NCBI RefSeq assembly: GCF_963506605.1
Contig: NC_083288.1
Location: 28,458,001-28,522,000, forward strand
Direction of reading: 5' to 3'
Source: Zootoca vivipara
Lineage: Eukaryota
DNA length: 64,000 bases
Below, one piece after another: positions 1-64,000 of the stretch; the first letter of the stretch is position 1, and each line of letters starts with the position of its first letter. The position numbers and the translations under genes are program-made. Below the pieces are notes generated by a model. It did not search any database. It saw only the letters and a program-made list of their open reading frames with translations, and was not told the origin of the DNA.

Positions 1-129
1 GGGGCTGCTGGGTGCCGCAGCCCAGCACCCCTGATGGGGAGGCGCCCTGGCGCACCGTGCCACTAAGCCAAATGGAAAGGACGGCCCTGGATGTCAGGTG
101 CCATTTTGAATCAAGATTGTGCACCAAAT

Positions 130-770
130 ATGACTTTTCTGCCTGGTTCCCTGTAGCTTTACTTCTTGCATTGAGGGGAGTACTAGAAAGCCCTCGGTGC
201 TGGAACTCAGTGTCTGGGCTGAATGATGGGAGTGGAGATGTTCCTTCAGGTATACAGGGCCGAGGTCATTTAGGGCTTTAAAGGTTAGCACCAGCACTTG
301 CAATTGTGCTCAGAAACATACTGGGAACCAGCATAGATCCTTTAGGCCCCGGCAGCTGCTCCCAGTCACCAGTCTGGCTGCTTCAGTCTGGATTAGTTGT
401 AATTTTTGATTCAAAGGTAGCCCCATATAGAGAGCATTGCAGTAGTCCAAGCAGGAGATATCCAGAACATGCACCACTCTGGTGAGACAGTGAGCAGACA
501 GGTAAGATGAGCCAGTGTACCAGATGGAGCTGGTAGACAGCTGCCCTGTACACAGAGTCGGCTGCACCTCCATGGAGGACTCCATGGGCACAGTTACCCC
601 ATTCAGGACCAGGTAATCCCCCACACCTGCCCTCACCATGTTCTCCAGAAACAATACTTCTGTCTTGTTGAGGTTCAACCTCAATCCATTAGCTGCCACC
701 CATCCTCCAACTGCCTCCACACAGGATATTCACCGCCTTCCCTGGTTCTGATTTAAAAGAGAGGTAGAGC
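130..770 (-). mobile_element. Degenerate L2-clade LINE fragment (RT C-terminal region)
   Basis: Minus-strand translation contains WVAANGLRLNLNKTEVL and LDYCNALYMGLPL..KLQLIQ..AARLVTG, typical of the lizard L2 ORF2 end; frameshifted. Boundaries approximate. Confidence 0.8.
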
Positions 771-3077
771 TTTAAAAGTGCTGCTTTTAAAGTAAGTACA
801 GGCTCTCAAGTCATAGATCTAAATCCATTAAACTATTTATGAACATTTATGAAAATTAGAACTCTACGCTTAACCAAATACAGAAGTGTTAACCGAACAA
901 GGGTTAACCTTCATGCCATCATTACTGACTCAAATTAGACTAAACTGGATAAATTAATACCAAGGGAATACTTTAGAGCAAAACCAAGGCAGAAGTTCAT
1001 TTAAGACTTTAATGTTTCCTTTAACCCCTTTACACCCACCCACACCCACACCAGCCAGTTGTGTCAGGTTGGAGAGACTACCTGCTAACTAATTACACAT
1101 TAGTAGATGCACTCATCGGTGTGTCTTCAGAAAGCCATGGGACTTTATTTAAAGGAAAGACATCTACAGCATCTAGCCACTGGAAAAAAGAATACGACAA
1201 GCAAGCTGACTGTTACAATTGGGCCATAGACAAAATGAAGGCACGTGCATTATTAGATTTATTCACAGAACAAAAAAAATTGAAGCCAGCAACATAGCTA
1301 CCTATGTAACTATCATGCTTGATTCTGGAACGATTTAAAGCAAATGTGAGTAGAAAATTATCAGACCTTGTGTGTTCAGTGATGCACAAATACCAAATGT
1401 AATAATGGCCTTATTTATCTAATCAGTCTTGTTGCTAAATTGTTTGTTTTTGTGCTTTTTATTTATTGGGGGAACATTAATGGGACTTATACTGGTAAAT
1501 ATTCATTTCAATTTAAAGCATAGGGAACAGATTTAATTTAATTGCTTGTTTCTTTTATTTTCTCTCCCATATCCCCATTCAATTGATTTTTTTCCTCATG
1601 GAAAATTGTTCAATTCAGGTTGCAGTTCTCAGACAGGAGCTCCTGAATTAGAACTTCTATCATCCGTAGCTAGGAAAGCTAGTGGTCAAGGATGATGGGA
1701 ACTGTAGTCCAAAATCAGCTGGAGTCCCAAGGTTGGGAAACACTTCTGTAGAGGGAAGTGAGTGGATTTCTTCAAGAGAATAAACAGCTAAGGAGTAAAC
1801 ACTACACAAATCTGGAGTGGAGTGCCTAAGACGGTTGGATGGCATCTTGTTGCCTCGTTCCGGCAACTCCTGCTTTCCTTTGGACCACATCAGTGAGGCC
1901 AAGAGAGGGTATTGCCATCTGCAGAGCCCAGGACCTCCAGACACACTGCCTAGGCTTGCTCTCTGTTGGGATTAGGGATCCTACCTTCGCTTGGTCAGGC
2001 CACTCCATATAGACATCATCTATATGACCCCCCACCAACATAGAGCTTTCCCCCTTGCAATATTTCACATCATGCCACCCACGATTCTGCACGGAGGATT
2101 CTCAAAAATTCCATATTAAGAAAGGCATTATCCTTGCAATACAAAACAGGTCGAAACCATTGCACATGTTTTATTTTACTGCCCATTTTACACATTTTTT
2201 AAAATCTTGATAAATATTTAAACTCCATGCTGAAATAAAGGTTATATTGCCGTAACCTTTCCAAGACCTTTTCTGAGAGATGTCACGAAACTATAAGACT
2301 CGAGAGGCGCTTTTTAACCTTCTTATTAGTTTTATCTTAAAGTGTCCCCTTTTCTGAACAGATGCCAATTTTATGCTTTGGCTTATATACTTTTGTATCC
2401 TCTGTATATTAATAAATGCATGCTGGTATTTCACTGCTGAAGTTTAGGTATTAATTTATTACGGAAATGTTTGTGCTTAAATCTTTCTTTGAGAGCAATC
2501 CTACAGCTCCTCGGCCCACAATGTTGATAGCTGAAGGGGGACTTTGGTGGTGCAGAGGGGCCTCTCCTCTAGTAGAGCAGAAAACTGCTGGTGGAGAACT
2601 CGATCATGGTAGGGGCCACTGTGATGCCAAAAACTACAGCCTCTGCTGGTCGTAGCAAGTGGAAAATCCTGGTATTGGACATTTCAGACTTGAGTAATTG
2701 TGGCATTAGATCTGCTTGATCCAAAGCTTGGTGGTTACCCTAAGGCACCTGGCCCTTGGGCTCCTCAGCTGCATTGATCTGTATCTGGCACAGAGTAATC
2801 GAAGAAAGAACTATTCCATCACCTTTAGGTAAGCTGTCAAGGCTTGGGATGCAGTGGTGAATCTGCCATTCCACTCCTCCCTGGTCCCACTTAGGATTGC
2901 TCTGTTAGTGAAATCAGTGAGAATACAAAATGCTTAAAGTTGGCTGTAATGTGCCCTATGTGACGACTACTACTACTACTACTACTACTTACTGTTGTAT
3001 ATTTTACTTTACTAAATATCATGATTTGCCATTTTATTCTTTAGGTTTCGATTGCATTATTACAGATATACTTCGAG

Positions 3078-4016
3078 ATGAAGAACCAAACTATCATCTC
3101 TGAATTCATCCTCCTGGGGTTTCCCGCTGGGCTGGAGATCCAGAGTTTTCTTTTTGTGGTCTTCTTCATCACTTATATACTAACAGTCACGGAGAACCTG
3201 ATTATTATCTCTGTAGTAAAAGGAAACCGGAACCTTCACAAGCCCATGTATTTCTTCCTGGGAAACTTGTCTTTCTTAGAAATTTGGTATATCACTGTCA
3301 CACTTCCAAAATTGCTGGTAGACTTCTGGTCACAGACCAAAGTAATCTCCTTTGAGAGTTGCATGGCACAACTCTACTTCTTTATCTCCCTTATGTGCAC
3401 TGAGTGTGTCCTCCTAGCAGTCATGGCATATGATCGCTATGTAGCCATATGCAACCCACTTCGTTATCCGGTTATCATGACCCATAGATTATGCTTCCAG
3501 TTAGGTGTGCTCTCCTGGGTGTGTGGTTTTTCCATCTCCTTGGTCAAGGTCACTTTCATCTCTAGACTGAGTTTTTGTGGGCCTGGGGTCATTAATCACT
3601 TTTTTTGTGACATCTCCCCTGTTCTCAACCTCTCCTGCACTGACATGTCAGTGGCTGAGTTCGTCGATTTCATTTTAGCATTGGTCATCCTCCTCATCCC
3701 ATTGTCTGTTACTATTCTGTCCTACCTTTTTATCATCAATTCAATCTTCCGTATCCCCACAACCCAAGGGAAGAAAAAAGCCTTCTCAACTTGTGCTTCA
3801 CACCTCACAGTGGTCATCATCTTTTTTTCGACAACAGTCTTCATGTACGCTCGACCTAGAAAAATTCATCCCTTTAATCTCAACAAAATAGTGTCCATTT
3901 TCTATGCTGTGGTCACGCCAGCTCTCAACCCTCTCATCTATTGTCTGAGAAATAAAGAAGTAAAAGAGACGTTGAAGAAAAATGTGGGCAGAAAATGCTG
4001 GCTTGGCTCAAAATAA
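3078..4016 (+). CDS. OR6B1: Intact olfactory receptor, OR6B1-like (312 aa)
   Basis: NQT glycosylation site, [62 protein letters not shown]; closely matches recalled mammalian OR6B1 motifs ([17 protein letters not shown]). Candidate 5'UTR acceptor ttctttag|G at 3044/3045. Confidence 0.9.
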
Positions 4017-4444
4017 TGCTGCCCTTCCAAATCAAGATAGGTGGGGTTCTCTAAACCAAGAAGAAATAAGTCTTAATAATTCCATTGTCCAAGGTCAGGA
4101 ATCTCTGCCAGTGGGATGGGAAGTAAGTAAAAAGCAACCCACTCCAATAACCTGGCCACTTCTTTTCTCCTTATTATATGACTACCATTATGGTAAGAAA
4201 GATGTTGGAAGGAGCTAGTCTGGAGGGCCAGAAGAAGGCCTCCGGGATATTACATTTATTATCTTGGTGATCCCCATTTCTTGTTGTTCAGATAAAATAA
4301 ATAGAAAAAATAAACCATGTCTAGTTGTTTTATAAATTTTATAGAGATCTCCAGAAAGAATTGATTCAGTAACTCTCTTGCATAACCCCACACTACAGAT
4401 AAAAGGCAATTTGCAAAAATATTGGCTTGTCTAAAGTCATCTAT

Positions 4445-4587
4445 TAGGGTTGCCATATTTTGAAGAGAAAAAAGAGGGCACATTTGTCAACTTCTACTTT
4501 TAACTATGAATTGCTATGACAACTCTCATTTTACATACGCATGAAAAAGGAGATGTGTTCTGGAAAAAGAAAATGTATGGCAACCTT
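4445..4587. mobile_element. hAT-like MITE with TAGGGTTGCCA-type ends
   Basis: tagggttgccata ... tatggcaacctt inverted ends; no clear TSD. Confidence 0.55.
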
Positions 4588-4782
4588 GAGTCCTGAGCCA
4601 TAGCTGAGCCCTGAGCCAAATTGGGCATATTCAGATGGACTATGGCATTGGACCAATCAGGTACAGACAACCATGGTTGAGTTGGATGACCCAGAGCCAT
4701 CCTTACAAGGGGTGGGGTCTTGTCATGGTGTAAGGCATCAGGCAGGAAAGAGAGTAAGGCATCAAGTGGGAAAACCATGACC

Positions 4783-4872
4783 CATAGCTGCCAAGTTTTC
4801 CCTTTTCTCATGAGGAAGCCTATTCAGCATAAGGGAATTTCCCTCAAAAAAAGGGATAACTTGGCAGCTATG
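4783..4872 (+). mobile_element. 90-bp hAT MITE, copy 1
   Basis: TIR catagctgccaagtt / aacttggcagctatg; 8-bp TSD ccatgacc on both sides. Confidence 0.9.
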
Positions 4873-7276
4873 CCATGACCTCTGGCTGCATCTTCCAGGG
4901 AAAGAAAGAGCTTGCAGTTATAGGTAATGGCAGATCTTAGCCTTTCCATTGAGTTTTCCCATCTGATGCTTGACTCTCCTTCTTGCCTGAGGCCTGTCCC
5001 TCAAGGCCTGGTACTCCATGAAACTTCAATACCCCCCTCACAGGAGATATTGATGTTGCATGATTCAGGGTGCTCCTTTGTAAGTGGCATCCCAGGAGAG
5101 AGGCTGCTTCAAAGGAGCACTGAATTAACATCTCCCCTGAACAGGGAGGTGCTCATCCTGTATAGTGCAGTGTGACCCTTTGCCAGCTGCTTCCCAGGGG
5201 CTGGGAACTGGATCTGGCTGGTGGATCAGATCCTTAACTTTACTGTAGTCTATATGGGTCAGCTTTGAAAGTGGGCACAAGCCTCACTTGAGTGTTTTTG
5301 TCCAGCTGGAATGCATCATTGAACTCTCATAAAGCTTCTTGTTGCATGGCTGTACACTGGGAAGAACTAGCTGCAAAAATGGGCAGAGGAATGGCTGTGA
5401 CTCTTCGTACAGCAGCCTACATTCCAGCCACACAAATGCCAAAGGTTTGCACACGCACAACAAATCTCCTTGCTCCTTCTAGGTGAGCAAGAAGTTATAT
5501 CACAGTTTAAGAACACATTCCAGTCAGAAAAAGCATGCATGCAAGGGACTTGGGCCTGTGGGAAGTCCAGAGGGTCAAATAGAGAGGCCTAGGGGACTGC
5601 ATTGGCCCCCAGACCTGATGTTCTCTAGTCCCGAGTAACTGATATGAAACCTGAGATGTCATGGGCCACCAGTTTTTCTATGAACCTACCAATAGGTTTA
5701 GGTCAACTATTAAGGCCCTGATCTGTGTGGTTCCCTCATCTCTGAGGTGCAGAGGATGGTGAAACACAAATTTCTCAGTAGCAGGGGTGCCAATTTGACT
5801 AAAGTATTGAGGAGGACAGGTAAGCCCTGCCCCACATAATCAATCAAATGACACAGACACACACACACAGACACACACACACAGACACACACTGTACTAC
5901 TTAAATGGCAAGCTATGAAACATCTTGCTTCTTCTCTATTAGCTTAAGGATCACCTAAATATCATTTTATTTCTGAAGGTGTTTGAGATGTAACAAGATA
6001 CATTTCTCTCTTAATTGTCCACGATTTGTGTTTTGTGATTGTCACTTTAAAAATACTCTTTGTTTTGCACTGGCATTGTCAATCTTGCTATCTTTTTTCA
6101 AGCAGCTTTGACTACCTGTATGGAATGAGGGGGGGGGGGAAAGAGAAAATAATATAATATAAAATTAATACAGACAAAGCACCTTTTTTTTAAGCAAAAG
6201 CAGCTGTAAAGTGTGAGTAGGGTGAGATGTGATTTTTTTTTATTCTGCCTTTTTAAAATTATTCTTACTGTATTGACTTAGGTGACTTTAGGTGACTTGT
6301 TCTTCTGAACCATCAAGCCCAAATGGCTAACTTAACCCCCAAAGAATTCTTGGCCCCAGTGATTTTACTTTCAAGTTCAAAGTGAAAGACACTGAAATGA
6401 CCAAATTGCTCTCTGGTCCCAAGAGTGAAGCTTTAATAGTTTATGAAAAGGACAATGTTGGTTTTCAACATAATTCAATTACAGGCTTTGATTATGTATA
6501 CAGGACACATATCAAGTTGATGCTTAAGTCTAAAATAGTAACTAGAGGGAGTATCAATTGACAAAGTTAGGAGTAATAATAAATAAAACACAAAGAGTTA
6601 ACCACAGAATACCCAGGGGTCCAGAGGAGTCGTTAGAATAATAAGGCCTTAGTGTATCCACAGAATTTGCAGAGCTTTCTTTGTTCAACAATTAGAAGCA
6701 AGCTGTTAATATATCCCTGTAGGAGACTGAATTTGTAGCATGTTGAGATACAATAAAAGTAAAATACTGCACTGCACACAGAAAGCAAGAAAGTAAGCAT
6801 TAATGAAACTGCTAAAATATATGGCCCAGCTTAGCCCTTATTATAAATTTGTGACAAAACATCAATGAGAAATACATTAAGGGAGAAAATGTTGGACAGA
6901 GAGTGGATATCAAAACTTTTAATTCTTTGTTTGCAAGCAATGTATAGCATTGAACCAAACATGAAAGATAATGAAAAAGATTTAGCACTACTGTTGCGTG
7001 GGAATTCTAAAAAACTAAGAAATTCTGAGAGGTATAAATGAATAGTGGTCTCTATAAGAATGCACAGAGGAGGGGAAACAAGCATGATGAAACTGTGCTC
7101 TAAATAGAAGATAGCAGATATGACCTAATAGGCATTACTGAAACCTGCTGGTATGAGACTTAAGATCGGAAAATAGAAATTGAGGGGCATAAACTTATTT
7201 TTTATTTTTTTAAAGACCAAACAGGAAGGGAGGAGGAGTAACTGGGGCTTATTTTACTCCAACATCTGGGCCTCTG

Positions 7277-8058
7277 TGTTGCGTGTTTAGACCTTTAAAC
7301 CTCCCCCTTAAATAAATTCACACAAGACTCAAATTTTTGGTTTGGTTTTTGGCAGAATTTAGGCCACAACTTTATTGATTGCAGTAAGTGAGTGGTTGCA
7401 TAGACTCTGGTTCAACTACTGGTAGCTCCCTCTACCATTGCAGGTAGTGCTGACCCAGGGCTCTACCATAGGTCAGCCAAGGGTGAACACCTGGAATGGT
7501 GGAAAGCTGGGGAAATGCTCTCTCCACCACCCAGATGTCCCCCTGGACTCAGGCACAGGCACAACCCCTCTCAGGGTTGACGAAACCATTGGGTCCCTGG
7601 ATTCCTTTAACGGAATACCCCTTCACAAAGGGATGGTGAGAGCGTTCCCCCATCCCTATCACCTGAACCAGAGCCTGCAACCTTACAACCTTGTGACAAT
7701 TTGCTATGCGGCAGGCAAAACCCAAATGGCACCAAGTCTTGGCCATGTGACCCAATGGCACTTGACCCAATCAGCCAAGTGGGGGAAATTCCTGCCATGC
7801 CCCTGTCCCAACGACAGACGATGGCATAGCAAGGTCAAGCATGCAAGCCCTAAATATAGGGAGAGGTGGGTGGGTGTTCCAAGAGAGAAAGCTCAGGGTC
7901 ATGTGCATGGGCATATATAGGTCCCTTGGTCCATTTGGCTAGCCTCCCCATTGGTCAGATTCAACCCGGCATCAAGGGACCTACCAATTGAGTGTTGTGG
8001 CTATCCAATCGTACTCACCCACAACACAAGGGTTAGGTTGCCAGGCCTCACTGCAACA
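7277..8058 (-). mobile_element. LTR-like element (probable solo LTR), family X copy 1
   Basis: tgttgc...gcaaca ends, minus-strand aataaagttgtggcc, shares conserved core with copies at 8.7, 10.8, 13.6 and 62.5 kb; no TSD seen. Confidence 0.65.
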
Positions 8059-8142
8059 CGATTTCATTCACAGCTTGTTGAGAGGCAGATTTCAGGGGGT
8101 GCAATTGGTTCCACTGCATTGGGCACCAACACTAGAGGGTAC

Positions 8143-8306
8143 TGTTGTTGTTGTTTAGTCGTCTTAGTCGTGTTCGACTCTCCGTGACCCCATAAACCAG
8201 GGCATGCCTTGGAAACTCTCACTTCCTTCTCAAAGCTTCTCCTTTTTTATGTCCATGGAGTTTTCATGGCAAAATACTGGAATGGGTTGCCAGTTCCTTC
8301 TCCAGG
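8143..8306 (-). mobile_element. Short BovB-derived/SINE-like fragment with (CAA)n tail
   Basis: tgttgttgttgtttagtcgt..agtcgtgttcgactc matches the BovB 3' end at 52001; ...atactggaatgggttgccagttccttctccagg resembles the BovB/Bov-A 5' region. Confidence 0.7.
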
Positions 8307-8698
8307 AGAGGGTGCTGTAGGTCTTTGCAATTATTACATCGTGAATTGAGCAGAATGGAAGGCGAAATTTTGGCCTTACACAGAGTGCTGCTGAAAATTT
8401 AAAGACCAAAGCCCACCACTGATTTGTTCCTTCTGGTTTTACTATGAATGGGCCTAGGTAGAATGGTCAATATTCTCCTGATGATTCTTTTAAGCTATTA
8501 ACATGCAGGAAAATACGTAAAAAGGAAAAGAAAAAAGAAAACCTATACCACAGTATTACAGGACAGTAAGTTTTGACATAAAGGAGTGCAGATTTTAGAA
8601 ACTGGAATTGACAACCTCAGAATTTCAGAAAAACCATTTCCTTTAAATTCCACACGGAAAATCATCAAAATTATCAGTTATATGACATGAAAATACAA

Positions 8699-9603
8699 AT
8701 TGCGTGTGGAGGTCCCCAAAACCACCCCTCAAATAACTCACCACATAGACAGAATTTTTGTTTAATGGTTTTTGGCATGAATTTGGCCACAACTTTTATT
8801 TAATACAAAACATGTGAGTGGTTGCGTAGGCATTGGTTCTCAACTGTCACCTAAGGACAGAAATAATAATAACTTGCCTTGTCAACACGGGGAAATCCTA
8901 CAGGGAGAGACGGGGACCCGGGTGCAATGAACTCTCCCCTCTCCCTTCAGGCTCCCAGGGGCCTCAATACGCTGTCCTGGCCCCCTACCTTGGTGTTACG
9001 GACCATAGCTGCCAAGTTTTCCCTTTTCTCGCGAGGAAGCCTATTCAGCATAAGGGAAAATCCCTGTAAAAAAGGGATAACTTGGCAGCTATGTTACGGA
9101 CACAGCATAGAGCCCCTGTATTCCTGACCGGGATTTCCCCAACCACGCAGGCATAAACTTGGGGCCAACATAATCAATAAGACCCTTTAATACAACCAAA
9201 ATAACCAATGCCTAACCACCAACCTTACAAGTTGTGACTATTTCCTATGCAGTAGGCAAAAAACCAGATGGCACCAGCCAATCAGCCAAATGGAAAAAAT
9301 TCCTACCAGGCCCCTGAATACAGGCAACCCCTGAAGAGGCACAGCAATGTCAACACAGAGGCCTAAAAAACAGCGGAGGGAGGGTGGGGATCAGAAATGC
9401 AGCCAAAGAGAAAGAGAAACCAAGCATTTAGCCATTTATACCCCAGGGGTTGGACTTACCACTTGCAACATGCTATTTTGCCCAACAACAGCCCAGGACC
9501 AATCGGGCGGTGGCCACTCATGCCCCCACCTTTGACTCAGGAGTGGTTTGCTAGCCCCCACCGCAAATCTCTATGATAGAGAACCCGCATTGCAGTTTTA
9601 ACA
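8699..9603 (-). mobile_element. LTR-like element, family X copy 2 (contains nested MITE)
   Basis: Homologous to copies 1 and 3; minus-strand TATAAA near 9436, ccaat near 9500, AATAAA near 8797; boundaries approximate. Confidence 0.65.
9004..9093 (+). mobile_element. 90-bp hAT MITE, copy 2
   Basis: Same TIRs as 4783; 8-bp TSD ttacggac. Confidence 0.9.
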
Positions 9604-10831
9604 GGTTTTCCACACTATGTGATTTCTGCTGTGATAATAGTGTGTCTAGAGCAATCATGTTCTTCATTTAAGAGTATGGAGCCTGGCCCTGGCAAAATCG
9701 TCATAGGAAGAAATTACAGGTACTTTGCCAGCCCTCTTCACAATTTCTCTTTCCTAAGAATATGGCACAAATGCTGGACCTCCCAAACCACTACACATAT
9801 TGATTGGGACATAGAATGTGTATATAAATGATTGAGGGATGGCCTTCAGATGTAGAAATATGCAAGAACCAAAATTTGTGGGTTCTTATGAGGAGGGAGC
9901 TTTAACATTTGCATCTACTATAGTGCCAATTCAGATTAGAACCCAGGAAGTAGCCAATTGCTCGCATTGAGTGCCCAAGCCATTAAGACACACCCAGGTC
10001 ACATATCAAGAGTTTAGGAGCTCTGTTGATTATAGCTGAGGAGCACTCCCGTCAACCCATATGTAGCCAGACAGGATGGAGGCAGGCAGTCATCTCAATG
10101 GAGACACATTACTGGTACCCAGGAGCATTCATGTTTTCATCTGTGATTTTTTTTGGAAGGGATGTAATGATTACATAGTTAGAAAACACACTTGGATTAA
10201 TGATTTGTCTCTTTTATTTTCCCCATGTGTGCAGTCAAACTAGTCCAGCCCATGTTTGTGAATAGGATTTGAGGATATATTAAAGGCCAAGTAATAGCAG
10301 ACTGCTGCTCTTTCATATAAGGAGTGGTGAACCAAAAATAAATTTTGGTCCCTTTTTAGTGGGAGTGCTTGTTCTAAGTGCACCGACTTTGAAATAAACT
10401 CAACCAGATAATTAAGAAACTGTGCAGCACCGCTATGTAAGTGCATCATAAACAACACTGGGGTAAACATCAAGTGGAAACCATGACTGCAACTAAGGTA
10501 AGTGGGGGATATGAATTAATATTGACAATGCAGTCGGATATTTGCATGCTGAATAGTATTTTTCTACCACTTACAGTAAAAGAAATCTCAAAGAATTTAA
10601 AAAGTTTTTTTTAAAAAAAAACATGTTAAAGCAATTTACAACGTAGACTAGACTCACTGAAATAAATGAATCTAAGTTAGTTGTGTCCATTAATTTCAGT
10701 GTGTAATCATAAATTGTGAATCGTATGATGCCATTCGAACTCTGCACCATACTTAATCTAATAATTATTTGCTATGCAGTTCTTTGAAACTCTTGTTTGT
10801 GAGCATTTACTCCAAACTAATTGGCCAAGGA

Positions 10832-11656
10832 GTTGCGTGTTGAGGTCACAGGACATCCCCCCAATAATTCACACATCACACAGCAATTTAAGTTTTCAGT
10901 TTTTGACATTATTTTGGCCACAACTTTATTTAAAATACAACAAAATGTGAGTGGTTGCTTAGGCAGTAAATGTGAGTGGTTGCTTAGGCATTGCTTCATC
11001 CATCTGTCCCCTGCCCTGGGACAGATCTGACATCCCTAGCCATCTTGGGAAGTCAGTAGGTAAACACCCCCTGAGAGAGGATGGAGCCGTGTGTCAGGCC
11101 CTTCACCTCTCCCTGAATGCTTTTGCATGGCCCTAGCCCCTAGCGGGGATACAGACGAGAGCCCGTCGAGCCCCAGGATTCCTTTAACGGAATACCTCTA
11201 TAAGCAGCAGCAATTTTGAGGGGTAGGCCCAGCCTTCCCATACCCTTCCACCAACCAATTTTTAAACTAATGCCTAATCACCAACCTTACAAGTTGTGAT
11301 GATTTGCTACGCAGTAGGCAAAAACCAAATGGCAACAGCCAATCAACCAAATAGACAAAATTCCTACCAGGCCCTGCCCCAAAGCAGGCGACCCCATGAC
11401 AGGCATAGCAATGTCAAAGCAAAAGGCCCTTCAAGAGTGAAATCAAAAGCTGCCCACAGGAATTTATAACGGCTATCGCTATCAATCATTAACTTGCAAC
11501 ATGACTTTTCCTCCAGCAACCAAACTGCCCAATCACCCTGTGGCCATTTAGACTAATCTGCCCAGCAACCCAGGGGAATGTACTGTTAACCCTTCCGCAA
11601 CATGTGCTCTCAATGAATGGAGAACCCGATCTATGGTATTGCATGGTGAGCCATAC
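10832..11656 (-). mobile_element. LTR-like element, family X copy 3
   Basis: Homologous to copy 2 along its length; ends about 290 bp upstream of the OR ATG at 11947; boundaries approximate. Confidence 0.65.
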
Positions 11657-11946
11657 AACTCTCAAAGCTGCCCCTCCTCCCAGAGGCTTGATGAATGTCC
11701 AAGGCTATATGATCCTATATATACTCAGCTGTGGGATTATTCCAGTTGATCTCAGTGGATGTTAATTTCTTAGCAGAGATGTCCAGGATTGAATCAGCTT
11801 AATGGTCTTCCTTCTTTGCAGTATCTCAAAGGAGAAGACTTCTGACATTGCCAGGTGCTTTTCTTTCTAAAAAAGAAACAAATCTGATTGTCAAACCTTT
11901 CCAGTTAAAATTAATTCTCTCAGTGTGATCCAAATGATATGCGGCC

Positions 11947-12876
11947 ATGGAAGTTAACAATCAAACTTCTGTGACAGAATTCATCTTACTGGGCTTCTCG
12001 GGCTTCTCTCAAGCACAATTTCCCCTCTTTGTGGCTTTTGTATCTGCCTATGCAGGAGCTCTAGTGGGCAACGTTTCTATCATCACATTGATCAGGGTCT
12101 GTCAAACACTTCACACTCCCATGTACTTTTTCCTGGTCAACCTCTCCCTTCTGGACATTTGCACCATCACTGCAATCATTCCCCAGATGCTGTTGAATTT
12201 AATGGATGAGAAAAAGACCATCTCCTTCCAATGCTGCTTAACACAGGCATATTTCTTTGTCGTCTTCCTGGCTGCTGAACTGCTGTTGTTGGCTGTGATG
12301 GCTTTTGACCGCTATGTAGCTATCTGCCACCCTTTGCGCTACACCATTATCATGAGCCAGAAAGTCTGCAGTTACTTAGTGATTGGGACATGGGTGCTTG
12401 GTATTCTACTTGCCAATGTTCATGTTCTCTCTGTCCTCCGCTTGTCCTTCTGTGGACCCAGTACTATCAACCACTTCTTCTGTGAGCTGCCACCACTGCT
12501 TCAGCTCTCCTGCACAGACACAACCTTCAACCAGTATCTAATGTTGGTGACGGACCTCTTTTTGGGCTTTGGTTGCTTTCTGATGACTCTAGTCTCTTAC
12601 ATCTACATTGTTTCCTCTATCCTGAAGATCCAATCGGTGCAAGGGAAGAAAAAGGCTTTCTCCACATGCTCCTCTCATTTGATGGTGGTGACACTTTTCT
12701 ACAGTTCAGTCATTTACACTTATGTTAGACCTCCATCCATGTACCTTGACATGGACAAAATTGTAGCGGTATTGTACACAGTGATCACCCCTATTCTCAA
12801 CCCCCTTATTTACAGTCTAAGAAACAAGGAGGTAAAAGAGGCATTTAAGAAGTTTGTGAGGCTGGACAGAAACTAA
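11947..12876 (+). CDS. Intact class II olfactory receptor, OR13G/OR13A/OR5V-like (309 aa)
   Basis: NQT, LHTPMYFFL, MAFDRYVAICHPLRY, HFFCELPPLLQLSC, KAFSTCSSHL, IYTYVRP, NPLIYSLRNKEVK; candidate acceptor ctctcag| at 11923. Confidence 0.92.
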   Translation: MEVNNQTSVTEFILLGFSGFSQAQFPLFVAFVSAYAGALVGNVSIITLIRVCQTLHTPMYFFLVNLSLLDICTITAIIPQMLLNLMDEKKTISFQCCLTQAYFFVVFLAAELLLLAVMAFDRYVAICHPLRYTIIMSQKVCSYLVIGTWVLGILLANVHVLSVLRLSFCGPSTINHFFCELPPLLQLSCTDTTFNQYLMLVTDLFLGFGCFLMTLVSYIYIVSSILKIQSVQGKKKAFSTCSSHLMVVTLFYSSVIYTYVRPPSMYLDMDKIVAVLYTVITPILNPLIYSLRNKEVKEAFKKFVRLDRN

Positions 12877-13556
12877 GGTAATCCTCAACTCAGAATTGAA
12901 GAATTAGAACAGATTTTCTTCTAGCCTGATATCAGAAATACTAGGGGTATTCTACATAGTGGCCACACCATCACTCTTAATGTAAATCTCTCATTGCCTT
13001 GGAGCTAAACAACACACATTTCCTATGTATGTCTTTTGGGTACCTGTATCCCTACACTGAAATTCTCTTTAAAACCTGTTTAATGTGATAAATTTCACTA
13101 GAAAAAGCATGCTAAATAATGTTGCAACAAACACTGGAGCTGTTGGGGGGGTGAGAGGCAGATCAGATTTGTCAAGAGGAATGGTTAAATAGCCAAGACT
13201 GTGCATCACAATGAATTATCACAGTTAATTTAACATGATTTCCTTTTATTATTAAAACATGTGGCAAATTGTTACATATGTGAAAATTCATCTTAACTAC
13301 ATGCTAACACTAGAAAGCCTTCAGTTGCCTTTCTTTTTAATTAGAAACACTTCAGTTTCATTTTCTTTTTAATTAGGATGATTCTATATCATGTAGCAAA
13401 CTCCCTCAGTAAAGATGGGAACAAGAGAATGTGACCAGGTCTGGGTGATTTAAACTTAGACAAGTCAGATATGTCAGACACTATGAATTCAGAGGTTCTC
13501 TGTATGTGGCAGTGTTTACTATATTCCAGCAGCAACTACTCTTGTTGTAGGGGTCC

Positions 13557-14275
13557 TGTGACCACTTATTTCTTGAATTGGGAACACCTTAACACTCAGG
13601 GGGTGGTTCCAATAGAGCATAAAGTCTTCCTTTGGGTCTGCTGTTGGGGCATTTAAAGCAGCCTGCCCTGGCTCTGGTGCTCAGTTCCTCGTTGGATCAC
13701 CCCCCTCCCATTGTGTAAAGGTTTGTCTTGGGTAATTTGACCTAGCTATGGACTCTGTCAGTTGCCATATTCAGGGCCAGGCAGGAATTTGTCCACCAGG
13801 CCAATTGGCTCCAGTCTGTTGGTTTTGCCTACCAAATAGCAATGGTCATAAATTTGTTGGCTTAGGCATTGAGTAAACCTTAGTCTTGGATGGAGAAGAG
13901 ATTGTAGTCTCTGCCTGCTCCTTCAAGTGAAAAGGTATCCTGCTAAAGGGATCTGAGATGAGTTGCTTCTGTACATGGGGAGTTGTATATACCCAAGGGG
14001 TGGAGGAGTGGGGCTTGGGCCACAACACTCCTCAAGATGATGATCCCCACAGGGGCCCTCCTATTTTATGTAAGTCCTAGGACCCTGCACTGTCAGGTTG
14101 ACCCAGGGATTCACTTCTGGAAGGCAGGCCAGAAGTTGGGGGTTATCCCCAATGCCTATGCCAGACCTCTTACATCTTTAACCAATAAAGTTGTGGCCTT
14201 ATTTGACCCCTAAACTGTATTATGTCTGGTTCTTCCTAAATAGCTGAAGGGCGGTGGGTGGGTGGAGTCTTGACA
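13557..14275 (+). mobile_element. LTR-like element, family X copy 4 (opposite orientation)
   Basis: tgtgac...tgaca; aataaagttgtggcc at about 14185; reverse complement of the conserved core at 13780-13870. Confidence 0.6.
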
Positions 14276-14591
14276 AAACTTAGTTCATTATTTCCCTAGT
14301 GGAATAGGGATTAAAAAAATGTCATATGAGTAAAGTCACGGATCATGATGAAGTTCAGCAGCATAAACACAATCTATGCTTTTTGCACATGCACTTCCAG
14401 GTGTATTTCTATCACAATTTCCAAGAGTTGTCGTGCAAAATGATTGAACCCAGAAATAAATGTTATCACTGGTGCTATTTTTCTAGAAAAATATGTGCTT
14501 GAATTCACCATGAACACCTCCCTTGTTCTCCCTTGTTCTCTTAGAATAGCAATAGAATTCATCTGAGAGGTGCCGGAACTGAGTTCCAGTG

Positions 14592-15327
14592 AATGAATGA
14601 ATAATTTATTACGGTCGGAGACCAGCTTTTAAAACACGTTTGGGGGAGCAATCCCAAAGGACAAAATATACATATAAAACTTTGTACAATGATAAAATTG
14701 TACTTTAAGATAAGCTGCTGCAGAGAACTGGCTCTGGCCCTGGGTCGCTCGGGGAACCGGGTTTAGGGACTTTGAAACAACCTAGTTTGGCTCAGGGGAA
14801 GGTCTATGTCTGCAGATCTGAACACAGAATCTGGTCGATCATCCGGGTTGTCTTCTGATCTTTTCCTAACAGGAGCAGGTTGTATATTTGCTTTTCCGGG
14901 AGGTCAGCTAGCCTCACCAGCATGGAATCAAGGATCTCCCTACGTGCCTCTTCGTAGAAGGGACATCTAAAAAATAGATGCTCTGGGCTTCCTATTTCCC
15001 CCAATGAACAGGCACAGAGTCTTTGGCCGTATGGGACTTTTTTGTAGGATCCTTCCAGGACCGGCAAGGGCAGGGCCGAGCTTCTGGTGAGTGTGAAAGC
15101 CCTTCTTGCATTTTTGGCTAAGAGGAAGGAGAGGTAAGCTGCCGGAGCGGCTATATATCTCTCTGTTTCTCCAATTGTATAGTATCTTGAGTAGTCCTGT
15201 TCCCTCTCAATGTCTATGATTCTTTGTCTAACTGTGGCTTTTGCTTGGACCAACCACAGACTTAGAAGGGCTTGGGGAGCAAAACCCATTTTCTGGAGGG
15301 TGTTCAGGACTGTTGTCAGCCAGCCTG
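14592..15327 (-). mobile_element. 5'-truncated LINE (RTE-X-like) with CCHC zinc-knuckle C-terminus
   Basis: ORF 14804-15289 RLCAC...EHLFFRCPFYEEAR; 14-bp TSD actgagttccagtg (14578-14591, 15328-15341); (ATTC)n tail. Confidence 0.8.
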
Positions 15328-16338
15328 ACTGAGTTCCAGTGCGTTTACATCAGCGTAATAGAGTTAGCCAGGATGCCAGAAGGGATGCAATTTATGAGCT
15401 TTCTCCATTATCTGCACAGCAGCAGGTGTTTAGTCAACAGTGCAAAGCTGAGCTGAAGCATTCCCCACTGGTTACCTGTTTTCAGCAATAGGGGTCGCTG
15501 TTCGGTAGTACCCAATTGGTTAGCTGTCAGATTCTAGAGCTCCCTATTGGTGTCTCTTAGGTAATTCACAAAATACAGAGTGCATTCATGAAACACAGTG
15601 TTCATTCAAAAGCAGTAACATAAATCTCCATTGCTACATATTGGGTGTATATTTCAGCGCTTGAACGTACAGGTTTATGGCCATGCTGCAGTGTAGTGCT
15701 TATGCGACTATGAATAAAAGGTGGCTGGGCTCATTGTCTCAGGCTTTTTTGGGGGGGAGGTGACAAAACTGATTTTCAATACCCCCCCCATTATTTCCAC
15801 AACAAGTCCTTGAGTCTGTACTCTGAATAGTGACACCAGGGACCTAGAAGGTGCAGGGCTTGTCAGTCCAACCCCTACACTGTCTCATCAGGGCTGACCT
15901 TAAGGCAATTGGAGCAATTTGGCCAAATTGGGCCCCTTACCAGGACAATCTATATGGATTTTATTTATATCTATAGGATTTTTCAGACTTTGGCTGTGAA
16001 CTGGGGCCCTACAAAAAAATTCACCCCACTGTTGGGCCCCACTGGCTAGCCCTGAGTCTCATAGTTGCTGGGCCTCAGTTGCCCTGCCCTTGCATGAAGT
16101 CTTGAGTTTGCAATTTTAGGAGAGGGGAGACTGCAGCACTGAGGAGAGGGCAGGCTGGTGAGGCCCCCTAGATTTTGAGTCCTGAGTTGCTCTTCCCTCG
16201 CATGAAGTCTTGGGTTTGCAATTTTGGGAGAGGGGAGACTGCCTGCTGGGGAGTAGGTGGGCTGGTGAGACCTCCTAGATTTAGAGGCCTTAGACTTCAG
16301 TCTACTTAGCTTGTACATGAATCTGGTGCTGCCTCTAA

Positions 16339-17281
16339 TCATTTCCATTCAGTGAAAAGTGAAAATCTTCCCAGAATCTTTAGCAAGGCAGCTTTGACTT
16401 CCTGGTTCCTCAAAGTATAAATAAGTGGGTTCAAAACTGGTGTGACTGCACTGTATATAAGGGTCACCGTCATGTCCCTTTGAGACGCATTACCCACAGA
16501 GGGGAGCATGTAGTTAAACAAAACAGGCACATAGAGCAAACCAACCACCATCAGATGGGATCCACAGGTGGAGAAGGCTTTCTGTTGACTACTTCGGGAT
16601 TTCACTTTGAAGAGAAGGAAAGTGATAAAAGTAGGAGAGGAGTGTTGCTATAAAAGGACCGATTGCAATGCAGCTGGTTACAGTATTGAGGAGCATGAGG
16701 TTGAGGTGGGTGCTGCCACATGCCAGTTTCAGCAAAGGCTTGATGTCACACACAAAAATGCTCAATGTGATTTGGCCCACAGAAGGGCAGACGGGCAGTT
16801 GCCACTGCATGCATCAGGGCATGAAAAAAGCCAGTGGACCATGTGGCTGCTGCCAAGAGTTGGCAGACCTGCTTGCACATGATGATGGAGTAACGCAAAG
16901 GATTGCATATTGCAACATATCAGTCAAATGCCATTATTCCCAGAAGAATGACTTCGCTGCTGCCCAAGAAATGGAAAAAGTGGAGCTGAGTCATGCATCC
17001 AGCAAAGGAAATGGTTTGTAGCTGTGACAGAAATCCAGCTAGCATCTTTGGAACAGTGACTGTGGAATAAAAGATATCAAGGCAGGAAAGGTGGCAAAGA
17101 AAAAAGTACATGGGAGTGTGAAGTTTTGGCTCAGCTATTGTGACAACCACAATAGCTGCATTCCCCACAATGCTGGCTAGATACATCAAGAAGAAGATAG
17201 CAAATAGTGTGTGCTGAAGGTCCCAAAGATTGGTCAGTCCCATCAAGATGAATTCTCTCACATCTGTTTGGTTCTCCGTTG
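16339..17281 (-). pseudogene. OR12D-like pseudogene A, main exon
   Basis: QLHFFHFLGSSE and CDIKPLLKLACG signatures; TGA replaces the R of DRY (16920-16922); +1 frameshift near 16750 and -4 frameshift near 16625. Confidence 0.92.
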
Positions 17282-19620
17282 CTAAAAGACAACAGGGAAT
17301 AATAAGAGGAGGGGAGGGCATTACAGAATGCTAGTAAAATCATTTACCCGCATCAGAAAATTATACAGTCAGTAGGCTCTGAACCTGCAGTGGAAATAGA
17401 AGCTGGACGAAACAGGCTAATGACATGCACACAAATGATGGAAAGTGACTTAGAACTTCCCAGTCTAATTGTAAATGCACCTCTCATTTGGTTTAGAGAC
17501 ATCAGCTAATAATATGAGCTTCATCTTCATCTTATCTCTTATCTCATGGGGGGAAATGACTTACTAGAGGTATTGACCTTGTAATAATGTAGAGAACAAT
17601 ACACTGCAGTCCTCCTGAGTCTTTAATCATAAGAATATTCAATCCAACATTCTGTCCTGATACATGGACAGATTACAAGGAGAATATGAGGGCAACAGCA
17701 CTATCTCACCCTTTGATTCCTAGAAAATGGTACTGCATTATGCCTCCAACCATGGAAGTAGAACATAGGCATCATGGCTAGTTTCCATTGTTAATGTACC
17801 TTTGTAATTTTAAAAACAACCGTTCATCTCAGCAATAAGGCAATATTGTCAGACATATGATTTTTTTTCCCTACGAGTCTTTTAAAAAATAGTACTCCTG
17901 TATCTCAGGGCAAAACATCTTTTGGGTCCATTTTGTCTTCTATTCCTCAGAAGCGAATTTTTCATATATTAGCAGGTGGCAAAGGGGTACAACTGTCGCC
18001 AGCTCTCATGACGTTTGTGAATGCACACACAACACAATTAATGATGTCTCAGTTGATTATTTGAAGCTGCAATGTAGCATCAGAGTCCATCATGACCAAT
18101 AAAATCCATACTTTCAGTCAACAAACTCAAAAACGTTCATCCTCCAACATTCATACTTCTTTGTATTTTGCTATGCAGTCTTCCAACTAAGTAATGTGTA
18201 CAGAAAAATCACATGCTGAAATGAGGAGTGAATGAATATGCATTTGTTAGTGAGGCAGACATACACCAATGAATTATATTACATAAAATTTGTTTTGAAA
18301 AGATGAGTATATTTAGAGAAATTCATGCAAACAGGGTGCTGGATCTTCATGCAGATAGATAGCGAGATGTAAAGAATCAAATTTAAGTTTGAAAAAATGA
18401 GATGCTGAGGAAAACCAAACAGAGATATTTGGCCATCCCTACCACAGGTACATATACTAGGTGAATTTTGTAGCTGGTACACAGTCTTACAATCTAGCTA
18501 GAATCTGGATTTCCTGCATCAAAATACAAATGGGGGAAAGAACCAAAACAATGGCAGTTATATTTGGAAGCATACAAGTCATGAACTTAGGTTACAGTAG
18601 TTTGCCTTTTGAAAAAAAAAGTGTGCCTATTTGTGTGGCAGAGATAGGAAGGAGGCCTAATTTCGGTCAGTGTTTGGCCTCTTGGGAATAGATGAACACC
18701 AGTGTTTGGGATCTGGATGAAAATTCAGAATGAAGTGGCTTATGGAATCTGCTGTAAGCTTTTGAAGGGAAAATGGGTTATAAATATGCAAATACCCTTT
18801 CTTCACCACATTTTACAGTTGGTGAAAATAGCATTCAGAATTTCAAAATTATAATGAATGCAAAATGTTCATAAAGAGTTCTAATGAGACTATGAAACTT
18901 TGTCCCTTCTGCAGTTCAGGTAAGATGCTACTTGCATGTTAAAGGTGGTAGACTTTGCTGAAATATTTTCACCTTGCTTAGAAGCGCTTCTGAAGCACAG
19001 CAAAGGGTATCCTGCCTCAAACCACAATAATGCAAGGGGCATTGCCGCCAAACATTGATGATAACTCAGTTTTAAAATTAAACACTTGATGCAACATAGT
19101 GTTGTGTCTATGCCCGTGTTACCCATGGAAACATACGCAAACACAAAGGAACAGGCACTCATATTTTAATATTGAATTCCATAAATAACGAATGCAATAT
19201 TGTTAGTGCTTTCTCTTTCCAGTATGCCTCTTTGGGGATCTTCTGACATGCTGTATAGGATCAAAGAATGGAAACAGATAGCATTGTTTAGGATCAATGT
19301 GTGCTAAACAATTATTTGAGTTGTAGACCACCAATTCTATTCAGTTTAGACCCACTGAAAATAAAAACCTAACTATGTAATTTTCAATAATTTCAGAGGA
19401 TGCTATCTGTGTAGGACACAATATTTGTATTTTATCATGAGCCTTTTCATTTTCTATTGTGTTCTTTACCAAGGTTTATCAGCTGTTGCTTTCTGCAAAA
19501 CAGACTGTAACCTCGAACATGTACACTGCAACTTTCGTTAGAAAGAATGGGACAAACATAAAGGGCTTCATTAACTTCCTGTTACATATTGTGTTCTGTA
19601 AAGCTACAGACAGCTCCTAC

Positions 19621-19642
19621 CTTGATCAATCCACTTGTCCAT
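19621..19642 (-). pseudogene. Upstream coding mini-exon of OR12D-like A (MDKWIDQ+G)
   Basis: ATG GAC AAG TGG ATT GAT CAA G|gtagga; phase-1 join to ag|CA ACG GAG AAC at 17281. Confidence 0.7.
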
Positions 19643-19809
19643 AACATAAAACGAGAAGTTAATTGAAGCTGAGAATACTATATGAGGTAGGAAGCCATAT
19701 GACTTTTAATAGATAAAAAGAGTGTCACTGATTGCTGAACCACACATAAATTTATTTGCCTAAATCCTGGTATGTAACATGTGACAAATTGGGGGGAAAG
19801 AACTACCAA

Positions 19810-19925
19810 CCAGCATTAAGCTAGAGACTCTTGATTGCTCATTTGGGAATTGAATCTAGAAGCCTATCTATTTTGAGAAAATTAACCAGTTGCACTTTTG
19901 AGATTACAGATCGTGCCTTTGAGAA
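19810..19925 (-). promoter_or_regulatory. Candidate OR promoter of copy A (homeodomain TAATG plus O/E-like sites)
   Basis: cattaa at 19814, tttgggaa at about 19842, repeated (c/t)tttgaga (reverse complement YYYCARRRR-like); block conserved upstream of copies B, C and E. Confidence 0.5.
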
Positions 19926-19965
19926 AATAAACATTTTGTGCAACCAATGCATGCTGGCAAGTTGC

Positions 19966-20104
19966 NNNNNNNNNNNNNNNNNNNNNNNNNNNNNNNNNNN
20001 NNNNNNNNNNNNNNNNNNNNNNNNNNNNNNNNNNNNNNNNNNNNNNNNNNNNNNNNNNNNNNNNNNNNNNNNNNNNNNNNNNNNNNNNNNNNNNNNNNNN
20101 NNNN
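19966..20104. other. Assembly gap
   Basis: Run of N. Confidence 1.
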
Positions 20105-20216
20105 GTCCAGTCATGTCTGACTCTGGGGTTGTGGCGCTCATCTCACCAGGGACCCAGGTGGCGCTGTGGATTAGATCACAGAGTCTAGGGCTTGCTGATC
20201 AGAAGGTCGGCGGTTC

Positions 20217-20258
<42 letters not shown>
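20105..20258. mobile_element. Rearranged Sauria SINE fragments followed by (GT)n
   Basis: Minus-strand SINE 3' piece joined to a plus-strand head (gggacccaggtggcgctgtgg...gatcagaaggtcggcggttcga); homologous to the 24397 copy. Confidence 0.7.
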
Positions 20259-20260
<2 letters not shown>

Positions 20261-20681
20261 GATTATGAATTTTGTGTCGTCCCCCCCCCCAGTAATATCT
20301 AAAAGGACTAGATTTCAGACTAGCAAGACCCACATAGGAAATTGTTATGTGTGGCAAAGGGGGAAAAGAAAGGTCAATGAAGGGTTTGACATTTTAGTCT
20401 CAAAGCCAGATAGAGAGAACTGGATGGTAGTGCTGAGGTTCCCCACCCATAACTTACTGTTACACCGAAACCTGGGGTGGTCATTCCCCCCCCTCCAAAC
20501 AAACCACAGTGTCATGGACAAGCTGGATTCAGAAGAGTGGTGGGAGGTACAAGCTGAGGAAGCCTTTAGGGAAGACCCAGAGGGAGAAGGCTCAGAACCA
20601 AGTAATTTGTGGTAAGATGACAATGAGTGGTCAGAGGGAGAAGGAGCAGACTGAGAGGAGGAGGCATCAGAAGCAGAAGAG

Positions 20682-21030
20682 CCGACCCTCCGAGTGTCCC
20701 TATTTTCCAGGGAGGTCCCTGATTTAGAGAAGCCATCCCGGTTTCTGATTTGATCCCAAAGTGTCCCACTTTTCGTTTGGACGTGCCTATTTTCATTGGA
20801 GAAATGTTGGCGGGTTTGGAGTTATCTGACCTCCGAGCCATCTGAAGGCAATCCTGTATAGGGAAGTTTTTTTTAAAAAAATGTTTAATGTTTTATTATG
20901 CTTTTATATATGTTGGAAGCTGCCCTGAGTGGCTGGGGCAAACCAGTAAGATGTGTGGGGTATAAATAGTCAAGTTATCATTATGGAATGGTATGTCCCT
21001 ATTTTCATTGGAGAAATGTTGGAGGGTATG
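20682..21030 (+). mobile_element. About 350-bp non-autonomous DNA transposon, copy 1, inside an older LTR-like region (about 20275-21495)
   Basis: ccgaccctcc...ggagggtatg ends, internal tgtccctattttc repeats; second copy inverted at 36894-37225. Confidence 0.75.
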
Positions 21031-22515
21031 GAAGAGGTGACAGGGTTTAGGGAACAGGAAGAGGCCAAGGGAGAGCACAGTTCAAACTCTGAGGCAGAAG
21101 AGGGGGCTGTAGAGGGTTGGAACCAAGAGATAGAGAGGCAGGCTGCTGAAGAAGTCAGCTGGTCTACCCCCTCCTGCTGTGACCAGCTACCCCTTCCCCG
21201 GTCTCCTAGAACATGCTGAGAAATGAAAAGGGCAGAGCAGAGGGTGGTTGTGTGCAGACATTGCCTGAGACTGCAGGTGAAAGACCTGGAGAGGAGGAGT
21301 CCTAAGCAGCACCAGGAAGATGAGAATCTTCAGTCCTTGCAACGACTTCTTCGGGGAAATAACTCCTAGAACGAGTTGCTGAAACCACTGGGCCGGATCT
21401 GTTGTTTGTTTCCTAGAATATAGAGTTAACTTCACTGACCTTGGGTGATTTATTGTTTCATTGCTGACCTACTACTGACTCCAGTCCTGACTCACAAGTT
21501 GTAATTAATGTTTGTCATTAGTTTACTGGTTTGGGTTTATCGAGACCCAGGTTCATATGGAATTTGAAGCCAGGAAATGTATGTCCTCCTGGCAACAGCT
21601 CAAGCAGGAAGCATCCACAATAAAACAATAAAACAAAAACAAACCAATAACCCCCTCCCCGACCCACTCCCCCAGCACATTTTCACCTGATGCCAAAAGG
21701 TATGTAATGAAGGCACTAGCAAAACCTCCTTGACCAGAGCATTCCATAAATGGGGAGGCACTGTAGAAAAGACCCCTTCACATATTGCCACCCTCCAGAC
21801 CTCTCATGGAAGAGGCACATGAAGAAGGGTGGCAGATGATGATCTCAGTGTCCAGGTAGATTTAACTATGTTTCAAAGCAAGGAGGTTCCATTCTGGTCT
21901 GCAAGGCAATTTCCTGAAACTGCATCCACCTATCAATCAGCTGATGTTGCAAGTGATGTCAACTGATGGAAGGGAGGATAGAATTTAGTTTACTGGATGT
22001 GCATCTCTGTTCCCTGCTTGGAACAATCCTGTGCAAGGGATGTTTACCAGTGGACAGGACAACCCATTCATCTTTTATGTGATATTATAATGAAGTAATA
22101 TGATCAACAGGAGGATTTCACTCCCTTAAAATTGGCACATGTGCTCAAGGGGGGAAAAGGGGAGGGTTCATCCCTGAAATATGAATGAGGCCTCAGCAAT
22201 TTATTTTTCGGTCCTTTGATAAATAGAGCGCTCGTTGATTACATAAGATGTAGAATGTAAAGCATATTTGGAGATTTTACTGAGAAAACACATCAGAAGT
22301 CCTTTAGAAGTTAGCTGAAGAACCATGACACCCATAAAATTTCTCAGGAGTGGTGGCTTACAGATTTAAACAAAAAAATCATCCACTATCAGAGTCCTGT
22401 AAAAACAAAGTTGTCTTTCTCTCGCAGTACTGCTACAGTGTGAGTTCCTGTTCTGGTGGTTACATGCCTAAGAGTATTACCATTGGGGGGGGAACCCTCC
22501 TTTCATCATTTCCTT

Positions 22516-23456
22516 TCAGTGAAAAGTGAAATATTTTTTCCCCAGAATCTTTAGCAAGGCAGCTTTGACTTCCTGGTTCCTCAGAGTATAAATAAGTGGG
22601 TTTAAAAGTGGGGTGAGTGCACTGTATATGAGGGTCACCATCATGTCCCTTTGAGAAGCGTTACCCACAGAGGGGAGCATGTAGTTAAACAGAACAGGCA
22701 CGTAGAGCAAACTAACCACCATCAGATGGGATCCACAGGTGGAGAAGGCTTTCTGCCGACCACTTCGGGACTGCACTTTGAAGAGAAGAAAAGTGATAAT
22801 GTAGAAGTAAGAGAGGAGTATGGCAATAAAAGGACCCATAGCAACACAGCTGGTTACTGTGTTGAGGAGCATCAGGCTGAGGTAGGTGCTACCGCAGGCC
22901 AGTTTCAGCAAAGGTTTGATATCACATAAAAAGTGTTCAATGCGGTTTGGCCCACAGAAGGGGAGACGGGCAGTTGCCATTGTATGCATCAGGGCATGAA
23001 AAAAGCCAGCGGACCAAGTGCTTGCTGCCATGAGTTGGGAGACCTGCTTGCGCATTATGATGGTGTAACGCAAGGGGTTGCATATTGCAACATAGCGATC
23101 AAATGCCATTACGCCAAGAAGAATGCCTTCACTGCTTCCCAGGAAATAGAAGAAGTGGAGCTGAGCCATACAGCCACCAAAGGAAATTTTTTGCGTCTCT
23201 GATAGAAAACCAGCCAGCATCTTTGGAACCGTGGTGGTGGAATAGAAAATGTCAAGGCAGGAAAGGTTTCCAAGAAAAAAGTACATGGGGGTGTGAAGCT
23301 TTGGTTCAGCTATTGTGACGAGCAAGATTGCTGCATTCCCCACTAGGCTGGCCAAATAAATCATCAGGAAGATTGCAAAGAGTATACACTGAAGCTCCCA
23401 GAGATTGGTTAGGCCCATTAAGATGAATTCTGTCACCTCTGTTTGGTTCTCCGTCA
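22516..23456 (-). CDS. OR12D-like gene B, main exon (intact; 320 aa with mini-exon)
   Basis: Open frame with all OR motifs; begins ttttag|TG ACG GAG AAC CAA ACA with no in-frame ATG before NQT. The ORF-track start at 23508 is a TTG in the intron. Confidence 0.9.
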
Positions 23457-24396
23457 CTAAAAGACAGCAGAGGATAATAAGGTGAGAGGAGGTCACTGTA
23501 GAGTGCAAGTAATGTCCATTACCTACAATATGTAAGAAAATTGTTCAGAAAGAAGTGTATAAAATGGTTCAGTGAAATTGTAAGATGCGTGAAATACTGA
23601 TAACATGTATATAAATGATATAGGATGCTTTGTTTTCTATTCCTTAAAAGTATGAAGGTTTTCATAAGTGCATCAGGTAGCAACAGAGTACAACTCCCAG
23701 CAGCTGACATGGTGTGTGTGTGCCTAACAGATACCAGGAACCTGCCTTTTAGCATCAGAGTCTATTGACAGAATTCATACTTTCAAAAAACAGCCTGGGG
23801 AGCAAACACAGCCTTCTTCCAAAATTAACACTTATCTGAATGGTGCAACTACAGCCTTGTAGTTTGCACAAAGATTGATATACGGTACATGCAAGTGCAC
23901 ACATAGTGTGCATATAATTATTCCAGAAAATTTATTGTGATTTTGAGATTAGTGATCTGATATGGTCAACTCTTCCTGTCTCTGTTTATCCCTTCCTAGC
24001 TCTGGTTTTCTGTGTTTTATTGTTTTCTCTATCCTGGTCAGTAAAAGCCTTTGATGTATGGCCTCGTATTTGAGCCTGTATTAGCCCTAACAGGCCACAG
24101 GTCTATAAAATATCTAGTTTTGGGGCATAGAAGTCAGAAGTTCAGCACAGTCTATTGGCCGCAGAGCTGCACATCGAAGTTCTACCTGGGGGGACACTTC
24201 GCCACTTCTTCAGGGCTTCTCAGTGACAGATTGAAGTGTTTGCTTGGTAATGTATATTTTCCTTGCTGTTTGGAATAAAATTTGTAATCTTCTCACCCAC
24301 TTGCATTTGTATTGCTTCTGAATCTAATTTTAAAAGAATCATCTTGCATTTGGCAAGACACTGAGAGATACCAAAATTGAGATATTTGTTCATCCA

Positions 24397-24695
24397 CCAC
24401 AGAGCCTAGGGCTTGCCGATCAGAAGGTCGGTGATTTGAATCCCCATGACGGGGTGAGCTCCCGTTGTTCGGTCCCTGCTCCTGCCAACCTAGCAGTTCA
24501 AAAGCACATCAAAGTGCAAGTAGATAAATAGGTACCGCTCCAGCAGTAAGGTAAACGGCGTTTCCGTGTGCTGCTCTGGTTTGCCTGGAAGCTGTACGCC
24601 GGCTCCCTCGGCCAATAACGCAAGATGAGTGCCGCAACCCTAGAGTCGGTCACGACTAGACCTAATGGTCAGGGGTCCCTTTACCTTTACCTTTA
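24397..24695 (+). mobile_element. Sauria SINE (in the intron of OR B)
   Basis: cttgccgatcagaaggtcgg..., gacggggtgagctcccg..., gtagataaataggtacc, (ACCTTT)n tail. Confidence 0.9.
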
Positions 24696-24937
24696 ACACT
24701 GATACAGATACAAGGTGAATCTTGTGGCCTTTGTATGCTTCCCAGCATTAGATACAATGGATTATTGTAGCTAGTGTGCACCCATGAAATCCACGACAGA
24801 TTCTAGATAAGCCACCTTAAAGGGATTGGAGGGCCAAAACAATGACAAAACAATGACATTTGGAAAATGGGTAGCAAACTTGCTTGACGCACATCATGCT
24901 AAATATTCTGTTTGATCATGCTGCAGGCAGCTCCTAC

Positions 24938-24959
24938 CTTGATGATCCCACCTGTCCAT
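24938..24959 (-). CDS. Upstream coding mini-exon of OR12D-like B (MDRWDHQ+G)
   Basis: ATG GAC AGG TGG GAT CAT CAA G|gtagga; 22+941=963 nt in frame. Confidence 0.75.
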
Positions 24960-26274
24960 TAGATAAGTAAATTGAAGTTTTGAATCCTGTAAGAGGTATG
25001 AAGGAAGCCATATGGGTTTAAATGTGACTGGGGAAAAATCCACTCTGATGGCTGTTTGAACCCCACATGGCTTTATAAGCCTAAACCCTAATATGGAACA
25101 TGTTCCCAGCCAATTAAAGATTTTTGCTGTCATTGGGGAAAACAACTACAATCATCAAGTTAGGGACTCTTGATTGTTCAGATGGGAACTGAGCGCACAA
25201 GCATATTGGTTTTAAGAAAATAAACCATTGCTGCTTCTGATTGTGCAATTTATGCTTTTGAGAATAAAATAATTAGTGACATCGGTTAATTCTAACAAGT
25301 TTTATTTTATGGCAATTTTTTTTTACTGCTGTAGCATCATTATATCTGGCTGTTTCAATAATTTTTAAAAGGCTCACATTTCAGAGTAAAAGGTCTGTTA
25401 TAAAGCACCATTATATTCACTCCTTGAAGACTGATACACGGTACAGATTTTCTCATTCCCTCTCATTTCACTCACCCACAAATCTCTACCAACCTCTACT
25501 GTAATAACCTTGGGTTCAATGTATTGAGAAAATGGTTGACATGGTAGTATTAAGTAACACTTAGAACAAGCAATAATTTTCTACTAGAGCCCTTTCAGCC
25601 AACTAGGATCAGTTCATTTTTGTTCCATTTATTATATTTCTATGCTGCTTTTCACTCACATGAGTGGACACCAACAAATCACCAATTGATAGGTAGAGTT
25701 GTGTAAAGGTGAACTTGAAAGTCATTTTTAATGTTATCCAGAATATTGTTGGAAATTGATTTCATTAAACCATACGATCATTCTATTATGCTGTTTAAAC
25801 TGAGGTAAGGTTAGGTCAAGGATGCTTGGATGAGAAATCATCGACTCTAACATGGATTTTATTATCAAGAACCAAACTGGAACCAAACTCAGTTATCAGT
25901 TTTGGACATCTGGTGGCATTGGGCCCAGGTTCAGATGAAAGATGAAAGCAGGAAATGGCTTAGCTCTTAGCAACAACACAAACAGGAAGGTGTGAAGTAT
26001 CCACAATTTCAGCTACGTCGTAACGCAAGAGTAGGGAACCTCCACCCCACAGGCCAATTGTAGTCCACTAGGGGTTCAAATTTGTTCCGTATGCCATTTC
26101 TGCAAATCATGCTCAACTATCAATCAACTGATGTCGCAAGTGATGTCAGCTTGTGGGTTGGAGCTCCTAGTAGAATACTAACTTGCATGCCTGTTTCCTA
26201 CTGGGAATAGCCAAGGAAAGCATCCCCAACATTTTGCAGCCAGTGGCTGTGGCAGGGATTCTCCTGCCTACAAC

Positions 26275-26461
26275 TAGGGTTGCCAGACTCAATAGAGGAC
26301 AGGACTTCTGTGCCTTTAATTGCCCTGCTCTCTTTTGAGCCTGGAAACCTTAAAGAGAAACCAGCAGACCCTTTGTTCCAATTTTGAGTTTCCAGACTCA
26401 AAAGAGAGCAGGGCATTTAAAGGCACAGAAGTCCTGTCCTCTATTGAGTCTGGCAACCCTA
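26275..26461. mobile_element. Palindromic hAT MITE (187 bp)
   Basis: Long TIRs tagggttgccagactcaatagaggacagg...; 8-bp TSD cctacaac. Confidence 0.9.
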
Positions 26462-27448
26462 CCTACAACCTTTTTTGGGGGGGGGGAATACTGGTTTTTT
26501 TCTCCACTCTCAATCACTTGATTGGTGATAGGTAATGGAAGTGTATAAACTATGCCTTAAAGCAAGGGGTCAATCTAAGCCCACCAGGATGTCCAATTTG
26601 GTGGATGATGTGATTTCCCCAAACCACATCCACATATCAATCAGATGATGTCACAAGTGAGATCAGCTGGTGAGTAGGAGGGTAGAGATCAATTCTGGCT
26701 TAGCTGTGGATGCAAGTGTCCCCCTTTTATGCAGGCATCAACTGTGAGAGGGACTTACCTTGCATGCAAACAATCCTTCAAAGTACAGACTTAGTTCTCC
26801 TCTCTCCATCACCTGATGGAGAGGGGATAATCGAGGCTTGACAAGTTAGATACATACTTAGAACTCCCAAAAGAACCAAGGAAAGGGCAGAAAACACCTC
26901 TCACACTGTGATTCCCAAGTGAGTGAAATCCAGGTGATTTTGGCTGTTTGGGAACCCTGCAGAAGGGATTTTTAGTGGTGGGAAGAGTAAAGCACCCATC
27001 AATCATATGATTGATGAGTGGATTTCCCACCCATCTGTCAACCTTGGGTTTCAGAACCCAATAGGTTCTCCACCCAGGTTTAAATTGACATGAATGAGAA
27101 ACACAGCATCTGATTTTTTAGTGCTTTGATAAGTAAAGGGTCCATTGCATTTCACAACAAGTGATAAAGTACATTTGGAGATTTCACTTAGGAAACACAT
27201 CAACAGAACTCTCAAAGAAAGCTAAGAGACCATGATATACATTTGGTTTCTTAGGAGTGGTGGCTTATATTATACTATGTTTAAACAAAAGATTTTAGCT
27301 GATATCAGAGACCCGCAATGATGTCCCACACTGTAAAAACCCATCTATTTCTTGTTATTCTTCTCGTATTACTGTTGTAGTTGTAGTTTCCCTTTTGGAG
27401 TACACTTGTCTTAGTGTAGTGTTAGTCACAAAGTCTTCTTTGATTTTT

Positions 27449-28392
27449 TCATTTCAGTGGAAACTGAAATGTTCTGCTGAAAATCTTTAACACAGCAGTT
27501 TTGACTTCCTGGTTCCTCAGTGTATAAATAAGTGGATTCAAAACAGGGGTAACTGCACTGTATATGAGGGTCACCATCATTTCTCTTTGATAAGCATTCT
27601 CCACAGAGGGCAGCATGTAGTTAAACAACACTGGAATGTACATCAAACCAACCACCATCAGATGGGATCCACAGGTAGAGAAGGCTTTCTGCCAACCACT
27701 TCGGGATTGTACTTTGAAGAGAAGAAAAATGATAATATAGAAGTAGGAGAGCAGCGTGACAATGAAAGGTCCCATGGCTACGGAGCTAGCTACAGTATTG
27801 AGGAGCATGAGGTTGAGGTAGGTGCTGCCACAGGCCAGTTTCAGCAAAGGTTTGATGTCACATAAAAAGTGTTCAATGTGGTTTGGCCCACAGAAGGGCA
27901 GACGGGCAGTTGCCACTGCATGCATCAGGGCATGAAAAAAGCCAGCGGACCAAGTGGCTGCTGCCAAGATTTGGCAAACCTGCCTGCGCATGATGATGGT
28001 GTAACGCAAGGGGTTGCATATTGCTACATAGCGGTCAAATGCCATTACTCCAAGAAGAATGGCTTCGCTGCTGCCCAAGAAATGGAAAAAGTGGAGCTGG
28101 GCCATGCAGCCACCGAAGGTAATGGTTTGGACTGGCAACAGAAATCCGGCTAGCATCTTTGGAACAGTGACTGTGGAAAAGAAGATGTCAAGGCAGGAAA
28201 GGTTTCCAAGAAAAAAGTACATGGGAGTGTGCAGTTTTGGTTCAACTATTGCAACAAGCACAATAGCTGCATTCCCCAGCAGGCTGGCTAAATACATCAT
28301 CAGGAAGATGGCAAAGAGTGTACACTGAAGCTGCCAGAGATTAGTCAGGCCCATCAAGATGAATTCTCTCACCTCTGTTTGGTTCTTTGTCA
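27449..28392 (-). CDS. OR12D-like gene C, main exon (intact; 321 aa with mini-exon)
   Basis: Open frame with OR12D signatures; begins ttttag|TG ACA AAG AAC CAA. Confidence 0.9.
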
Positions 28393-28681
28393 CTAAAAGA
28401 CAGCAGGGAGGAAGAAAGATAGGTGAGGTCACTGTAGAGTATTATTCAAATCCATCACCTATATCAGAAATCTGTACAGACATAATCAGATACATTCTAA
28501 AACCCCTTCCATTCTATATAGATAAGTGACTCTCTTTTCCTTTAATCATATTCATTACTTGTGAGATTCCTAGTCATATCATACAGATGAATGAGTTGTA
28601 AAATATACAGACTTTTTAAACATGCAGAGAAGCTCATGGGACACTCCTTGTGAGAACATTTATCCCAGGATCCTGTTCTCA

Positions 28682-28901
28682 TACTGTGCTGTGCATTTAC
28701 AATTTTATTTGGTAGAAGCTGAATTATGGTTTGGATGATTTGGATTTTATTGAATTTGGTTGTTTTAATCGTATTAATTTTAATCTCAGTTTTAATTAAT
28801 TTGTTTGCTGCTTTAAATTTATCAAATTGTTTTGTTAGTTGTATGATGAATGCTGTATTGTTACGTAGATATGGGCCTATGGCTGTAATAAACTTGAACT
28901 T
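28682..28901 (+). mobile_element. Short LINE 3'-end insertion in the intron of OR C
   Basis: 13-bp TSD gatcctgttctca (28669-28681, 28902-28914); ends aataaa(cttgaa)n. Confidence 0.65.
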
Positions 28902-29554
28902 GATCCTGTTCTCACAGTGGTCAACCAGATGTCTATTCCCAGGTCACAAGCAGAACCTCATTGCAGCTCCACTTTTTCCACCTACCATTCCCAGAAGGAA
29001 ATGGGAAACAGAAGGAAATGGAGGAAAACAGTGGAAGAAAACCATAGCCAAAATGGTTAAGTCTCTTAAAAATAGAATCTAGCTAAACTCTGTATTTTGC
29101 AGCTTACTTGCATTGCAGAGCATGTTACAGCAAGGACAAAAATCTTTGTAAATTTTAAACAGGTCACAAACTTTGATTTGCTTGCCTTCTGGGGCGGGGG
29201 AGAAGCATGTTAGAACAGGGATAGGAATGAGACAAAATTGTTGCCAGTGATTGGCCTGAGAATAGCTGGTGAACCCCAATATATGGTGTCTTGGGAGAAA
29301 ACCAGCAGGAAGCTGTTAATTAAAAATGCTGTAAGCTTTCTAAAGAATAATGAAGTACAAATATCCGAAACATCATTAACTTGCTTTAACAATACATTTT
29401 TGAGTTTGTGTAAATAACATCTAGAACATCTACATGATAATTAATGCAAATGTTCAGAGAGAGCTCTAATGTACAGGGAGGTTTTTAATGTTTGATGTTT
29501 TATTGTGTTTTTAATATTTTGTTGGCACCCACCCAGAATAACAATAATAATACA

Positions 29555-29597
<43 letters not shown>

Positions 29598-30889
29598 CAA
29601 TAAGTCTCTTTTGCAGCTCAAGTTATACATGGTGGACTTTGCTACAAGATTCTCAATGAGTCTGCTTAAAAAGCACATCTGAAGCACAGCAGAAGGTATT
29701 CTGCCTCTAGCAACATTAATACTGGGAAATTGACTTCAGACATTGATGAAAACTCAATTTCAGTATTAGAGACTTCATAATTCAACAAAACGCATTGTTT
29801 TTTCTTTTTCCTTGTTCCTGTTACCCACAGAAACAGACATTGATGTATGAATATTTCATTGTCCATCACACAGGAATAGCATTGCAGGGGGTTGGATTAG
29901 ATGTTCCTCAGAGTCTCTTGCAACTCTTTGATTCTATGAGACACTCACATTTTAGTATCTGATTCCATAAATAACTACAGCAGTGGTGAAATGAAGGGGG
30001 TTTAGCCTGGAATTTTGCCCTGGGTAAAGCCCCTAGAACAGAGGTTCCCAACTTTTTTTGGGGGGGGGGCTATGTCCCACCTAAGCATCTCTAAAATCTT
30101 GATTGCTCCCCCCCCCCCCCGGTGACATATAATTCTTATTCAAAAAGTGAACTCCTATTAACTTGGTCTAATTCATTCTCAAATTTCCCCCTCTTAACAA
30201 TCAAATTGCCCCCTTGTGGGGCATGTGCCCCATGTTGGGAACCATGGGTCCAGAGCCATTGAAGCTCCGAGCCTCGGAGAAATAAGCCTGGGCTGCCCAG
30301 TCAACCCCACCCACTCCATAGCGGTTTTGCTTTGGCTTTGTTGGCTCCCTCGTGTGACTCTGTGGGGTTGGAAAGCAATGAAGTTTTTTCTCTCTCTGTT
30401 GCAACAGAGTTCTCTCCCTCCTTGCAAAGAAGACCCACAACAAAGGTGCGTAACAACTTTTAAAGACTTTAGAAATACAGAAATCCTTTAACTAATGTCT
30501 AAAAAATAATTACTAATTTCCCAGTCACCCTACATATGCAACAGAAGCTTAGGAAAATGTTAGGTATGCAATGGAAGGGCACTTCCTCCTTGAAAATAGA
30601 CTCACAAAAAGAATTAATGCAACTTATATGGAACCTAAAATGACTACAAAGTATAATTTCCTGAAATGAATAACCTGGATAAGAGCCTTTGCTCTCTGTT
30701 ATCATAATTAAAATTTCATTTTTCTATTGTGTGCTTTAGTCAGGTTCGTCAGCTGTAGATTTCCACAAATGCAGACTGTCAGCACAAATATATATATACT
30801 TTCATCCTTGGAGTAAAGAATGGGATGAGCATACATTTCTTTACATTTCAGCTATATAGTGTATCTTTCAAGCTACAGACAGCACCTAC

Positions 30890-30911
30890 TTTGATAAGTC
30901 CGCTTGTCCAT
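30890..30911 (-). CDS. Upstream coding mini-exon of OR12D-like C (MDKRTYQ+A)
   Basis: ATG GAC AAG CGG ACT TAT CAA A|gtaggt; 22+944=966 nt in frame. Confidence 0.75.
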
Positions 30912-31324
30912 TGAACTTGAGACTGCTTTAAGTGGTATGGAGGAAGTATTTAAAGGAGACAAAGCAACAACAACAACACTCTGATTGCTGTGTGAGCCCA
31001 CGCGATTTTTCGTATGCAACATGTGCCCAGCTTGTTAAAGATTGTTGGCCACCGTTGGGCAAATAAGCTACATTCATTAATTTACTGCCTCTTGATTGCT
31101 CATCTGGGAATTGAGTCCACAATGCTCTTTATTTTGAGGAAAATAAACAATTTGTGCTTTTGAGAATACAAAGTGTGCTTTTGAGAATACAAAAATTATG
31201 CAATCCATAAATTCTGCTACATTGTTTTTATTAACCAAGATTATTGTTAACATCACCAATGTTTGCTCTTTCAATAATTTTTAAAAAAGGCTCACATTTT
31301 TAGTAGATTGTCCATCTTAACACC

Positions 31325-31535
31325 GGTTACAGGTAGGTAGCCGTGTTGGTCTGGATCGAAGTAAAATAAAAAAATTCCTTCAGTAGCACCTTAAAGACCA
31401 ACTAAGTTTTTATTTTGGTATGAGCTTTCGTGTGCATGCACACTTCAGGTATCTGAAGAAGTGTGCATGCACACGAAAGCTCATACCAAAATAAAAACTT
31501 AGTTGGTCTTTAAGGTGCTACTGAAGGAATTTTTT
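31325..31535. mobile_element. Penelope-like element terminal fragment arranged as an inverted repeat
   Basis: About 78-bp perfect arms (31369-31446 / 31457-31535); cacgaaagctcat..aataaaa..tctttaaggtgctac pLTR-type motif; 12-bp TSD catcttaacacc. Confidence 0.8.
31448..31487 (+). ncRNA. Minimal type I hammerhead ribozyme motif
   Basis: GGTAT-CTGAAGA-A-GTGTG catg CACAC-GAAA-GC-TC-ATACC: stem I, conserved core, stem II, no stable stem III. Confidence 0.6.
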
Positions 31536-31567
31536 CATCTTAACACCATTCTCTTCTCTCTTTAGAA

Positions 31568-32110
31568 GTTGCGTGCCCAGACCCTACCACCTGCAATGAT
31601 TCCTGGTTTAGGAAAAGAATCAGTCAAGACACACCATTTACATTTTGGGGTCAAATAAGACCACAACTTTTATTCATTACAAATCTAATAGGTTTGGCAT
31701 AGTTTTGGGCATAACCATTAATATCCAGCCTGGCTGCTGGAAGTATTTCCAAAGGGGTTTGCCCCCTGAGACCAGGAGGACCTATAAAATACATCAAAAT
31801 GGATCACCCCCACAAGAGAACCACCTTAATGGGTGCAATGACCATAGCCCCCTCCTGGGCATCCTCCTACATCCATTTAATGGGATACCCCTTTCCTTTG
31901 GTGGAACAGAGGACAGCCTGTCCTCCACCAAGACTAAGGCCTAGCAAATGCTTAAACTGCCACATGAGCCAACCACTTTTGGCTTGCCATCAAACCAATC
32001 ACATTTTCAACCGGCCCTGTAAGTCTTCAACCAAATCCATTAACCAGGCATCATTCCCTGCAGCTGACAGGTGGACACCATCATGTCTAAACAAGACCTC
32101 TGATTTGTGC
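31568..32110 (-). mobile_element. LTR-like repeat, family Y
   Basis: First about 230 bp homologous to 40350-40605; minus-strand AATAAA near 31670; right boundary uncertain. Confidence 0.5.
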
Positions 32111-32274
32111 AAACCTGGTTGTTGACACCACACCATTGCCTCCTTTCTAACAGTTCAGACCCATTTGTGGGTAAGTTACATGGTATGACTCAAATTTCGA
32201 AAGTATGGCCCAGGCTACCTGCTTTGATTTATTCCTCAGCATCTCCAAGTAGGACTAGGAGAGGACCCTGTCTT

Positions 32275-32649
32275 CAGTGGCATCGCAACGTGGGGGCGGT
32301 GGGGGCAGTGCGTTCCTGGTGCCATGTCTCTGAGGGTGACAAGGCGGCACTCCACTGTGGCAGCGCGAGCAGCAGTTTGGCGCCGGCGCCACTCCAGCGC
32401 CGTACAGACGATGCCAGGATCCTCTGCTCACAGCTGCAGCCATGACCAGAGGATCCTGGCACCGTCCGTACGGCACTGGAGTGCCACCTCCGCCAAGCCG
32501 CTACGTAGCACGCATGTGCGGCATCACTATGTATGACGCATGCATCACACGTAGCAACCCCGCACATGTGCGCTACGTAGCGATGCCCCACCCCCGGGTG
32601 CATGTCATGTTTGCCGATCCGGGTGCCCAAGCGGCTCCCTCCGCCACTG
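32275..32649. mobile_element. CpG-rich hAT MITE with two internal palindromes
   Basis: cagtggc...gccactg TIRs; 8-bp TSD cctgtctt. Confidence 0.88.
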
Positions 32650-32725
32650 CCTGTCTTATACCCTGGAGAGCCATCATGAGTTAGTCAAATAGATCAATGA
32701 TCCAATTCTGGTATAGCCCAGCTTC

Positions 32726-33664
32726 CTAGGTTTGAAATATAATTTTTCTGCATAATATTTTCCTCAGAGCAGATTTTACTTCTTGATTCCTCAAAGTGTA
32801 GATCAAGGGGTTTAAAACAGGTGTGACGACACTGTATAGCAGAGTGATGCTCATTTCTCTTTCAGAAGGTTCACCAGTAGAGGCAAGCATGTAGTTGAAA
32901 ATAACTGGAACATACAAAAGTGCTACCACTGTTAGGTGAGAAGCACAGGTTGAGAAGGCCTTCCAACGGCTCTGCCATGACTGGACTTTGAAGAAGAGGA
33001 AGGAGATGATATAGAGATAAGAAAGGAGAGTGAGGAAGAAGGAACCTAGAGCAATGCAGCTTGTGACAACATTGAGGAGGGTCATGTTGAGGGCAGTGCT
33101 ACTGCAAGCCAATTCTAGCAGGGGCTTGATGTCACAGAAAAAGTGCTGGATAATATTGGGGCCGCAGAACCACAGCCGGGAAGTGACTACTGTGTGCATT
33201 AGGGCATGAAAGAAGCCCGCGGCCCAGGTAGCCACAGCTAGTGCAATACAAGCCCATTTATTCATGATGATGGTGTAACGCAGAGGGTTGCATATGGCCA
33301 CATAGCGGTCATATGCCATGACTCCCAGAAGCATGCCTTCACTGCTGCCCAGGAAGTGGAAGAAGTGCAGTTGAGTCAGGCAACCAATAAAGGAGATAGT
33401 GTTGTGCCTCTTTAGGAAGCCATTCAGCATTTTGGGTACAGTAACTGTGGAGCAACATATATCCAGGCAAGAGAGGTTTCCAAGGAAAAAATACATGGGG
33501 GTGTGAAGGCGTTGCTCAACCAGGACTACTGCCAAAATGGCCCCATTTCCTAGCAAGCAGGCCACATAGAGCAGCAGGAAGACTGTGAAAAGCATGTGTT
33601 GCTGTCTGTGGTCATTTGCTATACCCAAGAGAACGAACTCATGGACCTCTGTCTGGTTCCCCAT
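32726..33664 (-). CDS. OR12D-like gene D (intact, 312 aa)
   Basis: ATG retained 2 nt after the acceptor (cag|AG ATG GGG AAC CAG); QLHFFHFLGSSE, MAYDRY, CDIKPLL, NPLIYTLRN. Confidence 0.94.
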   Translation of the reverse strand: MGNQTEVHEFVLLGIANDHRQQHMLFTVFLLLYVACLLGNGAILAVVLVEQRLHTPMYFFLGNLSCLDICCSTVTVPKMLNGFLKRHNTISFIGCLTQLHFFHFLGSSEGMLLGVMAYDRYVAICNPLRYTIIMNKWACIALAVATWAAGFFHALMHTVVTSRLWFCGPNIIQHFFCDIKPLLELACSSTALNMTLLNVVTSCIALGSFFLTLLSYLYIISFLFFKVQSWQSRWKAFSTCASHLTVVALLYVPVIFNYMLASTGEPSEREMSITLLYSVVTPVLNPLIYTLRNQEVKSALRKILCRKIIFQT

Positions 33665-34253
33665 CTCTGTTCAAATAAAAAAAAATGGGGGGAAATAGGC
33701 CAGTGGTTCTAGAATAGAACTAGAAGAGAATGTACTGCAGTGATGAATGAATTGAAAGACAATGGATTGTGGTGTTGGGAATGAAGCCATGAAGGCAATT
33801 TGACAAGGCTTCTTTCCCCTGGTGAGTTTTTAAATTAATTTTAAGGAAAGCAATATGAGAAAGAAAGGCATGAAGATTATTTTCAAAGTATGTAGTATTT
33901 AAGCAGAAGTCCAGAGTTTTGGATTACCATCATTTCTTCCATCTTCGTGATTCTAAGTAGAATGCTGAATGCAGGATGGAAGACATCTGATGTGGCATTT
34001 ATCTCACTCTGTCATTCCCCAAAGAGTGATGAATTTGCATTAGAGCAGGGGTAGTCAAAGTTGTGCCCTCAAGATGTTGTTGGACTCCAACTGCCACTAG
34101 CTCTAGCCAGTTTGTTCAAGAATGGAGTGAGTAATAGCATCTTCTGGTGCATACTGCATTGGCCGCCCCTGAATTAGAGAAACACAGTTAGTGACATATT
34201 GAATGATCAGATCACGTTTTGTATAAATTGAGTTTGTTTCAGTCTCCTCTATC

Positions 34254-34255
<2 letters not shown>

Positions 34256-34312
<57 letters not shown>

Positions 34313-34357
34313 TCCCAAGGAGAACACCATTCCCCCTGTGGGAGAAGTGCAAAGCAA

Positions 34358-34390
<33 letters not shown>
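34256..34390. repeat. (CA)n and (TAG)n microsatellites
   Basis: Direct inspection. Confidence 0.95.
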
Positions 34391-34391
<1 letters not shown>

Positions 34392-35644
34392 TGCACCTTC
34401 TCTCCATCACCTGTTAACACTTCACTGTCTGTGTCTTGTACAAGCAATGAATGTGCCCCTCACTTCTTCTTCTTGCTCTGAACCACTTTGCATTGCTTTG
34501 TCATTGTTTTAGCAACCTTTGTAAACCTGCCTTACATCACCCTTACATGCTTGGGCTATCTATTGCATTGGTCTGTGGTTTTATGCCCCCCTTTCATTTC
34601 ATATACATATCCTAAAAGACTCACCTCACCAGAGTGCTGACTGAACAACCAAACTGGCTTCTTCAGATGTGTCCCATGTTTCTTTTTGTTCCCCCTTCCT
34701 TTTATTTGTTAAATGTGTAACAATATAACAAAATAACAAAAACAACAAATGTTGCATAAACTAGAAAAGGTTTATTCTTGTTGATTCAGATGAGCCACTT
34801 TAACTGGCCCCTGTAGCTGTGTCATTATGGGAAGTTTGATGTCACTCCCCCCCCCCCAAGAGAAACTTAAAAAGACATTGAATTAAACATTATTACCTGC
34901 GAAGTTGCTCAACATCAAACTGTACTTAAAGTTACAGTACAATGGGGCAGCTGCAAACATGGGAAATTCATTGCCTCAGTTGCATGCAAAGGAAGCATTT
35001 TAAGACATAAAAAATGAAAGATAGTGAAATTTATGGAAAATCCATGTTGTACACCTAAAGCATGTTCAGCCCACATTTGAAACACATTCTTCACCCCAAA
35101 AATTGTAGGAACTATAGCCCCCCCCCATCTCAGAGCTACCATTTCTAGCACTCCTAATAACTTATACTTCCCAGGGTTCTTTGAGAGAAGTCATGTGCTT
35201 TAAATGTGCAGTGCATGTGCTTTAGATGTATAGTGCGGATTTGACCATAGCTATGTATTTTGGGTAGCTCCATCAAGTTGCATCTCCACAGATTCCCCAC
35301 TAGTTATTAGGCAACATTTAATCAGATAAAGATTTTTACTTGGCATGGAGACAAGTGTTTAAAACTGTTAATTGCTGAAGATCAATTCTTAATTGCTGAA
35401 GTAATTATTAATATTGAGGACTAGCACAACAGTATTACTATGAGACAGAAAATGAGACGTTTTACATGCGCAGACCGTAAAAATCATGCTTTGTATCATT
35501 TCCCACATCTATTCCACTTTTTCCACTGTGGGAACTGTACTCCTAAGTTTTAACTCATTTATTTCTTTAATTCTGTGATGCAACCAATAGAGGAGAATAG
35601 AGGTAGGAAGGTATCTGAAATCTGCTAAGCAGATGGCAGTTAAT

Positions 35645-35872
35645 TAGGGCTGCCATATGTCTGGATTTTCCCAGGATTTCATTACTGGGATTTCAAAGGT
35701 GAAATTGACGTCCCGGGGTCATTTCCTAGAGATGCTTTGTACTGGATCTTAGATTAGTTGACCAAAAATTATGAGATTTTTGTGTTTTTGTAAAAGAAAA
35801 AGAAAGAAAAAAGCTCAATGATCTTGGAGTTTGTTTAAAAACAGCTCAACTTTGTGAAATATGGCAACCCTA
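35645..35872. mobile_element. hAT MITE with TAGGG(C/T)TGCCA ends
   Basis: tagggctgccatat...atatggcaacccta; TSD cagttaat/tagttaat. Confidence 0.75.
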
Positions 35873-36893
35873 TAGTTAATGGATCCACATACTGAATGCA
35901 TTTTTAAAATCTTTTTAAATACTGTAAGTTGCTTGCTGCTGCAGCTCTTACCTTAGCAAACTATATACTTCGTTCAGTCTAGATATTCAACTTGTAAATA
36001 GATTAAAATCCACAGAACCAGAGTGAGATGTTATCATCAGTTTGCCTGCACTCATATTAAAGCAGAGGAGAGATATAGCTTTTTTGTATACTTTTGAGTG
36101 TGCTAATTTTATCACATCTACTCTCCCTTGGAAAAGAAAAACCTTTAGGAGAAAAAACCAAAACCTTTGGAGATTTTTCATGTCATATGAGAATTCCTTT
36201 GTTTTTGAAAACAGAAATGATTAATATGGTCTTTCGGGATGGTATGTTAATTGTTTGTTTTATATGATATTGTCTAGAGTGGGAGAGAAAATATTGAGCT
36301 TGTTTAAGCAAACTTGCTGATGAATTCCAGCTATGAAATTTCATGTTGGAGTCCATCTTTGAAATTCTTTTGTTTTTCTTTTCTTTTCAGGCCACTAACA
36401 GTGAATCCTTCTTCTTTTTTACCCATTGGTTTCTTCACTTTGCCTTTTTTATATATCAGATCTGTATCCATTTATTAGTTTCAAAAAAGGTGCATCAGTT
36501 TGTTCTTTGTAGGCAGCAAATGGGTATTGTTGACAACTAAAGGAATATATCATATTGGTTGATTTCATCATGTCTCATAATACCATTGCAAATATGGAGA
36601 TTTCACCTCAACTTTCATTTCCTATATGCCTTCCCATCCAAATAATTTTGGTGAGCTCAGTATAAAACTTCAATACTTGATTGAAAACCACCAAGTAAGT
36701 TGTGGTAGAGTTATTAAGTTATAATGGACTTGTGTTAAGTTAAACTGGAAAAGTGTTCATAATGTTTTCCGGAATATTTTTGGGAAAACACTTGTTAAAT
36801 ACTATGATTGTTCTGTTAGGCTGTTAAAAGTGATGCAAGGTTCAGACAAAGATCCTCAATTTGTTTATTTGTATTTATTTATTAAATTTTATA

Positions 36894-37225
36894 CCACCCT
36901 CCAACATTTCTCCAATGAAAATAGGGACATCCCATTCCATAATGATAATTTTACTATTTATACCCCACACATCTTACTGGGTTGCCCCAGCCACTCTGGG
37001 AAGCTCCAAACATACATAAATCATAATAAAACGTTAAACATTAAAATAACTTTCCTATACAGATTGCCGTCAGATGGCTCAGGGGTCGGATACCCTCCAA
37101 TATTTCTCCAATGAAAACAGGGACGTCTTAAGGAGAAGTGGGAGATTCTGGGATCATATCAAAAACCAGGATGACTTCTCTAAATCAGGGATGTCCCTGG
37201 AAAATAGGGACACTTGGAGAGTCTG
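36894..37225 (-). mobile_element. About 330-bp DNA transposon, copy 2, adjoining an L2-like remnant (to about 37660)
   Basis: Reverse complement of 20682-21030. Confidence 0.75.
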
Positions 37226-37794
37226 CATTTGCAGATCTCAGGGAGATTATCAACATAATAATACACCAAAAACCACAAAAATATAACAATAACAATAACA
37301 ACAAAACAAAACCAATAATCCCCCTCTCTTGCCCACCCAATCCTTCAACACATTTAAAAGGATTTCTGGTGTCAATCAGTCAAAATCATGGTTGGAGAGG
37401 TGTATAATGAAGGCACTAGACAAACCTCATTGAGCAGAGCATTCCACAAATGAGAAGCCACTGGATAACAGTATCCTTCAGACCTCTCATGGGGAAGGCC
37501 CATAAAGAAAGGTCTCATGGAGGAGTCACGTGAAGAAGGGCTTCAGATGAAGATTGCCTGGTTTGGGTCAGTTCATATGGGAAGAGGCAGTTCTCAAGAT
37601 ATTTCAGTTCTAATCTGTTTAAGGCTGTATAGATCAAAACCTTGAATTGGACTTATGAATTGAAACAAAATATTATGTCTGATATCAGAGACCTGCAGTG
37701 ATGTCCCACAAAGTAAAAAAGCCAATTTTCTTTCTCTTGCAATACTGCAGCAGTTTGAGTTATTCCTCTGGTGGTCACATTTCATAGAGTACGA

Positions 37795-38748
37795 TCAATG
37801 AAGAAGTCTCTTCTTATCATTACCTTTCAGTGAAATGTAAAAAAACTTTCTTCCCATAATCTTCAACAAGGCGGTTTTGACTTCCTGGTTTCTCAGTGTA
37901 TAGATAAGTGGGTTCAAAACTGGTGTAACAGCACTGTATATGAGGGTCACTATCATATCCCTTTGAGAAGCATTACCCACAGAAGGAAGCATGTAGTTAA
38001 ACAACACTGGCACGTACATCAATCCAACCACCATCAGATGGGATCCACAGGTGGAGAAGGCTTTCTGCCGACCAGTTTGGGATTGTACTTTGAAGAGAAG
38101 AAAAATGATAATGTAGAAGTATGAGAGGAGTGTGGCAATGAAAGGTCCCATGACAATGCAACTGGTTACAATATTAAGAAGCAAGAGGTTCAGGTGGGTA
38201 CTACCACAGGCCAGTTTCAGCAAAGGCTTGATTTCACAAAAAAAGTGTTCAATGTGATTGGGCCCACAGAAGGGCAAACGGGCAGTTGCCATCGCATGCA
38301 TCAGGGCATGAAAAAAGGCAGTGGAGTTGGCAGACCTGCTTGCGCATGATGATGGTGTAACGCAAAGGATTGCATATTGCTACATAGCGATCAAATGCCA
38401 TTACTCCAAGAAGAATGGCTTCGCTGCTGCCCAAGAAATGGAAAAAGTGGAGCTGGGCCATGCAGCTAGCAAAGGAAATGGTTTGGACTGGCAACAGAAA
38501 TCCAGCTAGCATCTTTGGAACTGTAGTTGTGGTAAAGAAGATGTCAAGGCAGGAAAGGTTTCCAAGAAAAAAGTACATGGGGGTATGCAGCTTTGGTTCA
38601 ACTATTGCAACAAGCACAATAGCTGCATTCCCCAGCAGGCTGGCTAAATACATCATCAGGAAGATGGCAAAGAATGTACACTGAAGAGCCCAGAGATTAG
38701 TCAGGCCCATCAAGATGAATTCTCTCACCTCTGTTTGGTTCTTTGTCA
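37795..38748 (-). pseudogene. OR12D-like pseudogene E, main exon
   Basis: 20-nt deletion near 38325 (TM4) relative to paralogues splits it into ORFs 38249-38749 and 37795-38301; an extra T near 37840 shifts the C-terminus. Confidence 0.88.
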
Positions 38749-39508
38749 CTAAAAGACAGCAGGGAGAAAGAAAGGTAGGTGAGTACCATTCAAGTCACTT
38801 ACCTATATCAGAAATCTCTACAGACATAAGCAGATAAAACCCAGTCTAATTCTAAACCCACTTACATTCTTTATAGGGAAATTACTTTATATTTCCTACA
38901 ACCATAATCATTACTTGGGTGCCCAGGTGTCACACAACCCTCAAACCTGTCTGATGAATAACAGTCAAGAAACAGTATTTTGAGTCAAATCAGGGACAAC
39001 TTTATTGCCATCCCCTCCCAGCCCCAGAAATAGACACTCACATTATAGCATATCATTACATAAATAACTACAGCAAAGTTGTCCCTCTATTCTCCTTTCA
39101 GTATGACTCTTTCAGAATCATCTGAAATCCACATTTTGACAAAGAATAGTTACAAATAGCATTGATCAAGATTAATGTTTGCCAATTCAATTATTTGAGT
39201 TGCAGCAAACACCCATTTAAATGATTGAATCCAAGTTATGTTCATTAACTTCAAATGGTCTTTTCTTACTAGCAGTAGCACTGGTTTCAACCCTTTGCTT
39301 TACTTTATCATCATGAGCATTTCATTTTTCTATTGTGTTCTTTACTCAGGTTTATCAGCTGCAGTTTTCACAAAAGCAGACTGTAAGCACAAACATGTAT
39401 AATTTCACCCTGGGAGTAAAGAATCGGATGAACATAAATTGCTTGATTAACATCCAGCTATATACAGTATACAGTAATGTGTTCTTTCAAGCTGCAGATG
39501 GTGCCTAC

Positions 39509-39530
39509 CTTGATGAATTCGCTTTTCCAT
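39509..39530 (-). pseudogene. Upstream coding mini-exon of OR12D-like E (MEKRIHQ+G)
   Basis: ATG GAA AAG CGA ATT CAT CAA G|gtaggc; phase-1 join to ag|TG ACA at 38748. Confidence 0.7.
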
Positions 39531-40572
39531 TAGATGATTGAACATGAGACTGATGTTAAGTGGTATGAAGGAAGTATTTAAAGGAGACAAAAGAAATACA
39601 CTCTGATTGCTGTGTGGCCCCACATGAATTTGTAAGCCTAAGACTTAGTATGCAACATGTGATACAGTAATTAAGTTTACTAGCAAACCATAGGTTGAAC
39701 TAACACATTTGTAGCCCTTGTAGCCCCAGAAGGAGGTCAGGGAGCATTTGCATGACACACCTACACACTGCAGCCAACACACTAACGTGTTGCAACACAG
39801 TTTGGAAATGTCTGTGTTAACTGTGGTTGAGAGTCAGAGGTAAAACAAGTGTTCTGAGCCCTTGGTTGGCAGTTCTATCACAGACAGAAGGGTGTTCCTC
39901 ATTGTAAAGCCTATGCATGAATACATGGTTCTTCTGAATGGTTCTTCTCCTCCTTTCCAGAAAAAGGTGTAGTTCTTCTCTTGGAGGCAGCCATTTGAAG
40001 ATAGTCTGGTCTTCTTTAGAGTGGCAGCGCCATTGTGTTTTCAGCTCAAAGTCATGCAACATGTGCTCAGCTTGTTAAAGATTGTTGGCTGTCATTGGGG
40101 AAATCAGCTACATTCATTAATTTAGTGCCTCCTCATGTGGGAATAGAGTCTATAAATCTCTTGGTTTTGAGAAAATAAACACTGTGTGCCTTTGAGAATA
40201 TAAATTGTGCTTTTGAGAACACAATTTGTAGAATCAATAAATTCTGCCAAACTGTTTTTAATGACCAATATTATTTTTAGAATATTCTTTTATAAGGCCC
40301 ACATTATTGAGTACAGAATACATCATAATGTAATTGTATTTGTGCCTTGGAAGCTGCGTTCGGATTTTCTCCTCATGTGCCAAGGCACCACCACTACCCT
40401 GATGTCCCCTGATTTAGGAAAAGAACCAATCAATACACAATAATAATTTTGGGGGCCAAATAAGGGTACAACTTTTTTTCATTACAGATTTAATAGGTTT
40501 GGCAAACACACTGGGTATGACCATTAACACCCAGCCCAGCTGCTGGAAGTATTTTCAAAGGGGGTTGCTCCT

Positions 40573-40868
40573 GAGATGAGGAGGACCTGTAACATACATC
40601 CAAATGAAATGATTTTTGTTTTCAACATTGAATAAGGACCATGCCTTCCATCAATCAAGATCTACCCCAAGGAGATGAGGAGGACCTGTAACATACATCC
40701 AAATGAAATGATTTTTGTTTTCAACATTGAATAAGGACCATGCCTTCCATCAATCAAGATCTACCCCAAGGAGATGAGGAGGACCTGTAACATACATCCA
40801 AATGAAATGATTTTTGTTTTCAACATTGAATAAGGACCATGCCTTCCATCAATCAAGATCTACCCCAA
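40573..40868. repeat. Perfect tandem triplication of a 99-bp unit
   Basis: Units start at 40573, 40672 and 40771. Confidence 0.95.
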
Positions 40869-41519
40869 AGATCTTACCTGCATTACATTGCAGCGGACAG
40901 TTTCGCCATAGAGTATACACTTGGCTAAGATCTACAGCCAAACCCTACAGGCATGCTCACATGGTATGCATGTTTTAAAGGCATGTTGGCTTTATCTCTG
41001 TGTTACATACATTTTTAGGTGTGTACAGGAAAGGGGAATCACCATAATGATTCATTGTGAAAAGCTGTAGACCAAGGATGGGAAGCATTAGCTCTCCATT
41101 TGTTCTTGGACCACAACTCTCATATTCTTTGGTTATTGGCAATGATGTCTGGGATTATTGGAGGTACAGTCCAACAGCACCTGGATTGTTCTACATCCCT
41201 ATTGTACACCTTTTGTGAGGTTGAACCAGTTTCAGAGACCACATCTATCCAACAGCTTATAAAGGTGCAATATAAAAGAACTGTGGATTTGATCTGATAA
41301 AAAAGATTTACAGAATTCATGCCCATTGCATGAAAATATCCCATCCACCAATAAAGAATCCAGCTATAGATGGCCCCCTCCCTTAGTTCAACACAGGAAA
41401 GCCTAAAAGTGGTTATGAGGATCTTTTGACATTCTCTGTGCCTAGCTGCATCTTATGACCTTCCATGGCCAATATCAGTTCTCTGAAACAAGGGCAATAA
41501 CAAACAATTAAGTCCATAT

Positions 41520-42452
41520 TTAAGGTCTGCACTTTTGATTTATTAATTTCTTAATAGCAGTTTTCACTTCTTGATTCCTTAGAGTGTAAATCAGAGGATT
41601 CAGAACTGGAGTGACAACAGTGTACATAAGAGTGACCATGATTTCTTGCTTTAGGGATTCTCCTGAGGAGGGGGGGACATAAGTCAAGATCGCCCCAGCA
41701 TAGAAAAGAGTCACAACTGTGATATGTGAGGCACATGTGGAGAAGGCTTTTGCTCTGCTTTCCTTAGACTTTACTTTTAAGAAGATGAAGGAGAGGATGT
41801 AGGTGTATGAGAGAAATGTTAGGAGGAAAGGGAGCACAACAATTAGGCCTGTAACTATGTTGAGGAGCTGGAGGTTAAGAGTGGTGCTACAGCACGCCAA
41901 TCTCAAAAGGGGTTTAATGTCACAGAAGAAGTGCTGGACTATGTTAGGGCCACAGAAATGAACCCGAGACGTCATTATGGTGTGCATGAGAGCATGGAGG
42001 AATCCCGTGGTCCAGGTAGCCATGGCCAAGAAAAGGCAAGTCTTCTTGTTCATGATGACAGTGTAACGCAGTGGGTTACATATTGCTACATAGCGGTCAT
42101 AGGCCATGACACCCAGCAGTAAAGCTTCACTGCTACCCAGGAAGTGGAAAAAATGAAGCTGTGTCAGGCATCCAATAAAAGAGATTTTCTGGTATCCAAA
42201 GAGGAAGCCTGTCAACATCTTTGGTACAGTGACTGTGGAGTAGCATATGTCAAGGCAAGAGAGGTTCCCAAGAAAGAAGTACATGGGGATGTGCAGACGT
42301 GGCTCAACCAGTGCTATGAGTAAAATGATGGCATTCCCCACCATGCTAACAAAGTAGACAAACAAGAAGATGATGAAGAAGGTGGTTTTCCGCCCAGGGA
42401 CATTAGTCAGACCCATGAGGATAAAATCATTCACATTTGTCTGGTTCTCCAT
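41520..42452 (-). CDS. OR12D-like gene F (intact, 310 aa)
   Basis: ttttcag|TG ATG GAG AAC CAG; ATG at 42452 (the ORF-track start 42455 is a GTG overlapping the acceptor); all OR motifs present. Confidence 0.94.
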   Translation of the reverse strand: MENQTNVNDFILMGLTNVPGRKTTFFIIFLFVYFVSMVGNAIILLIALVEPRLHIPMYFFLGNLSCLDICYSTVTVPKMLTGFLFGYQKISFIGCLTQLHFFHFLGSSEALLLGVMAYDRYVAICNPLRYTVIMNKKTCLFLAMATWTTGFLHALMHTIMTSRVHFCGPNIVQHFFCDIKPLLRLACCSTTLNLQLLNIVTGLIVVLPFLLTFLSYTYILSFIFLKVKSKESRAKAFSTCASHITVVTLFYAGAILTYVPPSSGESLKQEIMVTLMYTVVTPVLNPLIYTLRNQEVKTAIKKLINQKCRP

Positions 42453-42623
42453 CACTGAAAATAAAGGAAGAAATATTACAAGGAAGCATCATTATCACAG
42501 GCTGTTTCAGCTGTAAATGAGCAAAGATGAAGCCAAAGAAAGAAGTAAATCAGGTGGAAGGGGAAAAGGATAAGTAAGTCTAGAACATCAAAAATAGAAA
42601 TTGGTCTCATAGGCCTCAGTAAA

Positions 42624-43072
42624 TCATAGAATCATAGAGTTGGAAGAGACCACAAGGGCCATCCAGTACAACCCCCTGCCAAGCAGGAAACACCATCAAA
42701 GCATTCCTGACAGATGGCTTAAAGACCTCCAAAGAAGGAGACTCCACCACACTCCTTGGCAGCAAATTCCACTGTCGAACAGCTCTTACTGTCAGGAAGT
42801 TCTTCCTAATGTTTAGGTGGAATCTTCTTTCTTGTAGCTTGAATCCATTGCTCCGTGTTTGCTTCTCTGGAGCAGCAGAAAACAACCTTTCACCCTCTTC
42901 TATATGACATCCTTTAATATATTTGAATATATCACATCGCCCCTTAATCTTCTCTTCTCCAGGCTAAACATGCCCAGCTCCCTAAGCCGTTCCTCATAAG
43001 GCATTGTTTCCAGGCCTTTGACCATTTTGGTTGCCCTCCTTTGGACATGTTCCAGCTTGTCAGTATCCTTCT
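42624..43072 (-). mobile_element. CR1 LINE 3' fragment
   Basis: (ATTCTATG)n-type tail; TRSNGFKLQERRFHLNIRKNFLTVRAVRQWN. Confidence 0.92.
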
Positions 43073-43557
43073 ATCACAGCTAGGATCCTCTGCCAAATCT
43101 AAATGATCCCAGACTACACTTCTCTTGTTTCATTCCTGACTACGCTAAAGGGTATGCATAAGATTTGGGGTGGGCATGTAGAGAAGAGCTGATCCCTTCA
43201 TCTTTGCTGACTCCTCAGTCTCCAATCTTCTCATATTAGAAAATTGCTCTAAAGATCAGCCTACAATGATGTGATGGGCTTGTTGGCTCTGAAGTGAAGA
43301 TTGAGAACTTGCCTACACATAAAAAAGACACTGTGTGCTACAAAGGCCTGCCCACCAACCAGTTTTCCAAGCAAAAATATGTTTCTGATGTTTCATGCCT
43401 GTATCCATCACAGTCCTAATCAGCTTTGTACCACCTGTGTATAACAGGTACTGGGAATCACAAGTTGGGAGAAGAATATTGTTCTCAGGTTCTGCTTGTA
43501 TGCCTCCCATAGGTGTCTGGTTGGTCCCTGTTAGAGCAGGCTACTCTACTATGTTGG

Positions 43558-44057
43558 TGTGACAATCACCCCAAATTTAGGGACAGCATAGAAGGAGTTA
43601 AAGGGATTAGCCAGTTAGAAGCCTAGGGGGCGGAGTTAGGAGGATTATATAAACCCACCCTGAGAAGAGGAGGTGGTTGGTTTTTTGGAGGTTTGAGAAA
43701 GGGTGGCGGGGAGTTCTGAGAGGGGCAGGGGGAGAGAGTCTGAGGGGAGAGAGAGGTAGTGAGGTAAGAAGAAGGGAGAGATAGTCTGGAACTGTGATTG
43801 ATTAAAAACTGTAGGTATAGGCCGGTATAAGACTTGTTATTAAAGATAATAAGAACTATTCATTTGGAAACCACACGCTTATGTACTGAACTTCAATAAG
43901 CACAGTTTGTTCCAACATTATCCCTGACTGGAGTGAATGAAGAGATTATCAGGCATATACTGGTTGGTGGCAGCGATTAATTGATCAGTGGTTGGTGCAG
44001 GTACCAACGGACCGTCAAACGTCTGGGGCTTCTGTGCAGGTGGAGTGAACCGCCACA
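43558..44057 (+). mobile_element. Solo LTR (500 bp)
   Basis: TGT...ACA ends, 5-bp TSD gttgg, GC box gggggcggagt and tatataaa near 43646. Confidence 0.85.
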
Positions 44058-44805
44058 GTTGGCCTTTGACCTGACTGAGTGGGACTCTTCTTGTGTTCTT
44101 ATGTGACATTGGTGTGTATATCAAGTGCCTTGTTCTCACTCTAAAATTTTTGCACCTCATCCCTTTAGAAGAAGTTTATGTCTGCAAATTTTCATCCACT
44201 TCCCCTCCCCAAGTTATAAATGTTTCTTTTCCCATTATAGGATACAAGGCAAGCATCTGAAGCTTGGGGAAACAAGGCAAGACACTCTCTACCAGAGCTG
44301 TCAAAGTGGGTCCAAAGCAATTATTTTCCCCTACTCCTTTGATGCTCCAATGGTAGTAATGACAAAAAAAATAGTAGTAATGCCCCACTTCCACCATGCA
44401 ACTGCCCTGCTATTATGGGACTGGTAGATTTGGACTTGGCAGATCTTCTTCCATGACCACTCCTTTCTTTGACCAGATAGAATTATTATTGAATTACAGA
44501 GCACCTTCATTGTTGGCAAAGACCTAAGAAAGGAGAAGTCATGCTGGAATTAAGGAAGGATGTTTTCTGAAGATGTTGTAGGACTTCAGCTCCCATTATC
44601 CCTGATCGTTGGCCATGCTAGCTGGAGCAGATGGGAAATGGAATCCAAGAAAATATAAAGTTAAAATTGTTGTTATTAAATTGTTGTTATGTTATTGTTT
44701 TGCTCTGTTATGATGAAATTGTTTTTGTAGTGTTTGAAATGCATCCCGGTTTATTTATTGTAAGCTATTTTGAACATGACTTTTGTCTGTGGAAAATTGG
44801 CATAC

Positions 44806-44818
<13 letters not shown>

Positions 44819-44884
<66 letters not shown>
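44819..44884. repeat. (GA)n microsatellite
   Basis: Direct inspection. Confidence 0.95.
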
Positions 44885-44889
<5 letters not shown>

Positions 44890-45399
44890 GATAGCCACAG
44901 GTTCCCTATCCCTATATTCGGTCCAGAAGCAATTTCAGACCATTTTCTACTCTTTTAACCTTTCTCCAATTTCCGTCCTATATCCCACTCCCTTTACAAC
45001 TATTTTACCCACTGAAAAATTGACATTGTAAATCAGGAGTTGACTAGACTCAAGCACAGGAATGTGTGGACGTAGCTCATATTTCAATAGTACTTACACA
45101 AACATAATTGCTCAGCACTGGAGTGTTTCCTTTTAGAAGACCAGAGGAAGGAAAGGAGAAATTAAGAATACAGAAAGTATACTTTATACTTGCATCTTTT
45201 TTTAGGGACCAAGCATTAACTTTGCCAGCTATTCTTCTCAGTCAATGGTGTTCAGTGGAAAGCAGTATTCCAGAAAATTAGACAACTGGTGATGTTGTGG
45301 TTGTATGGTGCCGTTCATACCCAATAACAGTCCTTGTTTATGCAGTCCCTTTGTATAAAATCAATACACTGGGGATGCAGCGAGTAGAGGGACAAGAGA

Positions 45400-45465
45400 T
45401 CTGTTAATTACTCTCAAGGGGAGAAAATGCATAAATAAATGAGGTAGTTTACTCAGGGTTAATGC
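45400..45465 (-). promoter_or_regulatory. Candidate promoter of OR F (TAATTA next to O/E-like tctcaagggg)
   Basis: gttaattactctcaagggga; candidate minus-strand donor GTAAGTA at 45097; motif-only inference. Confidence 0.3.
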
Positions 45466-46119
45466 AAGCAAAGTACAATCCAACCCATATCATACTCTAA
45501 GGAGCTCAAGGTGGCACACATGAATGTTACCTTCCTTTTTTATCATCACAACAACTCTGTTAGGCTAAGAGATGATAACTGATCTGAGGTCACTTACTGT
45601 TATTTATGGCTGAGTGGGGATTTGAACCCTTAGTCCCCTAATCCTGGTACAACACTCATATTGTTCATATCAGTGTGCTTCCACTGGAACAAAACACAAG
45701 ACTTTATTTTGATGCAAGGGGCACATTTTTATCAACCATTTTCATATGCAACAAGCAACTTCTAATTAACATTATCTCAGGTCTGCTGACTTGGAGGGGT
45801 CTGTCCTGTCAAAAGGCAGGAGGGCTGGGTTGTCAGGGCACAGTGGGGGGTGGGGTGGGAAAAGAGAGGAAGGCAGATTCTGCAAGGCCTGCCCTGCTGG
45901 TGCTTCCATGTGGTAGGACATGGAACATGTTGGCAAAGCTTCATCACCAGGATTGAACACTGAGCCCTGCCACCCTTCCTGGCTGCACGTTTAATTAGGG
46001 TTCACAGGGTGGCTACAACAGCACACTTTATTTAATTCCAAGCAACGAGTATTCAGAAGCGCACTGCCTCTGAAATTGGATGAAGAAAATAATTGTGGTT
46101 AGTAGCCATTGACAGCCAT

Positions 46120-47118
46120 TGTGAAGTGGGAAAGTAGCCATGGTGGGTGCAGGGAGTTGCTAGAGAGGAGAAACACGAAGGCCCCAAGCTTGGCAACCTG
46201 GAAGTGCAGCAGTGGATTATGAGAACAAACACATTTTTAGTTGGGTGATAAAAATGCAGCTGGGAGATAAAATGACACTCAGGGTCGGGGAATGCTGTGC
46301 AGGCAAGAGAGGAAGAGACCAGCCAGCAAAAGGCTTGAAAGGATCTGTCTTGGATATTGACCAAATAAAAAGAGGTATAAAGTTGGGGGCAGAAGAGGGG
46401 GTGGTTATATGAAGGTTGCAGTGAAGTAACTGTAAGAGCACTTAAGGAGAGATTCAGGGCACAGTGCCTCAGAGGCGTCTTTGCCATAGGGCCTAGTGGC
46501 ATGTTGCGCCAGGGCACCAGCCTCTGGGGGTGCTGGCGGGGCGCAACCAGCAACTAAGCCCTATGCTGGTTCCGCCGCCATGCTGTGCCTCCTTCTCCTT
46601 TTCCCCGTGCTGTGTGCGCGCTGGTGGCGAAACCTCTCCAGAGGCCACACTCTCCCCTTCTCGGCCCTGCAGCGATGGCTCAGCTGAGGCGGAGTAGTTA
46701 GGCCTCCCGGCAAGGGGGAGGCGGTGAGCACGGCGGGCCTGTTGTGGGACGTGGTGGCGGTGGAGGACGAGGCACCGTGGTCGGGGCTTGGCGGGAAGGC
46801 GCACTGCGCTCCCCAGGAGGCTTCGGTGCTGCTCTTCCCTGGCCAAGTCAGCTGCTGAGGAAAGTGCGGGCAAGGCGACAGGCGTGCGTGTGGGAGGGTG
46901 GGGGGATCCCTGCACCCTAGGAATCCTGGCACCAGGGCACGAGACAAGCTTAAGACACTACTGGCCTGCCTAGAAGGCCTAAAAAAATCTATGAGGAGAG
47001 AACTCATAGGTGAGGCAAGGGAACAGCAATAAACAGTGTTGTTACTCAGATGTTAACTATATGCTGGAGCACAGAGTGAAATTAACTGTCCTGTAAAATT
47101 CCAGGGTGGGTTGTTACA
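46120..47118 (+). mobile_element. LTR-like element upstream of V2R, interrupted by a GC-rich insertion
   Basis: tgtgaa...gttaca, tataaa near 46376, aataaa near 47028; uninterrupted paralogous copy at 61453-61977. Confidence 0.6.
46470..46963. mobile_element. CpG-rich non-autonomous hAT-like element
   Basis: cagaggcgtctt...aagacactactg imperfect TIRs; absent from the paralogous block near 61810. Confidence 0.65.
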
Positions 47119-47120
47119 GG

Positions 47121-47422
47121 CAGGGCCGGATTTAGGTTTGATGAGGCCCTAAGCTACTAAAGGTAATGGGGACCTTTATATGTCCAGCAGTCCGTTGTCA
47201 ACAACAACATGCCACTGTTTTTTGTGTTGAATATATGTTATATGGTAATTTATGGACCCAATAGGTATCTAAAGCCATTTGCACATAACGAAATATGTAC
47301 CAGTATTTTATCAAAGTGCATTCAGTGTTTTCTTTTCCTATAATTTTTTTTGGGGGGGGGGCGCCCAAGAGATTGGAGCCCTAAGGTATGGTTTGTTTAG
47401 CTTATGCAGAAATCCGGCACTG
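47121..47422. mobile_element. hAT (Tip100-like) non-autonomous element
   Basis: cagggccggattt...aaatccggcactg TIRs; empty site at 61977. Confidence 0.8.
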
Positions 47423-48259
47423 GACAGGGATGCTATACAATTATCCAGTGCCAGTTTTATAAGCTTCCACCAATCAGGGAATGCTAGGTAAGGTTGGGAG
47501 GGAGAAAGTATATGGGGAAAGGAGTCGTCAGTATGTTGTTGGAACTCAGGTCTATTCCACTGATACATCAAAGTCAGCAGTCCGCAGTCACCAACCCAAA
47601 AAGTTATCTGGCTACAAAGGTTGGCTGACTGAAGGCCAAATATCAGAAGTTAAATGCTGATAGGGCAGAGGCTCAGTGGTTGGCCAGTACCCAAGTTTAG
47701 AGATTGGGAGATTTGCCTGTTATGGATGGGGTTTTACTCCCTCTGAAGTAACAGCTACATACCGTAGTCTCGGGATGCTACTGGAAGCCAAGTGATGGGA
47801 AGCCAAGTGATGTCAGCAGCAAGGAGTACCTAACCCTTATTCATCTGGCAAACTGAATATGCCTATTCCAGTAGCCTGGATTCTGAGATCTATGCAGTGG
47901 CAATCACAATACCGTATTAGATTCCTGTAATATAACTTTTGTGGACCTTCCCTACCCACAGGAAACAGAACAAAGTATCACAGCCAGCAAAGCATATAAA
48001 TGTAATTGCCTTTAAATGTAGCAGATTCTTTACTAGTCACTTGACTGAGTTAAAAGAAATGGAACATATATTTGCAGGACCCTGAAATTCAGTATACAAC
48101 ATTTAGAGTACAGTACCAGCTTCTTTGGCCAGGAAACACCCTCCCCCCCCCCAAGAAAAACCCTGCCTTATGTTAAAATCTTGAACATTTTAAGTACTGC
48201 ACTGATAAAGAATCTTACTAAGTAAATTAACTATCAGTAAAAATATGTGGGGCAAACAA

Positions 48260-48679
48260 TACAGTTTATGAACAACACGGTTTATGAATTTTCGGTTTAC
48301 GAACGCCGCGGACCCATCTGGAACGGATTAATTCACTTTCCATTACTTTCAATGGGAAAGTTTGCTTCAGTTTATGAATGCTTTAGTTTATGAACAGACT
48401 TCTGGAACCAATTACACCCATGCTTCGGGTTAAGTACGCTTCAGGTTGAGTACTCCGTGGACCCGTCTGGAACGGATTAATCCACTTTCCATTACTTTCA
48501 ATGGGAAAGTTCGCTTCAGTTTATGAACGCTTCAGTTTAAGTACTCCACGGACCGTCTGGAACAGATTAATTCACTTTCCATTACTTTCAGTGGGAAAGT
48601 TCACTTCAGTTTATGAACGCTTCAGTTTATGAACAGACTTCCGGAACCAATTGTGTTCATAAACCGAGGTACCACTGTA
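48260..48679. mobile_element. Tc1/mariner (pogo/Tigger-like) MITE with internal tandem repeats, left end truncated
   Basis: Right end ...aaccgaggtaccactg|ta; three internal copies of ctggaacggattaattcactttccattactttcaatgggaaag. Confidence 0.75.
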
Positions 48680-49650
48680 TTGCAGAATGATCTGTTGATA
48701 GAAATTTATCCATTAACACTACAAGTTGTGTCTTGTATTTCCTCCAAACCGGGCCTTCCATTTATGCCAAATATGAATAACCTATGGACGAACTTGACTC
48801 TAATACTGGACAGATCTGGATCTAGCAGGCTATATAACACTGGCTACTCTTTACCCCTCAAAGGGGAAAAAAGAGTGTCTGATTAAGAGAAAAAGGAAGG
48901 GAAAAAATATTCTACTAGTTTTTTTTATTATTCAGGATACAACCTCGGAAGTCGACAACACATTGGGGAAATGATAATCATACCCGTCAAAATTGCTGGT
49001 TTATGCAGTTGACATTCAGCACATGTTAGCAAGATCAAAAACAAGTGTCTGAAGGCTATAAAACACTTGTATTCTTCAGAATTAGATCTAGGTAGAGGCA
49101 GGGCCCTGTCATTCTTCTGTTAGATTCTTTCACTTATATGTTAGGATATATTTCAACAAGCTGCTTATTATTCTTGAAACAAAAACAAACATAATCACTC
49201 AAAGTAAAGTGAGGAGATAAAAACCTGGGTCTAGAGTGCATGAGTCCCACTGCCATCAGCGGGAGCGGGAGTCACATTCAACGAAATTATTCTTCATCCA
49301 GCTCAAAGAGAGAATAGATGAACAATATTAGCTAGAACAGTAGTCTTCCTCCCCCCCCCCCAGCATGGGCCACTTCTTTTATTTTGAATCCTGTGTTTTA
49401 TTGTATTCCAGATTGAATTTTATAGAATCCAAAATTATAATTGTTTTATAGACATGCTGTGGATAGCCTGAATGAAGTATGAACACCACTGGTGGTCGAC
49501 AAGCAGCAATTTGAGAACCCCTGAACTAGAAAACAAGCATACTGGCATCCACATTCCATAACAGACCAACTTGTAAATCTGTGCAGCCATAGTATTATAC
49601 ACCATTCAATTGAAGCTGTAGCAACTGAGGCTTTCAAAACGGACATTTGG

Positions 49651-49892
49651 ATGGGTGGTTTTTCCAACAAGGCTATGATGGTGGTGGTGTTGGTGCTTAT
49701 ACTGCTGTGTCATACTGTATGCAAGTCACATTTTATTAATTGCAGCATTCGTGATGACCTGCTCCCTATTCCTCATGAATTTTACCAGCCAGGGGACCTT
49801 GTTATTGGTGGGATTGTTTCTCAAGTCTTCTACCTCTATGATTTACTTTCTCTCTTGGAGCAGCCTACACATATTGTGCCTCGTGAACCTAT
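49651..49892 (+). CDS. V2R exon 1 (signal peptide, HEFYQPGDLVIGG)
   Basis: Hydrophobic leader; donor AT|gtaaga; start may be 49675. Confidence 0.85.
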
Positions 49893-50251
49893 GTAAGACA
49901 CCATCTCCCTCCTACCCTCCTCTCAAGCTTTTGTAATATGTTCAGACCATAATTACCAGGAACTCATATTTAAGGAATATTGCATTTATTTATTTATTGT
50001 GGGTGTGGAAAGATGATATGTTGGCAATGCTTGGAGTTGTTAATATATATTTTACCTTCTAGATAATATTGCTAAGCACAAGGAAATAATAAGCTTTCCC
50101 TCCCAAGTGCCAGTGAAACGAATGGATCTGGTACATTTTCTCTTCTCCTCTGCAGAATTACCTCATCAAGGAATATGATACTCACATATTACATGGGTGA
50201 AATTCAGTTTTAATGGTCCGTGGCCCACATCATATCTCACTGCCTTAGAAG

Positions 50252-50341
50252 CATAGCTGCCAAGTTATCCCTTTTTTACAGGGATTTTCCCTTATGCTGA
50301 ATAGGCTTCCTCGCGAGAAAAGGGAAAACTTGGCAGCTATG
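50252..50341 (-). mobile_element. 90-bp hAT MITE, copy 3
   Basis: Reverse complement of the 9004 copy; 8-bp TSD cttagaag. Confidence 0.9.
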
Positions 50342-50761
50342 CTTAGAAGACCTTCTGTATAATAGGTTCATTGCAGCTCTTTGAAATGCATTTAAACGTG
50401 CACAGATAAAATATTATAGGGGGTTGGGGGTTTTCAAAGGGTTTTTGAATTGGTCCTAAGTAACTGTGGTATGGTTTTCAAATGTATGTAGAATATTGTA
50501 AGATTTGCGATTCTATATTCTACTTGTAATCTTCTCTTTTCATCGCCTAATCATAGATGATCTCCAGGAGCACTAATATATCCAGATCATAAATGAGCCA
50601 ATATTAATTACTAGATATGACACCATCTTATACTGTATTTCACATTTAAGACCAGTAATAAAATAGTTTGAATTAAAAAGGTTGTTCCTTGTATGCTAAT
50701 GAACATTTTATACATATAAAATTGTTGATGGCTAAGCGAAATATTTAGCCACCAACCATAA

Positions 50762-50833
50762 TAATAATAATAAAATTAATAATAATAATATCTTTATTAC
50801 GGTCATAGACCAGCAAAAAAGAAAAAGAAAACC
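50762..50833 (-). mobile_element. Severely truncated LINE 3' end (same tail type as the 14592 element)
   Basis: tttattacggtc..agaccagc shared with 14605; 14-bp TSD gccaccaaccataa. Confidence 0.6.
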
Positions 50834-51243
50834 GGCCACCAACCATAAATTTTATATATAAAATTTAAACTGATATGAAATCCTTTATGTATATGGTAAA
50901 ATACGCTAAGGGACATAATACTTTTCATTACTAAGGTGGGTTTTTTTTTACCTATTGTGAGTGTTCTCAAATTTGGTGGTTGATGTTTAATTTTCAAAAT
51001 TCCACGGTTCTTCTTTTATGCTCTTTGAAGGCATGAAACGTGCAGGAACATTTTGAGCATACAATTCTTTTGTTAAGATATTTTATTTTCATTTTACTTT
51101 GAATTTGTTTTCTTCTAAGGGTAGCAGTTTCACTGGAGTCTTGAACAGATACAGATGACAAATGAAGAATACAAATGGGTTTTTTTATTGCTTTTGTTAT
51201 TATTATTATTATTTTAAGAAAATACCTGTAACTTACATTACAG

Positions 51244-51535
51244 TTCAATACCTAAGAACTACCAGCACATCTTGGCCTTAGCCTTTGCTGTAAAGGAGAT
51301 AAATGAGAACCCCGACATCTTACCAAACATTTCTCTGGGATTCCATGTTCTCAATAGTTACTACAGTGCTAGGATGACCTATAAGGCCACCATGAGTCTG
51401 CTTTCTAAACAGGAAAGATTTTCTCCTAACTTCAAGTGTCAAAATCAAAACAAACTGATAGCTGTTGTTGGAGGAGGCATCTCTGGAATCTCTGCCAATG
51501 TGGCCACCATTTCAGCAATTTACAAGACTCCACAG
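51244..51535 (+). CDS. V2R exon 2 (292 nt)
   Basis: KNYQHILALAFAVKEINENPDILPNISLGF...YKTPQ; cag| and |gtaac. Confidence 0.92.
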
Positions 51536-52000
51536 GTAACCTGTGTACATAGGGGTATGAGCATTAGAGATATGTGAGCTTTGTGATGTGGCTGTAAACA
51601 GATAAATTCAAGTATAGGCTGAATTAAAAGAACCAAGGAATTGGATCCAATGCTAACCATATTTAGTGTGGACCTACTGAAATTATTCAGCATGACTAAG
51701 TTAGGTTTCACTGGATGTAGGTTTAACTGCATACAACCCAATGTTTCCAAGTCTCCAAAAATTTCAATTCCACTTCCTTTCACACTAGTAAGACCTCATG
51801 TTGACTACTGTGACCAATTCCAGTAGCCACACTTAAATAAGAATGCCTTAATTTCAGAAGAGATTAAGAGGAAGTGAGTAAATAATGACAGTATTTTGGA
51901 AAATACATGATATAGGAAAGGGTGAAGGAAATGTGTCTCTTGAAAATGAGTTCGAGGTGCAACATTACAGCAATCTTCAAAAATTTAAACAACTCTCAAA

Positions 52001-53962
52001 TTGTTGTTGTTTAGTCGTTTAGTCGTGTCCGACTCTTCGTGACCCCATGGACCATAGCACGCCAGGCACTCCTGTCTTCCACTGCCTCCCACAGTTTGGT
52101 CAAACTCATGTTCGTAGCTTCGAGAACACTGTCCAACCATCTCGTCCTCTGTCTTCCCCTTCTCCTAGTGCCCTCCATCTTTCCCAACATCAAGGTCTTT
52201 TCCAAGGATTCTTCTCTTCTCATGAGGTGGCCAAAGTATTGGAGCCTCAGCTTCACGATCTGTCCTTCCAGTGAGCACTCAGGGCTGATTTCCTTAAGAA
52301 TGGATAGGTTTGATCTTCTTGCAGTCCATGGGACTCTCAAGAGTCTCCTCCAGCACCATAATTCAAAAGCATCAATTCTTCGGCGATCAGCCTTCTTTAT
52401 GGTCCAGCTCTCACTTCCATACATCACTACTGGGAAAACCATAGCTTTAACTATACAGACCTTTGTAGGCAAGGTGATGTCGCTGTTTTTTAAGATGCTG
52501 TCTAGGTTTGTCATTGCTTTTCTCCCAAGAAGCAGGCGTCTTTTAATTTCGGGACTGCTGTCACCATCTGCAGTGATCAAGGAGCCCAAGAAAGTAAAAT
52601 CTCTCACTGCCTCCATTTCTTCCCCTTCTATTTGCCAGGAGGTGATGGGACCAGTGGCCATGATCTTGGTTTTTTTGATGTTGAGCTTCAGACCATATTT
52701 TGCGCTCTCCTCTTTCACCCTCATTAAAAGGTTCTTTAATTCCTCCTCACTTTCTGCCATCAAGGTTGTGTCATCTGCATATCTGAGGTTGTTGATATTT
52801 CTTCCGGCAATCTTAATTCCGGTTTGGGATTCATCTAGTCCAGCCTTTCGCATGATGAATTCTGCATATAAGTTAAATAAGCAGGGAGACAATATACAAC
52901 CTTGTCGTACTCCTTTCCCAATTTTGAACCAATCAGTTGTTCCATATCCAGTTCGAACTGTAGCTTCTTGTCCCACATAGAGATTTCTCAGGAGACAGAT
53001 GAGGTTATCAGGCACTCCCATTTCTTTAAGAACTTGCCATAGTTTGCTGTGGTCGACACAGTCAAAGGCTTTTGCATAGTCAATGAAGCAGAAGTAGACG
53101 TTTTTCTGGAACTCTCTAGCTTTCTCCATAATCCAGCGCATGTTTGCTATTTGGTCTCTGGTTCCTCTGCCCCTTCGAAATCCAGCTTGCACTTCTGGGA
53201 GTTCTCGGTCCACATACTGCCTAAGCCTGCCTTGTAGAATTTTAAGCATAATGTCACAGTGGCGCTGGTGGCTACTCTAGAGTAACGACTCCTCACAGCT
53301 CTGCATTTTATCCTTTTATTTAGTGCAGTCTATTTACAGTGCTGAAACAGTGCTATGTACATGTCAGTCGGGTGCAGAGCCTCCGAATGGAGATTCCCGC
53401 GTTTTCCTCCAGCAAAGTAGCCTGGGGATACTAAATCTCCGCCCACGACGTTTCCTGCGCAATTCCGGGGTCGCTGGGATCGGTCTTCTTCCCACGGTTT
53501 CCCTGCTTCCCCCTTCCGTTCCCAAGCGGCGCCTTGGCTCGGCTACCTTGCCCGAGCCCTGGCTCCTACTTACTGATTCCTCGCTAGAAACATCCCCCTC
53601 CCCGCTCCCACTTCCGCTTGGCGAAGAGCTTGTGGTTAAGATGGGAGGTGGCTGTCTATAGCTTCTGTCCCTCACACATAACCTTGCTAGCGTGTGAAAT
53701 GAGCGCAATTGTGCGGTCTTTGGAATTGGGATGTAGACTGATCTTCTCCAATCCTCTGGTCATTGCTGAGTTTTCCAAACTTGCTGGCATATTGGGTGTA
53801 GCACCTTAACAGCATCATCTTTTAAAATTTTAAATAGTTCAGCTGGAATATCATCACTTCAACTGGCCTTATTATTAGCAATGCTTTCTAAGGCCCATTT
53901 GACTCCACTCTCCAAGATGTCTGGCTCAAGGTCAGCCACCACACTACCTGAGGTGTACGAGG
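52001..53962 (-). mobile_element. BovB (RTE clade) LINE, 5'-truncated, interrupted by a solo LTR
   Basis: ORF 52011-53249 is reverse transcriptase (FIDYAKAFD, GVRQGCILSP, YADD, HGVTKSRTRLND); (CAA)n tail; ORF continues upstream at 53682-53960. Confidence 0.96.
53252..53676 (-). mobile_element. Young solo LTR (425 bp) nested in BovB
   Basis: TGT...ACA ends, 5-bp TSD cataa; removing it restores the BovB frame; CpG-rich. Confidence 0.9.
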
Positions 53963-54127
53963 TCAAAGATCCAATGATAGGACAAATGAAACAGCCATTT
54001 ATGGCAGAAAGTGTGATTTTGGTTTTCAAAAGATATTGAACTAGAAGGCCTACAGGACCAACTGCAAAATATTGATTTTCTATCCTCTTGCAATCTGTCT
54101 CAGAAATATTCATACATATTATTACAG

Positions 54128-54985
54128 CTCACCTATGGATCATTTCTACCAGTACAAAGGACAAAAATGCTATTCCCATTCTTGTACCAGATGGTCCCCA
54201 ATGAAGCCCAGCAGCACAAAGGAATTGTGCAGTTACTCCAGCATTTCAGATGGACCTGGGTTGGGCTTTTTGCCGTGGATGATGACAAAGGGAATATGTT
54301 TTTACAGACAATAGTGCCAATGCTTATCCAGAATGGCATCTGCTATGACTTCATAGTAAACATACCAAAATGGAGTTATATGGATGAGATGGTAGACGGG
54401 TTTTTTAAGCACTTGGATGCCTATCTCATTATGTTTGAAAGAAAAGCCAATGTATTCTTTGTATTCGGGGAACCTCCATCCTTTCAAGTTCTAAGAGTGA
54501 TGTTGTTTCTAGCACCCTTGGCGGACTTGCCCCCTCTTGGTAAAGTGTGGGTTATTACATCCCACTGGGATTTTGCATCACACTCTATTCAAAAGATTTG
54601 GGATCTACAAACCTTCCATGGATCCATATCTTTCACAGTTCACTCAAATCAGCCATTGGGATTCCAAAATTTCCTTCAGATGCTAAGACCTTCATGGTCC
54701 CAAGGAGATGGTTTTATCCAGGACTTTTGGGAACAGGCATTCAGCTGTTCATTAGAAATGTCTAATTGGCAACATCAGGAAAGGAAATTCTGCTCAGGAG
54801 GAGAGAAGCTGGAGAGTCTTCCTGGGACCTTATTTGAAATGGAAATGACTGGCCACAGCTACAATGTCTACAATTCTGTCTATGCTGTGGCTCATGCTTT
54901 GCAAGCCATTTACAAATCCAGTTCCAATGGTAGAAGGTTAGGAGAACGACAGGAACTGTTTTTTCAGAATGTGCAACCATGGCAG
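54128..54985 (+). CDS. V2R exon 3 (858 nt)
   Basis: LTYGSF...YQMVPNE...FRWTWVGL...GHSYNVYNSVYAVAHAL...QPWQ|gtaatt. Confidence 0.93.
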
Positions 54986-55343
54986 GTAATTACAAGAACA
55001 TTTTATAAATACTATGTTTTCCTCAGGAAGCGCAATGAATTTTAAGTGTGCATGATATAAGTCATGTCTGTGGTGGTTTTGATTTCATTTCTGGTCCCCC
55101 CCCTTTTGACAATCCATATTGATAAGTAGTAGTGATCCCATGATAAAATATTGTTATTTTAATTCATAGTCACCCACCAACATGGTGCATATGGAAAGTA
55201 ATGATTGTTATGATTATCAAATAATCATTTAAGGTTTACAATTCAATAATAAGACATGACTGGCCAATGGATGAAGTCATCACATACACTGTTGAAGAAT
55301 TTTGAAACAGTTTCCACTTTGTTGATACTTTCTTTCTATCTAG

Positions 55344-55571
55344 GTCCATCATTTTCTAAGGACTATGTCATTCAACAATAGTGCTGGGGATTCAGTGCGT
55401 TTTGATGATAATGGAGAATTAGTTACAGGTTTTGATGAAACAAACTGGGTTATTTCCCCGAATGGTTCGTTGTTTAGGGTCGAAGTTGGAAGACTGGACC
55501 CTCAGGCACCTTTGGGAAAACAGTTAAGCATAAATGATGATCAAATTGTGTGGCATAAAGTTTTTAATCAG
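55344..55571 (+). CDS. V2R exon 4 (228 nt)
   Basis: VHHFLRTMSFNNSAGD...IVWHKVFNQ|gtgaga. Confidence 0.92.
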
Positions 55572-55599
55572 GTGAGACATAGCTCTGCGGCAATTGATG

Positions 55600-56527
55600 C
55601 TCATTCAAACAAGATGAGTTTTAACAAAGAGAAATGTAAAGTACTACACTCGGGCAAAAAAATGAAAGGCACAAATACAGGATGGGAGACACCTGGCTTG
55701 AGAGCAGTATATGTGAAAAGGATCTAGGAGTCCTGGTAGACCACAAACTTGACATGAGTCAACAGTGTGATGCAGCAGCTTAAAAAGCCAATGCAATTCT
55801 GGGCTGCATCAATAGGAGTATAGCGTCTAGATCAAGGGAAGTAATAGTTCCACTGTATTCTGCTCTGGTCAGACCTCACCTGGAGTACTGTGTCCAGTTC
55901 TGGGCACCACAGCTCAAGAAGGATACTGGCAAGCTGGAACATGTCCAGAGGAGGGCAACCAAAATGGTCAAAGGCCTGGAAACGATGCCTTATGAGGAAC
56001 AGCTTACGGAGCTGGGTATGTTTAGCCTGGAGAAGAGAAGGTTAAGGGGTGATATGATAGCCATGTTCCAATATATAAAAGCAGGGCTGGCTCTAGGTAT
56101 AGTCCCGGTGGTGCGGGGTGCCAGGGCCCTGGGCCGGCAGGCAGGTCACTGCACGGAGCGATCTCCGTGCCTCAGCGCCAGGGCGCCCGACCTGCTCGAG
56201 ACTGCCCTGTATAAAAGGATGTCATCTAGAGGAAGGTGAAAGATTGTTTTCTGATGCTCCAGAGAAGTGGACACGAAGCAATGGATTCAAACTACAAGAA
56301 AGAACATTCCACCTAAACATTAGGAAAAACTTCCTGACAGTAAGAGCTGTTCGACAGTGGAATTTGCTGCCAAGAAGTGTGGTGGAGTCTCCTTCTTTGG
56401 AGGTCTTTAAGCAGAGGCTTGACAACCATATGTCAAGAATGCTTTGATGGTGTTTCCTGCTTGGCAGGGGGTTGGACTGGATGGCCCTTGTGGTCTCTTC
56501 CAACTCTATTATTCTATGATTCTATGA
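55600..56527 (+). mobile_element. CR1 LINE 3' portion
   Basis: [13 protein letters not shown]..., [17 protein letters not shown], (ATTCTATG)n tail; same family as 42624. Confidence 0.92.
56082..56209. mobile_element. 128-bp hAT MITE nested in CR1
   Basis: cagggc...gccctg TIRs; 8-bp TSD tataaaag. Confidence 0.88.
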
Positions 56528-57075
56528 CTCAAAATTTTCAAAAGCTTTGAAGGCATTTAACTACATTCCAACTTTAATTTTTGTGAAAGCCCATGGGATG
56601 TTTTATTATTTCAGTAATCTTTTTTTAAAAAACAGTATTATATTCTAGTTTTAATGAATTCCTATTATATGCTTTATTTTACATCTCCTCCAATAAATAA
56701 ATTGTTTATTTCATGAATAGATTTCAGGATAAGGGGCTACATATTATCTGTAATAGACCCTTTTCATTTTAATAGATATTTAAATATTTAAGGGAGGTAT
56801 ATTCACCTATTTCAAAACTATAGGTTTCTATATACACTACCAAACATACATCTCTCTGTAGTTGCAGTGAGGAGGCAATATAAAAGTTCAAGGACACATT
56901 CTAGTCAATGAAAACAAAAGCAAAAAAGAGGTACATAAAATGAAACATACAAAGTTCTCTCCACAGGTAAATCTTAACTAGACAACTAGAAAACAGTGAG
57001 TTTTCATTTCTTTTCCCAATCTACTTTTGTGTGTGATCTCTTATGCTCTCATTACTAATCTCTCTATAATGTTTC

Positions 57076-58350
57076 CCCCCCCCAAAAAATATTCATTTTA
57101 TATAAACTTACAAAAACAAAAATTACACAATACAGCAAACTAACAACAAGATAACAAACAATACAGATAAATTATTATCTATTCATCTTTTTCTCAAACC
57201 ATTATTGTGTACTTCCCCAACCCCACATCTGATTTTCATTTCGACTCATCTTTAGCAGTTTCATGAATCATATTCTTAATCATTTTTACGACTTAACCAT
57301 TACTATAAATTTCTCACATTATTACACTTACTAATGTCCCTCTTACATTCTAAACTATCATCTACTTCTAATCCTACAGCCTAAAATTAAATTCCAAGAA
57401 TATCCAAAATCTTAAATGTTGCAGTATCTTTCTAAATAAGCTTTAAAAACCTTCCAATCTTCTTCCACTGTCTCTTCCTTCTGGTCCCAGTGTCTCCCAG
57501 TCAGTTCAGCAAGTTCCATATAGTCCATCATCTTCATTTGCCATTCTTCAATAGTTGGTAATTCTTGTTTCTTCCAATACTTTGCTATTAAAATTCTTGC
57601 TGCTGTTGTGGCATACAAAAAGAAACTAACATCCTTTTGTGGAATTTCTCCCCCACTATTCCAAGTAAGAAAGCTTCTGGTTTCTTAATAAATGTGTTTT
57701 TCAACACTTTTTTTCAATTCATTATAAATCTTTTCCCAGAAGTCTTTTACTTTAGGGCACATCCACCACATGTGATAAAAGGTTCCTTCCACCTCTTTAC
57801 ATTTCTAGCACTTATTGTCATGTGTATGATAAATCTTAGCTATCTTAACCAGTGTTAAATACCATCTGTACATCATTTCCATCATATTTTCTCTCAATAC
57901 ATTGCATACAAGACATTACATTACATGCTCAATACATTACATTACATTACATCCCCTTTTCCACATCCTGTCCCAATCTTCCATCATGATATTGTGCCCC
58001 ACATCTTTAGTCCACTCAATCATTACTGACTTCACTTGTTTGTCTTTTGTATGCCATTCAAGCAATAAATTGTACATTTTAGAAAGATTTTTCATTTTTG
58101 CATCTAACAATTCTGTTTCCAACTTGTACTTCTTTATCTGAAAACTAATTTTCTTATTCATTTTAAACACTTCATTTATCTGGACGTATTGGAACCTATC
58201 ATCCAATTTATCTTTAAGTTGATCATAAGGTTTTAACTTAAATTGGTCCTCTACTTCCATCAAAATGTCATTATACTTAACCACTTGTCTTCCATAGTAA
58301 ACCTTTTTTGTTTCTTAGCCTCCTAAGGAGAAAACCACCTGGGTGTTTTT
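57076..58350 (-). mobile_element. 5'-truncated L1-clade LINE
   Basis: YATTAARILIAKYWK..PTIEEW ORF2 C-terminal motifs; 15-bp TSD tctctataatgtttc. Confidence 0.85.
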
Positions 58351-58372
58351 TCTCTATAATGTTTCTCTACAG

Positions 58373-58499
58373 GTGCTTCCCCTTTCTGTGTGCAATGACT
58401 ACTGCTATCCTGGGTACAGCAGGAAAAAGAAGGAAGGAGAGAAATTTTGTTGCTATGATTGTGCTCCATGTCCAGAAGGGATGATCTCTAAGTACAAAG
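58373..58499 (+). CDS. V2R exon 5 (127 nt, cysteine-rich domain)
   Basis: VLPLSVCNDYCYPGY...FCCYDCAPCPEGMIS; phase-1 donor. Confidence 0.92.
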
Positions 58500-59133
58500 G
58501 TGGGAGTTACAATATTAAGTATGCAGTCTTGAATGCATATGGAGGTATCTTGCAATGCAAAGTTTTGAACAAAAAATAAAAAGCCTACTGGTAATAATTA
58601 ATTTTTAGGAGTTTCAAAGCATGTGGGACTGAGTAAATTGTGTTCATCACTATCTCTCAGTCTAAGCAACCTCACAGGGTTGGTGTGAAGCTCCCTAGCT
58701 AGGTACTTCCACTGTCACTGACAGTCATTCCTAGAACGTTCCATTCCCAATATCCAAAAGAACCTTTTCCTAGTAGACCTTCTGGCATTTCAAAAATATA
58801 CCGTGCTTTTAATATTGCTTCATTTAATTGGTTTTTATAATCTTTCTGCATATCCAATATCAGATGTGAGCACTCATTGTGGAACATTTGTTCCTCAGCA
58901 GCACTGAAAAGCCTGCACTCACGGAAACCCAGTTTTGGAGTTTATTTTACATACCCTGATGATAATATCACCTACATATTGAGGAGCATTTCACCATTAT
59001 GTTTTCTCCGCTTTGATAATCTTGCAATGCAGCTTCTAAGATTCTTAAGGACCGCAAAAAAGTTAAGAACCAATGCTTTAGCTGTATAATGCTCAATGTC
59101 TGAAATATTTAACCAACTCTTCCATTATTCCAG

Positions 59134-60030
59134 ATATGGCTGCCTGTGTGAAATGTCCAGAAGATGAGTACCCCAACCATGGCCAAACCCAATGCATTCC
59201 CAAGGTCCCAAGCTACCTCTCTTATGAAGAAGATTTAGGACTCATCTTAGTTATCTTGAGCATTATCTTCTCACTGACCACAACATTAGTACTTGGGACT
59301 TTTCTGAAGCACAATAACACTCCCATAGTCAAAGCCAACAATAGAACTCTCACCTACATCCTTCTCCACTCCCTCCTGCTCCTTTCTCTTCATTGGACAG
59401 CCTGGGAAGGTCACCTGCCTTCTCCGACAAATCACTTTTAGCATCATCTTTTCTGTGGCCCTTTCCAGTGTTTTGGCAAAAACCATTACTGTGCTGCTGG
59501 GATTCATGGCAACCAAACCGGGATCCAGGATGAGGAAATGGATAGGGAAAAGGCTCGCAAATTCTATTGTCCTTTTCTGCTCATTTATTCAGGCTTCCCT
59601 TGGTATGCTTTGGTTAAGTACATCCCCTCCATTCCCAGATACGGATATGCACTCACTGCATGGGGAAATCATACTTGAATGTAATGAGGGTTCAGTGGCC
59701 ATGTTTTATGGTGTCTTAGTCTATATGGGTTTGCTGGCCACTGTCAGCTTCATCTTGGCTTTCCTTGCCAGGAAGTTACCTGACAGTTTCAATGAGGCCA
59801 AATTTATCACTTTCAGCTTGCTGGTATTTTGTAGTGTTTGGTTGTCCTTTGTTCCCACCTATCTGAGCACCAAAGGAAAATATATGGTAGCTGTGGAGAT
59901 CTTTTCCATCTTGTCCTCTGGTGCTGGATTACTGGGTTGCATCTTTTCCCCTAAGTGCTACATTATCATACTCAGACCTGAGCTTAACACCAGGGAACAA
60001 CTAATCGGCAAAAATAGTAAAAGAACATGA
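59134..60030 (+). CDS. V2R exon 6 (7TM domain), frameshifted near 59380
   Basis: TPIVKANNR in one frame; [14 protein letters not shown]...[18 protein letters not shown]...[13 protein letters not shown] in another. Confidence 0.88.
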
Positions 60031-60838
60031 GTGCATATGTTTCTTTCTGCTTGTGTATGTAGTTCATTGGAAATGCTGGTGGCAGGGATGTCATAAGAAT
60101 TCGATTATGGGTACTTTCTTAAGCAAATGTCTTTCCTTAAATTCTTGTGTGCAGAGTTTGGCCAGAAACATTCCATTTCAATTTGGTTCTCACTTTAGTT
60201 TGCTAACATCCCATGCATTAGAATGCAGAATTTCCTATTTAACTGTTCAGTGTAATCCCAACTCAAATGAGGACACTATTATTAACTCATACGTTTTCTC
60301 ATTCTGAGGGTCTCAAACATTTAAATGGCTTGGAACAATTTTCTTTGTATGTCTGTGTTTGGATACGCACACACCCACACACACACTCCCCATACATACA
60401 ATCAGTGGCTCAAAATCGTTTAAGTGGTTTTCCAGTACAAAACCAATTATAAAATATAGCCACATGCAATTAAAATACAAAGTAAATGAACTTCATCTGA
60501 ACACCAATGATTGAAATATACCAGAGTGATCAAAATAATTAAAATAACAATTTATACTGAAGTTAGTGGGGGAAGCCAAATATGTTAACTTTCAAAGATT
60601 CCTGAGTCATGTGTTTTCTTGCTTCTACATTTTCTTAGCCTAGCAGAAAGAACTTCAAATGAACTGGCAAGATTTTGCTTGCCTCTTTGAGAAAAACCAT
60701 CCTCCAAAAGTCATAAACATGAAAAATGAGTGCTAACATCCCCTGCATTTAAATCCTAGATTGAATGAGGATGCAGTTATCAACTCATATGATTCCTTCT
60801 CATGTGGGTTCCAAACATTTAAATTACTAGGAACAAAT

Positions 60839-60979
60839 NNNNNNNNNNNNNNNNNNNNNNNNNNNNNNNNNNNNNNNNNNNNNNNNNNNNNNNNNNNNNN
60901 NNNNNNNNNNNNNNNNNNNNNNNNNNNNNNNNNNNNNNNNNNNNNNNNNNNNNNNNNNNNNNNNNNNNNNNNNNNNNNN
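60839..60979. other. Assembly gap
   Basis: Run of N. Confidence 1.
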
Positions 60980-61452
60980 ATATGATTAGTGGCTCAAATG
61001 ACTTTCAAGTGATTCACAAGTTTTGTTTTTTGTTTTTTAAAAAAGCCATTAAAATGCTCTGGGAAGAGCTCTGGGAAACCAACAACCAAAAGCGATTTTT
61101 AAAAAAAAAAAAATTAATGATCTTTAAATGGAGCTTATATCTTTCGGTAAAATAACTCTCAATCACTTCAATTCACATCATTATTCAATGACAGTTCCTA
61201 TAATAGGAGCACTACTCAAAATCCTCTTTGGAGTTTCCAGAGCACAGTCCCATTTCTCCTTTAAGGACTGCCATAAGAGGTGGAACAGCTATCTTTGAGT
61301 AGAATTCTGGAGAATTTCTGAGGAGAGTTTGAAGAAATTCAGAGAGCAAAGAGAACCCAAAGACTGCAAAGGATGTGAAAATAATGAACCAGAGCAGGAC
61401 TGTATACCCACTGCAATTGTTTCCATTGGTTTCTTCCCTCTCCTTCCTGCCA

Positions 61453-63173
61453 TGTGAAGGGGAAGAGTAGCCATGGTGGGTGCAAGGAGTTGCTAGAGAG
61501 GAGGAACACACAAAAACCAAGCCTAGCAACCTGGAAATGCAGTGGCCGATTATGAGAACCAATCCTTTTTTTAGTTGGGAAATAAAAATGCAGCTGGGAG
61601 ATAAAATCACACTCAAGGTTGAGGAATGCTGTCCAGAGACAGGAGGAGTAGACAAGCCAGGAGAAGGCATAAGAGGATCTGACGGATATTGACCAAACAA
61701 AAAGAGAGAGAAAAGTGGGGGCAAAAGAGAGGGTAGGTAGTTGGAGTTATGCTGATGAGAGAGGAGAAGAGGGTTTCAGTGAAGTAACTGTAAGAGCACA
61801 TATAGAGAGATTTGATCTGTGAGGAGAGAACTCACAGGTCTGGGTTTTCACCTTCTCCCAGTGGCAAGGCAAGGGAACAACAATAAACACTGTTGTCATT
61901 CCAATGTTGAATATATGCTGGAGCCCAGAGTGACATTAACTGTACTCTAAAATTCCGGGGTTGGGTGGATGGTTACAGGGATGCTTTACACTTATCCAGT
62001 GCCAGTTTTGTATGCTTCCCCCAATCAGGGAATGCTAAGTAAGGTTGGGAGGGAGAAGGTATATGTCGAAAGGAGTCATCAGTATCTTGCTGGAACTCAG
62101 CTCTATTCCACTGTTACATCAGAGTCAGCAGTTGCCATTCACAACACAAAAATATATCGGGCTGCAGGGGTGGGCTGACTGAAGGCCAACTATCAGAAGT
62201 TAAATACTTGTAGGGCAGAGGCACAGTGGTTGGTCAGTTCCCAAGTTCAGAGATTGGGAGACACCTGTTCTGGGTAGGTTGTACTCCCTCTGAAGGAACA
62301 GGTACGAAGTCTGGGGGTGTTGTGGATCCATCTCTTTAATGGGAAGCCCAAGTGAGGACCTTAAACCTTCTTCATCTGGCAAACTGGATATGACTATCCA
62401 GTTGCCTAGATACTGTGATCTATGCATTGGCAACTTCAATATTAGATTCCTGTAATATAACTTCTGTGGATCTTCCCTGCCCATAGGGAGCAGAACAACT
62501 GACTCCTGCCTCTCTGACTAGAAGTCTGAAAGGGTAAACACCAAAACGAGTGAGCAATATTGATGAAGACTAACCGAAGCTCACCCCGGGGTTCCTGCGG
62601 TCCTGGCATGGCCCTAGCCCCTCAATCGGATTTTGGACGAAATCCAGGACCCCCAGATTCCTTTACCGAAATTCCCTGTTTCTGGAGGGGCAGGTGATGG
62701 CTACACCTCCCCTCCCCCATACCTCAATAAGCCAATGCCTAACCCCCAAACCTTACAAAGTTGTGACAATTGCTAAGGGGGTAGGCGAAAACCAAGAGGC
62801 TACAGCCAATCTGCCAAATGGAAAAATTCCTACCCAGCCCCTGTTCCAAAACAGGCGACCCAAACCAAAGCAAGGCCAAAGCAGCAACACCTAAAATTAG
62901 GGAGGGAGGGAGGGAGGGTGTTTGGCAGCACGAAGCAAGTGCCCCGGGAGTCTGCCGACCAACGTGTTTGGCCCAAACAGCCTGGCACGATCCCAGGGCC
63001 TGACAGTTAGCTTAACTCAGCAGGCGGGAGTGTCCTGGGGGTCAGAGCACAACCAGGACTCTCATTAAAGGGGATCCCATTTATGCCAAGTATGAATGAC
63101 CCATGGATGAAGTTGACCCTAGTACGGGTCAGATCTGGATCTACCAGCTGTACAAGACAAGCTACTTATTATC

Positions 63174-63213
<40 letters not shown>

Positions 63214-64000
63214 TAGGATTCAAACAAGAAGGGGAGAGGAAATATTCTAGCAGCTTTGTTATGCATGATAGAACATCACAAGTCAACAACACACTGGGGA
63301 ATGATAATAATACCTGTCAAAATTGCTGGTTTATGCAACTGACATTCAGCACATGCTAGCGAGTTTCTAAAGAAGAGCTATAAAACACTTGTGTTCTTCA
63401 GAATTAGATCTAGGTAGAGGCAGGGCCCTGTCATTCTTCAGTTAGACAATCTCTCACTTATATATTAGGATATATTTCCACAAGCTGATTTATTTATTTT
63501 CTTTTTAAAAAATACATACAAAGTAAAGTGAGGAGATCTAGACTTGGATCTAGACTATATGAGACCTACCGGTACTCATATTAGCGGGAGATGTACAATA
63601 CAAAATAGGACAGTGGTCCTGCAATGAGCCATCTGAAAATTGTTGAGGTTCTTTACAGATCACGTAATGGTCTGCTTGTTGTAGCAATTTTAAGGTGCTG
63701 AGGCTGTATAATCTTAAATAGTATGCTATTGCTTCTTTGATTTTGAATCCTGTATTTTACTGCATTACAGCTTGAATTCTATAGAATTCTAAGTATTCTT
63801 CACAGCCTGAATGAAGCAAGCAGACCACTGGTGGTCTACAAACAACAATTTGAGAACCCCTGAACTAGGACACATGGGTACTGGCACCCAAAATCCATAA
63901 CAAGCCAAGTTGTGAATGAGCATTTGATTGATGCTGTAACAATTGCAATGCTATAGAGCATACCATGGGAAGTGACATATGGAGGGGACGTTTTGCCAAC
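61453..64000 (+). repeat. Segmental duplicate of the V2R upstream region (46120-49668)
   Basis: Collinear matches, e.g. 63300-63540 vs 48970-49225; the window end aligns to a few bases before ATG 49675. Confidence 0.88.
62505..63060 (-). mobile_element. LTR-like element, family X copy 5 (partial)
   Basis: Shares the gcctaac..ccttacaaagttgtgacaat..gtaggc..ttcctacc core; absent from the paralogous block at about 47970-48750. Confidence 0.65.

What the first reader, a model, noticed from the sequence alone, without database searches (positions are those of the whole stretch)
16339..39530. Four OR12D-like paralogues take their start codon from a conserved 22-nt upstream coding exon
Seen: all six OR12D-like genes have a splice acceptor exactly 2 nt before the ancestral start position. 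D and F keep ATG there; A and B have ACG, C and E have ACA, yet all keep the NQT glycosylation site and have no unspliced in-frame ATG before it. Each of A, B, C and E has a homologous ATG+6 codons+1 nt followed by GTAGG at 19621-19642, 24938-24959, 30890-30911 and 39509-39530 (introns 2339, 1481, 2497 and 760 nt). Splicing gives MDKWIDQATENQT, MDRWDHQVTENQT, MDKRTYQMTKNQT and MEKRIHQVTKNQT. Length, phase, ATG(G) and donor are invariant while codons 2-6 vary and flanking DNA has indels. Established: vertebrate OR coding regions are mostly single-exon, with a minority of split mammalian cases. Inference: an upstream exon became coding in this clade and the old ATG then decayed, so ORF scans would mis-start these genes or call them pseudogenes.
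Basis: partly seen in the sequence, partly recalled or inferred. Interest (0 to 1): 0.9.

Follow-up and report, generated by a model that had tools for sequence, protein, structure and literature searches.

The report
Lizard smell-receptor genes with upstream start
In a lacertid lizard, two intact olfactory receptor genes (and two dead copies) have lost their usual start codon and most likely start from a tiny upstream exon, an arrangement already known in mouse and human and already annotated in a sister lizard.

Summary
The sequence facts hold. Four OR12D-like genes on the minus strand (A, B, C, E) have ACG or ACA where relatives have ATG. Each has a homologous upstream ATG + 6 codons + 1 nt + GTAGG block that would splice in frame to a strong acceptor.

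Three corrections:
- A and E are pseudogenes (a stop and frameshifts), so only B and C are candidates.
- A does have an unspliced in-frame ATG.
- The assembly gap lies 323 nt upstream of A's mini-exon, outside every model.

The genome is Zootoca vivipara or a very close relative.

Outside support: the RefSeq protein XP_077774393.1 of Podarcis muralis, the orthologue of C, begins MDKRTYQMTKNQT, exactly the predicted spliced N-terminus. It also lacks the fallback internal Met. C-type genes lack the old ATG in five lacertids yet stay intact and evolve about as slowly as their neighbours. B lost its ATG only in the Zootoca lineage.

No RNA evidence was obtained: three runs gave zero reads on these genes.

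Split-start ORs are established in mammals (Barnes 2020). This is a new member of a known kind with modest interest.

The parts
22516..23456 (-). Gene B, exon 2: an intact OR12D-like reading frame of 312 codons + stop. The old start position 23452-23454 is ACG. The acceptor ttttag ends at 23457.
   Evidence: Pfam 7tm_4 matches full length. It is 98% identical to P. muralis P0001, which starts MENQT. DNA run X5 has a contig over 23412-23678 with no differences.
24938..24959 (-). Gene B mini-exon coding part: ATGGACAGGTGGGATCATCAAG (MDRWDHQ + 1 nt). The donor GTAGGA lies at 24932-24937.
   Evidence: An X5 contig covers 24674-25655 with no change here.
27449..28392 (-). Gene C, exon 2: an intact OR12D-like reading frame. 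The old start position 28388-28390 is ACA. The acceptor ttttag ends at 28393.
   Evidence: It is 95% identical to P. muralis P0126 over residues 8-330.
30890..30911 (-). Gene C mini-exon coding part: MDKRTYQ + 1 nt. The split codon A|TG reads Met. The donor is AAA|GTAGGT.
   Evidence: The peptide is identical to the first residues of RefSeq XP_077774393.1 (P0126: MDKRTYQMTKNQT).
16339..17281 (-). Gene A, exon 2: a pseudogene. It has TGA at 16920-16922, +1 nt near 16753 and -5 nt at 16628/16629. The old start 17277-17279 is ACG. An intronic in-frame ATG lies at 17319-17321.
   Evidence: Podarcis orthologues (P0004, P0131, P0132) are intact, 314 aa, and start MENQTD.
19621..19642 (-). Gene A mini-exon relic (MDKWIDQ + 1 nt), donor GTAGGA.
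37795..38748 (-). Gene E, exon 2: a pseudogene with a 20-nt deletion at 38326/38327. The old start 38744-38746 is ACA. Its 5' half is unusually close to C.
   Evidence: Podarcis orthologues (P0006, P0008) start MKNQT.
39509..39530 (-). Gene E mini-exon relic (MEKRIHQ + 1 nt), donor GTAGGC. A further in-frame ATG lies 15 nt upstream, at 39543-39545.
32726..33664 (-). Gene D: an ordinary single-coding-exon OR12D-like gene. Its ATG is at 33662-33664 and an acceptor lies 2 nt upstream.
   Evidence: No mini-exon homologue was found upstream.
41520..42452 (-). Gene F: an ordinary OR12D-like gene. Its ATG is at 42450-42452 and an acceptor lies 2 nt upstream.
   Evidence: No mini-exon homologue was found upstream.
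25043..25103 (-). Conserved blocks upstream of the mini-exon: ACATGTTNCATA about 130 nt and CAGCNATCAGNG about 85 nt before the ATG. They are present in all four copies (also at 19726-19782, 30979-31024 and 39601-39660). They may be a promoter or 5'-UTR element.
   Evidence: ACATGTTNCATA gave 9 matches against 1.9 expected.
19966..20104 (.). Assembly gap (N). It lies 323 nt upstream of A's mini-exon and is not part of any model.
   Evidence: Not filled and not searched.

Best explanation
Genes B and C are functional class II olfactory receptor genes of a lacertid-specific OR12D-like subclade. Their initiation codon sits at the 3' end of the first exon.

Proposed mechanism:
- A transcript starting a short distance upstream of the mini-exon is spliced from the GTAGG donor to the conserved acceptor, 2 nt before the old start position. 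The intron is phase 1 and 1.5-2.5 kb long.
- A scanning ribosome starts at the mini-exon AUG.
- The receptor therefore carries eight extra, poorly conserved N-terminal residues ahead of the NQT glycosylation site.

Proposed history:
- The upstream ATG arose in the common ancestor of A, B, C and E, while the old ATG was still present.
- That made the old ATG redundant, and it was then lost.
- C lost it before the lacertid radiation. B lost it in the Zootoca lineage.
- A and E also lost it in the Zootoca lineage, where both are dead. E probably lost it through gene conversion from C.

Shown: the sequence anatomy, the orthology, the state of the old start codon across species, and intact, constrained C-type reading frames.
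Inferred: that the block is really exon 1, that the splice is used, and that translation starts there.
For: 1. The anatomy is as described. All four copies have a strong acceptor tract and a donor matching 7 of 9 consensus positions.
2. This is the only ATG/donor candidate that is homologous in all four copies. It sits below conserved upstream blocks. Chance of retaining ATG, frame and no stop in all four is about 0.013.
3. RefSeq XP_077774393.1 (P0126, P. muralis), the orthologue of C, starts MDKRTYQMTKNQT, which equals the translation of the C mini-exon plus exon 2. In that species the fallback Met of FILMGLTN is Thr.
4. C-type proteins lack the old Met in the window, Zootoca, L. agilis, P. 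raffonei and P. muralis. All five have intact reading frames. They differ between species by 11-13 of 301 residues, against 9-14 for B, 6-11 for D and 8-10 for F.
5. Paralogue dN/dS is 0.15-0.22.
6. The 12 codons between the acceptor and the internal Met are almost invariant among copies. The intron next to them is only 56-84% identical.
7. Mammalian precedent has the same geometry: 2-13 residues upstream and introns of 0.5-22 kb (PMC7055050).
Against: - There is no transcript evidence. Three RNA runs of this species, tissue unknown and about 6% of each read, gave zero reads on the B and C exons.
- The P. muralis model is a Gnomon prediction, and its RNA support could not be checked.
- The Kozak context is only moderate: G at +4 in all copies, but a pyrimidine at -3 in B, C and E.
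- The mini-exon peptide itself is not conserved.
- The transcription start is unknown, so upstream ATGs may interfere.
- For B the ATG loss is recent (Zootoca only), so an intact frame says little. Two sister copies in the same array are already dead.
- RefSeq models of the Podarcis B orthologue start at the old ATG without the extension.
Confidence: 0.7

Rival explanations
1. B and C are translated from the internal Met of FILMGLTN, as RefSeq annotates them. That gives 300-301 aa receptors lacking the first 12 residues and the N-terminal glycosylation site.
For: The RefSeq models P0123 and P0127 (this genome), P0124 and P0130 (Zootoca), P0010 (L. agilis) and P0128 (P. raffonei) all start there. 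The Met has G at +4.
Against: - The P. muralis C orthologue has Thr at that position and is still intact.
- The 12 codons upstream, including NQT, are nearly invariant among copies. The adjacent intron is not.
- From general knowledge of ORs, the N-terminal NxS/T site is near-universal and matters for surface delivery.
- If the mini-exon is in the mRNA, its AUG would be met first.
Confidence: 0.08
2. B is a freshly dead gene that lost its start in the Zootoca lineage, and the array is decaying. The in-frame mini-exon ATG is an inherited leader feature with no present role in B.
For: - The loss of the ATG in B is confined to Zootoca and the window.
- A and E in the same array are pseudogenes that also lost the ATG.
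- No RNA reads were found.
Against: - B's 312-codon frame is intact and has only 2 Zootoca-specific residue changes.
- The homologous architecture evidently sustains C across five species.
- If exon 1 is spliced as in C, loss of the old ATG has no effect on the protein beyond Met to Thr.
Confidence: 0.15
3. A different, unrecognised upstream exon, or non-AUG initiation at ACG in B, supplies the start. The conserved block would then be a promoter or enhancer element rather than a coding exon.
For: - There are 3-7 alternative in-frame ATG/donor candidates per upstream region.
- The ACG of B sits in a good context (G at -3 and +4).
- Conserved non-coding blocks flank the mini-exon.
Against: - None of the alternative candidates is homologous between copies.
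- ACA in C is not a near-cognate start.
- An independent gene model in P. muralis chose the same mini-exon.
Confidence: 0.07

Closest known systems
Mammalian 'split' olfactory receptor genes, class 1 of Barnes et al. 2020 (PMC7055050)
   Same: - The OR locus lacks the conserved initiator ATG in the main exon, and the ATG is recovered in the adjacent upstream exon.
- The upstream part encodes only a few residues. Intron positions are at aa 2-13 in their supplement.
- Introns are about 0.5-22 kb.
- Such genes occur in small clusters of 2-4 related paralogues.
- They were formerly annotated as pseudogenes or truncated.
   Different: - This case is in a lizard and has an independent origin. It is specific to a lacertid subclade.
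- OR12D genes do not appear in Barnes' list of split genes.
- There is no RNA-seq support here, whereas theirs rests on olfactory mucosa RNA-seq and single-neuron data.
RefSeq model XP_077774393.1, olfactory receptor 12D2-like, Podarcis muralis (P0126)
   Same: It is the orthologue of gene C (tree). Its first 13 residues, MDKRTYQMTKNQT, are identical to the spliced reading of the window's C.
   Different: - It is from another species.
- It is 330 aa, because the reading frame runs 9 codons further at the 3' end.
- It has Thr instead of the internal Met.
- This genome's own RefSeq models (P0123, P0127) do not use the mini-exon.
Canonical vertebrate OR gene structure (non-coding 5' exon(s) plus one coding exon)
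   Same: Genes D and F, and all six acceptors, fit it. The acceptor lies 2 nt before the ATG.
   Different: In A, B, C and E the leader exon carries an in-frame ATG and the main exon's ATG is gone.
Other squamate OR12D-like RefSeq proteins without the old start
   Same: P0012 (Rhineura) and P0023 (Hemicordylus) start at MGLT. P0035 (Candoia aspera) has 18 unrelated residues ahead of V-I-ENQT, which looks like another upstream-exon start.

Membership tests
Olfactory receptor, class II, OR12D-like (Pfam 7tm_4) | Full-length match to PF13853, with the [13 protein letters not shown], KAFSTCxSH and NPxIY motifs and an N-terminal NxT site | tested here: met
   B, C, D and F match 7tm_4 at E 1e-53 to 1e-56 over profile positions 1-280 of 280. 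The motifs are visible in the translations. The best relatives are named OR 12D1/2/3-like.
Olfactory receptor, class II, OR12D-like (Pfam 7tm_4) | Uninterrupted reading frame | tested here: not met
   Met for B, C, D and F. Not met for A (a stop and two frameshifts) or E (a 20-nt deletion).
Split OR gene (criteria of Barnes et al. 2020) | Longest ORF spans two exons and exceeds 300 aa | tested here: met
   For B, 7 codons + a split codon + 312 codons. For C, 7 + 1 + 313.
Split OR gene (criteria of Barnes et al. 2020) | [quoted passage not shown] | tested here: inconclusive
   The MGLTN Met gives 300 aa for B and 301 aa for C, which is borderline. That Met is Thr in the P. muralis C orthologue, so it is not conserved.
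Split OR gene (criteria of Barnes et al. 2020) | Initiator Met and splice junction conserved in orthologues, or failing that in the closest paralogues | tested here: met
   Conserved in the four paralogues and in the P. muralis C orthologue at the protein level. Orthologue DNA for B was not obtainable.
Split OR gene (criteria of Barnes et al. 2020) | Transcript evidence for the upstream exon and the junction | tested here: inconclusive
   Three RNA runs of the species gave zero depth on the B and C exons. The tissue is unknown and only about 6% of each run was read. No olfactory tissue run was offered.

The most novel reading that the evidence does not exclude
This locus may be a natural time series of start-codon relocation. 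The proposed sequence is:
- The upstream ATG arose once in the lacertid stem, before a four-way duplication.
- It left the old ATG redundant, so Podarcis A, B and E would today carry both ATGs.
- The old ATG has since been lost repeatedly: in the C stem, in B and A in Zootoca, and in E by conversion.

Intact OR12D-like genes without the old start in Rhineura, Hemicordylus and Candoia would then mean two things. Split starts would be recurrent across squamates, and squamate OR pseudogene or truncation counts would be systematically inflated.
Probability: 0.45. Interest if true: 0.45.

Novelty: new member of a known kind. Interest (0 to 1): 0.3.

Why it matters
- Annotation. RefSeq starts B and C, and their orthologues in three other lacertids, at an internal Met, cutting off the glycosylated N-terminus. 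ORF-based OR surveys would score them as truncated or as pseudogenes. The correct starts matter for repertoire counts and for any heterologous expression of these receptors.
- Evolution. Comparing the four orthogroups across species orders the events: the upstream ATG came first and the old ATG was lost later, more than once. That order is seldom visible in the mammalian cases.
- Limits. This does not change the understanding of OR genes. The principle was established in mouse and human in 2020, and one orthologue is already annotated this way.

Tried and rejected
The mini-exon could therefore not be examined in the genomes of Podarcis, Lacerta, Rhineura or Hemicordylus.
- RNA. No indexed RNA run holds the stretch. 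Three raw-read RNA runs laid on 22516-28515 gave reads only on two interspersed repeats (24316-24715 and 26116-26515) and none on B or C. This is uninformative, not negative.
- N-terminus search. A protein search with residues 1-40 of P0126 found only two cluster representatives, neither with the extension. Extended forms hidden inside clusters cannot be found that way.
- Cluster listings for ten further squamate proteins added nothing.
- A profile of the mini-exon region found no homologue upstream of D or F. The leader exon of those genes remains unknown.
- Homology with a mammalian OR12D split was rejected. OR12D is absent from Barnes' table of split genes.
- No paper on split ORs in squamates was found in the held library.
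- 'Four functional split genes' was rejected. A and E are broken.
- Assembly error as the cause of B's ACG was rejected. An independent DNA run and the Zootoca RefSeq protein agree.
Exons were handled by reference only.


Full report
**What is there**

The window holds eight OR genes.
- Six OR12D-like genes lie in tandem on the minus strand.
- Two other ORs lie on the plus strand.
- B, C, D and F give full-length matches to Pfam 7tm_4.

The best protein relatives are lacertid 'olfactory receptor 12D-like' RefSeq entries. The window's own proteins are in the collection on a 54.85-Mb chromosome. They differ from the Zootoca vivipara RefSeq proteins by only 1-4 residues. The genome is therefore Zootoca vivipara or a very close relative.

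**Checking the observation**

Every coordinate and sequence statement about the mini-exons, donors, acceptors, intron lengths and spliced N-termini is correct.
- All six genes have an acceptor 2 nt before the old start position.
- D and F keep ATG there. A and B have ACG. C and E have ACA.
- The four mini-exons are homologous, gap-free and 73-82% identical.
- The flanking 150-nt stretches are on average 67% identical, with 1-7 gap events per pair.

Three points need correcting.
1. A is a pseudogene. It has TGA in the DRY arginine codon at 16920-16922, a 1-nt insertion near 16753 and a 5-nt deletion at 16628/16629.
2. E is a pseudogene, with a 20-nt deletion at 38326/38327. No Zootoca protein sits in the A-type or E-type clusters, which fits.
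3. A has an unspliced in-frame ATG at 17319-17321.

The transcription start is also unknown. E has another in-frame ATG 15 nt upstream of its mini-exon ATG. In B and C the frame is open to more distant ATGs whose phase is not conserved between copies. '22 nt' is therefore the conserved coding end of a first exon of unknown length.

**The assembly gap**

The gap at 19966-20104 lies 323 nt upstream of A's mini-exon, beyond A's conserved upstream blocks (19726-19782), in intergenic DNA. No exon, intron or frame of any model crosses it. I did not try to fill it or look it up.

**Is it more than chance?**

A single in-frame 'ATG ... donor' upstream of an acceptor means nothing. Each upstream region holds 3-7 such candidates with a donor matching at least 7 of 9 consensus positions.

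What matters is that only this block is homologous in all four copies. A rough simulation used the flanks' substitution and indel rates on a star tree. It gives about 0.013 for all four copies keeping ATG, frame and no stop, or 0.0025 if the GT is included. That is modest support. A star tree overstates the independence of the copies.

The peptide itself is not conserved. Only the ATG, the length, the final CAA and the donor are.

**Comparative evidence**

This is the strongest line.

*Orthology.* A maximum-likelihood tree places A, B, C and E in four separate lacertid orthogroups. Each also contains Podarcis sequences, and B and C contain Lacerta as well. The four groups together are sister to the amphisbaenian Rhineura. 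The duplications therefore predate the Lacerta/Podarcis/Zootoca split. Paralogue dS is 0.27-0.51 and dN/dS is 0.15-0.22.

*State of the old start.*
- C-type proteins lack it in the window, Zootoca, L. agilis, P. raffonei and P. muralis.
- B-type proteins keep MENQT in three Podarcis species and L. agilis. They lack it only in Zootoca and the window.
- A-type and E-type proteins keep it in Podarcis.

All four window copies carry the mini-exon ATG, with divergence typical of old paralogues. By parsimony the upstream ATG existed while the old ATG was still present, and the old ATG was lost later and repeatedly.

E's ACA probably arrived by gene conversion from C. The first 57 nt of their aligned coding sequence are identical. 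Their 5' 420 nt differ at about 5%, against about 12% further on. E shares C-type residues that the Podarcis E orthologue lacks.

*An independent model.* RefSeq XP_077774393.1 (P0126, P. muralis) is the orthologue of C. It begins MDKRTYQMTKNQTEVREFILTGLTN.

*Constraint.* The C-type frame is intact in five species. It differs between the window and Podarcis or Lacerta at 11-13 of 301 positions. The figures are 9-14 for B, 6-11 for D and 8-10 for F. A gene without a working start since before the lacertid radiation should not look like that.

*Mis-annotation.* The prediction that annotators mis-start these genes holds. Six RefSeq proteins in four species, including this genome's own B and C (P0123 of 300 aa, P0127 of 301 aa), start at MGLTN.

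**Transcripts**

No indexed RNA run holds the stretch. Three raw-read RNA runs of the same species were laid on 22516-28515. Their tissue is not stated and about 6% of each was read. They gave zero depth on B and C and reads only on two interspersed repeats. This says nothing either way.

The DNA run X5 comes from a different study than the other holders listed. It has contigs over 23412-23678 and 24674-25655 with no difference at B's ACG, acceptor or mini-exon. The ACG is therefore not an assembly slip.

**Mechanism and odds**

The most likely reading is this. B and C are transcribed from a promoter just upstream of the mini-exon, where conserved blocks lie at about -130 and -85. The transcript is spliced GTAGG to ttttag. 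Translation starts at the mini-exon AUG, adding eight variable residues ahead of the NQT site.

My odds that this is the real start are about 0.8 for C and about 0.65 for B. A and E are relics.

The rivals are:
- initiation at the MGLTN Met (about 0.08);
- B being a newly dead gene (about 0.15);
- another exon or a non-AUG start (about 0.07).

**Comparison with what is known**

Barnes et al. 2020 (PMC7055050) described 41 mouse and 13 human OR loci with the coding region split across two exons. One class 'lacked a conserved iATG', which is 'found in the upstream exon'. They report 23 independent events in mouse, often in clusters of two to four paralogues. Their table gives intron positions at residues 2-13 and spans of roughly 0.5-22 kb.

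The lizard case has the same geometry. OR12D is not in their split list, and no mini-exon homologue lies upstream of D or F. The origin is therefore independent and lacertid-specific. I found no paper on split ORs in squamates in the held library.

The first-stage reader also flagged similar split-start ORs just before this window and 11.9 Mb beyond it. I could not test those.

**Limits**

- The P. muralis model is a computational prediction whose RNA support I could not check.

**Verdict**

It is a new member of a known kind that is partly annotated already, and its interest is modest.

Noticed in passing
window 54167-60030 (+): Open frames typical of a vomeronasal type-2 receptor sit next to the OR cluster: a ligand-binding domain piece at 54167-55045 and a 7TM piece at 59455-60030. 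The identification is by eye only. A second assembly gap lies at 60839-60979.
   Followed up: no
window 24316-24715 and 26116-26515: Two interspersed repeats lie in B's intron and in the B-C spacer. They show enormous depth in a DNA run and reads on both strands in all three RNA runs. Many reads run on into unrelated sequence. These are probably SINE-like elements transcribed from other copies.
   Followed up: no
window 52011-53249 (-): A 412-aa open frame has reverse-transcriptase-like sequence, probably a LINE fragment. A smaller RT-like frame lies at 310-720.
   Followed up: no
window 19726-19782, 25043-25103, 30979-31024, 39601-39660 (-): Two short blocks, ACATGTTNCATA and CAGCNATCAGNG, are conserved about 130 and 85 nt upstream of all four mini-exon ATGs. 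They are candidate promoter elements of this OR subclade. Near-matches of the first block lie at 40053-40064 and 45919-45930.
   Followed up: partly
window 37795-38748 versus 27449-28392: The 5' 420 nt of E's coding sequence is about 95% identical to C, against about 88% for the rest. E also carries C-type residues absent from the Podarcis E orthologues. This suggests a gene conversion tract that also carried over the ACA.
   Followed up: partly
proteins P0012 (Rhineura), P0023 (Hemicordylus), P0035 (Candoia aspera): Other squamate OR12D-like RefSeq proteins lack the ancestral start. Two begin at MGLT. One has 18 unrelated residues before V-I-ENQT, which looks like a different upstream-exon start.
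   Followed up: partly
window 27425-27451 (-): The similarity of C to the P. muralis protein continues past the window's stop codon. P. muralis, P. raffonei and L. agilis read 9 codons further (…GKNKKRLCE). The Zootoca lineage therefore has an earlier stop.
   Followed up: no
window 20200-20260: A (GT)n microsatellite lies directly after the assembly gap.
   Followed up: no
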